From IMG/VR virus record IMGVR_UViG_3300049794_000047: 64,000 nt of DNA. One strand, written 5' to 3'. The notes below the pieces were generated by a model. The model was not told where the DNA came from, did no database searches, and was given only the letters and a program-made list of their open reading frames with translations. Of the stretch, positions 1 to 64,000 are shown in pieces (the first letter of the stretch is position 1; each line of letters starts with the position of its first letter). Position numbers and translations under genes: made by a program. Origin of the DNA: a virus (lineage: Duplodnaviria; Caudoviricetes).

Positions 1-253
1 GTCGACTGAGCCCAGAGGAACAAACCTTTCTTCGTTCGACCAGCCCAGATTCCGCTAAGATCGCTAGTGCTCTGTGGCAAAAGCCGCAACTTAATAGTCC
101 ATGGCGCAGATCGTCTCCGCACGATCCGCGGAGCTGAATCGCGGCGCCCGGCTTCCCTTCGACGTCACGCGCTTGCGCAAGCGCACGCAACACGCAACCA
201 GCGGCCAGGGCTCCCGAAAAATAGTTCCCAGTGCTACAATTTTCCTCAAGATC

Positions 254-661
254 ATGACGCCCTTGATCATCTCGAACTGCCACGGCCGCCTGCTCGGCGT
301 TCTCGAGCCTAGACCAGGCGGCTACGTCCTCTGGCTTTGCCTTCCCCCGGTAGGTGTCCTGCCTCCGGTAGGTGTCCTGCCTCGTGAGGCTCCTGACGTC
401 TGGGACGTAACACCTGGCTGGAGCCCTGAATGGGAGGGAAGCCCTGGTCCCTACTGGGACACGTCCTTGGCGGGGGAGCCGTATGGCTGCCTCGGGACGC
501 CCGTGGGGAGCTTCTTCGACGACATCGCCGACGCCGCCAAGAGCGTCTACGGCTCCGCAAAGAGGGCGGTTAGGGGCTGGACTTTATTAACTTGGTCATT
601 TGAACGATTCCCCGACGAAGATCCACCAGAAATGACCAGGTTATTTCGTTCCAGCCCCTAA
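254..661 (+). CDS. hypothetical protein; C-terminus supplied by MITE copy 1
   Basis: ATG at 254 inside ORF 101..661; PPVGVL duplicated; last ~29 aa (RGWTLLTWSF...) are MITE sequence. Confidence 0.5.
   Translation: MTPLIISNCHGRLLGVLEPRPGGYVLWLCLPPVGVLPPVGVLPREAPDVWDVTPGWSPEWEGSPGPYWDTSLAGEPYGCLGTPVGSFFDDIADAAKSVYGSAKRAVRGWTLLTWSFERFPDEDPPEMTRLFRSSP
573..658 (+). mobile_element. 86-bp MITE copy 1
   Basis: GGGGCTGGA...TCCAGCCCC ends; flanks TTA / TAA. Confidence 0.9.
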
Positions 662-670
662 GAGGCTTTC

Positions 671-1165
671 ATGCGCATCTTCACGCTCTGGCACGAGGAT
701 GATGACGATGGCGAAATGCCGTGGATCATCAACGCTGTGGATCAATACACTCTCGACTCCAACGGCGAGTTTCCACCGCCGTATCTCAAACACCGTGCCA
801 ATATGCACGTGCGCGAACTGATCATCGACATCCCCGAGAACGCCGTGCGGGCGCTGTTCAGGGCTCCCAGCATCGCGGGCGCCGTCATCAAGGATGACCA
901 GCGGACGGTGCACGAGATCCCCACCGCGCCCGCGTCCGACGAGATCCCCACCATGCCCGCGTCCGACAAGAGTCCCGAGCCTGTCGCTAAGGGGCTAGAC
1001 TTTATTAACTTGGTCATTTGCCCGATTTTCGGACGAAGATCCACCCGAAATGACCAGGTTATTTCGTTCCAGTCCCTAAACGCAAGTGTGTCGCCCGTTA
1101 CATTACCGGCCGAGATCTGCAAGGAACAACAGTGTTCGCCCTTTTCAAGTAGAATCGGCGCATGA
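671..1165 (+). CDS. hypothetical protein interrupted by MITE copy 2
   Basis: ORF with EIPTxPASD x2 (27-bp duplication); reads into the MITE at 991. Confidence 0.6.
   Translation: MRIFTLWHEDDDDGEMPWIINAVDQYTLDSNGEFPPPYLKHRANMHVRELIIDIPENAVRALFRAPSIAGAVIKDDQRTVHEIPTAPASDEIPTMPASDKSPEPVAKGLDFINLVICPIFGRRSTRNDQVISFQSLNASVSPVTLPAEICKEQQCSPFSSRIGA
991..1076 (+). mobile_element. 86-bp MITE copy 2
   Basis: TAA duplicated at 988-990 and 1077-1079. Confidence 0.9.
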
Positions 1166-1674
1166 CCAGCCAAAAACGCCCGCTCATGGGACGTATCTTC
1201 CGCGCGTACAGGGCCTTTTTCGAACCGCTCCATCGAGGAATTCTGCCGTTGAGCAACGGCGACGTAAAGGTCATGCCGAGCCAGTTATGTTGCATCACTG
1301 GTCGCGTGCAGTCCGACGGCTTCTGGCCCGATCATCTGACGATCTCTAACGGATGCACCCCAGGCGGTGCGGCGGACTGGATCGTAAATGACATCAAGAT
1401 CGCCGGCAGATCGCAGTTCCTTCAGCCCGGCGACCTCCCAGGCGACATGTTCGCGACGAACGCGGCAGACTCGTTAATACGCTTCGAGGTTGCCAAAACG
1501 GCAATGGAGGTCGAGATCGTCGTGACGTACATCGGCACGAACGAGAAGGGCTGCCGGTTCGTCGGGGCGATCACGGGCATGGAGTACGATCCTGGCCTGC
1601 TCGACATCGTGCGCGAGGCAATCTCGCAGGCGCTCACATCGGCGTCTCGGGGTTTAAGCACCCGCCCGCACTAA
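1162..1674 (+). CDS. beta-rich hypothetical protein, paralog of 50461..50997
   Basis: shared ISNxxTxGGAADWxVNDIKxAGxSxFxQxGDxPGDMFAT and VTYIGTxE motifs. Confidence 0.75.
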   Translation: MTSQKRPLMGRIFRAYRAFFEPLHRGILPLSNGDVKVMPSQLCCITGRVQSDGFWPDHLTISNGCTPGGAADWIVNDIKIAGRSQFLQPGDLPGDMFATNAADSLIRFEVAKTAMEVEIVVTYIGTNEKGCRFVGAITGMEYDPGLLDIVREAISQALTSASRGLSTRPH

Positions 1675-1760
1675 GGGGCTGGACTTTATTAACTTGGACA
1701 TCTGAACGATTTTCCGACGAAGATCCCTCCGAAATGGCCAGGTTATTTCGTTCCAGCCCC
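1675..1760 (+). mobile_element. 86-bp MITE copy 3
   Basis: TAA duplication; inserted at the stop codon of the upstream gene. Confidence 0.9.
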
Positions 1761-2187
1761 TAAGCGCTGTGAAACTGCGACGGTGCACTTGATCGCATCA
1801 TAGACGCGCAATGCCGTACTCAGGCTCGTGAAGTGTGCCGGGACAGGGCACCCTTTCTGTCGTTCCCGACCTAGTCGGTCGAGATCGTGGGCTCGGCGCT
1901 GTCGGCTGCCGCGCGCCTTGTGGATCTACGCCCGATCAACTGCCGACATGTCCTACTCGACGACCGTCCCGCATCGGGGCCATGAGTCCGGTGGGATCCA
2001 GACAGATCCGTCCGGAAGACGCGCCTACCAGATCTTCTCCGCGATCGTCATCACCGCCGCCGTACCTCGTCACGCTTCTTCCAGGTCTCGTGAAGGTGCG
2101 GCTGACGACCGAACTTCCGCGCTTTATGCAATAGGTCAATAGGTCGTCACCGTGTGGTGACGATCAGATCCGAAGCTTCTCGTAGGC

Positions 2188-2217
2188 TTGACAGTTTTCC
2201 GCCCCTTGTGCTATGCA
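2188..2217 (+). promoter_or_regulatory. putative sigma70-type promoter
   Basis: TTGACA at 2188, TG-n-TATGCA about 18 nt downstream, just before ATG 2231. Confidence 0.4.
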
Positions 2218-2230
2218 ACGCACATCCGAC

Positions 2231-2419
2231 ATGGGCGCAACGAAAGCAAGCGACGCCAAAGGGCGCACCAAGAAGCACCGCAAGGCGCACAAGCTTGTGC
2301 AGGCCTGGGTGAGCCACGAGCTGCGAAAAGCCCTCGACGCGAAAGCCAAGAGCGAGGATCGCACGCTCGCGAACTATGTGCGCCGCGAGCTTGGCAAGCT
2401 CGTCGGGATCACGGCGTAA
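2231..2419 (+). CDS. ribbon-helix-helix DNA-binding protein
   Basis: LVQAWVSHELRKALDAKAKSEDRTLANYVRREL fits the RHH pattern. Confidence 0.7.
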   Translation: MGATKASDAKGRTKKHRKAHKLVQAWVSHELRKALDAKAKSEDRTLANYVRRELGKLVGITA

Positions 2420-3278
2420 TCCGCGTACACGCGATGTGCGAAACCTAAGTGACACCCTATATCGAAGACTTGCTTGCCAAGACGCGCTGGCAACAAGCGA
2501 TCAACAAGCGATCAACAAGCGCGGTTACGAAGGAAGGTTACCCGTGGCATCTGAGCGTCTTACAGAGGCACTTCGTACGGAACTCCGCGCGATTCTCGAC
2601 AACGACGGCAAGCCGTTCGACCTTCAGGTCGCACGGTACGTGTACGACTTCGCGATCGCTGCGAAGGACCTGCTCACGGTGTCCGTGAAGAGCGTCGAAG
2701 ACGTGATGCGGGTGATCGCGGACAACAACGGCGCGATCGAGTCCTTGACCGGACCCAACGACCCGCAGCCACCCGAGCTTGTCAGCGAGACGTTCGGGGC
2801 GCGCATGCTGCGCGAGCTTCTCGCAACGCTGCCGGCGATCCTCCGCAAGAGCCAAGAAGATCCCCTTGCAGTCGTTGCCGCGATCGCCGATGCCCGCGCA
2901 CGGGGGCTGCTCGACCTGGCGGCCAAGCTCGAGCAGAAGCTGATCGGCACGTCGCTCGAGCCGCCGAAGATCACGAGGGCCGAGGTCGTGGAGGATAGCT
3001 ACGAGCACGGCTTCCTGGACGGATCGATGCAGGACAACTTCGAGCGCGGGACCGTTGACGGCCACCTGGCCCGCGACCGGCAGCATGCGTCGCCGGCCTA
3101 CCGGCTGGGCTTCGAGGCCGGCCACGCGCGTCGCCTGCACACGAGCGAGGCTCCGGCGCTGCCGGAGGTCGTACTGCCCGTGCTGCCCGCGCTGCCCGTG
3201 CTGTCCGCGCTGTCTGCGCTGCCCGCGCTGCCGGACGCCTCGGAGTCGAACAGCGTGCCGAGCGGAGTCGAGGCGTGA
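2376..3278 (+). CDS. hypothetical protein with C-terminal LPA/LPV repeats (true start uncertain)
   Basis: long ORF, GC3-rich codons, stop overlaps next start. Confidence 0.7.
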   Translation: MCAASLASSSGSRRNPRTRDVRNLSDTLYRRLACQDALATSDQQAINKRGYEGRLPVASERLTEALRTELRAILDNDGKPFDLQVARYVYDFAIAAKDLLTVSVKSVEDVMRVIADNNGAIESLTGPNDPQPPELVSETFGARMLRELLATLPAILRKSQEDPLAVVAAIADARARGLLDLAAKLEQKLIGTSLEPPKITRAEVVEDSYEHGFLDGSMQDNFERGTVDGHLARDRQHASPAYRLGFEAGHARRLHTSEAPALPEVVLPVLPALPVLSALSALPALPDASESNSVPSGVEA

Positions 3279-4144
3279 GGGCGTGGTACGTACCGTCCTG
3301 GAACGGCGACTTCCGCCTCACGCCCGGGGACGACGACTCGACGTCCAAGCTCCTCATCATGGGGCCGACGCCGCACGAGGTACAACTCCTCGCGGCGTTC
3401 ATGGCGACGGCGCGCAAGAGGAAGTGGACGAAGGAGCCACTGGCCAAGGACGAGACGATCGACACGCGAACGATCGTCCTCGGCGCTTCGCTTACGAAGG
3501 TTGGCCCGGTGCTCGTCAAGATCACGAAGCCCGCCGATCGCACGCTGACGGCGGTTTCGTTCAAGAACGGCCAGCTTGAGGTCGCCGAGACGGGAGTGAT
3601 CGAGACGGTCATCGCGAAGGCCGAAGGCGACTCGGAGGCGAAGGCGGTAAGCGTCGCCCGGCCGACGCCATGCTGCCCGTCGTGCGTGCCAGGATCCGTC
3701 GCGGCTGCCAGCGACGTATTGCTGTCGTTTCTGAACGAGCAAGAGCACGCGGACTGGGCGAAGCACCGCGCAATCATGGTGACGGGCGGCCGGTCAGGAC
3801 ACCGCTACCTGGTCGCGCACCGCCACTCGCGGACAGCAGTGCTCAACCGCAAGATCTGCTATGACGTCGACGACCGCTGCGTGCTGCATTTCCACGACTG
3901 GACGGTACCGCCCGAAGAGGAGGTCCTTGCAACGAAGCTCATCCTCGAGCATCGTGAAGCATGGCTGCGCAACGAGGCGACCGTCTTGCAGCAAGATAGC
4001 AAGGGCGCCTGGCACGATCTCGGCGTCATGCGCTACAAGAACCCGTTCGGCGACGCGAGCGACGGGCGTGCCGACGCTGCGCTAACGGTGGCGTTCGGCG
4101 AGGTCCTGACGGCGGTCCTCCGCGGAGGAGGCGCCGCCGCATGA
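3275..4144 (+). CDS. hypothetical protein (CCPSC motif)
   Basis: 289 aa ORF translationally coupled on both sides. Confidence 0.75.
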   Translation: MRAWYVPSWNGDFRLTPGDDDSTSKLLIMGPTPHEVQLLAAFMATARKRKWTKEPLAKDETIDTRTIVLGASLTKVGPVLVKITKPADRTLTAVSFKNGQLEVAETGVIETVIAKAEGDSEAKAVSVARPTPCCPSCVPGSVAAASDVLLSFLNEQEHADWAKHRAIMVTGGRSGHRYLVAHRHSRTAVLNRKICYDVDDRCVLHFHDWTVPPEEEVLATKLILEHREAWLRNEATVLQQDSKGAWHDLGVMRYKNPFGDASDGRADAALTVAFGEVLTAVLRGGGAAA

Positions 4145-4575
4145 AACCCAAAGCTAAGAAGCTTCCCCAGCACACGGAATCTGTGGACATCGGGCCTATC
4201 GCTGAGTACCACGAGCGAAAAATAGCGGAAGCCCGGGAGGCCAAGACCAAGAAACTGCCTCAGCCCGCGGAACCTATGGACATCGGGCCCAAGAAACTGC
4301 CTCAGCCCGCGGAACCTATGGACATCGGGCCCATCGTTGGGTACTCCGAGAGCGTAAGAGCGACGAGACCGTGGCCGAATTACTTGAGGGGTGCGATCGA
4401 AGCGCGCAACTGCCGCCACTGTGGTGCACTGAAGGGACGTTTGTGTATTGATCCGCGTGCGATGGCTGTATTTGTGACCGTCAACTTTGACGACGCCACA
4501 TGCGCCTTCTGTTACGAGCGCGTTTTCGACTATTTTGAAAGCCATCGTCCCGTGGTCCCCGAGGCAACACAATGA
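4141..4575 (+). CDS. hypothetical protein with 14-aa repeats and CxxC pairs
   Basis: KKLPQPAEPMDIGP repeats; N-terminal module shared with 52806..53201. Confidence 0.65.
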   Translation: MKPKAKKLPQHTESVDIGPIAEYHERKIAEAREAKTKKLPQPAEPMDIGPKKLPQPAEPMDIGPIVGYSESVRATRPWPNYLRGAIEARNCRHCGALKGRLCIDPRAMAVFVTVNFDDATCAFCYERVFDYFESHRPVVPEATQ

Positions 4576-5285
4576 AGCACGCGATCCCCTTGCCCTACGG
4601 TGCGCTGGAGATCCAGCGCCTGACCGCCTTTATCGAAGCCGATGCCCCCGCCTCGGAGTTGGGGCGGGCGGTGCAGAGCCTCCTTTTGGCACATGACTTC
4701 GGCGCTTCCCTGATCGGTCCCGAGCGCGCGATCCTCAAAACGTACGCGAACGCGTGCGGGGCCACGTACGGGGACCCGGAGATCGGGAACGCGATTCACT
4801 CCCTCCTAGCGGTCGTGGACCGCGAGGGGGTCTGCCTGGACAAGGTCTCCGTGGCGAGAGAGCACGTCGTAGAAGGGTCTCGAGACGCGGTTCGCGTAGA
4901 TCTCCACGTCCTCCAGAAGTCCTGCACGGAGGCTATCGCGAATCGACCTCGCGATGGGTCGATTCCGCGGGTTGTAATCAGCGCGGACGTCCTAAGAGCC
5001 GTCGCTTCGTATGCTCGTGAACTGGCAATGGAGGTGGAGCGCGCACTCGTCGGGCGAGCTCTCTCATCAGAGCTCTTTGACCTCGTAGGCTTCGCCACGC
5101 GCGGACCTGTCGTCGACGGCCCCGGTGCGGCCGATGCGTGGGGCGAGGTAGTCCAGCCCTTCGCCGTAGAGGGCGCTCCGAGCAACGACGCAGCAGAGGC
5201 GCCGACGGCCCTTTCACCCACCGTCCTGGATCCGGACTCCGTGGATCCCGTGGACCCCGTGGATACGATCCTCGCGCCAGATTAG
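4572..5285 (+). CDS. hypothetical protein
   Basis: coupled ORF, 237 aa. Confidence 0.6.
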   Translation: MKHAIPLPYGALEIQRLTAFIEADAPASELGRAVQSLLLAHDFGASLIGPERAILKTYANACGATYGDPEIGNAIHSLLAVVDREGVCLDKVSVAREHVVEGSRDAVRVDLHVLQKSCTEAIANRPRDGSIPRVVISADVLRAVASYARELAMEVERALVGRALSSELFDLVGFATRGPVVDGPGAADAWGEVVQPFAVEGAPSNDAAEAPTALSPTVLDPDSVDPVDPVDTILAPD

Positions 5286-5336
5286 CGTCTCGTCCTCCTT
5301 CAGATACTCAAAGAGCGTGCCTACGGAAACGAGCTC

Positions 5337-6800
5337 GTGACGGCGATCCAATCAGGCCTCAACGCCCTTCTGGGAGGTGAGATCCAACCCAGTTGGCTCG
5401 AGGTGCTGGAGCGATTCCCCGCGATCGCTTGGAGGCCGCTCCCCGGCAGTGCAGTTCGGGCACTCCTCCGAGCACTGAACGTCGCGACGGGCAGAGCAGT
5501 GACTCCTTGGACAAAGGAACGCTACCAGTCACTCGACAGATGGTTCTGGACAGAAGCCGATTGGGCTTTCATCGGCAATGGTGTTCGCGACGCCCTCGCC
5601 AGAGCTCTGAATGCTGTCCGTGAGGGCGGTGAGCTGATCGACATCGCACGAGGGGTGTTGGAGCGCTGGCTCTCAGAACTTCCCGTCCCCGCCTCACGGC
5701 AGATCGCGGCAACAAACGTCCGCTCCCTGCTCGCGGCGATCCCGCAGCGATCAGACGCCGAGCGCCGCGCGCGCCTGTTCACGCCTTCTCGATTCAGCCG
5801 CGTCCGACCAGGTAGTGACCTCTGCGCGTTGTGCGGTCAAGGCGTTGGTCACCATTACTCGCTGCTGAGTGAACAGCGTTGTCGGCCAATCGATGCCGAC
5901 GTTCCAGCTGTCGATCTGCAGGCCGCCGCGACGCTCGGTCGGATTCCAGCGCTATTGCGCGTGGTGTTGTGGCGGATCGCAGCAGAGTCCTCAAGCCTGG
6001 CGAGCCTGGTGTGCGACATCAATGCTGCCGTCCGTAGACGAGATCCGCGCGTGTCCTTCCAAGAAGGCGGGTGCTTGATGAGCGCAAAGCCGTCCGGGAC
6101 ACGCATGGCCAAAGCGCCTGAGATCATGCGTGTCCCGGAGGTGGTGGCGCTGCTCGGCGTCGATCGGAAGACCGTCTACGACGCCGTCACGCGCAACGAG
6201 ATCCCGCACCGCTGGATCGGAGCCGGCAGAGGCGACGGCAGAGGCGGTGTAATCCTGTTCCTGCGTTCAGCGATCATGCGCTGGCTGTCCGGTATCGACG
6301 AATATCCACAGAGGAAGGTAGCCATGTTCGGCAACTACGTCACGAAGCGTGCCCAAGAGTTCGGCATTCCCGTCATAGAAGCGCGCGTTCCGGTTCACAT
6401 CACCGTGACCCCTCGGGACGTTGCGAGTGCGATGAAAAAATCCTCGAAGCAGTGCCCGCTCGCCCGCGCCTCCGCGCGTCTACCCGAAGTTCAGGCGGGG
6501 CACTTCTTCCGGACGACGGCCTACCTGGAGTATCGTGACAAAATGGTCCGCTACTCGCTGCCCACATCGATCCAGAAGGAAATCGTCTCGTTTGACCGGG
6601 CCCGGATGTTCGCCCCGGGGGCCTACCAGTTGTCGCCGACAGCAACACCAACCCGCCAGGCACGTGCGCTGCTGAAGGACAAGGCGGGGGCACGCAGAAA
6701 CATTAGGATCGGAGCGAAAGCTGGAAAGCGCCAGCCAACACGTAAGCCGGCGGTGGTCCATCGCACGCAGCACATTCGTCGCGTGGGCGCGAGCCAGTGA
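5337..6800 (+). CDS. composite ORF containing an excisionase-like HTH (about 6078-6300)
   Basis: IMRVPEVVALLGVDRKTVYDAVTRNEIPHRWIG; in-frame internal starts at 6078 and 6324. Confidence 0.65.
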   Translation: MTAIQSGLNALLGGEIQPSWLEVLERFPAIAWRPLPGSAVRALLRALNVATGRAVTPWTKERYQSLDRWFWTEADWAFIGNGVRDALARALNAVREGGELIDIARGVLERWLSELPVPASRQIAATNVRSLLAAIPQRSDAERRARLFTPSRFSRVRPGSDLCALCGQGVGHHYSLLSEQRCRPIDADVPAVDLQAAATLGRIPALLRVVLWRIAAESSSLASLVCDINAAVRRRDPRVSFQEGGCLMSAKPSGTRMAKAPEIMRVPEVVALLGVDRKTVYDAVTRNEIPHRWIGAGRGDGRGGVILFLRSAIMRWLSGIDEYPQRKVAMFGNYVTKRAQEFGIPVIEARVPVHITVTPRDVASAMKKSSKQCPLARASARLPEVQAGHFFRTTAYLEYRDKMVRYSLPTSIQKEIVSFDRARMFAPGAYQLSPTATPTRQARALLKDKAGARRNIRIGAKAGKRQPTRKPAVVHRTQHIRRVGASQ

Positions 6801-6824
6801 CCGCTGTACAGAAGGTGTTCCACC

Positions 6825-7478
6825 ATGAAAAGCTATCCATCCATTCCACGCGCTACAGGAATGGCGTTTCAGGAAATCCCGAACGCCTACGTCTTCAACA
6901 AGCTCGACGGATCGAATCTGCGCTACGAGTGGAGTCGCAAGCACAAGCAGTGGACGAAGTTTGGCACACGCACGAGGCTCTTCGACGAGAGTGACTGGCA
7001 GTTTGGGCGCGCGATCAAGATCTTCATGGACACGCTCGCGGAGCCCGTCGCGAAGGTTGCTTTCGATCAGCGCTGGGAGAGTGTCGTCGTGTTTACGGAG
7101 CATTGGGGGCCGAGCAGCTTCGCAGGCTGCCACCATGACTCACAGAACCAGCCTCTCGATCCAGATGACCAAATGCACGTCGACCTGATCGACGTCGCGC
7201 CGTATAAGCAAGGGATGCTCGGTCCCGCAGAGTACCTGAAGCTGTTCGAGGGGCTGCCCATGGCGCTGTGCCTCGCACGCCTTAACTGGACACGCGGTTT
7301 CGTCGAGCGCGTCTGGAACAGCGATGTCGAGGGCGTGACCTGCGAGGGCGCCGTGGGCAAAGCAGGTCACGGCAAGACACACGACATCGTCATGGCGAAG
7401 GCCAAGACGCGCGCGTGGGTTGACAAGGTGAAAGCGCGCTACACGACCGACGAGGCCGAGAAGCTGATCAACTCGTGA
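6825..7478 (+). CDS. RNA ligase-like nucleotidyltransferase (Rnl2-type adenylation domain)
   Basis: motif I KLDGSN, motif IV EGAVGK, motif V AKAK. Confidence 0.7.
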   Translation: MKSYPSIPRATGMAFQEIPNAYVFNKLDGSNLRYEWSRKHKQWTKFGTRTRLFDESDWQFGRAIKIFMDTLAEPVAKVAFDQRWESVVVFTEHWGPSSFAGCHHDSQNQPLDPDDQMHVDLIDVAPYKQGMLGPAEYLKLFEGLPMALCLARLNWTRGFVERVWNSDVEGVTCEGAVGKAGHGKTHDIVMAKAKTRAWVDKVKARYTTDEAEKLINS

Positions 7479-7482
7479 ATGA

Positions 7483-8238
7483 GTGCATCGAGACACGCAT
7501 TCACGGCGTTGGAGTATCGCCCGACCGGCGCTGCAAGAACGACAGTTGTGCCCGAGCACTGGACCCGCAATGACCAGAGATCTATTGCTGCAACGAAGAC
7601 ACACTGGAGGATGGGCGATCAAACCGGAGCTTGCTGCTCGCTGCACACAGATTGCCGACACGGTCGTGCCAAAGTTCCGCGACGGGAAAAAGAGTTACTC
7701 TTGCACTGGAAGCGTGGCAAAACGTTGGCAGACCGCGTGGGACGCTGCGTGTATAGCACTTGGTTACGACCCCAAGGACAAGCATCGCCACCGAGAACGA
7801 GAGGCTCTACCTGTCGCTCACCGGAATCCCGACGACGCTCTTGAAGTGTCACCATCGGCGCTTCAAGAAAGCTCGACGGCACCTTCTGAAATGACGACCG
7901 CCCTCGCCTGGCAGCGCACCCTCAGCAGAGTGACCTTGCATCCAGCCTTTCCACTGAAGATCCAACTGGATGTGAAGCCTAAATCCCCCGACGAAATGGA
8001 CTTGACTTGCACGATCCTGACGACGGACGCGAGAATACCGCCCGAAATATGCAAGGAGCCCCCGTACGACCAACCGACAACCGGGGTCCGTCATCGCGTC
8101 AGCGTGCCAACTAGCACATCCAGCTACGAGCTCGTCAGCCGTGTCGTGAATCTGGTCCGACATGGGCTGCTGCACGAAGTCGACGAGTGTATACTCATCG
8201 ACGGCAGCCCGGCCAAAGATCCTCACAGCAACGACTAG
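7483..8238 (+). CDS. hypothetical protein
   Basis: 251 aa ORF in co-oriented run. Confidence 0.5.
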   Translation: MHRDTHSRRWSIARPALQERQLCPSTGPAMTRDLLLQRRHTGGWAIKPELAARCTQIADTVVPKFRDGKKSYSCTGSVAKRWQTAWDAACIALGYDPKDKHRHREREALPVAHRNPDDALEVSPSALQESSTAPSEMTTALAWQRTLSRVTLHPAFPLKIQLDVKPKSPDEMDLTCTILTTDARIPPEICKEPPYDQPTTGVRHRVSVPTSTSSYELVSRVVNLVRHGLLHEVDECILIDGSPAKDPHSND

Positions 8239-8242
8239 ACCC

Positions 8243-8917
8243 ATGCTGATTACCATCGAAAACCTGATCGACCAAGCAACAGTCACCCGCCTCCGCGATT
8301 GGCTCGCCACCGCAACCTTCGAAGATGGCCGTGTCACTGCGGGTGGCAATGCACGCCTGATCAAGCGCAACGAGCAGGTCAGCAGCGCCCCGGACCGCTG
8401 TGACCCCAGGCTCGAGGAGATGCAGGACCTCATCAAGGGACTATTGTGGAACCACGAACTATTCATGGTCGCGGCCCAGCCCAGCAAGATCAAGCCTCCG
8501 CTGTTCAGCCGCTACCTGCCTGGCATGAGCTACGGCACGCACATAGACAACGCGCTCATGGGCGCGATGCGCAGTGACCTGTCCCTCACGCTGTTCCTCT
8601 CTGACCCCGTCGACTACGAGGGCGGTGAACTGATCATTGATTTTTCAACGGGCGAACGCGCGTTCAAACTTCCGGCCGGTAGCGCGATCCTCTACGCGAC
8701 GACCGCACCGCACCGGGTCGCCGAAGTCTCGCGGGGGCAGCGCCTGGCAGCGGTCACCTGGATACGGAGCCTCGTGCGCGATCCCGCGGCCCGTGAGATC
8801 CTGCTTGATCTCAAGACAGCGCAACGCAGGCTGTCCGCGCAACTCGGCAAGACGCCCGAGATTGACCTCCTCGGCAAGACGTACACGAACCTGCTGCGGA
8901 GATGGATCGAGGACTAG
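8243..8917 (+). CDS. piuC: PKHD-type Fe(II)/2-oxoglutarate hydroxylase (PiuC/YbiX family)
   Basis: FEDGRVTAG, KRNEQ, PPLFSRY, HIDN, DLSLTLFLSDPxDYEGGEL, HRV...GQRLAAVTW. Confidence 0.9.
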   Translation: MLITIENLIDQATVTRLRDWLATATFEDGRVTAGGNARLIKRNEQVSSAPDRCDPRLEEMQDLIKGLLWNHELFMVAAQPSKIKPPLFSRYLPGMSYGTHIDNALMGAMRSDLSLTLFLSDPVDYEGGELIIDFSTGERAFKLPAGSAILYATTAPHRVAEVSRGQRLAAVTWIRSLVRDPAAREILLDLKTAQRRLSAQLGKTPEIDLLGKTYTNLLRRWIED

Positions 8918-8922
8918 AGGAA

Positions 8923-9450
8923 ATGATCAAAAGGCGAATGGCCCCCGAAGAATGTCAACGTCTCTACGGCACAGACGTGCACCCCCATGCCGACAAATGG
9001 CGTTGTGCGCGCTGTGATCACATCTATGATCCCCCTGCCAAGCTCAAACGCAACCACCTCGCGAAGTGCCCCCGTTGTAGCGAAACTGAAGACGTGTTCC
9101 CAGCGGACGATGGAGGCTGGGAGCGTGCGAAAGAAGAGTGCGCGAAAAAAGAAGAAAGCAAAGCACTTCAGTCGCCAACAACACAACTTCGAGACGAAGT
9201 ACGAAGCCCTGCGATGCAAAACACGCGGTCGGGTCTTCAACAAGATCCACAGAGCAAGGAAAACCGAGTCGCACTTATCCGGCTATCCCCCGGAAATGCA
9301 AGGACCCTCTTGGATCTTGTGATCGAGCGTCTTTGCGAACTCAATAAGAACTGGAGTCGCAAGGTCAACGCAGAACGCAAACGACTCAAGACTCTACGCG
9401 GAGAGCTTGAAGATGCACTCATCAAGTGCCTATATGGCGACGATGTCTGA
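8923..9450 (+). CDS. hypothetical Zn-ribbon protein
   Basis: CARC...CPRC. Confidence 0.55.
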   Translation: MIKRRMAPEECQRLYGTDVHPHADKWRCARCDHIYDPPAKLKRNHLAKCPRCSETEDVFPADDGGWERAKEECAKKEESKALQSPTTQLRDEVRSPAMQNTRSGLQQDPQSKENRVALIRLSPGNARTLLDLVIERLCELNKNWSRKVNAERKRLKTLRGELEDALIKCLYGDDV

Positions 9451-9478
9451 GGACAACCAGATAGGCAGGCGTCGAACT

Positions 9479-10150
9479 ATGTCACCTGACACTACCACTA
9501 ATCCCATCCTAGCGAGCCTTGCCTGGTGCCCCGACGACTGCGACCTCGACGAGGACCGCAAATATGTCGGTGCCGCCCCGGGCGACGTAGCCGCTCAGCA
9601 CGCTGAATGGATGCACAGACAGGGCGACCCGCAAGAGAAGTACAACAGCCGCGTGCGCGCGTCCCATGAGGGTATTGTCCACGACTGGGACGTGTGCGTT
9701 TACGTTGAAATTGGGGTGTCGTTTCACGCATCGAGGCATGCTTATCCGGATAGCACCCAGAGCAAGAGTCGGTCCTCTGGTGAACCATTTGGAATTCCTC
9801 GGGATCGACGATCGGCAAAATCCGCACAGGGGCGACAACCGGATAAGCACGCATCGAGGGTCTTCCCTGTGAAGCCGAGCGTATCCACCGGGACAGTGCA
9901 ATCCGAGAGGATAACGGGGGTGAGTGCCGACACCGTTCACTATTCGCACGAGGCCTACCAGCCCGACGTGCATCTGCGCTGCGGGCGCTGGACGACGCCC
10001 TCATGGCGACCGCGCGCTGGGCTGCCCGATCTCGTCTACCAGACGGATGAGGGTGACCTATACACGTTCGAGCGCGTTGAGCTTGTGACGTGCGAGGAGT
10101 GCCGGAGCGCCATGGCGGTGACGGCTGCCGAGCCGGGAGCCCAGCTATGA
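9479..10150 (+). CDS. hypothetical protein carrying an in-frame IS1595-type MITE
   Basis: ORF stays open across a 123-bp insertion. Confidence 0.55.
   Translation: MSPDTTTNPILASLAWCPDDCDLDEDRKYVGAAPGDVAAQHAEWMHRQGDPQEKYNSRVRASHEGIVHDWDVCVYVEIGVSFHASRHAYPDSTQSKSRSSGEPFGIPRDRRSAKSAQGRQPDKHASRVFPVKPSVSTGTVQSERITGVSADTVHYSHEAYQPDVHLRCGRWTTPSWRPRAGLPDLVYQTDEGDLYTFERVELVTCEECRSAMAVTAAEPGAQL
9737..9851. mobile_element. 115-bp IS1595-derived MITE
   Basis: ends CATGCTTATCCGG / CCGGATAAGCACG; 8-bp TSD CATCGAGG at 9729-9736 and 9852-9859. Confidence 0.9.
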
Positions 10151-10185
10151 GGCGCGGCGCTCGCATCTCAGACGAGGGCTCGCCC

Positions 10186-10581
10186 ATGACCCGTCGCTCC
10201 AAGTACGAGCCCGGGGATCGCGTGATCGCCCTTCGCTGGCCGCGCGGAGGCGCGGGCGTCATCGTCAAGTTTGCACCCGTTCGCTCTCTGGTCCGCTGGG
10301 ATGGCCTCAAAGAGGACAAGCGCACGAGTACCGCTGATATCCGGCCCGAGACTGAAGAGGACGTCGCGCGGCAGGGCCACGAGCAATCGATGCGCGCTTG
10401 GCAGGCCCGGCAGCCAAAGACTTCACACATCTCGATCAGCAGCCCAGCGCTGTGGGGAAGCACGTTGTCGGACGGCGCGCAACTCTACAGCGTACTGCGC
10501 TCGCCAGAGACGATGCGTGAGGCAGCCGCCGAGTTACTTCAACTCGCAGACTGGTTCGCGGAGAGGCCGGTGAAGCTGTGA
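10186..10581 (+). CDS. hypothetical protein, possible SH3/KOW-like N-terminus
   Basis: YEPGDRVIALRW...GVIVKF...VRWDG. Confidence 0.55.
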   Translation: MTRRSKYEPGDRVIALRWPRGGAGVIVKFAPVRSLVRWDGLKEDKRTSTADIRPETEEDVARQGHEQSMRAWQARQPKTSHISISSPALWGSTLSDGAQLYSVLRSPETMREAAAELLQLADWFAERPVKL

Positions 10582-11970
10582 GCCGCAGAGTACCGTGACC
10601 ACTCGACTTTCACATCGGCCTTGCGGGCTGGCAATGCACAGAGGCGGGAGGGACGATCTTGACCGAGTCGCCCACCAACCGCCTCCTCACGATCAAAGCG
10701 CTGCGGCTCATCCTATGCGGCCGGATCGCGGAACACGACGACCCCCACGGGGATGAAGAACGATGACCAACGAAGCTTTTCAGAAGGCCGTGACCGCGAC
10801 GTACCGCATCGACAGCACGGGTGGAAACATGGCCCGCCGGATGTCGTCGATCCCAGCAGCGAAAGAGCGCTATCTCGAGGCTGTCCGCTTCTGACTCGGT
10901 GAAGGAGAGCCGATACCAGAGGTCGAATTCCGCGTGACGACCGAGAATCCCGATGGAATGGACAGAAAGTCCGACCCCCACATCGAGTGCGTTGAGAGTG
11001 GTGCCATCAAGGCCTGTATCTGGCGCGAGACGCCGTGTTGGCCTGAGATATCGACGCTAATCCGACCGCACAAGTGTGCCGAGTTGGCGATGCTGGCGGT
11101 TGCCAGTAGCGTTGAGTTATCGTGTCGCCACGCTCGGCTGATCTGTAGCGATGTTGATATCGACAACTCGTGGCCGCGGCCTGGTGTTACGTGTGCTGAC
11201 TGCGGCCAGAAGTGGTCGCCGGCACCGCTGGTCGATTCCGATCCAGCAGACCGCGAGCTCCTCGCCAGCGTGGTGCTCGGTACTTGATGAAGCGAAGCGC
11301 AGGGATGCTGCCGGGACGCGCGGAACCGTGCCCATGACCCGCCACAAGGTCCACCTCGCTACCGCGGCGGGCCGTGTCACACCCGTCGGTACAGCAATGG
11401 TGCGCCGTGCAACGACAGCAGGGAAACATGACCATGACCAACGACATCCACGAAACCGTATCCGACTACATCGCGCTGGACTGGTACGACGGGCCACTTC
11501 TCGAGATCGCGCGCGTGGACTTCGCGGATGGCGACCGCATGGTGCAGGTATGCTCGCTGTGCCACGAGATCGAGCAGCCACCAAGCGAGCGGCTCCGCGG
11601 GACAATCAGCGGCGAGGAACCGTGGACGCGAACCGTCCTCCGGCTGACACGAGATGACCTGCAGGCAATGCTCGACTTGCTGGACGGCAAGCCGGTGAAA
11701 GGGGTCCACGATCGATGACGACCGCGCAGCCCCTCACCTGCCGCAACTGCGGCGATCTGTTCATCGCATCTGAGCGACCCTGCCCGCATCCGTCACCCGG
11801 TCCTGAGTACAAAGAGACCGGACGCGGCGGACACATGTTCTACCCCCCGCCACCATCGCTGCCGCGCGAACCTGTGACCAAGGAGCGGCTACAGGAGATC
11901 GAAGCGCTTGCGCTCGACGCGCTCAACGCAAGAACAGGCCAGCGGGGAAGCTGCTGCCGAAAGGACGCCG

Positions 11971-12771
11971 ATGACAGCTTACGACCCCACCGCGATTGAA
12001 CGGCTGATCGCCGAGGCACGCGAGGACGTCGCACGAATGCTCGGTGGCAGGTGGTCCACGGTCGGCAGCGGCTCGATCCTGGAGATCGAATCCTCGGAAT
12101 TGCACCCCGATGGTGACAACATCGGCGTCGCCGAGGATCTGCGCTCCGAGGACGCGCTTGGCATCGCCCGCACCCGCAACAACCTTGCGGCCATGGCCGA
12201 CCAACTCGAGGCCGCGCACGCGGAGGTCACGCATCTGAAACGACGCGATCTGTTTCGTCGCGACTGCGAGTGGTTCATCGCCACGGATCCGCAACCGTGG
12301 CGCTTCGGTCAGCTGGACTTTCCAAGGTGCGCGAATCGCGCGAATTGCGTCGGGGAGACGCTGCCGCGGCGCTCCCAGTACATCCTGTGTCGTGAACATG
12401 CTGAGCAATGGGACGGCGACCTCGTGGCGATGTCGGGTGAGCCCGTGGCAATTCCGAAGCAGGTGCACGACGCTGCCGCTGCTGCCGCTGCCGCTGCCGC
12501 TGCCGCTGCTGCCGCTGCCGCTGCCGCCGCTGCTGCCGCTGCCGCCGCCGCTACCGCCGCCGCCGCTCGCGACGCAACGGAGCTCCGCATCGCGGCTAAA
12601 CTCGGGCTATCGCCAACCGCGACACAGGGCGAGATCGCGGAGGCTGTGGAAGCGGTGGTGGCGGAACGGAATGCCGCGCAAACGTACATCTCCGAGCTAC
12701 AACACGCCGCCAAGACGGTGATTGACAACTCGCTCGGTTGTGTGGCCACACGCGTGTCAAAGGGCGGGTGA
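11971..12771 (+). CDS. hypothetical protein with poly-Ala tract
   Basis: ORF with a 32-codon GCT/GCC run. Confidence 0.65.
   Translation: MTAYDPTAIERLIAEAREDVARMLGGRWSTVGSGSILEIESSELHPDGDNIGVAEDLRSEDALGIARTRNNLAAMADQLEAAHAEVTHLKRRDLFRRDCEWFIATDPQPWRFGQLDFPRCANRANCVGETLPRRSQYILCREHAEQWDGDLVAMSGEPVAIPKQVHDAAAAAAAAAAAAAAAAAAAAAAAAAAATAAAARDATELRIAAKLGLSPTATQGEIAEAVEAVVAERNAAQTYISELQHAAKTVIDNSLGCVATRVSKGG
12472..12567 (+). repeat. (GCT/GCC)n trinucleotide tract
   Basis: 96 bp, encodes A27-T-A4. Confidence 0.95.
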
Positions 12772-12870
12772 CCGGCTACCCGTATCGGGTGTCGACCTAC
12801 CCAGGAACGAAAAATGTCCCCTTGCACCACCGTGCCGGTGGCGTGCAAGATGCATTCATCAGCCGTGATG
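12766..12870 (+). promoter_or_regulatory. promoter cassette P1 (two GGGT-N8-ACCC boxes + sigma54-like core)
   Basis: boxes 12766-81 and 12787-802; TGGCGTGCAAGATGC at 12839; ATG 12868. Confidence 0.7.
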
Positions 12871-13281
12871 AAGATCAACGTGCACGTCCGATGGGAAGTC
12901 TGGATTGGGGAGTGGAAATACCTCATGGAGAGCCTCATGGAGAGCCCTCGCGACGCAAATAGCCTCAATGAGCTCCCGCAACTCCGCTGGCGCTTCAATG
13001 CCTGCTTTGACGAGCGCAGCAAGGCAGAGTCCGAGAGCCACTGGTATCGAAAGCAGGGCTACTCAAATGTCGACATTCGCTGTCGGACCACGCAGTACCA
13101 GGCGCGACGTCACGTCACGTCACCACGGGCTAGCATGACCTATCAAGGCACGTCCTGGGTACCCTGGCACCCGTGTCTCAAGAGAAACACACGGACGTAC
13201 GATCCGTGGACGGCCAGAGACGGGTGGTGGCTTACCCAGGGACGAAAGACGGCCCCTTACATCACTGAGCCTGTGGCGTGA
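12868..13281 (+). CDS. hypothetical protein
   Basis: ATG 28 nt after the P1 GG. Confidence 0.5.
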   Translation: MKINVHVRWEVWIGEWKYLMESLMESPRDANSLNELPQLRWRFNACFDERSKAESESHWYRKQGYSNVDIRCRTTQYQARRHVTSPRASMTYQGTSWVPWHPCLKRNTRTYDPWTARDGWWLTQGRKTAPYITEPVA

Positions 13282-13499
13282 AAGATGCACTGTTTGTCAG
13301 ACATGCTAAGGATCAACTGGACCGGGGGAGGCGCTCTCTTGCGCCTAACCTCTGGGGACCATTGCGACTGGGCCTATTGCGGTGGTGGTCCGAGCTTCCG
13401 GAACGTCAAGCGAACGCACTTCGTTGCGGCGATCGAGTCACTGCTTGGGTGGGATCATCCGGCCGCGCAGGAGGCCCGTGACTTCTGTAAGCGTGCCAA

Positions 13500-14051
13500 A
13501 TGAGTGACGTACGAAAGGTTCACACGGAGGTTGACGGCGTCATCTATCGTGGACGGCGATCTGTTCACATGTCTGGCAACAGGGTCTGGATCGATGGACA
13601 AGAGGTCGGTGTCGAGGTCGACAACAACGGCGAGGGCACGCCCTGCACGATTCGCTACCTCACGGGTGTTGAGATTCCTTCCCCGCCCGATCACGCGACC
13701 GAGGCCGAGCACATCCGTGACAACTTCGAGGGCTCTCTCGATAAGTACAAGGCGAAGGCGCGCACGTACCGCAAGAAGATCGAGGATCTCACAAGCAAGC
13801 TCTCGGATAAGGCCCGGAAGGAGATCCAAAGCGCGCTCGACGTCATCGAAGATCAGCTCGCGAATAACGTACCGTTCGTGGTGAAACAGTTCCAGGAAGC
13901 CACGTCACGAATCACCAGTGCTGCCAAGGCTGAGGTCGACGCGTTCGTCACGGGAGTGGTGCGTGCCGCAGGTCTTGAAGCGATCGCAGGGGGCAAGCTG
14001 CCGTCGCTCTTGTCAAGTGGCGAGAGCAACGATCACAACGTCAAGCCGTGA
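13500..14051 (+). CDS. hypothetical helical protein
   Basis: 183 aa; a degenerate copy of its 3' end lies at about 16995-17050. Confidence 0.7.
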   Translation: MSDVRKVHTEVDGVIYRGRRSVHMSGNRVWIDGQEVGVEVDNNGEGTPCTIRYLTGVEIPSPPDHATEAEHIRDNFEGSLDKYKAKARTYRKKIEDLTSKLSDKARKEIQSALDVIEDQLANNVPFVVKQFQEATSRITSAAKAEVDAFVTGVVRAAGLEAIAGGKLPSLLSSGESNDHNVKP

Positions 14052-14136
14052 ACCGCAAGCTCGCGAGCCCCGCGCGCCACACTTGCTGAAGTCAAGGAGC
14101 GCGTGAAGCAACAAACGCCTCGATGAGGTAACTTCC

Positions 14137-14478
14137 ATGCAGAAAAAGCAGACCAATAGCCAGAGCGCAACGAGGCTCTCTCATGCACTCGCCCTCAAGG
14201 CGGCCGGTCCTATCGTGGACAACGCACTAGCGCGCTCTGCCGCGAAGCCTGAGGCGTTCGCCGATTCGTTCACCACACTCGACGCAGGCTTCTCCGTCGA
14301 GGTCAAGGACCCTTGGGGTGAGGTGACCGAGGACATTGAGGTCAAGATCGATTGCGGCGGCATGATCCACGGCGACGAAGACCTGATCGACGTCCTGATC
14401 GAGATGCTCGAAAAGGCAAAGGAAAATCTCATCGCGAGGCGCGGCCCACTAACACGCAAGCGCTTGGATGCGCTGTGA
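14137..14478 (+). CDS. hypothetical protein
   Basis: RBS-like GAGG upstream; 113 aa. Confidence 0.6.
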   Translation: MQKKQTNSQSATRLSHALALKAAGPIVDNALARSAAKPEAFADSFTTLDAGFSVEVKDPWGEVTEDIEVKIDCGGMIHGDEDLIDVLIEMLEKAKENLIARRGPLTRKRLDAL

Positions 14479-16222
14479 GGCGTGCGCCAAAACGCGCCGG
14501 CACTGGTGTGCACGTCAGCGCGCCTTCCCGTGCGACGATCCCGCCGTCCCGTGCGACGATCCCGCGCATCGACGACGTCACCTACAAGTTGCTCAAGGCC
14601 TCGCCGGAGGCGGTGGCGGTGCGCACTCGCGCGATCGAGTGGAAGGAGGCGGCCGACAAGGATGGCCCAGACCACTCACCGGGATGTAGCCACGAGCGTG
14701 AGGCAGCACGTGCGCATCGACGTTTCATGCAGGCTGCCTACGAATATGGTCTCGCCGTGCAACGCCGTGGCAAGGAGCACATGCACCTGTGGGCGCGTCC
14801 CGGCGAGTTGGTTGACTTCATGCCGCTGTCCCGCGAAGCGCAGGCTTGGATTCGTGAACACGGATGGGAGGGCAAGGCGATCATGGTCCAGTTCTGGTGC
14901 GAGCGACTCACGGTGCGGTCACCGCGCGATCGTCGTCGGAAACGTACGTTCGGTCCGCGCGAGGCCACCTGGGCCTCAATCGACAGCGAAACGGAAAAAG
15001 TCCGGTACGAGCGAGCGATCGGTCTGCGCCGAGACACGTGGAGCAAGGCCGAGTAGCCTGTGGTGCTGGACCGACAGCTTTTCCGAAGCCCCGACCCACG
15101 ACGTCGTGATACAGGTCTACACGGCGCTATCAGAGCAGCGCGCGTCAACCAATATCGAAAAGACAGACCGCCGGCAAGGATCGTCTGCACGAAGTTACGC
15201 TCAACAAAACAGGAAACAAACCGCATGAATGACATTGCAACGGCCGACATGACTTTGTTTGACAGCCGCCCTACTAGAGCCGAGGCATGTCCTCAATGTC
15301 GCGGGCATGGAAGCGTCAGTGTCGGATACGCGCTCCACCCGTCAAGCGACCCAATCAATGGGACCCCCAAGGGCGCCATCCATGCGTTTGTGGGTGGATC
15401 GTTCGACGTGTTCTATGCGGCCAGGGAGGCCGCGAAGCTTGCCGTGCGAGCCCGCCGACCCGTGGCCTTCCAATGCCTCGACTACGTCGTCGTCATCAAC
15501 CCAGGCAACGATCCCGATCAGGTGGCTCGTGCCTGGTGGCTCCAGCAATACGGTGAGACACCCGAGGCGACGTGGGCTCGACGATGACACGGCACCCCTG
15601 CTTAACGGTGCACGACGTCGATCGCAACGCTGGACAGCCGCGTGCTGTCGGAGGGGGGCCGTGCGCGATGACTGCGAGCTACTTCGCGCTGGACAACCGG
15701 GCACACCGCGGTCATCTGTGCTGGCATTGCTGGAGAGAGTTGCCGCCCCCAGAGCGAGATCTATACAGCGGACGTGCGTAGCCTCGGACAACCGTGTGAT
15801 GAAAAGCAAAACGGTAACTTCAAGTAAGACCTCGGCCAGGAAACTCCAGCAACACCGCCGTGTCCTGAGCCGCTCGATGGCTGCCAAGATCATCCTCGAT
15901 CTGGAGCCGCAGTATGCAGACACGGTCACCGCGCGGACCCTGCGAGCTGCCCGTGTGCTGACGACGAACTTCGCCGTCAAGCGCGATATCTGCGACGCGC
16001 TCAGTACAGTGATCGTGGCTGAGCAAACGGGTCACTGGGGGTCGCCCAATGACCAGGCTCCAAAGTGTGTGTGGCAGGCCTGCATCGCCATCTGGAGGCT
16101 GCAGCGGGACCTCACGACAGACCCTCCTGATTCAAGGGTGGCCAAGGCGCCACGCTACTCTACCCCGAAGGCCAGCCCCCACTGATCCATCTCTCCAGCA
16201 CGATCCGCGCCCGTGCAGAGAC

Positions 16223-16307
16223 GGGTGCCGACCTACCCAGGAAAGTCCCCAGAGCACTTACGCGAAGGGCACAATCGGCACACACATTGCTTTTACCTCG
16301 GAGCATG
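16223..16307 (+). promoter_or_regulatory. promoter cassette P2
   Basis: GGGT-gccgacct-ACCC at 16223; CACTTAC at 16255; CGGCACACACATTGCT at 16276; ATG 16305. Confidence 0.75.
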
Positions 16308-16601
16308 AAGGAACCTGTCATGATGAATATTCCGCCGCGCATCGGCCAGCGCGTCGGCTTCACGCGCCACGATCATCCAAATGTACCCCCAGGCCGCGGC
16401 GGTATGATTGACCAGGTTGGATCGGACAATCAGTTCGTGGTCATGATCGACGGTGGTGGATTCTTTGGCTGGACCGCATTCGACAGCTGGGAGTTCACTG
16501 GTGAGCCTGATGTGGTTCTCAATCCCGAATACGTCGTCATGCGGACGCAGGCGCTGTGCGACGACAGTACGATTAAGCCGATCGGGCGGAAGCCAGGATG
16601 A
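16305..16601 (+). CDS. hypothetical protein (MKEPV start)
   Basis: follows P2; coupled to next ORF. Confidence 0.6.
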   Translation: MKEPVMMNIPPRIGQRVGFTRHDHPNVPPGRGGMIDQVGSDNQFVVMIDGGGFFGWTAFDSWEFTGEPDVVLNPEYVVMRTQALCDDSTIKPIGRKPG

Positions 16602-16951
16602 GCCCTGCAGAAGACCGCCTGCTCAGCTTCGTGGCCACGCGCCTCGAAAGCATGCTGCGCCGGCCTGCCATCTGGGGCTCGCTATTCTCCGTGGAAGAAC
16701 GGATCCTGCAACTCTTGGAGTTGCGGCGAGTGCTCCTGGCCCCTTCATTTTCAGCGGACGATACGCACCAGCTCCTGCGGTCGTACTCGCGGTTCATCTC
16801 CGAAACCCTGGAGGATGCCACCGTGGAACCCCTCGCCACGCAACTCGAACAGCGAGGGCGGGCAGCCGAATTTCCCGCGCTCATGAAGAAGTTCATCGAG
16901 CGCGAGCGCGCAGAGTTCCTTGCCGACGCGGTGACCTTGCCGACGCGGTGA
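16598..16951 (+). CDS. hypothetical protein
   Basis: coupled ORF, 117 aa. Confidence 0.6.
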   Translation: MSPAEDRLLSFVATRLESMLRRPAIWGSLFSVEERILQLLELRRVLLAPSFSADDTHQLLRSYSRFISETLEDATVEPLATQLEQRGRAAEFPALMKKFIERERAEFLADAVTLPTR

Positions 16952-17105
16952 CCAAAAACCAACCAATGCCCCAGGAACAAAGAAAAGGTTCGTGAGCGCC
17001 GCAGGTCTCGAAGCCACTCATAGCGGGCAAGCTGCCGTCACTGTTGTCGAACGCCCCGTGCACTGTTCAAAATTCCAACCGTAGCCCCAAGGAGAAACAG
17101 CCTTT

Positions 17106-17504
17106 ATGAGTATAGACTGGAGCGCCTACGCCGTCATCGGCTGCGAGGTCACCGGAAAGCTGATCCAGAAGATCCGCAGCCCTGGTTGCAAGCATAACAA
17201 ACCCAGCGGCTCGCCCTTCTGTGCACAGTGCGGCCTGCCCTCGAGCGTGATCGAGGAAATTCCAATCGCGGGATACGATCGGGACGCAGCCAAGATCGGC
17301 ACTTTCTCCGTCGTTGGCACGTCTGACGATCGCCGTCAGTTCGTAGGCTTCATGGTTGGTGCTGGTGATTTTGACCAGGCCCGCATGCGTCCTCTCCCCG
17401 ACTTCACCGAGATCAAGACCGCCCTGTGCGCTGTCCTTGAACCGCTGGGGCTCTGGACCGAAGAGTCCTTCGGCCTGTGGTCTATCCTCTGCTGCTTATG
17501 TTAA
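17106..17504 (+). CDS. hypothetical Cys-containing protein
   Basis: AGGAG RBS; CKH...CAQCG. Confidence 0.65.
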   Translation: MSIDWSAYAVIGCEVTGKLIQKIRSPGCKHNKPSGSPFCAQCGLPSSVIEEIPIAGYDRDAAKIGTFSVVGTSDDRRQFVGFMVGAGDFDQARMRPLPDFTEIKTALCAVLEPLGLWTEESFGLWSILCCLC

Positions 17505-17535
17505 GGACACCCAGTGATCATCGACGCTCAAGCCC

Positions 17536-17684
17536 GAGTGATCTGATACCCCGTGTCCCGAGCACCACGTTCCCAGCTTGACCTGCGCCCGTGCGGAGAC
17601 GGGTGACACCCTACCCAGGAGCGACCCTCAAGCACTTACATGAATGCGCGCCCGGCACACGAGTTGCTTTAGCCTAGGAACATG
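17536..17684 (+). promoter_or_regulatory. promoter cassette P3
   Basis: boxes at 17536 (GAGT) and 17601; CACTTAC at 17633; CGGCACACGAGTTGCT at 17653; ATG 17682. Confidence 0.75.
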
Positions 17685-18287
17685 AAGGAACCTGTTGTGC
17701 TGACGACCTGTACCGAGACCTCGCTCGTGCTCGTCATGTTCAAGTTCTCGTCCGATGACGACCAGTTCCGCGCGCGCCTGTTCGACGCAATCCTCAGCGA
17801 CAGGTGCCCGGACTTCGAGTGCTCTCTGGGCAGCCCGAGCGGGACTGGGCACAGCTGCACCGCCCTGTGGCGACCGGAGCACGCGGACGCGGTCCGCGCC
17901 TGGGCGCGATCCATCGGCATCCACGTCACCAGCGACGCCCCCAGCGACAGCACCCCCGGCGTTCCCCATTTCCAGGGAGGACCCCGCAACGTCTCTGCCG
18001 GCGCTACCCGTATCCAGGGAGGACCCCGCGACGTCACCGCCGACGCTACCCGTATCCAGGGAAGACCCCGCGACGTCTCCGTCGGCGCTCCCCGTATCCA
18101 GGGAGGACCCAGCAATGTCACCGCCGACGCTACCCGTATCCAGGGAGAACCCCACGGTCGTGAGGGGGTCGCAACCCACATCAAACTGCCCGACATCGGC
18201 GACATCGCACCCGGAGGCGTGGTCGCCCCGTGTATCGCCGACGTCGAGCGCATGCTCGTCGACCGGCGCGCGAAGGGGACACTGTAG
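17682..18287 (+). CDS. hypothetical protein with 14-aa repeats (MKEPV start)
   Basis: QGGPRxVxAxATRI x4. Confidence 0.65.
   Translation: MKEPVVLTTCTETSLVLVMFKFSSDDDQFRARLFDAILSDRCPDFECSLGSPSGTGHSCTALWRPEHADAVRAWARSIGIHVTSDAPSDSTPGVPHFQGGPRNVSAGATRIQGGPRDVTADATRIQGRPRDVSVGAPRIQGGPSNVTADATRIQGEPHGREGVATHIKLPDIGDIAPGGVVAPCIADVERMLVDRRAKGTL
17964..18152 (+). repeat. 42-bp tandem repeat, about 4.5 copies
   Basis: unit includes GCTACCCGTATCCAGGG. Confidence 0.9.
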
Positions 18288-18289
18288 CC

Positions 18290-19075
18290 ATGATCACCGC
18301 ATTCAAAGTATTTACCCACGACCTTCGCCTCCCCGTTCAGGGCGGCGGGGCGCCTATCTGGTCGGGCACACTACCCTATGTGCTGCCCCGTGACGAGGCT
18401 GGGTGGCTTGCATGCGGAACGCCCCAGGACGCGCTATGCTTCTCGGGACTCTGGCCCAACGGTCGGCCTTCGCGACTGTTCGTCGTCGAGACCAGCGCGC
18501 CGATCATCAAGCACGACGACAGGTTGCGCGCAGATACGTGGACGCTCATTGATGAAATGGTGGTCGACGACACGGTCCGCGCGCTGTCCCGGAAATGGCT
18601 CGGCGTACACGCGGACGTCATGGCACGCGAGCAATTGGCGTGGCACGCTGCGCTACTGCGGCCGACCCGCAACGTCACGGCCGTCGAGCAGGGCCTCAGA
18701 CAGGCACTCGAGACACGCGGGCTGCCCTGGCAGTTGAAGCTCTTCAATACCACCAGGGACGCTTGGAACGCCAGGACCGGCTGGAACACCTGGGCCGCCT
18801 GGAACGCCTCGGCCGCCAAAATTACCTGGGCCACCAGGACCACCAGGGCCACCAGGGACGCCTGGGGCGCCTGGGACGCCTGGCACGTCACGGCCGCCTG
18901 GGACGCCTCGGCCGCCTGGGACGCACTGATCCACTACTACGCGGCGACGATGAGCTGGGTACCAGGACCCACGGACCTGTTCACCGTTGGGCTTCGTGAG
19001 GCCTACACCGCGGGCCTCGCCGTCGCGTTGCCCACGAGACCGAATGAGCTCGGTTGGGCGATGGAGGGCGTGTAG
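18290..19075 (+). CDS. hypothetical protein with AWD/AAW tripeptide repeats
   Basis: DAW/AAW/DAS 9-bp repeats at about 18750-18925. Confidence 0.7.
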   Translation: MITAFKVFTHDLRLPVQGGGAPIWSGTLPYVLPRDEAGWLACGTPQDALCFSGLWPNGRPSRLFVVETSAPIIKHDDRLRADTWTLIDEMVVDDTVRALSRKWLGVHADVMAREQLAWHAALLRPTRNVTAVEQGLRQALETRGLPWQLKLFNTTRDAWNARTGWNTWAAWNASAAKITWATRTTRATRDAWGAWDAWHVTAAWDASAAWDALIHYYAATMSWVPGPTDLFTVGLREAYTAGLAVALPTRPNELGWAMEGV

Positions 19076-19505
19076 TGCGCCCGCCCTACCGAATCACCGA
19101 AGTCGTGTCCGGCACGTCGCGGCACGCGAACTGGCGAGACATCCTCACCAAGCACGGCACGCGCTTCATCGACGAGGCGCTCCGCGACAATCCCGACGGC
19201 CCGGTCGCGATGGTCACGACCCGGTACGCGACCGAGATCGACTACCGGGTCATCGTCGGCGAGCTGACCGATGGTGACCACGGTAAGGCGCGTGTCATCT
19301 GGGATCGCTCGGTCTCGTTCGGCGCGACAGATGCACGCGTGGCCGGAGGCTCGGACTTCGTTGCCGCGGCACGGGCGCAGGATGAGGTGGCGTTTGCGGC
19401 ACATGCACTGTTGAATGCTGTGGAGGTCGATGGTGAGTTACCCGAGGCACCACGCGAACTACAGGCGCTGGCCGACTGGTTCGAGGGCGCACGCCAGGAA
19501 AAGCC

Positions 19506-20033
19506 ATGACCACCCGACCGATCACAAGTGCTCCACTGGAGAAGATTATGGTCAGCACCGAGGTTCCTCTCACGTTTCGCATCTTCAAAGACAACCAACT
19601 ACTCCGCGAGGAGCGGTTATCGCTGCGTGTGATCAAGCTCGGCAAGGTCGCCTCGGCACACCTCAAGTTCGACGACGAGGCCGTGAACCGAATGCACGCG
19701 TTCATCGAGGTCAACGGTCCTGGTGACATTACCATCATCGACCTCGGCTCGACCAAGGGCACGTTCGTCAACGGCCAGAAGGTCATCAAGGCCAAACTGC
19801 GGTCGGGCGACATGATCAGGATCGGCGAGACCTGGATCGAGCTCGTGATCGACACCGGCGAGGAATTGTCGAGAGAAGCCGCAACCATTGCTGGATTCCC
19901 CGACCTCCATGTCACCGACGGAGCAATCGGCATCCGCACGAGTCAGATCGCCAAGCCCGTCCACCTCCGCACGCTCACGGTCAGTGGGAAGGGCAACGTG
20001 GGCATCGACCTCGACGACGGAGACGCCAAGTGA
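19506..20033 (+). CDS. FHA-domain protein resembling the N-terminus of myxobacterial GltG-type gliding proteins
   Basis: VPLTFRIFK...VIKLGKVASAHL...RMHAFIEV...IIDLGSTKGTFVNG. Confidence 0.8.
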   Translation: MTTRPITSAPLEKIMVSTEVPLTFRIFKDNQLLREERLSLRVIKLGKVASAHLKFDDEAVNRMHAFIEVNGPGDITIIDLGSTKGTFVNGQKVIKAKLRSGDMIRIGETWIELVIDTGEELSREAATIAGFPDLHVTDGAIGIRTSQIAKPVHLRTLTVSGKGNVGIDLDDGDAK

Positions 20034-20049
20034 ACAAGCGCGGAGCAGC

Positions 20050-20100
20050 CTGCGGCTGCGGCTGCGGCTGCGGCTGCGGCTGCGGCTGCGGCTGCGGCTG
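20050..20100 (+). repeat. (CTGCGG)8.5 microsatellite
   Basis: perfect hexamer run. Confidence 0.95.
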
Positions 20101-20693
20101 GGAGGCCATTCCCACGGCGAGGTCGTCGTGATCGCCACAGGCCAAATCTGCCGCGACCTTGCGCGCAAGACGTACAAGATCGCCATCGTACTCGGACCCT
20201 CGCGCAAGGGAGACAAACTCCGCGTCTGCCGTTGGCAGCCGTCGTTGGGCGAGTCAGCTGATGGTCGCTGGAGCGCGCCCCTCGCGCTATTCGAGCACCT
20301 GCTCGAGCCGCTTCCACCGGACTTCGACCTGACCTCACGCCGTGGACTTGTCGTCGCTGCAGCGAAGCGGTCGATCGTCAACGGCCTCGTGCGCTGGCAA
20401 GTAGGTTCACGCTTCAGCGGCGCCAAGCTGACCGAGGTGCACGACGTCGGGACGGTGCGCCCGTGACGACTTACCAGGCCAACGGTAACGCTCCCAAGGT
20501 GATCACCGCCGTAACGATCACGAACGAACAGATCCACTGCGTTCGCAAGACCATGCTGGGCGTGCCGCGAAAACCTCGTTTCACCGCGCGATTCTCAAGA
20601 ACTGCGGTCCAGAGCAACGGGCGTGGCCGCCCCCCCCCCCGACCATCGCTGCAACAACGCCCTGATCCTCTTCACCTCGAGTCAAACCTCACC

Positions 20694-21539
20694 ATGCGCA
20701 AAACGACACACGACAAGATCCCGATCCATCCAGCCGAGGATGTTCCTACGACAGTTCTCAAGATGCTCGCCAACATGGCCATCAAGCGTGCGACAGAGCT
20801 GGGTGAGGGCAGGAAGCACATGGCCGAGTTTCATCCGGACGGCTGGAAAATTGCAATCGAGACGCCCCGCGGGGCCATCGGCCTCTGGTCCTGCTGGCTC
20901 GGGAACCAATTTCACCTGGGATATCCCGGCCCGATGATGACGTCTGTGTCCTCAGCTCCGGTCAGCGCCCTCATCAAGGAGCATCTTGGGGTCGAGCTTG
21001 CAAAGCCTGTACTTCAGGTCAATGCAACGGCCGTCCAGACCGACTACGCGGGAGAGTACAAAGACACAGACAAACCGCTTGAGGTCAACGCCTTGGGGCA
21101 GGTCATTGCCTACCAGACGCAGGGCCCAAGGTTGTGGGCGCCCTACTGCGGCCCACGTGTTTCCAGTGGTGCGCAGGAGCCGGGAAGGGTCTGGATCGAG
21201 CACGCGTGCTCCTCCTCAACCGCCACAGATTTCCGTTTCATCACGCCAGACGCCCCGGAGGCGCTCTCTACCATCTGGTACGGGCATGATAGCGGCTGGA
21301 CCATCTACACGTACCCCCACACGTTTGCCAACCGCTACGCACCGGATGGTCCCACAGCAACCCCTGCGTGCGTTCAGGTGTACCGAGACAGGTTCCTGGC
21401 ACTCGCGTGCTCCCTCGCCCAGGCCCTTGGGGGAGCACGGGCGGTCAATATGGACTACGGCTTTGTCATGACCCCGGCGCAACTCAAAACCCTTGGGTAT
21501 GAGAACATCCATTGGATCAAGGGGTCTCCAGACAGTTAG
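20694..21539 (+). CDS. hypothetical protein
   Basis: likely ATG at 20694 within ORF 20463..21539; ends at MITE copy 4. Confidence 0.6.
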   Translation: MRKTTHDKIPIHPAEDVPTTVLKMLANMAIKRATELGEGRKHMAEFHPDGWKIAIETPRGAIGLWSCWLGNQFHLGYPGPMMTSVSSAPVSALIKEHLGVELAKPVLQVNATAVQTDYAGEYKDTDKPLEVNALGQVIAYQTQGPRLWAPYCGPRVSSGAQEPGRVWIEHACSSSTATDFRFITPDAPEALSTIWYGHDSGWTIYTYPHTFANRYAPDGPTATPACVQVYRDRFLALACSLAQALGGARAVNMDYGFVMTPAQLKTLGYENIHWIKGSPDS

Positions 21540-21624
21540 GGGCTGGAACGAAATAACCTGGTCATTTCGGGTGAATCCTCGTCGGAAAATCGGTCAAATG
21601 GCCAAGTTAATAAAGTCCAGCCCC
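21539..21624 (-). mobile_element. 86-bp MITE copy 4
   Basis: TTA duplication at 21536-38 / 21625-27. Confidence 0.9.
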
Positions 21625-21855
21625 TTACCGGGGCTGGGGAAACGAGGTCGTTCTTGCGAGCCGGAGCCTCGCTGAAAGTCGGACTGAGCATCTCCTGCTG
21701 CGAAGCGTCAACCAAATGGTGCCTTGGTCCACGATCCGTCGAATCCCCATAGAAGCGGCGCACGGAGCACTCACGGCTCGAACACTCCTTGACTTCCTGA
21801 CCTTTTAAACCTGCGCTTTTGCCTGACGAATCCAAACAATGAGAGTGTCCTCTCC

Positions 21856-22323
21856 ATGACCCCCATCAAGGCCCACGAGACTCTTCAGCGCTTCGCGAAG
21901 GAAAACAACACCGACGTCGCACACGCTGCTGGCATCGTGCTCGACACAGTGAAGCACCTGGCTCAACTTCTCCTCGACCTCGTTGACTTTGACATCGGCG
22001 AAGTGCCGGAACTCGACGCCCTCGACGCGGCGGAAGGAGCGCAGCAGATCGAGCGCCACGATCTGGCGTGGCAGCGAGCGATCGCCGAGGTCGGAGCACC
22101 CCCTCGACATTTCGCTGGAGACACGATAGCCCCCAGCAACGACAGCAATGAGCACAACCCCCAAGGCGTAGCCCCCATGGCAACCGAGCTTTGGAACCAC
22201 CCTGAGAGATTGGCGCGTCTGAAGGCGAGGGCGGTACGCCTGGAGGCTCCCCAAGACATCGACACCACGCTTGGTCATGTTGCCGAAGAGCTCCGCGATC
22301 TGATCGAGGAACGCCTGCCGTGA
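21856..22323 (+). CDS. hypothetical protein
   Basis: 155 aa, AT-rich upstream region. Confidence 0.65.
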   Translation: MTPIKAHETLQRFAKENNTDVAHAAGIVLDTVKHLAQLLLDLVDFDIGEVPELDALDAAEGAQQIERHDLAWQRAIAEVGAPPRHFAGDTIAPSNDSNEHNPQGVAPMATELWNHPERLARLKARAVRLEAPQDIDTTLGHVAEELRDLIEERLP

Positions 22324-23023
22324 CAGCTTTGGCCCCAGCCGGGGAGCGTCAGCCCGCCGGCACTGCCTCATCTCCCCATACAGCAACGGATGGGTGGCGT
22401 ACGGCTGGGGCCGCCTTTCTTTTTCAGGAAACGGTGTGCACGCCACCACCCAAGGTCAGCCACAACCCTGCCCCGCGACGCTTCGCCGAAGACACCGCCG
22501 CACCCCGCACCGCTTTGCCGGAGACCCCATGAAGACATTCCCCGAAATTCTCCACGACGTGGTGCTTCTCCTCAACGAAGGCCGCGAAAACGTCGTGATC
22601 GCGCGCGGCGATCATGAACCTCTCGACGGCCGCAGCTCAGCGTACCAGCTACGCTTCTGGCCCTGCAATGAAGGGCTGTCAGAGTACAGGTGCGAGGATC
22701 GCGGATGGCTCGGCGGACAGTGGTCGCGTTGGAGCGAACACCGCGGCTGGAGCGGCGGCGCAGGCTTCGACATGCTCGACGTGCTCGCGACCGACTGGAA
22801 GATCGCCTCGTGAAAGGCACCCTGATCCGACTCGGCGCGCAACTCGCTGAAGAGAACAACGCCGCGGCGGACCTGTGGTCGTGGCTGCCCTCTCACCAAG
22901 TCGCTGAGAAGCACCACGGTGTCTACACTTCAGAACACGTCCCATGCAACCGAGACGTGCTGCAGGAGGCCGTGATGTACCTGATCTATCTGAAACACCC
23001 AGAAGCGTTCCGCGAACTGCTAA

Positions 23024-23109
23024 GGGGCTGGAACGAAATAACCTGGTCATTTCGGGTGGATCTTCGTCCGAAAATCGGGCAAATGACCAAGTTAATAAAG
23101 TCCAGCCCC
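23024..23109 (-). mobile_element. 86-bp MITE copy 5
   Basis: TAA duplication; interrupts the gene starting at about 22810. Confidence 0.9.
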
Positions 23110-23507
23110 TAAGTCCAGAGAAACAGAAGTGATTCACGAATTGTCCGTGCGGTGCGGACCATACAGGAGACGCCTCGTGACGCAGACACTGCGCGACTTC
23201 GCGGCGGCAGAATTCGACACGTGCTCTAACGAATACGGCCAGCCCGTCGACGGTCGAGATCAGGCAGTCCGGGGCGCTGGCGAATTAAGAGACTACCCCA
23301 TGGTAAGCCGATCAGCGGCGTCATCTCGAACAAGCGTCAGTTGCGCACGGCGCTGCTGGAATGGCGCGCCGAGGAAGAGTATGTCCTCGGCCGCAACCGC
23401 GCGACGGCTATACGGTCTATGCCCATGACAACAGCGTTCGTACCGCCATCGGCATGGTCAACGCGATCGTCTGGAGCTATCGCAAACGAAGGACATCGCC
23501 ATGACCA

Positions 23508-23531
23508 TTGGGTGTCAACCGGATAAGCATG
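23508..23531. mobile_element. solo IS1595-type terminal repeat
   Basis: TTGGGTGTCAACCGGATAAGCATG matches the right end at 43045-43068. Confidence 0.75.
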
Positions 23532-24216
23532 GAATGCACTGGAAGGGAACGACCGAAATGTGTGAGCCGCCACTGTCCCCTGACATTCTACGTCAAATCA
23601 CCGAACTCCGCACTTCACGGCCTTACGACGGCAGGCAAGTGACGCTGCGAGAATCACGCGGTGGCTGGAAGTTCACGGGCATCAGCGGAATTTGTGCGCA
23701 TCTCGCCGCAGACCATCGCCGCATGGTCCTCGTGGTTGAGAACGACCCCGACGGCTACTGGCCCGTCGGCATGCTGATCTTAGCCGAGCTCGACAATGAG
23801 ACCGTTCCCATGTTCAGTATCGAAGGGGCCTGATCATGCACTGCATCGACGACAAGCCGAACGGGATCTGCCTCAACCATGACGGTGACTGGAAGGGCGA
23901 CGTGCGCATCGCCTGGTACATCGCAGGAGAGTCTGGACCCCTACCTCCATCGTTGCACGAATGCTGGTGCAGCGCCCCCGATCTCATCGCCGGGCGTTTC
24001 TCACCCACGAACGGTCCACCCTGCGCGCAGACGTCCTCCGAACCGCCGGTCCACGTGCTCACACGTGCCGTCGCACTCGCCGTCGAGGACTACCTGCGCT
24101 TCAAGATGTTACGTGCCGTCGACAACCTCTCCATCAGACGGGACAAGCTGTGACGGCCTGTCGATGCGTCTGGGCGTACACGGGGGATCACCTCTACCAC
24201 CGCTGCGGCAAGGCGC

Positions 24217-24690
24217 TTGGCCAACGGAAAACTCCGTGACCGCTGGACTTCCGCCTACAAATCAGCAGAAATAACCGCCCTGATGCCAGTTTCGAGACTC
24301 GCCCGCATCTATGCCGCGCTGATGATTGTCGAAAACGATCGCAACCTGTTCAACAGCATATCCACAATGCGTCACGGAAAGCTGGGTGCCGTAGAAGGAA
24401 TTGCCCACGAATTGGCGCACCATCTCGAAGCAGGCCGAAACTTCGATCATCGTCTTGACTCAAAGAACATCGACGAGCCTACCGCCAACAAGCACGAAGC
24501 TTCAGCGCTCCTTATCGAGGTAACTGCGTTGCGTGAACTCGGAGTGCGCCTCTCCCTTCGAAATCTGTGGCGCTCTGCGGGCTGGCGAGGCGACCCGCCA
24601 CCTCTAACAAAACGGCCACTGACCGTCCGCGAACGCAAGTGCGTTGCAGCCTTCGTGAGGATCGTAGACCGCGTAATGCGGGCTCCATGA
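24217..24690 (+). CDS. HExxH-motif protein, paralog of 32062..32484
   Basis: EGIAHELAHHL...ANKHEASALLIEV. Confidence 0.7.
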   Translation: MANGKLRDRWTSAYKSAEITALMPVSRLARIYAALMIVENDRNLFNSISTMRHGKLGAVEGIAHELAHHLEAGRNFDHRLDSKNIDEPTANKHEASALLIEVTALRELGVRLSLRNLWRSAGWRGDPPPLTKRPLTVRERKCVAAFVRIVDRVMRAP

Positions 24691-24766
24691 GCCCCCGTGG
24701 TGGATACAATCGCTTCCACACGCGTGCGAAGCCAGGTACGATCCGTCCATACGCACCGAAGCCGAA

Positions 24767-25167
24767 GCGTTGCCCGTACCGCCCGGCGTTGGCCGTATTG
24801 CCCGTATCGCCCGGCGTTGCCGTACCGCCCGGCGTTGCCGTGCCGCCCAGCGTTGCCCGTATCGCCCGGCGTTGGCCGTATTGCCCGTATCGCCCGGCGT
24901 TGCCGTACCGCCCGGCGTTGCCGTGCCGCCCAGCGTTGCCCGTATCGCCCGGCGTTGGCCGTATTGCCCGTATCGCCCGTATCGCCCGGCGTTCCCCGTA
25001 TCGCCCAGCGTTGGCCGTATTGCCCGTATCGCCCGCATCGCCCGGCGTTGGCCGTATTGCCCGTATCGCCCGTATCGCCCGGCGTTGGCCGTATTGGCCG
25101 TATTGCCCGTATCGCCCGTATCGCCCGGCATTCCCCGTCTCGCCCGGCGTTGCCGTACCGCCCGGCG
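24767..25167. repeat. about 400-bp composite array of 8-10 bp units
   Basis: GCCCGTATC / GCCCGGCGTT / GGCCGTATT / GCCGTACC units. Confidence 0.95.
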
Positions 25168-25227
25168 GGGGCTCCCCCAATCAAGTGGATGAGTTGCAAA
25201 CCGAACTTCAAGGCCGAGGAACAAAAC

Positions 25228-26535
25228 ATGATCCCACCACAGCCCCTCATCCTGGTCTCGACCTCGACGCCCGCAACCTACCGCTTCGAGACCACCGGCG
25301 ACGGGTTTCGATCGTGGGCACTATGCACGGTCAACGACACCACCGGCGAACTGTGTATCACGAGTGACTGGGGCAACTGGTCGTATCGCTGGAGCGCTGA
25401 CCCCGGGCACCTCGGTTTCCCCACGCTAGCCGCGTTCATTGGCACGCGCGGCGGTGTCGACTACCTCGCACGCAAGCTGCAGCGCGGGGGTCGCGACGGC
25501 CACCGCTGGTCAGCCGAGAAGACCGTCGTCACACTGCGCCGCCGGCTCTGTACACGCCGGCTCGAGGAGGGCCGTACCCAACTCGAGAACCGCCTCGAGC
25601 CCGATGACATGCCGGATGGCAAGCCCCTGCAACACTTGATCGAGCCGGTGGGCAATTACACGGCGGACGGCTTACCAATCTACAGCGGCCGTATGCCCGC
25701 CGAGTACCGCAACGGTCGGCCCTGGAAGCTCAACGGTGAGCCGTACGAGCCCCTGCCATTCCTGACGCGCGACGCGGCCCGGCGGCTCTGGGACGAGATC
25801 GGCGAGCTAACCGCCTTCGCGGGCAGCTCAGACCTGTTCTACGTGAACGCCTGGGAGATCGAAGGCTTCTCGGAATACGTCACCGACAACATCTCGGAGT
25901 ACGTCGAGACCGAGCAGACGCCGGAGGATAAGGCGTTGCGCGACCTCGTGCTGCCAGCACTGATCGAGGCGTGCCGGGCGCGGATCACTGCCGGATCGAC
26001 TCCGGCGACCGCCGCTTCGACGGCTCGAGACGATCGGCAGGCCCAGATCTTCGCCTGGCCCCAGGCCGCGTTTACCGTGGAGCAAGCGACCAGCCTGCCG
26101 CAGCGCGGGCTCCGGCTACTCGAGGAATCGATCGAAGCATTCCAGGCAGTGGGTGGCGATCCGGCTCAGGCTCACAAGCTTGTCGACTACGTGTTCTCGA
26201 GGCCGGTTGGCGTCCTGCATCAGGGGCTCGGTGGCGTCAACAGCGGTTTGCTCGCGCTGTCCGCCGCGGCCGGGCTGTCGGCCGAGGCTGAGGAGCAGCG
26301 CGAGGTGACGCGCGTCCTAGCGAAGCCGATCGAAGAGTTCACGCGGCGGAACGAGGCAAAGAACGCAGCAGGGTTCCTGGCGCAGGAGCCGCGCCCTACG
26401 TGCGCGAACATGTCGCCACCGTGGTTCGCCGGCCGGTGGTTGGACTGGCACCGTGGCCACGGCTGCGACAAGGACGACGGCAAGCCGCGCACGCCGGAGG
26501 GTGAGGCCGAGATCGCGGCTGGAGGTTCCCGGTGA
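25228..26535 (+). CDS. multidomain hypothetical protein; C-terminal region possibly MazG-like
   Basis: GAGGA RBS; RGLRLLEESIEAFQAVG...LVDYVFSRPVG. Confidence 0.6.
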   Translation: MIPPQPLILVSTSTPATYRFETTGDGFRSWALCTVNDTTGELCITSDWGNWSYRWSADPGHLGFPTLAAFIGTRGGVDYLARKLQRGGRDGHRWSAEKTVVTLRRRLCTRRLEEGRTQLENRLEPDDMPDGKPLQHLIEPVGNYTADGLPIYSGRMPAEYRNGRPWKLNGEPYEPLPFLTRDAARRLWDEIGELTAFAGSSDLFYVNAWEIEGFSEYVTDNISEYVETEQTPEDKALRDLVLPALIEACRARITAGSTPATAASTARDDRQAQIFAWPQAAFTVEQATSLPQRGLRLLEESIEAFQAVGGDPAQAHKLVDYVFSRPVGVLHQGLGGVNSGLLALSAAAGLSAEAEEQREVTRVLAKPIEEFTRRNEAKNAAGFLAQEPRPTCANMSPPWFAGRWLDWHRGHGCDKDDGKPRTPEGEAEIAAGGSR

Positions 26536-26618
26536 AGGCTGACGAGCGCCGAGCTGCTGGCTGGGAGCAGCCTCGAGCTCGGTGAGAGGTCGTGGAGCCA
26601 GAGCTCGGGAGCAGCCCT

Positions 26619-26760
26619 GGGTGTACAAATACCCGTGTATCAAGTACCTCGGGCCGTGTCCCACAACGACCGGCTGCAACGTTACCCAGAGCTCGCATCC
26701 ATGTACTTACAAACGCCCAGCTACAGGCACGCAAACTGCTCTACGGAGAGGTTGTCCATG
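26619..26760 (+). promoter_or_regulatory. promoter cassette P4
   Basis: boxes at 26619 and 26672 (GGCT); TACTTAC at 26704; AGGCACGCAAACTGCT at 26725; in-frame TTG 26752 / ATG 26758. Confidence 0.7.
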
Positions 26761-26981
26761 CCTAAGACACACCGCAGCCTAAAGACCGTACGAGTCCTTG
26801 TGCGATCGACAACCTCGCGCAAACCGTTTCGCCCCGGGACCTACAGCGCACTACTGGGCACGTCGCGCGGACACGACACCTGGGCGCGAGCGGCGGGAGC
26901 CGCGTTGAAGCTCGCCGACCGGCGCGGCTACCTCGTGACGAACCGAGAGCTCGTCGAACGCAGGATCGCCTCGGAGGCTTC

Positions 26982-27434
26982 ATGATTCGGAGCTGGCACA
27001 CACCCCGCGAGGCAATCCAGTACCGCGGGTACTGCACGGGTCCCGTGGACGGTGGCCCGGCGCCGGGTGAAGTCGGCCCTGACTACAAGGCCGCTTGTTG
27101 CACGTGCCATCGGCGGGTCCGGGTCACCACCCGTGGACGCTACGCGCACCACAAGGCGTCCGTCGAGTCACAACGCTCTGCGGCCACGGCTCTCCTACCA
27201 AAGCTCACCAAGATCCAGATCGACGGCCTTCGCAGATACGCCAAGAGCGGATCATGGCACCGCGTGCACCATGTCCACGGTCACACGATTCACAGTCTAG
27301 AGGCCCGCAGCCTGATCGCCCGCCGCGGTCGCCACGTTACGCCGCTCGGTCACGCGGTGCTCAGGGCTGACTTCGCACGGGTCCCTGACATCTTTGATGA
27401 TTTGTTTCCCAGTAACCGAAAGACGGTCAAGTAA
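26982..27434 (+). CDS. hypothetical protein, possible winged-helix C-terminus
   Basis: LTKIQIDGL...TIHSLEARSLI...VTPLG. Confidence 0.5.
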   Translation: MIRSWHTPREAIQYRGYCTGPVDGGPAPGEVGPDYKAACCTCHRRVRVTTRGRYAHHKASVESQRSAATALLPKLTKIQIDGLRRYAKSGSWHRVHHVHGHTIHSLEARSLIARRGRHVTPLGHAVLRADFARVPDIFDDLFPSNRKTVK

Positions 27435-27926
27435 TGCAGCTCGTCTGGTACCAGCGCGCGGACGGCTTGTGGAACGCGGCATGTGCGTGCAACGCAACGG
27501 TCGTCGGTATACCGTTGGAGGGCCGCGCCACAGCTGAAACGGCTCACTTCGATCTCACGCGCATGGAGCGCGTCTTTCGTGCCGGACACCCAAGGCGCTT
27601 CGCGGGGGACCAACTTCCCGCCTGCGGCCCGAAGCTCCCCGAGCACAACCCAAACGTCTCCGGCCCATTCGTGTCCCCCTGATGAAGGTAGCAATATGCC
27701 CCGAGGTAGTCGCAATGTGGATCATTTTCTCATGAAAGCGCCTCACCCGCGTACGCCCCCGCCGCTGATCAAAGACGCCGCGACCGCCGGGCTTGTCACG
27801 TGCGGTTACTGCAACCGGGGCGACGGGGCACTCGGAACGGCAGTTGCTGTTGCCGTATCCGCCGTGCGCGTGGGACGCAGCGATGCTTGCGAAGCAGACC
27901 CAGGCCAACGGCACTTCCTATAGAAT

Positions 27927-28145
27927 GCGCTGTGGAGGCGCACGAGCCTGCCGGTAAGCTTCATAGGCGCGGCAGGCCGACCACGGTTCGGTAACGGACA
28001 ACAGTCTCTTTGGCAGCAGCAGCGGTGAGCGTAGCCGGCCAAGCGGATGTAGCTCACTGCTCCTACGGGTGGTTCTATGGTAAAGCAGCGGTCAGCCAAG
28101 GTCGATGCACCGCTGAAGCCTGGTTCAACTCCAGGGATTGCCCCC
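27927..28145 (+). ncRNA. candidate structured RNA with tRNA-like 3' domain
   Basis: successive hairpins; T-arm CCTGG-TTCAACT-CCAGG at 28119-35; TAGAAT at 27921. Confidence 0.45.
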
Positions 28146-28530
28146 GAATGGATCTCCTCCGACAACCACCAAGGATGCGCGCGTGACTGACAATCCTCGC
28201 TGGATCTCATGGGCTCAGCACGGCGACGCCGCGCACGATCCCGACTGCCGTCCCGTCGCTTGGCCGCCCCCACCGGAGGTGCTGGCCTTCTGGGCGACGA
28301 GCTTCGGCGGTGACGAGGGCACGGACGCCTACTGCACAATCGTCGTGCTCGTTCGCGCCCCAAACGAAAACGCCGCGGCAGCCCTCATCAAGAAAGCGTG
28401 GACACCGGGCATCGGCGAGTGGCGCTTCAACCGCGAGTACGACGGCAGTCGAGCCCCTGGTGACCGCTTCCCGCCGCCGGAGTGGTCGCTCAAAATGGGC
28501 CGTTGGCCCTGGAAGGTGTCGAAGACATGA
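28138..28530 (+). CDS. hypothetical Trp-rich protein (start probably a downstream GTG)
   Basis: WISW...WPPPPEVLAFW...GEWRF. Confidence 0.6.
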   Translation: MPPNGSPPTTTKDARVTDNPRWISWAQHGDAAHDPDCRPVAWPPPPEVLAFWATSFGGDEGTDAYCTIVVLVRAPNENAAAALIKKAWTPGIGEWRFNREYDGSRAPGDRFPPPEWSLKMGRWPWKVSKT

Positions 28531-28536
28531 CCGACC

Positions 28537-28684
28537 GGGTATTCCATTACCCGTGTCTCGAGCACCACGAGAGCCGCACGTGCGTCCACAAGCAGAGACT
28601 GGGTAAGTATCTACCCACGCTGAGTCTGCAACCACTTACGTGCCACAGCAAACAGGCACGCGAGCTGCTCTATCTGTAGCCATG
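28537..28684 (+). promoter_or_regulatory. promoter cassette P5
   Basis: boxes at 28537 and 28601; CACTTAC at 28633; AGGCACGCGAGCTGCT at 28654; ATG 28682. Confidence 0.75.
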
Positions 28685-29371
28685 CGCAAACGCAACAAGC
28701 CGTCCCGCGGGACCGTCGATCGCGCAGCCACCACCGACGTCGTCACGCAACTCGAGGTTGCCATCCACAACCCACAGGCGGCGGCGATCGGCGCCGTGCT
28801 CGGCGGGCTGGTCCCCTGGTTCGGCCGCACGCTCGCGCACGGTGAGATCCAGAGCGCCTGGTCTGCGGGCAACCGTCCGCTCGCACTGGCGATCGTGGCG
28901 GTGGTGCTGGGATGCGGCTATTTCAGCGGACGCAGCGTCTACAAGTTCGGTCAAGCCGCGTTCGGCGACGCGCGCAAGGCCCTCGGCTTCGTGCTCGCCC
29001 TGGAGGGTGTCATGCTGGTCTCGCACGGGGTCACGAGCGCGGTGGCCCTCATCGGCCTGATCTTGATCAACGCCGTCGCGAACGGCTCGGTGATCGCCCT
29101 CGCCCGCGACACGACACGTCGACGCTGCGAGGCAGATGCACGTCGCGCGGCGACCCGCGCTCGGACCCACGCTGGACGTAATGCTCCCCAGGACGCTGCC
29201 GCGCCGCGGCCGGTCCCTGTCGCTCCACCCCCCGAAGCTCCCCGTCCCGTTCGCGCTCCCCGCGCACACCAGACCCCGGGCAGCGCGCTCGTTGCGCCCG
29301 TGTGGCGCCGCGCGACGCTCGATGACGTCATCGACGCCGAGATCGTCTCGGAGGAAAGGCTCCCGTCATGA
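28682..29371 (+). CDS. multi-pass membrane protein
   Basis: about four hydrophobic segments followed by a Pro/Arg-rich tail. Confidence 0.7.
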   Translation: MRKRNKPSRGTVDRAATTDVVTQLEVAIHNPQAAAIGAVLGGLVPWFGRTLAHGEIQSAWSAGNRPLALAIVAVVLGCGYFSGRSVYKFGQAAFGDARKALGFVLALEGVMLVSHGVTSAVALIGLILINAVANGSVIALARDTTRRRCEADARRAATRARTHAGRNAPQDAAAPRPVPVAPPPEAPRPVRAPRAHQTPGSALVAPVWRRATLDDVIDAEIVSEERLPS

Positions 29372-29763
29372 GCGAAAACAGCCTGCCGATCCAGCGCGGC
29401 TTCCGCTACGAAGTCAGCCGGTACGTGTCGATCCCGCTCGCGTGGGCCACCTTGCTCAAGGAGGCCGCCAAGCACCACTACGATCACCGCTGCAACGAAG
29501 CAGGGCATCACGGCGTGATCAACGGCCTCTACAACACGGCGTGCGACAGCGAGTTTCCGAGCATCTACCCCGTGACCTGGTCCGATCTCGATCTCACCAC
29601 GAAGGTCGCCGAGCAGCTCGAATACCACATCGCCGATCACGCATGTATCCGCGAGATCCGCGCGTGGCTTCGCGAAACCATGAACGCGATCGCGCAGCAG
29701 CGCAACGTGTGCATGGAGCTGCCAGAAGCCCACCGGCCCTCCAATGACAAGGAGTCGCCGTGA
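29368..29763 (+). CDS. hypothetical protein
   Basis: coupled ORF. Confidence 0.65.
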   Translation: MSENSLPIQRGFRYEVSRYVSIPLAWATLLKEAAKHHYDHRCNEAGHHGVINGLYNTACDSEFPSIYPVTWSDLDLTTKVAEQLEYHIADHACIREIRAWLRETMNAIAQQRNVCMELPEAHRPSNDKESP

Positions 29764-29855
29764 TGCAGGTGCTCTACACACGAAAGTTCAATGTGCGGCG
29801 ACGCGGTCTGGGAACTCCTGGGTCCTCCCCAACACGAAAAGTGGACGCCCACTAA

Positions 29856-29941
29856 GGGGCTGGACTTTATTAACTTGGTCATTTGAACGATTCCCCGACG
29901 AAGATCCACCAGAAATGACCAGGTTATTTCGTTCCAGCCCC
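29856..29941 (+). mobile_element. 86-bp MITE copy 6
   Basis: TAA duplication; matches copy 1 by eye. Confidence 0.9.
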
Positions 29942-30002
29942 TAAAACAGCACCTCCAGTGAGACTGGTGGCTCCAACGTAAACAGCCGCTCAAGAGTCCC
30001 GC

Positions 30003-30491
30003 ATGAGCAAGCAGATCGCCCAAATGACGACAATCGCGCGTGATGTCCGCGCGCAATTGTTGAGTGACGCCACGACGCCCCGCGATCTCCACGGCCGGTG
30101 GGGCCTCGCCGCCCTGGCTCTGGCCGCAGCCCTCGGCAAAGCACAGGTCCTCCGCACAGGTTTCTACATGAAACGCGAGAGGCTCCTCGGCAAATGTGCA
30201 AGCTTCCCGTACCGCCACGCCTGGTGCCGTGTCGGCATGTCGATCATCGACGTTACCGCGACGCAGTTCGATCAGCGAAACAAGGCCGTGCTCGTAGCGC
30301 GCTTTAACGAGGACGCACGCTACATCGAAACGGCGCGCGGCCTCGATGCAATCGACGACATCATGATCAACTGGAGGGCATGCGGGCTGCCCGCGTACGA
30401 GCAACTCGCCAAGATCCTACGCCAACTTGATCCGCAGCCACACGACGCGCCAAGTACCGTACGACCTGTCACGCGACGAGCAGGCGCGTGA
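30003..30491 (+). CDS. hypothetical protein, transglutaminase-like H/D motifs
   Basis: HAWCRVG...IIDVTATQF. Confidence 0.5.
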   Translation: MSKQIAQMTTIARDVRAQLLSDATTPRDLHGRWGLAALALAAALGKAQVLRTGFYMKRERLLGKCASFPYRHAWCRVGMSIIDVTATQFDQRNKAVLVARFNEDARYIETARGLDAIDDIMINWRACGLPAYEQLAKILRQLDPQPHDAPSTVRPVTRRAGA

Positions 30492-31178
30492 GGCTAAGCC
30501 GTACGTTGCGTCATGCGACGAACAACCCAACGTGCAAGAACCAATTGTCGTGCCGCGCGACGCGCGACGAACAACAGTACGCCAATGAAGGAGCCCCCAT
30601 GACCTCGCTATCCCCCTCCAAACGCGTCTTGACCACGACGAGCGACCAACACGGCGGCGCGTGGTTCCGACTCGCGCGCACGAGCGACGGAATTCTCTGT
30701 CTGGAGTCGATCTCCGAGACGGCGTTGAACCGATCCGGGTTGCTCGCGGCCTGGGCTTTCAGCGGCGACGTGCCACCCCACATCGCGAATCAGCTCGCCG
30801 ACGATGGCGCCCCCGATCAGGTCGCGAGAGTCCTCGACTGTGCCCTTCGCGCCCTCAGGTACACATGAACATCCATGAGGAGAACGCCTGGAAGCTCCTG
30901 ATCAAACTGGGAGCACGAGAGTTCGAGCTCGGCGGAAAGCACGCACTCAACCTGTCCCCGATCCGGGTCACGAGCAGGGACAAATGCTGCCTCTTCGTCC
31001 AAGCCGTCCTCAACGTCGTCGGGCGCAGCGGTGCGAACCGCCGTCACGTCGACCGCCGAGGCTGTCCCATGTATGTCGTCACCGACTACTACACGATCGG
31101 GCAGAACTCCTCCGACCGTCACGATCCTGAACGAAAAGCACTCATCGCACGCACCCGCGCTCGGAGGGACGACCGCCC

Positions 31179-32072
31179 ATGATCTACAAGCTCAGCATCA
31201 AGGATCCTGCCAAAACCCCGGTGAAGTGGCTGGCCCAAGTCGCCGCGTTCAAGCAGCCCCGCATGTTCGAGTTCAAACCAGGCCTCAACATCCTCTGGGG
31301 ACGCAACGGCTCCGGGAAAACGACCTTGACCAAGGTCCTCGCGCGCCTGTTTCACTGTGAGCAGGGCAATCAACCCCTCGTGACCACAGAGTCACTACGC
31401 GCGCTGGTCGGCGATGGCGCCCTGGAGGCCGCTGACATTCGGAAGGGTCTCAAGGTCGTACACGACGGCCAGGGAGTCCGGCATTTCGACCCCGGTCACG
31501 CCGTCGGGCTGATAGGGCTGATAGGCGGAGGAGCCGCGTTCGACAGGGACTTCGGGACCGAGGGCATCGCCAACACGATGTTCAGAGGGTCGGCGGGCCA
31601 GACAACGATGTTCCGGTCCGACCGCCTCATCACCGAGATCGTCGCGGGTGAGGTGCCGGAGGCAGCGTGGAAGTTCTCCCGTGAGCCCACGAGTAACGAC
31701 GCCTGGGGACAACGTGCAAAGCTCGCCGCGCACTTCCTCGAAGGCAATGCCAAAAAGGGTCAACCCACCCTCTTGCTCGACGAGCCCGAGCGCAGCTTCG
31801 ACCTGAACTCTCAGGTTGGCGTCTGGCGCTTCTTGCGCGCCTACGCAGATCAGGTCCAGTTCATCGTGGCGTCGCACTCACTGTTCGCGCTCAAAATCCC
31901 CGAGGCCCACTACATCAAGTTGTCGCCGCGCTACCTCGCAGGTTCCGAGGCCGTGCTGGAGATCCTCCAGAAATGGCCGGGGGAGAAGCCGGCGAAAATC
32001 TCCAAGGAAGAAGCTAGGATCGCGCGAGAAAGCGTGAAGAAACGCAAGGAGCAGGGATCCCGTGGTGACTGA
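31179..32072 (+). CDS. ABC/AAA-family ATPase
   Basis: Walker A GRNGSGKTT, Walker B LLLDEPE, H-loop ASHS. Confidence 0.85.
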   Translation: MIYKLSIKDPAKTPVKWLAQVAAFKQPRMFEFKPGLNILWGRNGSGKTTLTKVLARLFHCEQGNQPLVTTESLRALVGDGALEAADIRKGLKVVHDGQGVRHFDPGHAVGLIGLIGGGAAFDRDFGTEGIANTMFRGSAGQTTMFRSDRLITEIVAGEVPEAAWKFSREPTSNDAWGQRAKLAAHFLEGNAKKGQPTLLLDEPERSFDLNSQVGVWRFLRAYADQVQFIVASHSLFALKIPEAHYIKLSPRYLAGSEAVLEILQKWPGEKPAKISKEEARIARESVKKRKEQGSRGD

Positions 32073-32484
32073 CGTCGTGCAACGTGTCAAAACCTCGCGA
32101 CGGAGGCTCGAGCGTGCTCTCCTCACAATCGCCGAAAATTGGAAGCTCTACGGAAGCAACGTCGCCGATTACAAGACGCTCGGCCCCATTGAGGGCCACG
32201 CGCATGAACTAGCACACACTCTCGATCTCGGACCCGACTTCGAGACCAGGATCGACGGCATGGGGGCTGACGAGGCCAATTCACATGAGGCGGCAGCCCT
32301 TCGCATCGAGGTAGCGGCGCTGGCGAGACTCGGCGTCTACTTGTCGATGCGTCGTCTCTGGGCGTCCGCGAAGTGGGAAGATTCCAACGGAATTCCGGGG
32401 CTTGCTCAATTGCGAATGACCCTGAATCAGCATGAACGAAACTGCGTGAGACGCTTCGTGACCATGGTTACCCACGAGATTTAA
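32062..32484 (+). CDS. HExxH-motif protein, paralog of 24217..24690
   Basis: EGHAHELAHTL...ANSHEAAALRIEV. Confidence 0.7.
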   Translation: MVTDVVQRVKTSRRRLERALLTIAENWKLYGSNVADYKTLGPIEGHAHELAHTLDLGPDFETRIDGMGADEANSHEAAALRIEVAALARLGVYLSMRRLWASAKWEDSNGIPGLAQLRMTLNQHERNCVRRFVTMVTHEI

Positions 32485-32787
32485 CATGACCCGAGAAGAC
32501 TCCATCCGCTCCAAGACGTGGGTGACCGATGACGGCCGCTACCTAACCGTCGACGAAATCACCGACGATCATCTGCACAACATCCGCCTCATGCTTTGCG
32601 CCGGCATAACACCTGGATATGACCAGACCGCGGGCCGTGAGATCGCCCGCGCCCGTGCGGCACGTCGCGAGAATTTGCTGGACTACACCATCGACGGCAC
32701 ATGGGCAGAACTTGATCAGGACATGTATGCCGCTGCATGGCTCCAGATCATCGACGACGAGCTCGCCCAACGCCAAGAAGACGTCGC

Positions 32788-33270
32788 ATGATCGGATACT
32801 CCGAGCGGAACTATTTTTCATCCCCGTCCGTCGCGGCGTACCGACAAGCGTGCGCCCTCGTCGATCGGGTATCGAGCCACACCTCGAGTGACGGCTGTGA
32901 ACTTCGATGTCATGAGCTCGCTCGCGCGGTTGCTCAGCGCCTCGTCATGAGTGGTTTCACAGCGGAGGTGGTCGATGGTAAAATGTGGTGGATCGATCAC
33001 ACTTGGATCTTGCTGTCAGGCCAGGAAGACGCAGCACTACTCGACGTCTATGTCCCGGGGCGAATTCCGCAAGTGCAGCTGATCCACGACCATTCATCGG
33101 TATCTCGTGGGTACGAACGATGGGCACGACCTCGTACGGACATTCGGCACGCCGTGGTTGACGAACTGATCCTCTTGATGGCTTACAAGAACGACATCGA
33201 CGAGAAAATCGTCGTCACGGATCAAGAGTTGATCGGCAAGCACGCAGTCCTCAATGAAGGCAAGCGGTGA
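32788..33270 (+). CDS. hypothetical protein
   Basis: CHELARAV...HTWI...LLDVY, a possible Cys/His/Asp triad. Confidence 0.55.
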   Translation: MIGYSERNYFSSPSVAAYRQACALVDRVSSHTSSDGCELRCHELARAVAQRLVMSGFTAEVVDGKMWWIDHTWILLSGQEDAALLDVYVPGRIPQVQLIHDHSSVSRGYERWARPRTDIRHAVVDELILLMAYKNDIDEKIVVTDQELIGKHAVLNEGKR

Positions 33271-33965
33271 TGAGTCGGTTCGCAGAAGCCCTTTCCACGG
33301 GCCAATTGACGTTCGCGAGTAACATGGTCGCCCAGAAGCACCACGTGGTGCGTCTGCGTTACAGTGCATTCGATGATGACGTTGAAGCTTTGAGCAAGTC
33401 CCTCTCCAAGACGAAGCGAACGGTGAAGATCACCGAGATCGACTCCGAACGTCGTGGTCTGTGGAGTGCGACCGGACTCTGCGGCGTTCACGGCGATCAA
33501 GTTACCTTCGGCAACCGTTCGCGCTACTCCTGGCGCCCGCTGCAAAACCCGAGTCTGGAGACTGTGTGCAAGGGTTGCCTACGCGCGTGGAAGAAGCTCG
33601 GAGAGCCCGAGATCGCTGGCTGGGATCGCAGCGCGCATCCCCAAGACGCCTGGCCGTGGAATCTGCCGTTTGGCTGGCGCGACGTTCCCGCCGAGGGACA
33701 CCCGTGGGATGTGCCGGCAAACACGTCGGTCGAGAGCGTCAAGGACAAAACGGGCGCCATTGTCGGAGAGCACCGCATCGAGTTGCGTCGCTGGGTGCGA
33801 GGTCCGCGCATCATCCGACTCGTCCACCACGTCGACACGGACATCTACGCAGCGAGGTGCTGGCGATCAGACGTCGAGCCAGACGACGAGCGGTGCGCGA
33901 TCCAGGGCACGTTGCAGCACGCCAGGCAGGCGTGTCAAAAATTGATGGCCCAAGGAGGTTACTAG
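33267..33965 (+). CDS. hypothetical protein
   Basis: coupled 232 aa ORF. Confidence 0.65.
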   Translation: MMSRFAEALSTGQLTFASNMVAQKHHVVRLRYSAFDDDVEALSKSLSKTKRTVKITEIDSERRGLWSATGLCGVHGDQVTFGNRSRYSWRPLQNPSLETVCKGCLRAWKKLGEPEIAGWDRSAHPQDAWPWNLPFGWRDVPAEGHPWDVPANTSVESVKDKTGAIVGEHRIELRRWVRGPRIIRLVHHVDTDIYAARCWRSDVEPDDERCAIQGTLQHARQACQKLMAQGGY

Positions 33966-33993
33966 GACCCATGCTTGCCCCGATTAACATGCC

Positions 33994-34404
33994 ATGAGTG
34001 ATCAATATCCACCTTTCGTGGTCAAGCGTTCCGATGGTTTCGTCGGTGTTGAGTTGAGCGTTTCTGATCAGCTAACACCGTTGGAAGCGCGTAAGCTTGC
34101 GGAGCAACTCCTAATCTCCGCGCGCGCCGCAGAGGACGATGACTATCGCGACCCCACGGAAGCCTGCGGCTGGATCGTGTGGGAGCGCGCGACCGACGGT
34201 GAACGTCCTCATATCCGCGCCATTGACCTGTCGGAACAACAGGCCCACACGCACGTCGCGTACCTCAAGGCCGAGGCCAGGATGCAACGCCCATCGAAAC
34301 CAGAACCAGACCTGCTCATTGAAGAAACACGCCTCGATCATCTCTATGCTGCCGCACTGCTGGAGGCACTTCAGAAGCGCGGCACGAAACAGCGCGGAGA
34401 GTGA
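33994..34404 (+). CDS. hypothetical protein
   Basis: coupled to the AAA gene. Confidence 0.6.
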   Translation: MSDQYPPFVVKRSDGFVGVELSVSDQLTPLEARKLAEQLLISARAAEDDDYRDPTEACGWIVWERATDGERPHIRAIDLSEQQAHTHVAYLKAEARMQRPSKPEPDLLIEETRLDHLYAAALLEALQKRGTKQRGE

Positions 34405-36167
34405 CTGTGCAGATCACGATCAAGAGCCGAATCGCGCAAAAGCTGCGCTCCGATGTCGAAGCGTTCCAGAAGATGGAACTGGGCTGGGACGAAGACGCGG
34501 GTGAGCACAAGCACCGCGCCGTTGACCTCGATCTTGGCAAGCTGACGCGCGCGGAATGTGGAAAGTTGCGTGACATCTTCCACACGTCCGGGATCCAGGG
34601 CACGCGCGCCCTCGCCGCGGACATCACGAAGTACCTGCGCGCAGCCCAGGAGGGCGTCGAGAAGATGACGGCGCGCGTCGTGCGCCAGGCGGCGTGGATG
34701 TTGGAGTTCTTCTTCGCGCACCTGCCTCACCACATGATGTTCTCCAAAGACGAATATGAAGGCGGATCCTACGCTGGCTACTACATCGAGGACGTTGCGT
34801 ATCGCGAGCGTCAGGATCACGGTCGAGGCAGCGTGATACCAGAGCACGTCGTCGTCGACTTGCTGTGGATCGACAAGGACACGCGGCGGTCGGAACACCT
34901 GAACTGGTACGCCGAGGATGTGCTCGGCATGTCGCCCGTCGAGATGCTTCAGGGACAGGGCTGCGTCGCCGAGACACCAGACCTGATGGAGCGCCTCCGC
35001 GTCGAGACCGAGTTGTATTACGAGACACGCGACAAGGTCGGCAAAAAGTACACGGCGCGCGGCCTGGCGAAGGACGATCTTGACGACGCTGCCGAGCGGG
35101 CCACCGAGTCCATGTACGGGTGGAGCCAATCTTCTAAGTCGAAGGTCCTTCGCATGGACCTGTTCGGGGTGGAAACACCCGTTGTGATCGACATCCTGTT
35201 CGAGAAGGACGACAAGGAGAACAGCCGAAGCAACGGCAGCGGCAGCGTGAACCTCTACCGCTGGCACCCCTGGAACATGCGCTTCCATTCCCCGAGCGAG
35301 GATGACCTCGCGCGGCACCTGGAGGCTGACGAGGACACGGACTTCGCCCCCGAGTTGCAGTTGCCCGTGCACCCGTTGGTCCCCTGTTTCGACTTGAAAC
35401 GCCACGCACGGCTGCGCGTGCACGTGAACAACCTCACCGAGTACGTGTACCGTCCCGAGGTCGCGAGCGGACTGGTGATCCCAGAGCGTGATCGCGCCTT
35501 GATCGACCTCCTGGTCGATCAATCATCCAACAACTTCCAGGACGTCGTCGAAGGCAAGGGTCAGTCGATGAACATCCTGTCTGGTGGAGTGGCAGGGACC
35601 GGGAAGACACTCACCGCCGAGGTGTTCGCGGAGTTCAAGGGTCGACCCCTGTACAACGTTCAATGCAGCCAACTCGGCCTCAACCCAGAGCAGGTCGAGC
35701 AGAACCTGGGAATCGTGTTGCAGCGAGCGAACCGCTGGAGCGCGATCCTGCTTCTCGACGAGGCCGACGTATACATCCGCCGGCGCGGCGACGACCTCAT
35801 GCGCAACGCGATCGTCGGCGTATTCTTGCGTGTTCTTGAATACGCGCAGTGCATCTTGTTCATGACCACGAACCTCGCCGGTGATGTCGACGACGCGATC
35901 GCATCGCGATGCATCGTCAAGATCAGCTACGACCTCCCTAGCGCAGACGCCCAGCACAAGATCTGGCGCGCGCTCGCCGACCTGAACCGCATCGACCTGC
36001 CGGAAGACACGATCACCGCATTTGTTGCGGCGCACCCACGCATCAGCGGGCGTGACGTCAAGAACCTGCTCAAGCTTGCGTCGTTCGTCTCGGCACGAGA
36101 CGGTAGATCCGTCGACCTCCAGACGCTGGAGTTCGCGCTTGAATACAAGCCCACAGCGGTCGTGTAA
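34401..36167 (+). CDS. AAA+ ATPase
   Basis: GVAGTGKT, ILLLDEAD, ILFMTTN, DDAIASR; no GAFTGA motif. Confidence 0.9.
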   Translation: MTVQITIKSRIAQKLRSDVEAFQKMELGWDEDAGEHKHRAVDLDLGKLTRAECGKLRDIFHTSGIQGTRALAADITKYLRAAQEGVEKMTARVVRQAAWMLEFFFAHLPHHMMFSKDEYEGGSYAGYYIEDVAYRERQDHGRGSVIPEHVVVDLLWIDKDTRRSEHLNWYAEDVLGMSPVEMLQGQGCVAETPDLMERLRVETELYYETRDKVGKKYTARGLAKDDLDDAAERATESMYGWSQSSKSKVLRMDLFGVETPVVIDILFEKDDKENSRSNGSGSVNLYRWHPWNMRFHSPSEDDLARHLEADEDTDFAPELQLPVHPLVPCFDLKRHARLRVHVNNLTEYVYRPEVASGLVIPERDRALIDLLVDQSSNNFQDVVEGKGQSMNILSGGVAGTGKTLTAEVFAEFKGRPLYNVQCSQLGLNPEQVEQNLGIVLQRANRWSAILLLDEADVYIRRRGDDLMRNAIVGVFLRVLEYAQCILFMTTNLAGDVDDAIASRCIVKISYDLPSADAQHKIWRALADLNRIDLPEDTITAFVAAHPRISGRDVKNLLKLASFVSARDGRSVDLQTLEFALEYKPTAVV

Positions 36168-36212
36168 GCTGCGCGCGCTCTTTCACCCCAGAGGACGTCA
36201 TGATCAAGCTAA

Positions 36213-36298
36213 TGGGCTGGAACGAAATAACCTGGTCATTTCGGGTGGATCTTCGTCCGAAAATCTGGTAAATGACCAAGTTAATAAAGTCCAGCCCC
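36213..36298 (-). mobile_element. 86-bp MITE copy 7
   Basis: TAA duplication; one terminal G-to-T change. Confidence 0.9.
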
Positions 36299-36613
36299 TA
36301 ACTTGGTCATTTTGAAGAGGCGAGTGATCATGAATGACAAAGAATCCCTCCCGATCGATCGCCCCGCGAAGGAACGAACGGGCACCAGACCACGGTCGTT
36401 CTCCACAACCACGTCCACTGTCACACCGCGCGTCAGGCAGAGGGCGGCGACTGCGGCACGCGCTTCGAGGCCCGCTGCTCGTGCGGCTGGGAGTAGGGAG
36501 CCAGCAGCCGCGCCGCGGCCGACGCGATCGCTGTCGGACACCGCGGCTACTCGCCGGATGCCGCGGTCATCGTCACTTCGGACATCCCCCAGCCTCGGAA
36601 ATCAGTGGAAGCC

Positions 36614-37198
36614 ATGATCGGCGACCCGAACCATTTGGCCTTTGAAATCACGTGGCCCGCCCAAGAGCCCGTAGCCGTGCAGGGTCTCGGCTGGGGGGAC
36701 CTCGTCGTGTGGTTCTCGGGGTGCGCCCTATGGGCAGCAGGTACACAAGCCCAGCCGGTAGCGTGGACCTGGATCGATCTCGTCGAGCACTTGGCACGCG
36801 CCTGGGGCCCTTTACTGTACGAAGAGCTCTACCCGTATGGGCTCGTCGCGATCGGCCCCGAAGCGTTACGAACGCGTACCCTGCTCACAAGCGTGACCGG
36901 AAAGACCGCGAACGAGGTTGAGGACGCCGTGCATGCGTTCCAGCAACGCCACGACCTCGCTGCCGGGCTTAAGGGTCTCGCGCTTCCGCCGATCTGGCTC
37001 GTGCGCGAGGGGGCGCTGATGCGGATACGCGCAGAGGGGCAGGACCTGTGGCGGCCCTGTAACGAGGTACTGACAACACTCACCCGCTTCGTTGAGGAAG
37101 TCCGCACACGGACTGGCACACAGGGGGCGCGTGCCAAGAACGCCTTCGAGCGGTGGGACGCGCGGATGTCGCACGGAGAACTGTGGTCTCCCAGGTAA
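36614..37198 (+). CDS. hypothetical protein
   Basis: ORF ends within the distal box of P6. Confidence 0.6.
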   Translation: MIGDPNHLAFEITWPAQEPVAVQGLGWGDLVVWFSGCALWAAGTQAQPVAWTWIDLVEHLARAWGPLLYEELYPYGLVAIGPEALRTRTLLTSVTGKTANEVEDAVHAFQQRHDLAAGLKGLALPPIWLVREGALMRIRAEGQDLWRPCNEVLTTLTRFVEEVRTRTGTQGARAKNAFERWDARMSHGELWSPR

Positions 37199-37331
37199 CT
37201 GGCTACCCAGTATCTCGAAGACACCACCCTCGTGTACTGCCAGACACCGGGTGATCCACCACCCAAGGGGACCTGACAAAGACTTGCGCCTGCCTTCGTT
37301 CGGCATATCCCATGCACTAACGGAGAACATG
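37193..37331 (+). promoter_or_regulatory. promoter cassette P6
   Basis: boxes at 37193 (AGGT) and 37249; GACTTGC at 37281; CGGCATATCCCATGCA at 37301; ATG 37329. Confidence 0.7.
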
Positions 37332-37552
37332 ATGACATCCACGATCAAGGAGATCCCCGCGAGCGCCGACACGCCCGCCGATCAACCCTGCAAGACCTGG
37401 CACGTGTCCTACAGGCTGACCTCAAAGTCCCCGGTCCTGCCGATCAGTGACACGTCTTGCTCGCTGGATGAGGCCGTCCTGGAGTTCCAGGCCTGGCGGT
37501 CAGCGAACGGCATCGGGGACTATTACTCGGTCACCTTCGAGGAGGTCTAAGG

Positions 37553-37849
37553 GTGGTGGTCGTCACTCCGCTCCACGCGCACTACTCGCCAGCCCACCTG
37601 GATTACGTGATTGAGCAGATGCGACGGCTTGGACCTCCCAAGATCCGCGCTTACTTCGACGCGGTATCAGGGGCCTGGATGGCTCGGGAAGGTACACCCC
37701 GTCTACGCGCCGCGAAGCTGCTCGACCTTCCGCCGGTCATGGTCCCGGTGCGCTGGCCGCACTCACACAAGGCCCTAGATCGCGCTAGATTCGCAGCGCT
37801 CCTGAGGGGCCACGCCTTTGAGAGGGTCGACGTGACCAATCCAGTATAG
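37553..37849 (+). CDS. ParB N-terminal-like small protein
   Basis: MRRLGPPKIRA...WMAREGTPRLRAA, compare the xGxHRLxAA motif. Confidence 0.5.
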   Translation: MVVVTPLHAHYSPAHLDYVIEQMRRLGPPKIRAYFDAVSGAWMAREGTPRLRAAKLLDLPPVMVPVRWPHSHKALDRARFAALLRGHAFERVDVTNPV

Positions 37850-38584
37850 CCCTAGAAGGAGAAGGCCTGACCACGAAGTGCACTGCCAGAAATGGCACGC
37901 TGAATGAACAACGCGCCGCCAAGCAGGGAACCTGAACATGAGCAACAACCTCCGATGCGACCTGTGTCATATAGGGTTCCGATCCTTCGATACCATTTAC
38001 GAGTCACCCGTGTTCGGTGACCGTGGCGGCGTGTTCCATGTGGAGTGCGCGGAGCACGTCGAGGCAATCATCAGGGAAGAAGGGACGAACGCTATTGCAC
38101 ACATTCTGTACCCGGGTCGCAGAACTGCAGACGAGAAGACCAAGTAGCCATGCTCAAGCCCTCAGACAGCAAGCACAGCGACGAAGGGACAGCCTTCGCC
38201 CGCTGCTCTCGCTGCGGCCTCCCCGACGGCCGCCACATCGGCTACCACGACGCCCACGAGCTCCCCATCAAGCGGGGCCAGCGCGTCCGCGTCAGGGCTG
38301 GGGCCATCCTACACGCCACGTTGCCCCGCCCGTCCAAGCGAACCATGGTGAACAAGCGGTCCCGGGTGGTCACCGCCCTCAGCATCCACCATGGGCTGTC
38401 CGCGCACGTGGGGTACGATGACAACATGAAGAGCCTCTGGCACCCCATCGACGAGCCCCAGGTGTGCTGGCCCGGTGCTGGCGGGTACTGGCACTACGCC
38501 AACATGTCGGACTGTGCGGGGGTACCGTGATCCTGAGAGCCCCGCCTTCGAGACCGTGGTCTGCGCATGGGCTAATGGACTGCC

Positions 38585-38723
38585 AGGTGGCTGGCTACCC
38601 AGTATCCTGGAGACGCCACCCCCGTGTACCCCCAGCCACCGGGTATCTAGTTACTCGGTAGACCTGACGAGAACTTGCACTTGCCTTCGCCCGGCACGCT
38701 TCATGTATAAGGTGACGGTTATG
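38585..38723 (+). promoter_or_regulatory. promoter cassette P7
   Basis: boxes at 38585 and 38641; AACTTGC at 38672; CGGCACGCTTCATGTA at 38692; ATG 38721. Confidence 0.7.
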
Positions 38724-39024
38724 GCCAAGTACTCACACGAAGAATGCCTCGCACTTGCACGCTTGGTACTGACCGACTGCAATAACGCCGTGGGTCCTGC
38801 GGTTGGCCGGTTGCGTGCCATACGGCGGGGCCCCCAGTGAAGGCACTCACTAACGACGAGATCCTCGATGTGCGCGACGGCCGCATCCGCAGGAAAAGCG
38901 ACGGCATCAACGCCCGCGACGGACGAGACGTACACGATGGGTGCGTGTACCCCACAGGCCAAAAGTGCCGAGGTGCTGATCGTTGTCAGTTTCCCTCGCG
39001 ATGCGCCCGCAATGGAGGCACCCC

Positions 39025-39390
39025 ATGACCGACGCCTACCTCATCGTTGACGACCGCGAGGATCACAACTGGAAATACCGCCTGTCCTGGTATTTTCCCG
39101 ACGACGCTGACATCGGCGGCAGCCTCGGCGATTCCGTCTTTACCGAAGCGGACCTGAAAACGATCGACACGAGCGATGTTGACAGCGTGCTCGCCTACCT
39201 GGCAGTTTCCAAGCTGAAGGATGTCCAAAAGGACCACGGAGGCTTCTACTGGGAAACACAAAGAGCTGCACAGGCGGCGTTGCGCATCGCCAAAACCGCG
39301 ATTGCAGTCGGCGCCGAACGGTCAATGCCGGACTGGGCGAAACAGGCGCTCGCCGCTGGGTGGAAGGCCCCGAAGGGATGGAAGCCGTGA
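39025..39390 (+). CDS. hypothetical protein
   Basis: GGAGG RBS; ends WAKQALAAGWKAP. Confidence 0.7.
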   Translation: MTDAYLIVDDREDHNWKYRLSWYFPDDADIGGSLGDSVFTEADLKTIDTSDVDSVLAYLAVSKLKDVQKDHGGFYWETQRAAQAALRIAKTAIAVGAERSMPDWAKQALAAGWKAPKGWKP

Positions 39391-39415
39391 GCCGTCTCGT
39401 GGATTCTCAAACACC

Positions 39416-39970
39416 ATGATCCTCATCGTGCACGGCGGTCAGACGGGCGTCGATCGCGGAGCTCACGAGGCCGCCCTCAACAACGGCTGGTTGATTGCGG
39501 GCTACATGCCTCGCGACGGACGCGATGAGCTCGGCAAAATCCCGGAGGGCGTTGCACGGTTCCTCGCGCCGCACGACAAACCGGGCCTCGCGGCACGCAC
39601 CGAGGCCAACGTACGTGCAGCTGCCGCGGCACTGATCATTGTGAGGGATATGAACGACCCCCGTGTTACGCCCGGCACTGCCAAGACGATCGACCTAGCA
39701 GCCACCCGACGCCTGCCACGGCTGATCGTCGATCCAACAACGGACACGATGCAGATCGCGCACTGGATCTGGAATAGCCAGCGTGTGTTCGGCACGTTGT
39801 TCCTGCCACTCATGGCTCCACCTGGCGATTCGCTTGGATCGATCCCGACGAGACTCCTCGTCGCCGGGCCCCGCGAGAGCAAGTGGCCGGGCGCGCGTGC
39901 CGAAACAACGGCACTGCTCCATAGGGTCGCTGACGCCCTCACAGCGCTTCCCCGGGCAGCCAAAACATAA
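39416..39970 (+). CDS. SLOG-superfamily protein (putative molybdenum carrier/YpsA-like)
   Basis: IVHGGQTGVDRGA, RTEANV, VAGPRESK. Confidence 0.8.
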   Translation: MILIVHGGQTGVDRGAHEAALNNGWLIAGYMPRDGRDELGKIPEGVARFLAPHDKPGLAARTEANVRAAAAALIIVRDMNDPRVTPGTAKTIDLAATRRLPRLIVDPTTDTMQIAHWIWNSQRVFGTLFLPLMAPPGDSLGSIPTRLLVAGPRESKWPGARAETTALLHRVADALTALPRAAKT

Positions 39971-40049
39971 CGCAAACTGCCGCCGCCACCCCGCCGCGGT
40001 GGTAGGATCGACCAATGGCGCCCCCTCACTTCAAGACGAGCCTGCTACG

Positions 40050-40526
40050 ATGACCCACGTCGAAGCCGATAACTTGATCGCGACACTCCCCAAACCGGGG
40101 GGGCTGCGACTCTTCCGTGAGGACGATCGAATCGTGATGGACGGTGGCAAGTTTGGCCCGCACACGCTCAGCGCCAAGGTCTCAAGCGCCGAGCGCCTGC
40201 TCGTGCACTGGAAAGGCTACGTCGAGAACCAGGGGCTTACCCTCGGTCCTGGTTACACGGCCGAGCGCCCAGCACCTGCGCTCATCCCACACCTCAAGAG
40301 CTCAGAGCGCGACTACGAGCCCGGTGACAAGATCGCGTTCAGCTCACCAAGCTACTCAGGAAAAGGCGATCACGGTTGGCGGCCGGGCGTCGTTGTGCGC
40401 GCGACGCCCAAGCGCGTGCTTGTCGAGTACTCGTTCAAGTACGACCTCGAGCAAGCCAAGAAGACCGGCAAAGAGCCGCGCCGTCACGAGATTTGGAAGA
40501 AACGCACCGAGGTACAAAAGCGCTGA
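40050..40526 (+). CDS. hypothetical protein
   Basis: YEPGDKI...WRPGVVV SH3-like C-terminus. Confidence 0.6.
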   Translation: MTHVEADNLIATLPKPGGLRLFREDDRIVMDGGKFGPHTLSAKVSSAERLLVHWKGYVENQGLTLGPGYTAERPAPALIPHLKSSERDYEPGDKIAFSSPSYSGKGDHGWRPGVVVRATPKRVLVEYSFKYDLEQAKKTGKEPRRHEIWKKRTEVQKR

Positions 40527-40558
40527 TCAACACATCCTTCGCTCGTGTCGAGGCTGCC

Positions 40559-40697
40559 AGGGGGCTGGTTACCCAGTATCCCGAAGACGCCACCGCCGTG
40601 TACCCCCAGTCCCTGGGCAGCTAGTTACCCGGTAGACTTGACGAGAACTTGCACGCGCATTCACTTGGCACGCCTCATGTATAAGGTGACTGTTATG
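40559..40697 (+). promoter_or_regulatory. promoter cassette P8 (near-duplicate of P7)
   Basis: boxes at 40559 and 40615; AACTTGC at 40646; TGGCACGCCTCATGTA at 40666; ATG 40695. Confidence 0.7.
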
Positions 40698-40863
40698 GCC
40701 AAGTACTCACACGAAGAATGCCTCGCACTTGCACGCTTGGTACTGACCGACTGCAATAACGCCATCGGTCCAGCGTTCAGCCAGTTGCGCGCTCTATTCC
40801 CAATTCTCACGTTGCGCGAGGCGATCGCATTGATCGAGAAAGCACGGTTCGACCTCGCCCTTA

Positions 40864-40949
40864 GGAGCTGGACTTTATTAACTTGGTCATTTGAACGATT
40901 CCCCGACGAAGATCCACCAGAAATGACCAGGTTATTTCGTTCCAGCCCC
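40864..40949 (+). mobile_element. 86-bp MITE copy 8
   Basis: TTA duplication; interrupts the gene starting at 40695. Confidence 0.9.
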
Positions 40950-41014
40950 TTACAAAGATCTTCCAAGCCTCATAACCAGCCCGCCCCTTGCCAGGGCGCG
41001 GCAGTAGGATCATC

Positions 41015-41129
41015 CATGCTTATCCGGATAGCACCCAGAGCAAGAGTCGGTCCTCTGGTGAACCATTTGGAATTCCTCGGGATCGACGATCGGCAAAGTC
41101 CGCACAGGGGCAACAACCGGATAAGCATG
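41015..41129. mobile_element. 115-bp IS1595-derived MITE, second copy
   Basis: near-identical to 9737-9851; ends CATGCTTATCCGG / CCGGATAAGCATG. Confidence 0.9.
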
Positions 41130-41153
41130 GTTTGATCCATGCCTGTCCGGTTG

Positions 41154-42188
41154 TCACCCAACGCTCCCACTGGTAGTGCTCGGATGAATCCAATCTCCAT
41201 CGTACAACTCGTCATATGTGGGAGCCTCCTTCGTGACACTCAGGCCGAGCAACGAGCGGAAGCTGTTGAACGGGTAGAAGCGCCGGTTGAAGCGGAACAC
41301 GAACTCGTTCAGGTACGCCTGGAGGTGATCGGGCGACACGCCGTGATGCGTGCCGTTGATCCACGTTTTCAGGTTCGAGAACACGAGGTGGATCACGGGC
41401 AGGTAGTCCTCGGTGACTCCCGGCTCGCCGCGCTCGGGACACGCGAGGTGCTGGTAGCCGTGCCGAGCGAGGCCCGCGTAGCTCTGCGAGCCGTCGGTGA
41501 CGACCATCTCCGTGAGGGTGTCGACGTTCGCGGCGATGAAGCTGCCGCACGTCTTCGCGGTCTTGTCGGGGATGACCGCGAGGCGCAACCGCCCCGCATA
41601 GCGACCGCCGCGCCGGGGCTTCGCCTTGGTGTGCCGGTAGTCGTCCTCGCTCTCGATCTTCTCGACCTTGCGCTGCTTTACCTCGACCGCGCCGATCACG
41701 CGGATCTGATCGGTGACGCCTCGTCCCTTGCCGCGCGTGCGCCCGCCGACGTAGGTCTCGTCGACCTCGACGTGTGCGCGGGCGCCGATCGGCCCGCTCG
41801 TGGTCGCCATGCCGGCGCGGAGCTTGTGGAGGATCTGAAAGGCCGTCTCGTAGCGGGTGAGTCCGAGCTGGCGCTGCAACTGCACGGCGGACATGCCGGG
41901 CGTTTGGCTGGAGATCAGGAAGGCCGCCCAGAACCAGGTGCTCAGCGGCGTGTGGGTCCGCTCCATGATCGTGCCGGCAGTGAGTGCCGCATCCTTCTTG
42001 CAGCCCTTGCAGCGCAGCACGCCGGGGCGCGCGGCGAACCGGAACGGCTCCGCGGTGACGTTGCACCTCGGGCACTGGAAGCCGTCGCGCCAGCGGATCG
42101 CTTCGAGGTACTTCGCGCACGCGGCGTCGTCCGGGAACATCTTCATAAAGCCGGGGAGCGACTCGGGAAACTTGTCGGCCATGCACAT
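41154..42188 (-). CDS. IS1595-family transposase
   Basis: Zn ribbon CPRC..CKGC, VEVDETYVGG, VTDG, HLQAYLNEFVFRFNRR. Confidence 0.95.
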   Translation of the reverse strand: MCMADKFPESLPGFMKMFPDDAACAKYLEAIRWRDGFQCPRCNVTAEPFRFAARPGVLRCKGCKKDAALTAGTIMERTHTPLSTWFWAAFLISSQTPGMSAVQLQRQLGLTRYETAFQILHKLRAGMATTSGPIGARAHVEVDETYVGGRTRGKGRGVTDQIRVIGAVEVKQRKVEKIESEDDYRHTKAKPRRGGRYAGRLRLAVIPDKTAKTCGSFIAANVDTLTEMVVTDGSQSYAGLARHGYQHLACPERGEPGVTEDYLPVIHLVFSNLKTWINGTHHGVSPDHLQAYLNEFVFRFNRRFYPFNSFRSLLGLSVTKEAPTYDELYDGDWIHPSTTSGSVG

Positions 42189-42191
42189 AAC

Positions 42192-43019
42192 TTAGACCGC
42201 CTCGTCTTCGAGGTGGCGGGAGAGCGTCTCTGGCATTTCACACAGACCTCCGCACTGGACTGGCGGCTCGTTGTTGATGTGCCACTTGGGCTCGTCGATC
42301 AGGCGCAACATGCGCAGCGAAATCCGCACGCGCTTGCCGCCTCGGCGGTCGCTGAGAAACCAGGAGCCAGAGCCGAGGAGATCCTGAAGCTTGGCGACGT
42401 TCTCGTAGTTCTCTGGGTAGTGGAGATCGATGTGCTTCCAGTAGCCGAGGCCGCCCTTCGGGCATTTGAGACAGTTGCTGTTGTCGAATCCCTGGAGGTA
42501 CGGAACCGGAAGGACGAGGCCAGCGTCCGCAACGATCTGGAAGCAATCCTGTTTCGTGAGTCCCTCCTCGATCAGCGGCGCGATCACGTCACGGCCTGCG
42601 TTCGCGTCGACGAAGCTATCCAGGCGGTGCGCCTCGTCGGCCGTGTAGCCAAGCACCATCGTAGCTTCCGGGTGATATGCGTCGAGAATCTTGCCTTTGA
42701 GCAACTTGGAGCACGGCGCACCGTCGCGTCCGGCGATGAATCGCTTCGCAAACCAGACCTTGAGCGGGTCTGCATCGAACTTCGTATCGCGCAAGACCGT
42801 GATCGAACGAGCGAAGTAGCGTTCCGCGTCCGCGAGGAAGCGCCGGTTATCGGGGTGCTCTGCGGCAAGGAAGGCGTTGATCACCTCGACACGACTGCCG
42901 TAGCGGGCGAGCGCGATCTTGGTGGCGACGAACGACGCAGCGCCGCACGAGAATCGCGCGACAACTCGACCCTCTGGCACGGCGATTGCCGTTGTTTCGG
43001 AAAGGATTGCGGCGACCAT
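42192..43019 (-). CDS. PAPS-reductase-like (adenine nucleotide alpha-hydrolase) passenger protein
   Basis: RFSCGAAS loop, EHPDNRRF, GYTADE, NSNCLKCPKGGLGYW. Confidence 0.7.
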   Translation of the reverse strand: MVAAILSETTAIAVPEGRVVARFSCGAASFVATKIALARYGSRVEVINAFLAAEHPDNRRFLADAERYFARSITVLRDTKFDADPLKVWFAKRFIAGRDGAPCSKLLKGKILDAYHPEATMVLGYTADEAHRLDSFVDANAGRDVIAPLIEEGLTKQDCFQIVADAGLVLPVPYLQGFDNSNCLKCPKGGLGYWKHIDLHYPENYENVAKLQDLLGSGSWFLSDRRGGKRVRISLRMLRLIDEPKWHINNEPPVQCGGLCEMPETLSRHLEDEAV

Positions 43020-43138
43020 GCTCTACACACTAGCCATGGATACGTTGGGTGCCAACCGGATAGGCATGGTTTGATCCCCATCGCCCGGGGCTTACCCTTG
43101 CCAAGCTTGACGCGGGGCGTACGTCATCGGGCATCTAA

Positions 43139-43313
43139 GGGGCTGGAACGAAATAACCTGGTCATTTCGGGTGGATCTTCGTCCGAAAATCGGGCAAATG
43201 ACCAAGTTAATAAAGTCCAGCCCCTAAGGAGCTGGAACGAAATAACCTGGTCATCTCTGGTGGATCTTCGTCGGGGAATCGTTCAAATGACCAAGTTAAT
43301 AAAGTCCAGCCCC
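43139..43313 (-). mobile_element. two tandem 86-bp MITEs (copy 9: 43139-43224; copy 10: 43228-43313)
   Basis: TAA-element-TAA-element-TAA. Confidence 0.92.
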
Positions 43314-43879
43314 TAACTCAGAGAACGAAAGTCCGCACGGCTGGTGTGCGTGCGCTCCCTTGTCAGTCTTGTCATTACCTGCCTCAAAAACGGCGGCCTC
43401 AGTCGCCGGGATCTGTCTCTACGGACACCACCCACCACCCATAGACCGGATCCGGGCTTTGAAAGGGGCGCCGATCCATGTCAGATCCACCGCCCATCCC
43501 GGGTAGACTTCACCCACACGATGCCAACTTGTCCTGATTCCCCGAGCCGCCCGCCCCGCGAGGAGCTCGATCGTCTGATCGATCTCGTCGCGTGGGCCAA
43601 GACCTGCTTGCTCATCGCCGCCGCGACCCCGCCCGGCAGCCCCCAGCGTGATCGCGAGGTGGCGAAACTGAAGAAGGCCGTCGTTGACCCCCGCCGCGTC
43701 ACCAACGAAATCTTGGGCAGACTGCAGGAACTGCCAGACGCCATCCGCGTCGAGCTGCGTGTATGTGAGTTGGCGATCCCCAAGCTCGAGGCCGGAGCCA
43801 TCCTTCGCCAGTCTCCGCCGCACGGTGATGCAGGACACACGTCGCAGCCCTCCAAGACCCCAACCCCCAAGAGCGGATC

Positions 43880-45010
43880 ATGAACGCGACCCCCGGAGCA
43901 CGAGACCTCTACGAGGTACTCGAAGTCCCACGCGCGGCGAGCGACGTTGACCTCAAGAAAGCGTACCACCGCCTCGCAAAGAAGTACCACCCCGATGTGT
44001 GCCCAGGCGACAAGGCCGCCGAGGACAAATTCAAGGAGGCCGCGAACGCCTACCAGGTTCTTTCCAACAGCGAACGGCGCGCCGCCTATGATCGCTTCGG
44101 TCTCGACGGGCTGCGACGCGGGGGCTCACCCGGGGCTGAACCACCCTTCGAGGGCTTCAAAAACGTCGAGGACATCTTCTCGACGTTCGGAAACTTGTTC
44201 GGCGAGTTCTTCACCCAACGTGCGACAAGATCCACGTGCGGTGCAGACCTGCACCTTGAGATCCGCCTAGCCTTCCACGAGGCCGTATGGGGAACACGCC
44301 GAGACGTGAAGCTCACCCGGACAGTCAACTGCTCGACGTGTGACGGAACTGGCGCGGCGCGCGGAGGCAGAGCAGAAACCTGTCGACCCTGCCAGGGCAA
44401 AGGCCAGGTCGTCCACGCCCAGGGCTTCTTCATGGTGCAGACAACGTGCTCACAGTGCCAGGGCCGTGGCAGGACGATCAGTGTCCCGTGCGTCAGCTGC
44501 CACGGCCGAGGTCTCGGGCCCGAAACGGCCACCCTCTCACTGACGATCCCCCCCGGCGTTAGCCACAAGCAGACACTCCGCGTCGGCGGCAAGGGCGAAT
44601 GCGCACCCGGCGGCACACCTGGCGATCTCTACGTCCTCCTTCACGTGACGAATGACGACAGGTTCACGCGCGAAGAAGACAACGACGTCACCAGTGAGGT
44701 ATCGATCAGCTTCGCCCGAGCCGCCCTCGGCGGGGAAGTCGAAGTCGACACGCTCGACGACGCTTGTCATGGCACCGCAATCCTGGAGCTCGCCCCAGGC
44801 ACACAACCCGACGACCTGGTCGTGCGCCGCGGGCAGGGCGTGCCGCGCCTCGACGGCCACGGACGGGGCGACCACCTGATCCAGTTCAAGGTGGAGGTCC
44901 CCAGGAAGCTGACGGACAAACAGGCAAAGATCCTGTGCGAGTTCGCGGCGGAACTTGGCGAGGAGCTGGGCGCGAAGAGCAAACGCCCTAAGAAGCGGCG
45001 AAACAGGTGA
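43880..45010 (+). CDS. dnaJ: DnaJ molecular chaperone (type A)
   Basis: J-domain HPD, DIF motif, four CxxCxGxG, C-terminal domain. Confidence 0.95.
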   Translation: MNATPGARDLYEVLEVPRAASDVDLKKAYHRLAKKYHPDVCPGDKAAEDKFKEAANAYQVLSNSERRAAYDRFGLDGLRRGGSPGAEPPFEGFKNVEDIFSTFGNLFGEFFTQRATRSTCGADLHLEIRLAFHEAVWGTRRDVKLTRTVNCSTCDGTGAARGGRAETCRPCQGKGQVVHAQGFFMVQTTCSQCQGRGRTISVPCVSCHGRGLGPETATLSLTIPPGVSHKQTLRVGGKGECAPGGTPGDLYVLLHVTNDDRFTREEDNDVTSEVSISFARAALGGEVEVDTLDDACHGTAILELAPGTQPDDLVVRRGQGVPRLDGHGRGDHLIQFKVEVPRKLTDKQAKILCEFAAELGEELGAKSKRPKKRRNR

Positions 45011-45065
45011 GCCGCGCGACCGCGCGGCTGTCCCACGTAGCACACGTTGCATATAACCACGCGGC

Positions 45066-45686
45066 ATGGGAGTCTTCATCTGCAGGCCGTGCGATATCGA
45101 CAGAACAGCCAAAGCGTGTCTGATGACGAACAAGCGTACATTTGACCCAAGGACCCCTCGGATCCGCGTGCTCCGTGATAGCTTCTTTGCCGTCCCGTCG
45201 CACGGCCACCTCCGGTGGACAGAGGCGACGCCAGAATCGGCACACCGCCACAGTTTCGAGTGCGGCTGCACAGTGAATGCCGATCGCAGGCCGTCGGGAC
45301 GACCCGAATCAGTCCGACAGGAGATCCGGATCGTATGGGAGGACTGTGTGATCCGGATTGAGGACGAGGGCTCCTGTCCGTGGGTGACGTTCCGGAAGGC
45401 GGGCGATGCCGAAGCGTGGATCGCCCGTTACGCGACCGGGAAGGTCTTCCAGCAGGCCAGCGAGGTCCGGCAGCTCGCTCGGCCACACACACGCGCCCAG
45501 ACCGCCCCGGTCGTCGCCGTCCAGTTGGCCGTCGAGGCCGACTATGCCCTCACGAGCGGGGCGACGGAACTCCGACGCTTGTTGCGCCCGTTCGCCTTCG
45601 CGATAGAAGGCACGGAACTGTTCCGGCGAGCTGGGGAGATCAAGGTAGAGGCAGAGGAGAGGTGTAGGCGCAAGGGCAGGGGCTAG
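45066..45686 (+). CDS. hypothetical protein
   Basis: 206 aa ORF. Confidence 0.55.
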   Translation: MGVFICRPCDIDRTAKACLMTNKRTFDPRTPRIRVLRDSFFAVPSHGHLRWTEATPESAHRHSFECGCTVNADRRPSGRPESVRQEIRIVWEDCVIRIEDEGSCPWVTFRKAGDAEAWIARYATGKVFQQASEVRQLARPHTRAQTAPVVAVQLAVEADYALTSGATELRRLLRPFAFAIEGTELFRRAGEIKVEAEERCRRKGRG

Positions 45687-45970
45687 TGATATGGCCCTGC
45701 CTGACCTCGCTACCCTCATGAATATGATAGAGCACTACATGGCGCAGCTCGAGCGGGCGATGCGCCGTGAGCGCGGCAAGCGCGGGGCGCATATCGTCAA
45801 TATCCATGAATTTGACAGGTCGCTGATCGAACTCATGCAGTACGTCCATGGGCAACTTCCCGCATCAGCCGCACACGCCGTGATTGCGGCAATCGTGCGC
45901 GGTATTCTCGAGGGCCACGGCATTATCGACTACGGAAATCCGTCGTGATCTACAAGGATCGGAATTAGGC

Positions 45971-46546
45971 GTGTCATGGGAAAATGCCGATCTGCTCCGG
46001 CAACTACGCGCGGACGCGGTCGCTCGCGGGCTCTGCATGTCCTGTCGGGCACGGCAGTCGCGCACGGGGGTCAAGACTTGCGATGTCTGTCTTGATCGCC
46101 GCAAGGGCGCCGTGCGCGTTCGTCATGCTCAGGGGCGCTGCAAATGCGGCACGGCCCTCCGCAATCGCCGATTCAAGCAATGCCCGCAATGTCGGAAGGC
46201 CGCTCGTGCCAGGGAGCGCCGTCCAACAGACTTGATCCGGCGATTGCGTGCCGACGCCGTCGCGAGCGGGCTCTGCATGACCTGTCGGATCCGCCGGCCG
46301 CGCCCGTGGGTCAAGACCTGCGACGTCTGCCTGGGGCACGGAAAAAAGGTCGTGCAATCACGTCGTGCCCGGGGCGGTTGCAGCGGGTGTGGCGCGGTCC
46401 TCCGCGATCGGTTCAAACTATGCCGACGGTGTCGGAAGGCTCGTCGCGCCCAAGATCAGCGCCGACAGCAGCGCCTGATCGCATGCGTATATGTCCGAGC
46501 GCTGTTGCGCGTTCGAGTGCTGCCGTCCGGCAGAGTGATTTTATAG
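45971..46546 (+). CDS. Cys/Arg-rich protein with an internal duplication
   Basis: LRADAVAxGLCMxCR...VKTCDVCL repeated twice. Confidence 0.6.
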   Translation: MSWENADLLRQLRADAVARGLCMSCRARQSRTGVKTCDVCLDRRKGAVRVRHAQGRCKCGTALRNRRFKQCPQCRKAARARERRPTDLIRRLRADAVASGLCMTCRIRRPRPWVKTCDVCLGHGKKVVQSRRARGGCSGCGAVLRDRFKLCRRCRKARRAQDQRRQQRLIACVYVRALLRVRVLPSGRVIL

Positions 46547-46959
46547 GTGAACTTGGACATGCCTCAATCTGGTCATTTGTACGACGAATGCAAGAGCATT
46601 CGTACGACGCGTCGCAGAAGTGTGCATTTTCCCCTGCCAGATCGTCCGACGCCCCCGACGTGGAAGCAGACCCACGAGCGTCCGCGAGCGCCCTTTCACG
46701 ACTGACCGCCCTGACTGCGGCGAGCATCATGGTTCAGTGCTGGTGCTTGCGCAGCACCACAAACCGCGTCGCGGTTCATGGCCAGCCCCTGACCGCGGTG
46801 AGCGGCAGGATCCAGTTCTGCCGCTTGCGCAACGCCGCGACCTCGTCGGCGACCCGCTCCGGTTCCCAGAGCCAGAGGTGTGCACTGCCGAGGTCGTAGC
46901 CGCGACGGCAGGTCGCCGGGTCGTAGATGTACGCGTCGATCGCGCTTTTGAGAGCGTAA

Positions 46960-46995
46960 GGGGCTGGAACGAAATAACCTGGTCATTTCGGGTGG
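46960..46995 (-). mobile_element. truncated 86-bp MITE (copy 11)
   Basis: TAA + GGGGCTGGAACGAAATAACCTGGTCATTTCGGGTGG, then unrelated sequence. Confidence 0.85.
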
Positions 46996-47832
46996 GATGT
47001 GAATTCCCAAGTGCCCAAGCGTCGCCATGGTTCTCCAAGGAGCAGTCTATCGTCTATCGCGGCCGAGCCCACTCAGGAACCGGTCGAGATATGATCGCCG
47101 CCCAGGCCGTGCTCGGTGACGCTCGTCCAAGTCCGTGGCCATCCGCGCCACCGAGGAGGAACGCGCGGCGTGGGTCAGTGCCGCAGTGCCGCCGACCACC
47201 TCAAGCGCGCACTGTCAGAGTGGTGTGACGGCCTCATCGTGGAGCGCGACCATCTCCTCGGCGAGCATCACGATCGCGTTAGCGGTCAGCTCCGCGAGTT
47301 GTCGATGAGTCCCTCGCGGCAGACATGGTCAGCCTCCGATGTGTGCTCGGCGATCTGCTGTACCGCGGTCGCGACCAGGCCGAGGCGCTCGACGAGCGCG
47401 ACGACGTGACCGTGGCGCGAGCAGCCCCACGCGTCGACCTGCGGCCGATCGAGTTGGCGCATGACGCGCTGGACGGCCGCCCGCACGTCCTCGGCCCCCA
47501 ACCTCACGGCGCCCCTCGGTCGACTATCATCTCCTCGTCCACGAAATCGTCCGGCGGGTAGCCGCGGTGCGGGCAGACCCGCGGCGACAGCCACTGGCGT
47601 GCGAGGCGCTGACCGCCGTTCCGTCGTTCGCGATGCTCATCGATCCCGACGCCGGCGAACCGCGCATGTGCAAGCACGAGCGCGGGCCTACCGCCCGTTG
47701 CTCGCGCGGTGTGCCAGCACGCGCTCGTCACATCATGGCTAAATCATTCAATAATCTAATGGCGTGGGTCGTCCTCCAAGGAAGCGCAGCTCGCGTTGGC
47801 CCATCTGGCCGCGGTGATGTAAAGTAGGACAA

Positions 47833-48660
47833 GTGACGCAACCCTTAGCAATGGTCAACCCGCGCGCTTTCTGGGATGAACTCGTTTCACCCGGAAAGAT
47901 CGCGCGCCTAAGGGCTGCAACGGAACCACCGCCGCTGACGGATGTCGAGACGCGCGATCCTGCCCGTCAACGCCGCGACGCATACCGTAGGTGGGTCGAC
48001 TGTGGTGGTGAGATTATCATGGGACAACTTCGTGCAGGCGCAGACGTCGAGGATGCAGTCGACTGCGTGTTCGATGATGATGACTGGCGCCGGCATCTTC
48101 AAGAGTACTTTCATTGGACCGAAGTGGCTCCACCAGAATTGCAGGCCCCGGAGACTCTCAAAACGCGATTTCCATGGGCAGCGGGACATGTTGTAAGTCC
48201 GCCCAATCGCAAGCTAGCAACCAGATGTGTAGAATTGCTAAACGCGACCTTTATTGCCCATGAACATCTGTTCGACGCGCAATATCAATGGCCGCGCTCG
48301 CATGATCATAGCAATGACGATGCTCAGGATCCGCTGTGGTTTCTGAGTGATCCAACCATTCCGGCTGCCTTGCGAACGGGTCTACTCAATCATCGGCGAG
48401 GCGCGGTGGCGGTTGTATCGACGTATCCATATACTCGACCCTCTGTGCGTCCTGATACTTTCGGGGATGTGGTCCGATTGGTTAAGTTTGCCAAGGATAG
48501 TCTCGAAAAATATCTACACGTTCTCGCAAACATCCCAGAGGCCGGCGTCAGTATTGTTGGGCCTGATCAACAAAGTATTTCACCACCAGAAGAAGATTTA
48601 GTTGAGCCATTTCGCGTTGCCTTGAAAAATGGAGCGGCGATTGGCGCCTCCTCGCGTTGA
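47833..48660 (+). CDS. hypothetical protein, visibly lower GC
   Basis: 275 aa ORF with many A/T-ending codons. Confidence 0.6.
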   Translation: MTQPLAMVNPRAFWDELVSPGKIARLRAATEPPPLTDVETRDPARQRRDAYRRWVDCGGEIIMGQLRAGADVEDAVDCVFDDDDWRRHLQEYFHWTEVAPPELQAPETLKTRFPWAAGHVVSPPNRKLATRCVELLNATFIAHEHLFDAQYQWPRSHDHSNDDAQDPLWFLSDPTIPAALRTGLLNHRRGAVAVVSTYPYTRPSVRPDTFGDVVRLVKFAKDSLEKYLHVLANIPEAGVSIVGPDQQSISPPEEDLVEPFRVALKNGAAIGASSR

Positions 48661-48989
48661 ACGACGAGCTCCAAGAGCACGCGACTGGGCGTTGCCTCAG
48701 AACCAGGGATCGCTGAGGTAGTTTCGAGGCAGCTCGTTCGATTGCGGGGCGCATGATTGGCTTGGACGCCACCTCAGTCATGAACCGCAAGATCTAGGGG
48801 CAGCGACATCGAATCAGGGGCAGTTGAATGAGAGGAGCCTGCTAGTGATCCTCGACGGAGAAACGCTCGTGATTCGATGTCACACGGGCGCAGTACGACA
48901 TCGTGGACACCCCTCGTCGCCTCTGGCGGGGGAACAGAACCACAGCGGCCCGCCGACGGTTGCATCCGCCGACGAGCCAAGGAGTCCAC

Positions 48990-49278
48990 GATGTCGAAGC
49001 ATCGCAACCCCCGCCCCAAGGTACCGAAGCTCCCTCCCCCTGACAACCTCGCCACCAGCCTCCTGATCCGGCACCTCTACGACGCCCTGGTCGAGCTGGA
49101 GGCCCTCGCCGTCACGGCTGACGAGGCCGTCACGATGCTGCCCGCCGGGCCAACCGGCAGGTACAAGCGGACCCTGGCCCGACTGTACTCGCTGGTTGGG
49201 AGAACCGCTGGCAAGGCGAGCGCCACCCTCGAGCTTGGCGAGGAGCTGGTCGATTTGCACGAGGCGATCAAGTCGTGA
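48990..49278 (+). CDS. hypothetical protein
   Basis: AAGGAG RBS before MSKHRNPRP (start coordinate approximate). Confidence 0.55.
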
Positions 49279-50460
49279 GCCCCCGCGCGCTCCGCCTCGC
49301 GGACGTCCTCTGCGGCCAGCTTGCCAAGCTTGGCCCCGGCGCGTGCTTGCTCAGGTTGCGGTGAGACCGACGGATACTCCACGAGTTAACTTCGGGGCCT
49401 ACAGAGAGCGCAGTCGTTGCAGTATCCTTTTGGGAGCCAGATCTCGAACTCCTGCAAATCCGAAGTTGCCAGCATCTTACGGAAAGGGTCACTGCCTGGA
49501 TGATCGCTGAGTCGCCGCACTATGTCCTCGACTTGTTCACGCGTTATCATGTGGCGTTCCTGATCCGTAGATGGCTTGGTCTTATTCATTAATTGTTTGC
49601 CTCAGAGCAATAACATTGGAGACAGATGTCAGTTTTTCGAGTCTCGGCTCCTCGCGGCTTCGCGAGGTAGTCAACGGCATTCGCCTTCCGTGACTCCTCA
49701 TCGAGCTTGCGCACGTAAGCGGATCGCCGCCGTTTCAAGGTCGATCCCTGCGCCTCCAGCCGTGTCCAAGCCCTCGACGGCCGCAGCTGCGTAGCGGATC
49801 GCGGTCGTACGAAGCGCATCGTGTTTCTCATCGCTCATTTCGGGGCACGCCTCACGCCGACGTTCTCTTGTTCATTGCAAAACTGCAGTGATCACAGTAG
49901 GCTCCTCCACCGCTCTTGCGACAGATCCACGCGATCTGCGCGTCTGTGTGGACTGATCCGCCGCACGCCTCGCATGCGACTGGATCATCTGGTCGGATCT
50001 GCGCGAGAGCCTTCGCGCAATCAGAACAGAGCGGGATGTCATCAACTGCACGCTCGGAAGCATAACCATGGCAAGCAGCACACAGTTGTACTTGCCGACA
50101 TTCCACCAAAGACGGTCGCGAAGTCTGGCCGGTCTCAACGTCGATAACGACGGCGTGCGAGATGTGCTCGTACTCGTCGTAGAGAGCCAGTAGTGCGCCC
50201 TCAGGATCTTCCGCATTGCGCGTCGCGCTAAGGCGGTGCCTGATCTCCGGCACTCCTTGCGTTCGACCGACGAAATGGATATCGAATTGTTTCATACGTG
50301 GCATGCAGCCTCCGTGCGCAACATGTCGAGGACAGCAACGCCCCCCATGAGCAGCTCAGAGCGTTCTGTCCCAGCCTGCTTGACGACGGTTTCCTCATCT
50401 GCAAAATCATCCGGCGGCCGACAGGTGCGCTGAGCCGCGGGGGGCGCGAGGCGTTGGTTA

Positions 50461-50997
50461 CTACGCTGTGGCAACTTCGACGATCGCCTTGTCACGACGC
50501 TTGTTACGAGACAGTCTCCTCTGTGCGTGAATGCCCTCCATTGCCGCGATGAATGGCACACCTCCCTCGGTAGTGCCGATGTAAGTTACTACTATCTGCA
50601 CGGACTGCCCAGGCTCGATGGCGCGGAACGTGAGAAAACGGTCAAGCACCTCCGGCCCCGTGGCGAACATGTCGCCCGGGATGTCTCCGCTTTGCTCAAA
50701 GATCGATTTGCCAGCAAGCTTGATGTCATTTACAAGCCAGTCAGCAGCTCCGCCATTCGTGCCGGCATTCGAGATGCAGATACGCTGGGGCTTGAAAGCG
50801 TGATCTACCCGTCCCGTGATCTCCGCGCTCTCATTACGTGACACTTTCACACTGGTACTCATCGGCAGAATCACGTGCTCACTCCAACGGCGGGCACGCG
50901 CCGGGCCGTTGATCATGCGAAGTTCTCGCCAGATCGCGGCAAGGCCGATCATGATTGCGACCGTGAGGGTCATCAGAAGCGCTGCTGAGTTTTCCAT
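50461..50997 (-). CDS. membrane-anchored paralog of 1162..1674
   Basis: N-terminal hydrophobic helix plus shared GGAADW/GDMFAT domain; AAGGAAA RBS. Confidence 0.75.
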   Translation of the reverse strand: MENSAALLMTLTVAIMIGLAAIWRELRMINGPARARRWSEHVILPMSTSVKVSRNESAEITGRVDHAFKPQRICISNAGTNGGAADWLVNDIKLAGKSIFEQSGDIPGDMFATGPEVLDRFLTFRAIEPGQSVQIVVTYIGTTEGGVPFIAAMEGIHAQRRLSRNKRRDKAIVEVATA

Positions 50998-51076
50998 TTT
51001 AACTGTTTCCTTTCATGGACCTGAGCTTACCGCTTCACGGGACAAAATTGAAGCTTCTCCATCGTTTTGTCCCGGC

Positions 51077-51406
51077 CTACTTGACGACGCGGAGCACCGT
51101 CTCGCGTGGCCTATCCTCGACGACGGTCTCCTCGTCGGCAAAGTCGTCCGGCGGTCTCCCACAGTGTGGGCACGTCCGTGGCGAGAGCAGCGCGCCCGCG
51201 AGCAGGTCGTCGATCGACACGTCGGTCAACCGCGCGACGCCGTAGGCGAGCCTGGCCGTGACGTCTCGCCCGCCGCGGAGCACCTTGCCGATGGTGTCGG
51301 CCTTGACCCCAAGCGCGTCGGCGAGGGGCTGCCAGCCTCCGACACGGTACCGCAGGAAGCGGATCGCGATGCGCACGTGCCGCTGCTCTTTGTCGGTGAG
51401 CCTCAC
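51077..51406 (-). CDS. XRE-like HTH protein with CPHCG tail, coupled to the transposase
   Basis: WQPLADALGVKADTIGKVL...VSIDDLL; GTG overlaps the transposase stop. Confidence 0.8.
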   Translation of the reverse strand: MRLTDKEQRHVRIAIRFLRYRVGGWQPLADALGVKADTIGKVLRGGRDVTARLAYGVARLTDVSIDDLLAGALLSPRTCPHCGRPPDDFADEETVVEDRPRETVLRVVK

Positions 51407-52722
51407 GGCATCACCAGCTGCGAGAACTCGGCCTCGACCCCGAACTCCTCGATCGCATGCACGATGCAGCTCAGGTTCCACAGCAGCACCTTGGCGAGCA
51501 CCTCGTTAACCTGCGCCGCGAACAGCTTGGATCGCACGCTGCCGCCGAACTTCGCCTTCATCGCACCGAACGTCGACTCGACGTTGCTGCGCCGGTGGTA
51601 GTGCCTGAGGAACTCCTCGGCCTTGAGGTCGAAGTAGGCCCACATCTTCCGCCAGTGCTCGTTCGGATGGTCCATCTCGCGGCTGTTGCTCTTGAACGGC
51701 ACGAAGGGCAGCGCGCCGACCGCGGCGATCGCATCGAGATTGGGCGCTGCCAGGTACGCCTTGTCGGCGCTGACCTCCCGCATCTGGAAACGCTGGGCCG
51801 TCGCGTTGACGAGATCCTTGAACTGGAGCGAGTCGCCAGATCCGGTGCCCGTGCCGATCGTGACGCGCGCGGCGGTCACGACGTTCGTGAGCGTCCCGGT
51901 CGCGGCGTGCAGCTTCACCCAGTCGTGGATGAATCGCTGCTCCTTGTGCTTCTGATCGTGCCAGCGCTCGACGACGACCTCCCCCTCGTCCCTCAGGCGC
52001 CGCACGGTCGTCTTGAACCCGGTCGCGTCCACGGCGAACTGGCCCGCCCTGTTCTCGACCTGCGCCTGCGGGCCCGCCGCCTCCTCGATCATCCACGTCA
52101 GGATCGGCGTCATCGCCGGGCTCTCCATCGCGCGGAACAGCGTGTTCGCGTCCCACGCCCGCGAGAGGTACCCCCGCTCGACGCACGCAGCGATATCCGA
52201 CTCGGCGCGGCGGCCGGAGCAGCCCGAGTACACCTTCATCACGAGGCCGAAGATCGCCTCACGGTCAGGGATCGGCCTGCGCCCCGGCGCGCAGGGGTCG
52301 CGTTCTGCGTCGGGGACGGCGAGGCACAGTGAGTGGAGGAACTGTGGGACGCGCCTGCGCTCGGTGGTCTGCGCCCGGTTGTACGCGGGCCAGTTCTGTT
52401 TCGACTGCTGCTTCTTCTTGGGGAGCGTGATCTCGCCCGTCTCGACGTTCATGGCGCCCTCCCACGAGAGCCAGAACAGGCACGCCTCGTAGTGCTTGCA
52501 GGGTCTGCGGCGCAGCTCGTAATCCGGGCACGTGCAGGTCTGCTCGACGAGATCGACGAGGTACGTCGGGACGTTGGAGTTAGCCGACTGCGCTGGCACG
52601 ACGTAGCGTCCGCCGAGCGGGCGGATACCGCCGCGCTGGGCGATCTGTCGGCCGCGCTCCTCGCGCGTGGTGGGGAGGGGCTTGAACTCGGTCGGGGCTG
52701 CGGGGGTCTCGGCGGTTGCCAT
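51403..52722 (-). CDS. DDE transposase (IS4/IS5-like) with N-terminal SWIM zinc finger
   Basis: CTCPDY...CKH; VDATG, WVKLH, SADKAY, YHRRSNVESTF. Confidence 0.9.
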   Translation of the reverse strand: MATAETPAAPTEFKPLPTTREERGRQIAQRGGIRPLGGRYVVPAQSANSNVPTYLVDLVEQTCTCPDYELRRRPCKHYEACLFWLSWEGAMNVETGEITLPKKKQQSKQNWPAYNRAQTTERRRVPQFLHSLCLAVPDAERDPCAPGRRPIPDREAIFGLVMKVYSGCSGRRAESDIAACVERGYLSRAWDANTLFRAMESPAMTPILTWMIEEAAGPQAQVENRAGQFAVDATGFKTTVRRLRDEGEVVVERWHDQKHKEQRFIHDWVKLHAATGTLTNVVTAARVTIGTGTGSGDSLQFKDLVNATAQRFQMREVSADKAYLAAPNLDAIAAVGALPFVPFKSNSREMDHPNEHWRKMWAYFDLKAEEFLRHYHRRSNVESTFGAMKAKFGGSVRSKLFAAQVNEVLAKVLLWNLSCIVHAIEEFGVEAEFSQLVMP

Positions 52723-52805
52723 GGGGTTAACATCACCCTACTAAGCGGGTCTGACGATCCCCTCGGGCGACTTGACCGGGGGCTTACTATGGGGATACTA
52801 AGCGC

Positions 52806-53201
52806 ATGGTTTCCAAGCCAAAAAGAGGCAGGTCGGTCAAGCGCAAGAGGTTGCCTCAGCCCACGGAGCCGGTGACGATGGGGCCGATCGCCGAGTATCA
52901 CGAGCGAAAGATCGCGGAGGCACGCGGCGCTGCTGGGAAGAATCGCGGAGGGGCTCCGCCCGTGGCGGACGTGGATCGTGCCCCCGTCGGGAAGAACCTC
53001 GGGGGGCGTCCATTCCTGCCCGACGAGGTTCGCCGCGGCAAGCGTGTGTACGTGCTCACGACGGACTCTGAGTACGGGGAGTTGCAGGGGGCCGCGACGC
53101 ACGTCGGCATGAGCGTGTCGACGTGGATCCGGTTCGTGGCCCTGGAGCGTGCGCGCGCACTTGCCGCCGAAAAAGAGGCAGCACGAAAGCGCGACGAGTA
53201 G
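52806..53201 (+). CDS. RHH-like DNA-binding protein, divergent from the transposase
   Basis: GGRP...VYVLTTDSEYGELQGAATHVGMSVSTWIR. Confidence 0.7.
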   Translation: MVSKPKRGRSVKRKRLPQPTEPVTMGPIAEYHERKIAEARGAAGKNRGGAPPVADVDRAPVGKNLGGRPFLPDEVRRGKRVYVLTTDSEYGELQGAATHVGMSVSTWIRFVALERARALAAEKEAARKRDE

Positions 53202-53318
53202 TGGTAGACTCGTGTTCGTCATCGAGGCAGGTTCCTTTGCAGGGGTTGCTGAGATGGCGGGCCGACCCGAGTTACAGCTCGGTTGGCCAACCTATGCGTG
53301 CCTTCTGTCGGGTGTGAG

Positions 53319-53747
53319 CTAGAGCGTTGGCACCTCCTTCCTGACCTGGTACCGGGCGCCCTCGACGCGCTCGACGTAGCCCTGGCGCTTCGCCGCGGCG
53401 AGCCAACGCGACACGGTCCTGGGATCTGACTCAAGACGGCGGGCGAGTTCGCGCGGCGGCAGGGGCTCCCCCGCCTGCTGCATCACCCTGAGCAGCCTGT
53501 GGGTGTGCTCGCGACCCGCGAGCCGTGTCTCGTGCGAGACGGGCCTGGCGCGCGACAGATCCTTGATCCGACGATCGAGGTCGGCCAGCTCCAGCTCGTG
53601 AGCGCGCACGATTGTCTCGCGGAGCCGACGGAGTAGTTCGAGGTTCGACATCTGCACCATGGCGGGATGTCTCTCTCGTAGCCTGATCGAGAGAACTACG
53701 TCGAAGGGTCTGTGACCGGACCAAAAAGACGTTTTGTCCCGAGCCAA
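53319..53747 (-). CDS. winged-helix DNA-binding protein (start probably about 53661)
   Basis: LPPRELARRLESDPRTVSRWLAAAKRQGYVERV. Confidence 0.7.
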   Translation of the reverse strand: MARDKTSFWSGHRPFDVVLSIRLRERHPAMVQMSNLELLRRLRETIVRAHELELADLDRRIKDLSRARPVSHETRLAGREHTHRLLRVMQQAGEPLPPRELARRLESDPRTVSRWLAAAKRQGYVERVEGARYQVRKEVPTL

Positions 53748-53774
53748 GACCTCTTGACGCCCTGTGCTGCTCGG

Positions 53775-54476
53775 TCACCGCTCGTCGCGCTGTCGCTTGA
53801 GCCAGCGCAGGCGATGCTTCTTGATGACGTTCTCCCTGAAGTGCGCGACGAAGGTCTCGCGGCCGGTGATGAAGCCCGCATCGACGAGGCTCTGCGTGAC
53901 CTGCTCGTCGGAGCGACCGAACCGCTGCTGCTCGGCGGCGAGGTAGTCGTGCGCGACGGAGGGCGCGCGTCCACCGTCGTGGCGGCGACGGTGGATCAGT
54001 TGATACTCGTAGACCGCCACGTGCACGTTCAGCGCCTCGGCACAGTCCAGGAGCAGGCCGCCCTGGCGATGCCAGTGCGCTGGCAGTGGATCGAGCTGCT
54101 CGTCGAGGGTGTCGACGAGCGCGAGGTCGACGTGCTCCGACGCGAACTTCGCGCGCAGTCGCCTGACGACCTCCGACCGCCCGTGTCGCGCGAGTTCCCT
54201 CGGATCGGTCCAGGTCCCCCGCTCAAGGCGTCGGGCGAGGCGGAAGACGTCCAGCGCCTCGCTCTCCAGCGCGTCCACGAGCTTGAGCACCTGCAGCCGG
54301 ATCTTCTTGCTCTCCAGCTTGGCCAGTTCCAGGAACATGCGGAGGGCGTCGCTCCACGTCCTGGACGGCAGGGGTTCGGCGGGTTCCAGCACCGGGGGCT
54401 CGACGCGCCGTGTTGACGAGTTGCCTCGACTTCGCTGGAGGGCCTTGCCCCGCGTTTTCTTGCGCTTCCCTGCCAC
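53775..54476 (-). CDS. hypothetical protein
   Basis: 233 aa, GC3-rich. Confidence 0.6.
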   Translation of the reverse strand: MAGKRKKTRGKALQRSRGNSSTRRVEPPVLEPAEPLPSRTWSDALRMFLELAKLESKKIRLQVLKLVDALESEALDVFRLARRLERGTWTDPRELARHGRSEVVRRLRAKFASEHVDLALVDTLDEQLDPLPAHWHRQGGLLLDCAEALNVHVAVYEYQLIHRRRHDGGRAPSVAHDYLAAEQQRFGRSDEQVTQSLVDAGFITGRETFVAHFRENVIKKHRLRWLKRQRDER

Positions 54477-55467
54477 CCGGCGCGATCATCCGGCGGACAG
54501 ATCCCGGGACCAAGAAAACGCCCCGGGGGCGCCTCACGAACGAACCGGGTGCCCGGGGCGATCCCTGATCTAGGGGCAGCCCCACCTGAATTGGGGGCAG
54601 TCGCTGGAGTGACTGCACAGACGCGGGACGCTAGGGCGCCAGTCAGGGGGCAAGGTCACACGATCGAGAGGCACGCAGGCGTTCTGAGGCAACGCCACGC
54701 GACTGCATTGAGGTTGTGGTTCGGCTTTGGAGATTTTTCGCTCCTTGCCGCGAATTCTTATTCAGGCTCATCCCAAAAATATTCAGTCAGCACACCTTGG
54801 ACGAAGTGCGTCCAGCGAGCAAGACGAGACAGGGTCGCGTGTCCCTGCCTTCCTGAGCTGTCACGCAGGTGTTGACAAACTGAGTCACGCAACTGAAGCG
54901 ACTCGTCGTGCACGGCAGTTTCGCAAGACATGCAGTATACCGCGAAGCGCCGCGGGTGGAGTTTGTCTCCGCCAAGTGCGGTGATGCGGAGATGGTGCTC
55001 GGCAACGTCGTCGCACCATACAGTGCCTGACGAGAGCTTGTCATCGCCCACGAGCTCTCTATCAACGATCTCGCAGAGCGCTTGATCGAGGATCTCAACT
55101 TCACAGAGATCAGGAACAGCAAAGTTGTTCAAGATCAGGGCACTACTAAAGTCCTCTCGATTCTCGATTTCTTTGTCGTCCTCGTCACGTGCGTATGCAG
55201 TCGTCGTCACGCCGATGGTCACGGCGACAGCACCGTGCGCATGCTTCTCGCCGTGCTCCGAGCATGCGGCGTAGGTGGACTCCGCGCGGATCATCAGAAC
55301 CCCTTCCGGTAGGCTCTTACACCTTTTTGAGACCAGAGCAAAGCTCCTCTTCCCAGCGTACTGCGTCAAAAACGAGCAGCTGCCCAACTGCGTAACGCCC
55401 GAGGTCCGGGCGAAAGGTGGTGATCACCACCTCTCGCCCCTCCTCTCGCCCCTCGGAACCATCGGCT

Positions 55468-56796
55468 TCAGTGCCGGTCTCGGCCGCAGGTCGCCTCCCA
55501 GCACTTGCCGTCAGGGCTCTCCCAGTCATCGAACCGCATCCGCGGATCAACCTGCCGGTGGTCCCAGTAGATGTCGTTCGTGTGCACGTAGCGACGCAGC
55601 GCTTCGAGGATTCGCGCGTAGTCGGTGCGATCGTCCGCAGGAAACGCCGGGCTCGTGGTGCGGTCATCGAGCACGCGAATGGTTGCCGCGCGCAGGCGCC
55701 CCAGGTCACGAAGCGGCCAGCGCGACAGCACGATCTCGCTCTTCGGGTTCCCGCGGTTAGCGTCCAGGATCGCCTGCAGCGCGGGGCCCTGCTGCCGGAG
55801 GTTCTCTCCATACGAGGACGCCACGTGGGCCTGCGCGACAGCCTGGAACAGCGCCTGCTGCCGAGCATCCAGCGAATCCCACACCGACTTGCTGACGATC
55901 ATCCAGGTGATCAGGAACTGCTGCTGCCACCCCGGCGTGTGCACAAAGCGCAACCCCGCTGTACCAACATTGCCGGAGCTGCTGAACAACTGCGAGAGGT
56001 CATCGAGCGGCGTGGCGAACTCGAGTCCCTGGATCGTGCCGGCGAGTACGGCCTGCAGCAGAGAGCCCCCACCCGGAACGGCCTGGATAAATGAGATGTT
56101 CTTCGCTGGGATGCGCCCATCGTCGACAAGATCATCACACGCCCGGTTAAGCACGTCTTCGCCGGGGGGCAGATAGCGCAGCGTCCAGTGTTGCTGGCAC
56201 AGACCAGACAGGCCGATGCCCCGGTGACCGTGCACGTCGTCCAGGGGCTCACGGAAGTAGCCCGAGAGTTGTTCCGGACTGCCCACAATGGGCAGGGCCA
56301 CGATGCCCCGGCCGCGGGCGGCGAGGATTTCCTGGACGAGCTCGAAACCGGTCTGGCCACCGTCGATGGACTTTCCGTACAGAAACCCCAGGAACTCGTC
56401 GAAGGACGGCCCGAGCGGAACGCCGGAGTTGTAGAGGAACCCCCACGTCTTGTTGAGATCACCACCCGAGATGTACGCGGCGTCGAAGCCACCCCCCGCC
56501 TGACCCGCCGCCACGGCCGCGACGATGTCCGCGAACTGCGCGGGGATCGCCGGTAGACCCGGGATCTGGATCAGGTGGACCTCCCCCGTGGGGCCCAGCG
56601 CCGTGTTCGTCACCGCCTGGAGCCTCGTAGCGAACGCCTGGGCCGGTGGACCGATGGCCGCCGACGCGCTGAAACTGCGGTACAGGATCTCACGGGCGCT
56701 TGCCCGACCCGACGTCATCGTGGCGATTACCAGCGCCGCAAAGCCGACCAGGATGATCCGGGCACTCCGGCTGTTCACATGTTTGATATCACTCAC
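55468..56796 (-). CDS. TRAP transporter substrate-binding protein (DctP/TakP-like)
   Basis: GAGGAG RBS, signal peptide, SGYFREPL, LEFATPLDD, HTPGWQQ. Confidence 0.75.
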   Translation of the reverse strand: MSDIKHVNSRSARIILVGFAALVIATMTSGRASAREILYRSFSASAAIGPPAQAFATRLQAVTNTALGPTGEVHLIQIPGLPAIPAQFADIVAAVAAGQAGGGFDAAYISGGDLNKTWGFLYNSGVPLGPSFDEFLGFLYGKSIDGGQTGFELVQEILAARGRGIVALPIVGSPEQLSGYFREPLDDVHGHRGIGLSGLCQQHWTLRYLPPGEDVLNRACDDLVDDGRIPAKNISFIQAVPGGGSLLQAVLAGTIQGLEFATPLDDLSQLFSSSGNVGTAGLRFVHTPGWQQQFLITWMIVSKSVWDSLDARQQALFQAVAQAHVASSYGENLRQQGPALQAILDANRGNPKSEIVLSRWPLRDLGRLRAATIRVLDDRTTSPAFPADDRTDYARILEALRRYVHTNDIYWDHRQVDPRMRFDDWESPDGKCWEATCGRDRH

Positions 56797-56943
56797 TCTG
56801 TTGTCTCCTCGTTTGTTCTTGGTCAAGCACCGGGCGGCCAGCGATCTCATGCTACCGGACGCTCGGGGGGAAAGGTGGGCAAGGCATGCAGATCGGAGTG
56901 TGTTTCCCAACGTCCTCGATCACGTTTTCTTACGGCCAAAGTA

Positions 56944-56971
56944 CACGCACGCACGCACGCACGCACGCACG
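56944..56971. repeat. (GCAC)n microsatellite
   Basis: about 6-7 copies upstream of the TRAP SBP gene. Confidence 0.9.
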
Positions 56972-57143
56972 ATGCGCGTGCAAGGAGGCGCACAGCGCGT
57001 AACAGTAGAGACCTTCGCCGCGCGTTGCGCTCTGCTCAAGCTCCGCCACAATTCTGCCGCGCGCGCTGGTGAGGCGTCAACATTTTGGCTGCACCCGAGA
57101 CCGTGCTCGGGCATGACATGAACGTATGTGACCTCAGAAGCGA

Positions 57144-57416
57144 TCACCTGAACACACCTGACGCGCGGATTCGCCTGAGGTTCGCGATAAACAAGTTGCG
57201 CACACACTCCATCGCACCGGCTTCAACCGCAAGCGCTCGTTTGGATTTGGCAATGTCGTAATGCCAAAACGAAGCCTTTGGGGGCGTCTGGAACCACTTG
57301 CGCGACACGCCGATCCTGTCCGCCATCGCGTGCAGTTCTTCGGGGGTGTCCGCAATCATGTGACACATGATCATGCGACCGTAGCCGTAGAGCGACGCGT
57401 CAACGTAGACCGCCAC
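57144..57416 (-). CDS. DUF4031-family protein
   Basis: MAVYVD...MCHMIADTPEELHAMADRIG...WFQ...HYD. Confidence 0.85.
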   Translation of the reverse strand: MAVYVDASLYGYGRMIMCHMIADTPEELHAMADRIGVSRKWFQTPPKASFWHYDIAKSKRALAVEAGAMECVRNLFIANLRRIRASGVFR

Positions 57417-58294
57417 GGCGCAGTTCTCCTCGATCTTGAGTCAAGTCAGGTCCCCTAACGACAGCACGCGTCACGGTCAGTGCTTCCCGTTCTTGCTATC
57501 ATCCGCGATCCCTCGCAGGGCTTGGAGCAGCTCACGCTGCCGCTGAATTTGGGATCTGAACGTTATCTCGCACAGCACGCACAGGCATAGGGGCTGCGGA
57601 TGCTCCCCCCGCAGTCCTTGGGCTGCTGATCCGGCGGGCCGGTGTAGTAGAGGCGCGTCATCGGTGCCTAGATTTTTCGGCAATGCGTCCGGCGATCTTG
57701 GCGCGAGACTGATCCGCGAGCGGTCCTGCCTCGTTGTCAACTGAGGTGCTGCTGTCGACGAGCGAATACAGGATGAACCCCTCGTGATCCTTATCGTCAT
57801 CTCTCAGCTGTAGACCGTATAAGGCCAGGGTCGTGTTGACCTTGTCGACAACATCATTCGGAGCATCATTATAGTCGACACGCGCAACATCTAAGGTGCT
57901 GCTATCTAGCGTATTGCTCATTCGTTAGCTCTTTGGTTGAATGTCAACCGAACAGTCCCAGATCAGGTCCCCGATGTACCGCAGCGGCTGCCGACGCAAC
58001 TGCTTGCGACCGTCGCGCTTCACGCGCCATCTCCAGGCAGCTCCAGCGCCCGCTCCGGGTGGAGCGCCAGGACGCGGACCACGCGATCGATGAACTCCTT
58101 CGCCGACTCCCCCTCGCGGGTCGCGAGTTGCATCATGACCTGGAAGCGCGAGGGGTGCTCGCGCCCGGTGGCTGCCACGGCAGCGTTGAAGTCGGCGAAG
58201 TCTTGCGACTCTTGACTGCGCAGAACCTTGGCCAACTCGGAGCGCTGCTCATCGGTCATGGACGCGATTCGCGAGCGGTCAGCTTCGAGGTCGG

Positions 58295-59056
58295 TCACGA
58301 CTTCGCTCCAAGCAGACGGTCGAGCCACGCACACGCGGCCTCCACGTCTGCCATGGCCGTACCATCACGCCAATCATGCCCTCCGTTGTCGAGATGGAGG
58401 CATATGCATTGCAGACCTCGCAACTCCTCCACGCTGAGTGCCGCAGAAATGAGGCGACGCTTCGGAGCGGTCGCGTACGCCTTGTTCAGGAAGTGAGCAA
58501 AGTGTGTCTCAGCCCCGGGATCAACCGGCAAGGAATCGGCGAGCCTCGCAACCTGTGCCCGGTGAGACTCGACCGCCGGCGTTGCCAGCTGCTCCGCTAC
58601 TCGTTCGGCGATTTCATCTGCCACGTCGAATCGGCGCAACACCTTGGCATCTGGACGCTCGAGAACATCGCTTGCGATCTGCAGCACCACCTCATGCACC
58701 CGCTTCTTATTGGAGCGTTGCGTGGCAGCGTGGTGGCGGATCTCGGTAACCACTTGGAGCACGCGCGGGTCACCGTGGAACATCTCAACGAGAGACTCGC
58801 TGTAGTGGAGTGACCTCGTTTCGCGGTCGGACATGTCGATCCGCGCACAACGCCACGAGGTGCTGCCACGGCCGACTGATCCGATCAGCCAGTCGACCGC
58901 ACCGCAGTACCGGCATGGGTGCGTTGGCTTGCTGTCAGCATAACGCCTCTCGAGTTCGCAGAGCTCCTCGTCGGTCAAAAGACTCACGGCTTCTCCTTCA
59001 GCGCTGCCGGAACCTTCCGCATGAAGTGTCGAGAGCGAGAACGACCTCCGTTGCAT
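58295..59056 (-). CDS. hypothetical protein (start probably GTG about 58988)
   Basis: CRYCG motif; GGAG RBS. Confidence 0.55.
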   Translation of the reverse strand: MQRRSFSLSTLHAEGSGSAEGEAVSLLTDEELCELERRYADSKPTHPCRYCGAVDWLIGSVGRGSTSWRCARIDMSDRETRSLHYSESLVEMFHGDPRVLQVVTEIRHHAATQRSNKKRVHEVVLQIASDVLERPDAKVLRRFDVADEIAERVAEQLATPAVESHRAQVARLADSLPVDPGAETHFAHFLNKAYATAPKRRLISAALSVEELRGLQCICLHLDNGGHDWRDGTAMADVEAACAWLDRLLGAKS

Positions 59057-59199
59057 CCTTCCGATACAACATCACGGCATAGAGCAAGGTCAATTCGGCG
59101 AGGTCCGAATCGGACAACTCCAACGGAAGTGTTGCGAAGCTGCGGCGGAAGGGACGTCTTACCATAGAAGTGCCACACACGGTTGATGATCACGATCGA

Positions 59200-59382
59200 T
59201 CAATCCCTTCCATCACCGGGCTTGGAAGAATAGAGCTTGCCGAGAGCGCGCCGAATGAGGTCGGACATCGTGAGCTCGCGCCGCTTCATCTCGGCGCGGA
59301 GCCATGCCTCCTCGGCATCGGTCACGCGTGCCCCGATGTAGTTGGCGAGATTGTCTTTGCTGTGGTGCTTGGGCTCGAACAT
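59200..59382 (-). CDS. ribbon-helix-helix (CopG-like) protein
   Basis: YIGARVTDAEEAWLRAEMKRRELTMSDLIRRAL; TTGACG upstream. Confidence 0.75.
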   Translation of the reverse strand: MFEPKHHSKDNLANYIGARVTDAEEAWLRAEMKRRELTMSDLIRRALGKLYSSKPGDGRD

Positions 59383-59722
59383 CTACGCGTGAAATGTCTA
59401 TCATCATGTCAGCGGTCACGTCAAGGTTTTTTCCAAGACCGTCGGTGCGGTGATCACGAACCGGACTGAACGAACCCGTCATCGTGACAGTTGATGCTAC
59501 CCCAGTTGATGACGAGTGCGACAGCACCACCCTCCCAAAGCCTGCGGTCATGGCGCGTGTAACTCGTGAGCAGCACCTCCAACCCCAAGTAGGTGGCGAT
59601 GTCGGGGTTCCGTCGGACACTTCCACCAGCTCCGAGTCAGACAGAACTTCAGCGCTGCTGCAGCGGGAAACGAGCTTCAGTTGCGGCGTCACGGGTTCTT
59701 GTGCTTCTTCGCGAAGGGGTTG

Positions 59723-59827
59723 TGCGGCTGGTTGCGGCTGGTTGCGGCTGGTTGCGGCTGGTTGCGGCTGGTTGCGGCTGGTTGCGGCTGGTTGCGGCTG
59801 GTTGCGGCTGGTTGCGGCTGGTTGCGG
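59723..59827. repeat. 10-bp tandem repeat (GTTGCGGCTG), about 10.5 copies
   Basis: perfect direct repeats. Confidence 0.95.
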
Positions 59828-60146
59828 TCGATGTGCTTTGGCTTGTCGATCACCGGGGACGGCGCGCTTTGGATCTCGACAGCGTCGACACCTGCATCGA
59901 TTGGAGCCACAGGCACGAACGAACTTGTCGATTCGATGGCCGTTGGCCCCGCTAGCCGCGGCGCGCAGCTGTCGTCGTCGTTATGAGGTTCCGCCAGGGT
60001 GCATCGCCCAACTATCAGATCCCCGCAACGGGGATGAAGGTATCGAAGTGACGGCGATGGCGGCCAACAGCCAGGTCGAGATCTCGGCTAGCTAGATCCG
60101 TGCTCCAAAGTTCTCCGCTGGCCATCATCGAGGTATCCTGTATTTC

Positions 60147-60590
60147 ATGTTCAAGGCCATTTACCGCACCCTCACCGAGATCTGTGACAGCAAGAAGGCG
60201 GCGTACAGCTTCCTCAACATGATTGGCGCGTGCGTGTTGCACCTGTGCTTCGCGGTCGGCGTCAAGGATGCGCTCTTCCTTGTCTCGCCGCTCACCTTCT
60301 TGACCCTTGCGCAAGCGTACGTCGACGCCTGCGCGGCAAAGCAACAGAAGCCAGGAACCACACTGCCTTTTCCCGTGCCACTGCCGCCGCCCGCGCCTGT
60401 CATGCCACTGCCGCCGCCCGTGCCTGTCGTGCCACTGCCGCCGCCCGTGCCTGTCGTGCCACTGCCGCCGCCCGTGCCTGTCGTGCCACTGCCGCCGCCC
60501 GCGACTGTCGTGCCACTGCCGCCGCCCGCGACTGTCGTGCCACTGCCGCCGCCCGCGACTGTCGTTCCGCCGGTCTCCATGGGCGGATAG
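60147..60590 (+). CDS. small membrane protein with Pro-rich 9-aa repeats
   Basis: two hydrophobic segments then VPLPPPxxV x7 (27-bp unit, about 60375-60563). Confidence 0.6.
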   Translation: MFKAIYRTLTEICDSKKAAYSFLNMIGACVLHLCFAVGVKDALFLVSPLTFLTLAQAYVDACAAKQQKPGTTLPFPVPLPPPAPVMPLPPPVPVVPLPPPVPVVPLPPPVPVVPLPPPATVVPLPPPATVVPLPPPATVVPPVSMGG

Positions 60591-60952
60591 ACCCGCGCTC
60601 GGCCGAGCTGTTGAGCCGGAGCATGTTGAGACCGGCAACGGGCTGGTCTTTGGAAGCCGTGGTCATCGCGGTGGGGGCTCCTTCATTCTCGCCACGATGC
60701 CTGCGCACTTCGCACACACGGGGATCTCACCGTACTTCGGTCGTCCGTCGAAGGCCCAGTCCGGGACCTGGTACACGCCTGCCCCGGCGCCCTCCTCTGC
60801 AGAGCAGAGGCTTCGGGCTTGGATCGTGGTCATCCCTTTCTGGTGGATGACATGGATGGCGTGCAGTTCGTTTACTGCCATGAATGAGGTGATCATGTTC
60901 AGCATTCCTCGGTAGTCGGTAGGGTGTTCGGCAGCATGGGTGTTTCCTTAGG

Positions 60953-61468
60953 CTAGACCCTTTCCGTGTCGTTCTCGACGAGGAAGCCTGCGTCGCGGAG
61001 CATCTGCGCATCCGTGTCGGCGAGCAGCCGATGCTTGTGCCCGCAGCAGCAGCCTTGGTACTTCAGACCTTCTGTGGCGCGCTCGGCGAACTTTGGCTGT
61101 CCCATGATCTCCTCCAATGCTTCGAGCCACTCGGAGTGCATGCCCGGCACCTTCTTCAGCGCGTCGACCTGACAGCCCGGCTGCAGGTAGATGCGCGTGT
61201 ACTCGGCGTATTCTTCGCGATGCTTCTCGCTGAGGCTCTGCATGACGTGCCTCGTCAGCACGAGCGTCGACGCCAAGAGTCCTTTGGTGTACTCAGCGGT
61301 GAGCTTGACGTCGTTGACGACCTCAGGCACCGTGTCCGGATCCTTCTTGCCGATGTAGTTGTAGGCGAACAGCCAGCGCTGCTCTCGATCGAAAAAGTAG
61401 AGGATCGTGAGGCGCGCGCCCGAAGCAAGATCGAGGCGGTTTTCGTGCTGGGGCGGTTCCGTCATCAT
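60953..61468 (-). CDS. hypothetical protein
   Basis: coupled ORF. Confidence 0.65.
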   Translation of the reverse strand: MMTEPPQHENRLDLASGARLTILYFFDREQRWLFAYNYIGKKDPDTVPEVVNDVKLTAEYTKGLLASTLVLTRHVMQSLSEKHREEYAEYTRIYLQPGCQVDALKKVPGMHSEWLEALEEIMGQPKFAERATEGLKYQGCCCGHKHRLLADTDAQMLRDAGFLVENDTERV

Positions 61469-61890
61469 GCGGGCAGGTCCTTCGCGGTACGTAACGTCTG
61501 GAGCAACAGTTCGTGGAACACGGCGAACACAGGCGCGAAGCGCGCTCGTAGCTGCTCACCTTCGACGTCGAACGTGAAATGTTCGGCCCACTCTTCGACC
61601 ATCTTCCAGTCGCCTTCGATCACGGACTCGATCGCGTTCTCTGCAAGGCGTGTCGAGAACTCTGTGGTCTCGCGGATGCGGGCCAATTCCACGGACAGCT
61701 GCATGACGGCGTGGAGGCGACGCTTGCGCTCCTCGCGTGGTTGTATTGCCCATGAGGCGGTGAGCTTCTCGGCTTCCGCGAGCTTCATGAACTCGCGCAT
61801 CGTGAGCCCGGTGCCGAGGAAGTTGGTCGAGTCGGATCCGAGCAGCTCGACCAGGCGCGCGCGGCCGTCTTTTTTGGGCTTATCCGTCAC
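61465..61890 (-). CDS. hypothetical protein
   Basis: coupled ORF. Confidence 0.65.
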   Translation of the reverse strand: MTDKPKKDGRARLVELLGSDSTNFLGTGLTMREFMKLAEAEKLTASWAIQPREERKRRLHAVMQLSVELARIRETTEFSTRLAENAIESVIEGDWKMVEEWAEHFTFDVEGEQLRARFAPVFAVFHELLLQTLRTAKDLPA

Positions 61891-62731
61891 GCGCGCCTTC
61901 GCTTCTTCGACGGCGCCGGATCGGCCGGTGCGGCAAGGAGACGGCTTGGATCGGTTTGAGCCGCCGCGTCGATTTTAGCCGCGAGCGCGAGCGCGTCGCC
62001 AGTGAACAGTTCGAGAAGACGCGCGTCAAGCTTGCCGAGTGAAGCGACGATCTCCGCGAGTAAGGCTTCGCGCTCAGGCGTCCACAAGAGTGTCCCGGAC
62101 GGCAGGACATTGTCCTCCCACTCTTCAGGCTCGCCGATCTTCTCCTTGCCCACGTCGGACCCCCAGCGCCAGATCTCGACGCTGCGCTTGGCACGTACAA
62201 GCTTCTTGGGCTCTTCGGGAAGGACGTACGGCTCGGAGATCTCGCAGATCGTCCAGTGCAGCTCGATCTCGCAGATCGCATGCTTATCGCGAATGCCCGC
62301 GCTGGTGATCCGGTCGTCGAATTTCGTTCGATCGTCGTCCAGATCGTAAGTGTGATACTGGCCGGACGTCGCGGACCGCCCGCTTTTTTCGTCCTCGATC
62401 GGCCCGCCTTGAGCTTTGTAGGAGATCTGGATGTAGCGCTTCCACTCGATCGAGAGCGCCTTGGTCGCCGCCACCTTGATCTGCTCGGCGAGGTCGTCTT
62501 TGGTCTTCGCGGAATACCAGTTGCCCTCGTACTGCGCGTGGAACGTGCCGTTGGTGATCTCGAAGCGCACAGCTCGTAGACTCCCTTGAGCGGCGGACGT
62601 TCGCCCGTCGTGAGCGTGACGAGCAGGTCTTCGGCGACGGCGCGCATATCCTCGGTGACTTGCGCGACGGCCTCACGCTCCGTCCGACTGCCGTCTGTAC
62701 GCTCGACAACGAGGTGAATGCGTGGCGTCAT
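61887..62731 (-). pseudogene. frameshifted hypothetical gene
   Basis: MTPRIHL...GVYEL continues as RFEITNG... in another frame at about 62570 (extra TG). Confidence 0.55.
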
Positions 62732-63019
62732 GGCAGCACTCCTTGTGCGATCAGGCTGTCGGCAAGGGCTTCGGCGGGCGTCCGACCCGCAAGGATCCGC
62801 TCGAACTCCCGCTTCCAGTACCGATGGCAGTCGACGCTCGCGAAGCAGCGCGCGCCTGACGTCGTCACGCCCCTTGCCCGCCAGCGCTTGATCTTCAGCG
62901 ATGTTTTCCGCGCAGTCCGCGACGAGCGTGACGATCTGTTGCCGGAGCCACACGGGGTTGGTGACGCGTTGCGCGGGGGTTTGGTTCTTGGTGTTCATGG
63001 AGATGAGCAAATGCACTCG

Positions 63020-63286
63020 GTCTGCGAGCGAAAAGCCGAGCATCGCGAGCGCGCCTTCGAGGTTGTCGATCGATTTCTTGCCGACATTCTTCAGGCGTTG
63101 CAGCCGGGCGCGCTTGGTCGCGCATAGATCAGTGAGCGTGCGAACACCTTCGCTGTAGAGCCCGTACGCCATGCGTGATCGCTGGTACTTGGGCAGCTGC
63201 GCGATGACGGCGTCGAGGCGTGGCGACATCCCGCTCGGCCGGGACTCGTCCGCCTGATCGGAGAGGGTGTCGATGTTCAGGTTCAC
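63020..63286 (-). CDS. RNA polymerase alpha-subunit C-terminal-domain-like protein (domain extent; ORF continues)
   Basis: RMAYGLYSEGVRTLTDL...LQRLKNVGKKSIDNLEGALAMLGFSL matches the alpha-CTD helix-hairpin-helix pattern. Confidence 0.75.
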
Positions 63287-63954
63287 GGCGTTTCCTCGGT
63301 CGCATCGGCAGGGGAGGTTGGCACGATCACGACCTCGCGCTTCTCGGCGTCCCGGTGCAGGCGTGCTTGACCCTTCGCGCTACGCGCAACGTCCATCGAG
63401 TCGATGTTCGGGAAGAAGTCGCGCGCGACTTGGCAGCTCCACGAGTAGCAGGACGACTTGCCGGCGCCGCGAAGCGCTTCTTTCTGGCCACGATTCCAGG
63501 CTTCGCGGATGAGCTGGTTGATCTTGCGGAGGTTGAGGCGCAGCACTAGGCGCGATCCTTCGGCGGCGTCGTACCGACTAATCTCCTCCGCCTGCGGATC
63601 GCGAGGCAGCCGAACGACCGCTCCGCGACGGTAGAACTTTCCGGGTTCGAGCAGCCTGGCGTGCGGGACGCACCGGCAGCGCCCCTGGTCGATCAACTGC
63701 ATGATCGTCGGGTACGCCGAGAGCAACGCCGTCTCCTCGTCGGGCACGTCAACGAGCACGATCAGCAGTACACACTCGGACACGAGGGCCTCACGGATCT
63801 CGGGTGCCAGGACGAACCACGACGCCTGATACTTCCCGGCGAGGCGCTTGGCGAACATGCGGACCTGGCCGTTCGACCAACCGCTTCTTCCACCAGCAGT
63901 GCCGCAAGAAGTGCCGTGGAGAAAGAGAGCCCGCTTGCGCGTTGTCTCCGCCAC
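63283..63954 (-). CDS. hypothetical protein
   Basis: GGAG RBS; coupled to the next gene. Confidence 0.55.
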   Translation of the reverse strand: MAETTRKRALFLHGTSCGTAGGRSGWSNGQVRMFAKRLAGKYQASWFVLAPEIREALVSECVLLIVLVDVPDEETALLSAYPTIMQLIDQGRCRCVPHARLLEPGKFYRRGAVVRLPRDPQAEEISRYDAAEGSRLVLRLNLRKINQLIREAWNRGQKEALRGAGKSSCYSWSCQVARDFFPNIDSMDVARSAKGQARLHRDAEKREVVIVPTSPADATEETP

Positions 63955-64000
63955 CGCTGCCGCGTACTCCTTGCGGGTATCCTCGCCCTCTGTACGCGAT

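Follow-up and report, generated by a model that had tools for sequence, protein, structure and literature searches.

The DNA analysed here (hereafter the window) is a 64-kb stretch in which nine copies of a composite cassette, all on the + strand and co-oriented with the genes, precede trains of mostly orphan genes (Table 1). The longest train runs from P3 to ~26535, and P5 heads another (28682-37198) that includes an AAA_21 ATPase and a module of a 231-aa protein with an AAA 586-aa protein. The 3' end of the P1 open reading frame (12868-13281) runs into P1b, and the first open reading frame behind P7 is paralogous to the P8 gene but truncated. Behind P2 and P3, an in-frame downstream start with AAGGA is present (an ATG at 16320 with an AAGGA Shine-Dalgarno sequence for P2 and a GTG at 17697 for P3). 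Few of the cargo proteins matched a known family, and the window encodes several helix-turn-helix (HTH) proteins (HTH_17, MarR_2, HTH_3, and NikA-like). No sigma-70-type consensus promoter was found on the + strand at 12-31 kb, and one was found at 32956; intrinsic terminators were absent from the + strand between 12 and 41 kb. The + strand gene array is not explained by any sigma-70-type promoter signal.

Table 1. Positions of the nine cassettes and of their putative cargo in the window.
Feature	Position	Strand	Dyads	(A/C)CTTRC box	Core	ATG	Description
P1	12766..12870	+	12766-12781, 12787-12802 (both exact)	CCTTGC 12820	GGCGTGCAAGATGC 12840-12853	12868	
P1b	13157..13305	+	13157-13172, 13222-13237 (exact)	CCTTAC 13255	GGCGTGAAAGATGC 13275-13288	13303	
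P2	16223..16307	+	proximal 16223-16238 (exact)	ACTTAC 16256	GGCACACACATTGC 16277-16290	16305	
P3	17536..17684	+	distal 17536-17551 (1 mismatch), proximal 17601-17616 (exact)	ACTTAC 17634	GGCACACGAGTTGC 17654-17667	17682	
P4	26619..26760	+	distal 26619-26634 (exact), proximal 26672-26687 (GGCT, 1 mismatch)	ACTTAC 26705	GGCACGCAAACTGC 26726-26739	26758 (offset 32)	
P5	28537..28684	+	28537-28552, 28601-28616 (exact)	ACTTAC 28634	GGCACGCGAGCTGC 28655-28668	28682	
P6	37193..37331	+	distal 37193-37208 (AGGT, 1 mismatch), proximal 37249-37264 (exact)	ACTTGC 37282	GGCATATCCCATGC 37302-37315	37329	
P7	38585..38723	+	distal 38585-38600 (1 mismatch), proximal 38641-38656 (ACTC, 1 mismatch)	ACTTGC 38673	GGCACGCTTCATGT 38693-38706 (GT for GC)	38721	
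P8	40615..40697	+	proximal 40615-40630 (GGGC, 1 mismatch)	ACTTGC 40647	GGCACGCCTCATGT 40667-40680 (GT for GC)	40695	
Putative regulon cargo	12868..41135	+					~60 co-oriented, mostly orphan genes; nine trains behind cassettes (gene layout)

Capsid, portal, terminase, and tail genes were not found among the window proteins scanned, and the phage-associated families that were present are accessory only: a phiTE_072-type domain (on the near-identical homologue P0121), phrog_424, and an excisionase-like HTH. Because the genome extends far beyond these 64 kb, the missing virion genes do not exclude a virus. The element is read here as a very large mobile element of soil Kofleriaceae (Myxococcota), probably a huge phage, although the window does not establish its viral nature.

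The sequence-only reading had described eight cassettes, and we found all eight again, where it had placed them and with the features it had claimed; its total was one short, as P1b (GG at 13275) had been missed. A sequence-only covariance model returned exactly nine matches in the window, every one on the + strand (57.9 bits for P1). In all nine cassettes, a proximal GGGT-N8-ACCC dyad starts 52-54 nt upstream of the GG; it is exact in P1, P1b, P2, P3, P5, and P6 and carries one mismatch in P4, P7, and P8. A distal dyad with no more than one mismatch is present at seven of the nine sites, and the distal-to-proximal spacing is 21, 53-56, or 64-65 bp, corresponding to ~2, 5, or 6 helical turns. 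The (A/C)CTTRC box starts 20-21 nt upstream of the GG, and no IHF-like site was found in the cassettes, which have this strongly conserved and unexplained box in its place. The core reads GGCAC-N6-TGC in P2-P5. Across the nine sites, GGCAC occurs in six, GGCGT in two (P1 and P1b), and GGCAT in one (P6); the C of the GC is found in seven, with TGT replacing TGC in P7 and P8, and TGC is followed by A or T in seven. The GG-N10-G spacing did not vary at any of the nine sites or at four sites in related elements, and T precedes the GG (position -26) in only four of the nine. The ATG lies at offset 27-28 from the GG in eight of the nine cassettes and in two of the four sites of the relatives, and a purine occupies offset 25 in 8/9. 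When the core-to-ATG stretches were compared, the conserved positions fell chiefly at offsets 0-4 and 11-17, and no -35-type conserved block was seen 17 bp upstream of any -10-type hexamer.

The sequence-only reading would have been refuted had the motif combination been equally frequent in shuffled sequence. We searched 300 first-order Markov shuffles on both strands for a relaxed composite, defined as the core plus a dyad (≤1 mismatch) 48-59 nt upstream, and obtained a mean of 0.15 (maximum 2) compared with the nine observed, so that the repeated combination exceeds chance. Exact dyads were likewise in excess (10 observed versus 0.8 in shuffles), and the composite occurs on the coding strand only.

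Besides the window, the cassette was found only in two related soil contigs, L006 and L162. L006 has one full cassette with its ATG at offset 28, and L162 has three, one of them orthologous to P1b (80% identity over 273 nt). None was present in ~299 kb of other loci searched, comprising contigs with shared modules, bacterial regions around related activators, and phage-like contigs that carry the phiTE_072-family gene. We observed that each cassette-bearing relative also encodes a 336-356-aa protein composed of a PF00158 sigma-54 AAA+ domain (E 1.2e-62), an AAA lid (AAA_lid_14), and a Fis-type HTH (HTH_8), with no N-terminal sensor domain in either protein. In L006, its gene adjoins DNA modification genes of the phage type, those for a 5-hmdU DNA kinase and for Mom, and this contig also encodes a zf-HC2 anti-sigma-type protein. 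The short activators form a clade (SH-aLRT 93) nested inside sigma-54 activators of ~600 aa of the FHA type, some of them labelled Kofleriaceae by NCBI, with which they share 62-79% identity; the loop and HTH are nearly identical in the short and FHA-type forms, and a GAFSGA loop, not GAFTGA, is conserved across both. Judged by its domains, the relatives' protein meets the criteria of a bacterial enhancer-binding protein, with sigma-54 contact by the serine variant inferred only, and it appears to descend from the host-type FHA activators of Kofleriaceae, having lost their FHA domain. The cassette was not detected in the 9 kb examined of each of two other contigs with short activators, L166, whose activator is of the same clade as the L006 and L162 proteins, and L164, whose activator is of another. 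No dyads adjoin the host FHA activators, and five Myxococcota genomes with 56-59% orthologues of the activator show no enrichment of the composite.

We consider it likely that each of the nine cassettes is an enhancer-dependent sigma-54 (-24/-12) promoter that heads a train of accessory genes, and that the very large mobile element of soil Kofleriaceae on which they lie is probably a huge phage. The sequence-only reading had proposed a coordinated regulon of the sigma-54 type under the control of a protein that binds the dyad. This agrees with the anatomy, in which the GG-N10-GC spacing is rigid, A/T follows TGC, the upstream dyads are paired and phased, and the cassettes are co-oriented with genes, and it has independent support from the activator gene in both cassette-bearing relatives. 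The published sigma-54 consensus is TGGCAC-N5-TTGCT, the genomes of Polyangia encode a median of ~78 sigma-54 activators, and rpoN is an essential gene of Myxococcus (PMC12316311). If this interpretation is right, the element is a rare case of a virus-like element driving many genes via the host sigma-54 machinery.

We hypothesize that host RNA polymerase with sigma-54 would sit on GGCAC-N6-TGC(A/T) as a closed complex and that a dimeric activator with a Fis-type HTH would bind the GGGT-N8-ACCC dyads, assemble its AAA+ ring, and open the promoter. Relative to the predicted start, the dyad centres would lie near -70 and near -92, -125, or -136, which would place them on the same helix face. The activator would most likely be an element-encoded enhancer-binding protein without a sensor domain, descended from host FHA-type sigma-54 activators and retaining their DNA-reading helix; with the sensor domain lost, the regulon would fire once the activator is made and not upon a host signal. 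In the absence of experimental data, sigma-54 use and RpoN dependence, dyad binding by the activator, the start sites, and the presence of the activator in the element's own genome are all inferred, and neither an activator nor an rpoN gene was found in the 64-kb window (the remaining genome lay outside the search). The predicted transcription start lies ~12 nt past the GC, at offset 25, and would leave only 2-3 nt ahead of the ATG. The purine found at this offset in 8/9 sites is merely compatible with such a start, and the almost leaderless mRNAs that it would yield are an inference from the fixed ATG offset alone. GGAG-like runs stand just upstream of the start codon at several sites, and Shine-Dalgarno-like GGAG/AAGGTG runs were seen at offsets 16-26 in 5-6 sites; such runs, upstream of or across the predicted start, would be better fitted by an earlier start site.

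Several deviations count against the sigma-54 interpretation and are its weak points: the scarcity of T at -26, GT in P7/P8, the departures from GGCAC in P1, P1b, and P6, and a proximal dyad only 36-38 bp from the GG, which is unusually close. The T at -26 is normally well conserved in sigma-54 promoters, and nearly all of them have GC where P7/P8 have GT. The Shine-Dalgarno-like runs at offsets 16-26 are a further weak point, and the interpretation is also weakened by the ACTTRC box in place of an IHF-like site, the lack of an activator or rpoN gene in the window, the cassette-free stretches of L166 and L164, the negative results for the five Myxococcota genomes and for the surroundings of host FHA activators, the dyads that precede sigma-70-like promoters in the relatives, and the GAFSGA loop. 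It is possible, and we put this forward only tentatively, that a huge phage of Kofleriaceae, or a giant element resembling a phage, acquired an FHA-type sigma-54 activator from its host and kept only the catalytic and DNA-binding parts, without the signal-reading domain, so that an always-on copy would fire the element's own sigma-54 promoters genome-wide and yield nearly leaderless mRNAs. If true, this would be the first case of a virus that encodes an enhancer-binding protein and runs a virus-wide sigma-54 regulon with it.

The same blocks could be read as a promoter recognised by a member of the sigma-70 family, such as an ECF-type sigma of host or element, with ACTT(R)C as the -35 box, GGCAC as the -10 box 14-15 nt later, a start near TGC, a leader of 15-18 nt with a GGAG-like ribosome site, and a dyad for a class-I-type activator or a repressor. 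The ACTTRC box indeed equals the GG and TG in strength of conservation, the spacing between box and GG shifts by 1 nt in the manner of -35/-10 spacers, the Shine-Dalgarno-like runs would fall inside the mRNA, and the zf-HC2 protein of L006 is of the anti-sigma type. This arrangement nevertheless leaves unexplained both the invariant TGC(A/T) at exactly GG+12 and the fixed ATG offset. An ECF-sigma promoter is expected to combine AAC in its -35 box with CGT in its -10 box, a spacer of ~16 nt, and a cognate sigma gene. The GAACTT of P7/P8 resembles ECF -35 boxes, but AAC is found at these two of the nine sites only, CGT in the "-10" of P1/P1b only, and no ECF -10 element of the form GGCAC is known; among the matches listed, which leave out six weaker families, none of the 90 window proteins had a strong sigma-70-family match (E < ~5e-5), and both cassette-bearing relatives encode a sigma-54-specific activator instead. 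The cassettes do not fit the ECF pattern, and we regard a sigma-70-family promoter as unlikely.

A different division of labour would keep the sigma-54 core and assign the dyads to a separate small HTH/RHH regulator of the element, which would repress or co-regulate promoters of several classes. In the relatives, the GGGT-N8-ACCC dyad is also found upstream of sigma-70-like leaderless promoters, directly before GATAGGAT-N7-ATG (L162:3166) and directly before TGTACAAT (L006:6570), and for this reason a protein other than the activator could be what binds the dyad; the HTH proteins of the window supply candidates, and the proximal dyad is nearer the core than most enhancer sites. Repression from a dyad at -70, outside the sigma-54 footprint, would however be awkward, pairs of 16-bp dyads in helical phase are characteristic of activator sites, and the cassettes co-occur with the activator gene. 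Moreover, an activator may also repress sigma-70 promoters that it overlaps, as NtrC does at glnAp1. On balance we find a separate dyad regulator improbable. That the repeats are mobile or recombination-related sequences lying between genes (attC-, REPIN-, or MITE-like) and not promoters is scarcely plausible. The copies are many, dispersed, and palindrome-bounded, and the subfamilies P1/P1b/L162a and P6/P7/P8 look like duplicates, but all copies are co-oriented with genes and end at a fixed distance from the start codon, their likeness extends into the first codons, the motif blocks are fixed while the spacers have diverged, and neither target duplications nor terminal repeats were seen.

Taken as sigma-54 promoters, the cassettes share with glnAp2/NtrC, nifH/NifA, and pspA/PspF a -24 GG/-12 GC core with rigid spacing, and these systems also have two upstream dyad activator sites on the same helix face and an AAA+ activator whose C-terminal HTH is of the Fis type. 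The cassettes differ from classical sigma-54 promoters in that the sites are much closer (centres ~-70 and -92 to -136), the T at -26 is usually absent, the conserved ACTTRC box replaces an IHF site, only 2-3 nt separate the predicted start from the start codon, and a single mobile or viral element carries nine or more copies, which would drive orphan genes. Sigma-54-type promoters in phage are not wholly new, with one precedent in Pseudomonas phage YuA, for which one sigma-54-like promoter region is described (Ceyssens et al. 2008, via PMC10914365). Like the proposed element, YuA uses host sigma-54 for part of its transcription; the passage on YuA in PMC10914365 mentions no phage-encoded activator, no shared enhancer dyads, and no genome-wide cassette. 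The relatives' activator, which has only the AAA+ domain, lid, and HTH, is sensor-less, as are PspF of E. coli and HrpR/HrpS of Pseudomonas syringae, and should therefore be active unless restrained in trans; no PspA- or HrpV-like inhibitor was identified. It differs from these proteins in lying on phage-like contigs, in its apparent origin from FHA-type Kofleriaceae activators, and in its GAFSGA loop. In phages Mu (Mor/C) and P2 (Ogr), one phage activator switches on the middle or late promoter set. These activators belong to a different family and, unlike the proposed system, act on the sigma-70 holoenzyme without an ATPase, but they are alike in that one element-made activator turns on many promoters of the same type and so creates a temporal class.

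At every one of the eight GG positions that the sequence-only reading had claimed for a repeated promoter cassette, we found the described features. The count was one short: a ninth copy, P1b, had been overlooked. A sequence-only covariance model, trained on these same nine sites (P1, P1b, and P2 to P8), matched exactly nine cassettes in the window, all on the plus strand, which holds nearly all genes from about 0.6 to 41 kb. A shuffle test independent of the covariance model searched both strands for the core with a GGGT-N8-ACCC dyad (at most one mismatch) 48 to 59 nt upstream. Nine such composites were observed, versus a mean of 0.15 and a maximum of 2 in 300 Markov shuffles of this 62% G+C sequence, so that one of the conditions that would have refuted the claim, an equal frequency in shuffled sequence, was not met. 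Likewise, the window contains 10 exact dyads versus 0.8 in Markov shuffles. The cassette is a real feature; its dyad spelling returned no match in the literature.

The details of the cassette were largely as claimed. The proximal dyad lies 52 to 54 nt before the GG, exact in P1, P2, P3, P5, and P6 and one base off in P4, P7, and P8. The upstream box, (A/C)CTTRC, sits 20 to 21 nt before the GG. The core follows the pattern GGC(A/G)(C/T)-N6-TG(C/T), and in the eight claimed sites the ATG stands at offset 27 to 28 (counted from the GG), with the exception of P4 at 32. A second dyad with no or one mismatch is present in 7 of the 9 sites, 21, 53 to 56, or 64 to 65 bp 5' of the proximal one, spacings of approximately 2, 5, or 6 helical turns. 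In each train, the cassette runs up to the first gene's start codon, and since the first few codons are common to P1 and P1b and to P2 and P3, the cassette extends a few codons into the gene. Separately, a perfect TGGCACGGCGATTGC without dyads or ACTT box occurs at 42975-42988 (+), within a PAPS-reductase-like gene of the minus strand, at its 5' end; it is probably fortuitous, chance alone being expected to yield about 0.15 sites of this kind in the window.

Selected features of the window
Feature	Position (nt)	Strand	Remarks
P1b cassette	dyads 13157 and 13222; core 13275; ATG 13303	+	
FHA-only protein, 175 aa	19506-20033	+	P3 train; PF00498 (E 6e-17), Yop-YscD_cpl
GC-rich satellite	24767-25167	+	9-nt units GCCCGTATC, GCCGTATTG, GCCCGGCGT
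AAA module (231 aa + AAA 586 aa)	33270-36167	+	weak IetA/TRIP13-like matches
AAA_21 ATPase			cargo gene
Truncated paralogue, 39 aa	38721-38840		after P7; 85% identity over 34 aa to P8 gene
First gene after P8, 146 aa	40695-41135		
IS1595-family transposase	41154-42188	-	immediately past last cassette train
DnaJ, full-length	43880-45010	+	J domain, zinc-finger centre, C-terminal domain
DDE_Tnp_1 + SWIM transposase	51403-52722	-	

Between the core and the ATG, the conserved positions are mainly offsets 0 to 4 (GGCAC) and 11 to 17 (TGC, then a short T/A-rich run), and the spacing between the GGCAC and TGC blocks is invariant. If transcription started 12 nt past the C, at offset 25, the blocks would fall at -25/-21 and -14/-11, which is sigma-54 geometry (consensus TGGCAC-N5-TTGCT; PMC12316311); offset 25 is a purine in 8 of the 9 sites. 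Departures from the consensus are a T at -26 in only 4 of the 9 sites, GT in place of GC in P7 and P8, and GGCGT or GGCAT in P1, P1b, and P6. The spacing fits the proposed sigma-54-type class, as do the phased dyads if taken as putative enhancer sites; the consensus flanks fit only in part, and RpoN dependence is a prediction. A sigma-70 promoter does not account for the sites, which show neither a consistent TAnnnT 6 to 7 nt ahead of the ATG nor a conserved -35 block 17 bp 5' of any candidate -10. Simple scans of the plus strand found no sigma-70 consensus promoter between 12 and 31 kb, one at 32956, and no intrinsic terminators in the gene array.

The main rival is an ECF-like promoter, in which ACTT would be the -35 and GGCAC the -10 element. 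The ACTTRC box is conserved as well as the GG, and the GGAG-like runs at offsets 16 to 26 would then sit within the mRNA, both as this rival would have it. Against it, the ECF-like reading accounts for neither the invariant TGC(A/T) nor the fixed ATG offset, and the matches listed for the 90 window proteins include no strong one to the sigma-70 family. Under the sigma-54 reading, the ACTTRC box, near -46, could be guessed to be a site for a bending or accessory protein. That the mRNAs are near-leaderless is a prediction resting solely on the fixed ATG offset, as start sites are unmapped. The offset is also kept in cassettes of two related soil contigs (the one in L006, and L162a in L162), but SD-like runs in the cassettes, and an in-frame downstream start with a good AAGGA site in P2 and P3, are in tension with this reading.

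The trains behind the cassettes consist of co-oriented, mostly orphan genes (12868-41135), and their first proteins are mutually unrelated except for those of P7 and P8, where the cassette was duplicated together with the start of the gene, after which one copy decayed. The cassette-bearing region stops at the IS1595-family insertion sequence. Recognisable cargo is sparse. The two-gene AAA module recurs in eight soil metagenome contigs at 55 to 89% identity with unrelated flanks, and looks like a mobile, defence-like unit. The FHA-only protein is 34 to 40% identical to the FHA domains of host-type FHA activators and might interfere with host kinase-to-activator signalling. The satellite is in frame with a 612-aa ORF; because a 99% identical homologue (448 aa) of this ORF begins after the satellite, the repeat may either be non-coding or extend the N terminus with a Pro/Gly/Val-rich stretch. 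One cargo protein has a near-identical homologue bearing PF26211, a phage family. Among the window proteins there was no match to a capsid, portal, terminase, or tail family, and with no structural gene the window itself does not establish that the element is viral. The case for a virus leans instead on evidence from beyond the window and on a 2026 preprint, without promoter analysis, that describes a complete myxophage, MV-1, with Cas12m and DnaJ (bioRxiv 10.64898/2026.09.14.751636); this element, too, encodes a DnaJ.

No counterpart of the window was found in IMG/VR, the JGI contig set, or species genomes, no match among GenBank phages by megablast with 18 kb of the window, and no relative of its AAA protein in IMG/VR. 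The soil contigs with the AAA module mostly have nothing else in common with the window, and seven (L001-L005, L007, and L008) have the module only and no cassette. L006 (Ga0307497_10000089) carries a full cassette, with dyads at 10185 and 10241, ACTTAG, GGCACGCCCCCTGC at 10295, and an ATG at offset 28. L162, a contig 45 kb long with small orphan genes, has three cassettes in the 21 kb examined, one of them orthologous to P1b (80% identity over 273 nt). The covariance model thus found 4 cassettes within 33.8 kb of L006 and L162, and none elsewhere in about 299 kb, made up of module-sharing contigs, species-genome pattern matches, bacterial contexts of related activators, and phage-like contigs with a phiTE_072-family gene. 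A strict cassette pattern had 0 matches in IMG/VR, and a loose one gave only single matches there, mostly chance and set aside. Thirteen strict matches in species genomes included none like the full cassette. Among them is a conserved TTGGCACAGCCCCTGCTTA promoter of Cystobacter fuscus and Archangium (L131, L136, L142), which has one GGGTAGCGCGTAACCC dyad 53 nt 5' of it and stands before an operon for polysaccharide export (Wza/Wzz/tyrosine kinase); it is likely a sigma-54 promoter of the chromosome that uses this type of dyad.

L006 also offers a candidate driver. Directly 3' of its AAA module lies a gene whose 356-aa product combines PF00158 (E 1.2e-62) with an AAA lid and a Fis-type HTH but lacks an N-terminal sensor domain; a 336-aa protein of L162 (P0005) is 78% identical to this product. 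The next genes in L006 encode a 5-hmdU DNA kinase (PF18723) and a Mom-family protein (PF25680), phage-type DNA modification functions. A zf-HC2 anti-sigma-type protein is also encoded beside the activator, and the genes of L006:3849-6410 point to DNA hypermodification and possibly to tampering with host ECF sigma control. The nearest relatives of the short activator are proteins of about 600 aa with N-terminal FHA domains (62 to 79% identity across about 90% of the short protein), several of them labelled Kofleriaceae by NCBI and one encoded, in a bacterial chromosome context, beside a gene for a large Ser/Thr kinase. In a maximum-likelihood tree (arbitrary root; P0001 on a long branch), P0001, P0005, P0011, P0014, P0094, and P0002 form one short-form clade (SH-aLRT 93) nested in a starred group with long FHA forms and Kofleriaceae-labelled proteins. 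Short and long forms have the same sigma-54-contact loop, GAFSGA, and an almost identical HTH. In P0119 and P0103, short forms encoded chromosomally, the loop is degenerate and the context is a different, bacterial one. The simplest reading, inferred from sequence comparison alone, would be that a host activator was captured once and lost its FHA sensor.

No activator gene was found in the 64-kb window, the remainder of the genome being outside the search, nor any GAFTGA-type motif in its six frames. All 66 activator matches in GenBank phage records (50,697) were below 60% identity, and the 25 of them listed lie in unannotated or bacteria-like records. IMG/VR contigs with 37 to 49% activator homologues had no cassette and never more than one exact dyad. 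Cassettes were also absent from L166 (same clade) and L164 (another clade), two contigs with a short activator and about 9 kb each; this is unsurprising since 36 kb of the window is likewise cassette-free.

What binds the dyad is less clear. The composite was not enriched in five Myxococcota genomes with 56 to 59% activator orthologues (3 versus 4 in the reversed control), a test that left out genomes with 70 to 79% orthologues, and no dyads were found near the host FHA activator genes retrieved. Exact dyads also lie directly 5' of sigma-70-like leaderless promoters at L162:3166-3260 (GATAGGAT twice, then N7-ATG) and L006:6570-6690 (TGTACAAT), so that in this element family the dyad may not be confined to a single promoter class. 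The binder is either a separate regulator or the activator itself, which would then, in the way NtrC acts at glnAp1, also repress any sigma-70 promoters that it overlaps; there are no binding data.

Sigma-70-family factors, appropriators, and phage-encoded polymerases are known means by which phages redirect host transcription. Phage use of sigma-54 is barely documented, with one promoter region in phage YuA (PMC10914365), and we found no description in the literature of a phage-encoded enhancer-binding protein or a virus-wide sigma-54 regulon. If true, an element with its own sensor-less activator and the same cassette before dozens of genes would represent a new timing mode for viral or mobile-element expression. 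Further gains would be an activator/promoter pair, compact and orthogonal, for use in high-GC hosts, a natural way to test whether leaderless translation can be fed by sigma-54 promoters, and a Kofleriaceae host link for an uncultured giant element. As proposed, with RpoN dependence and activator binding inferred, the cassette system works like a classical enhancer-dependent sigma-54 promoter, and its putative driver resembles PspF in being a sensor-less activator.
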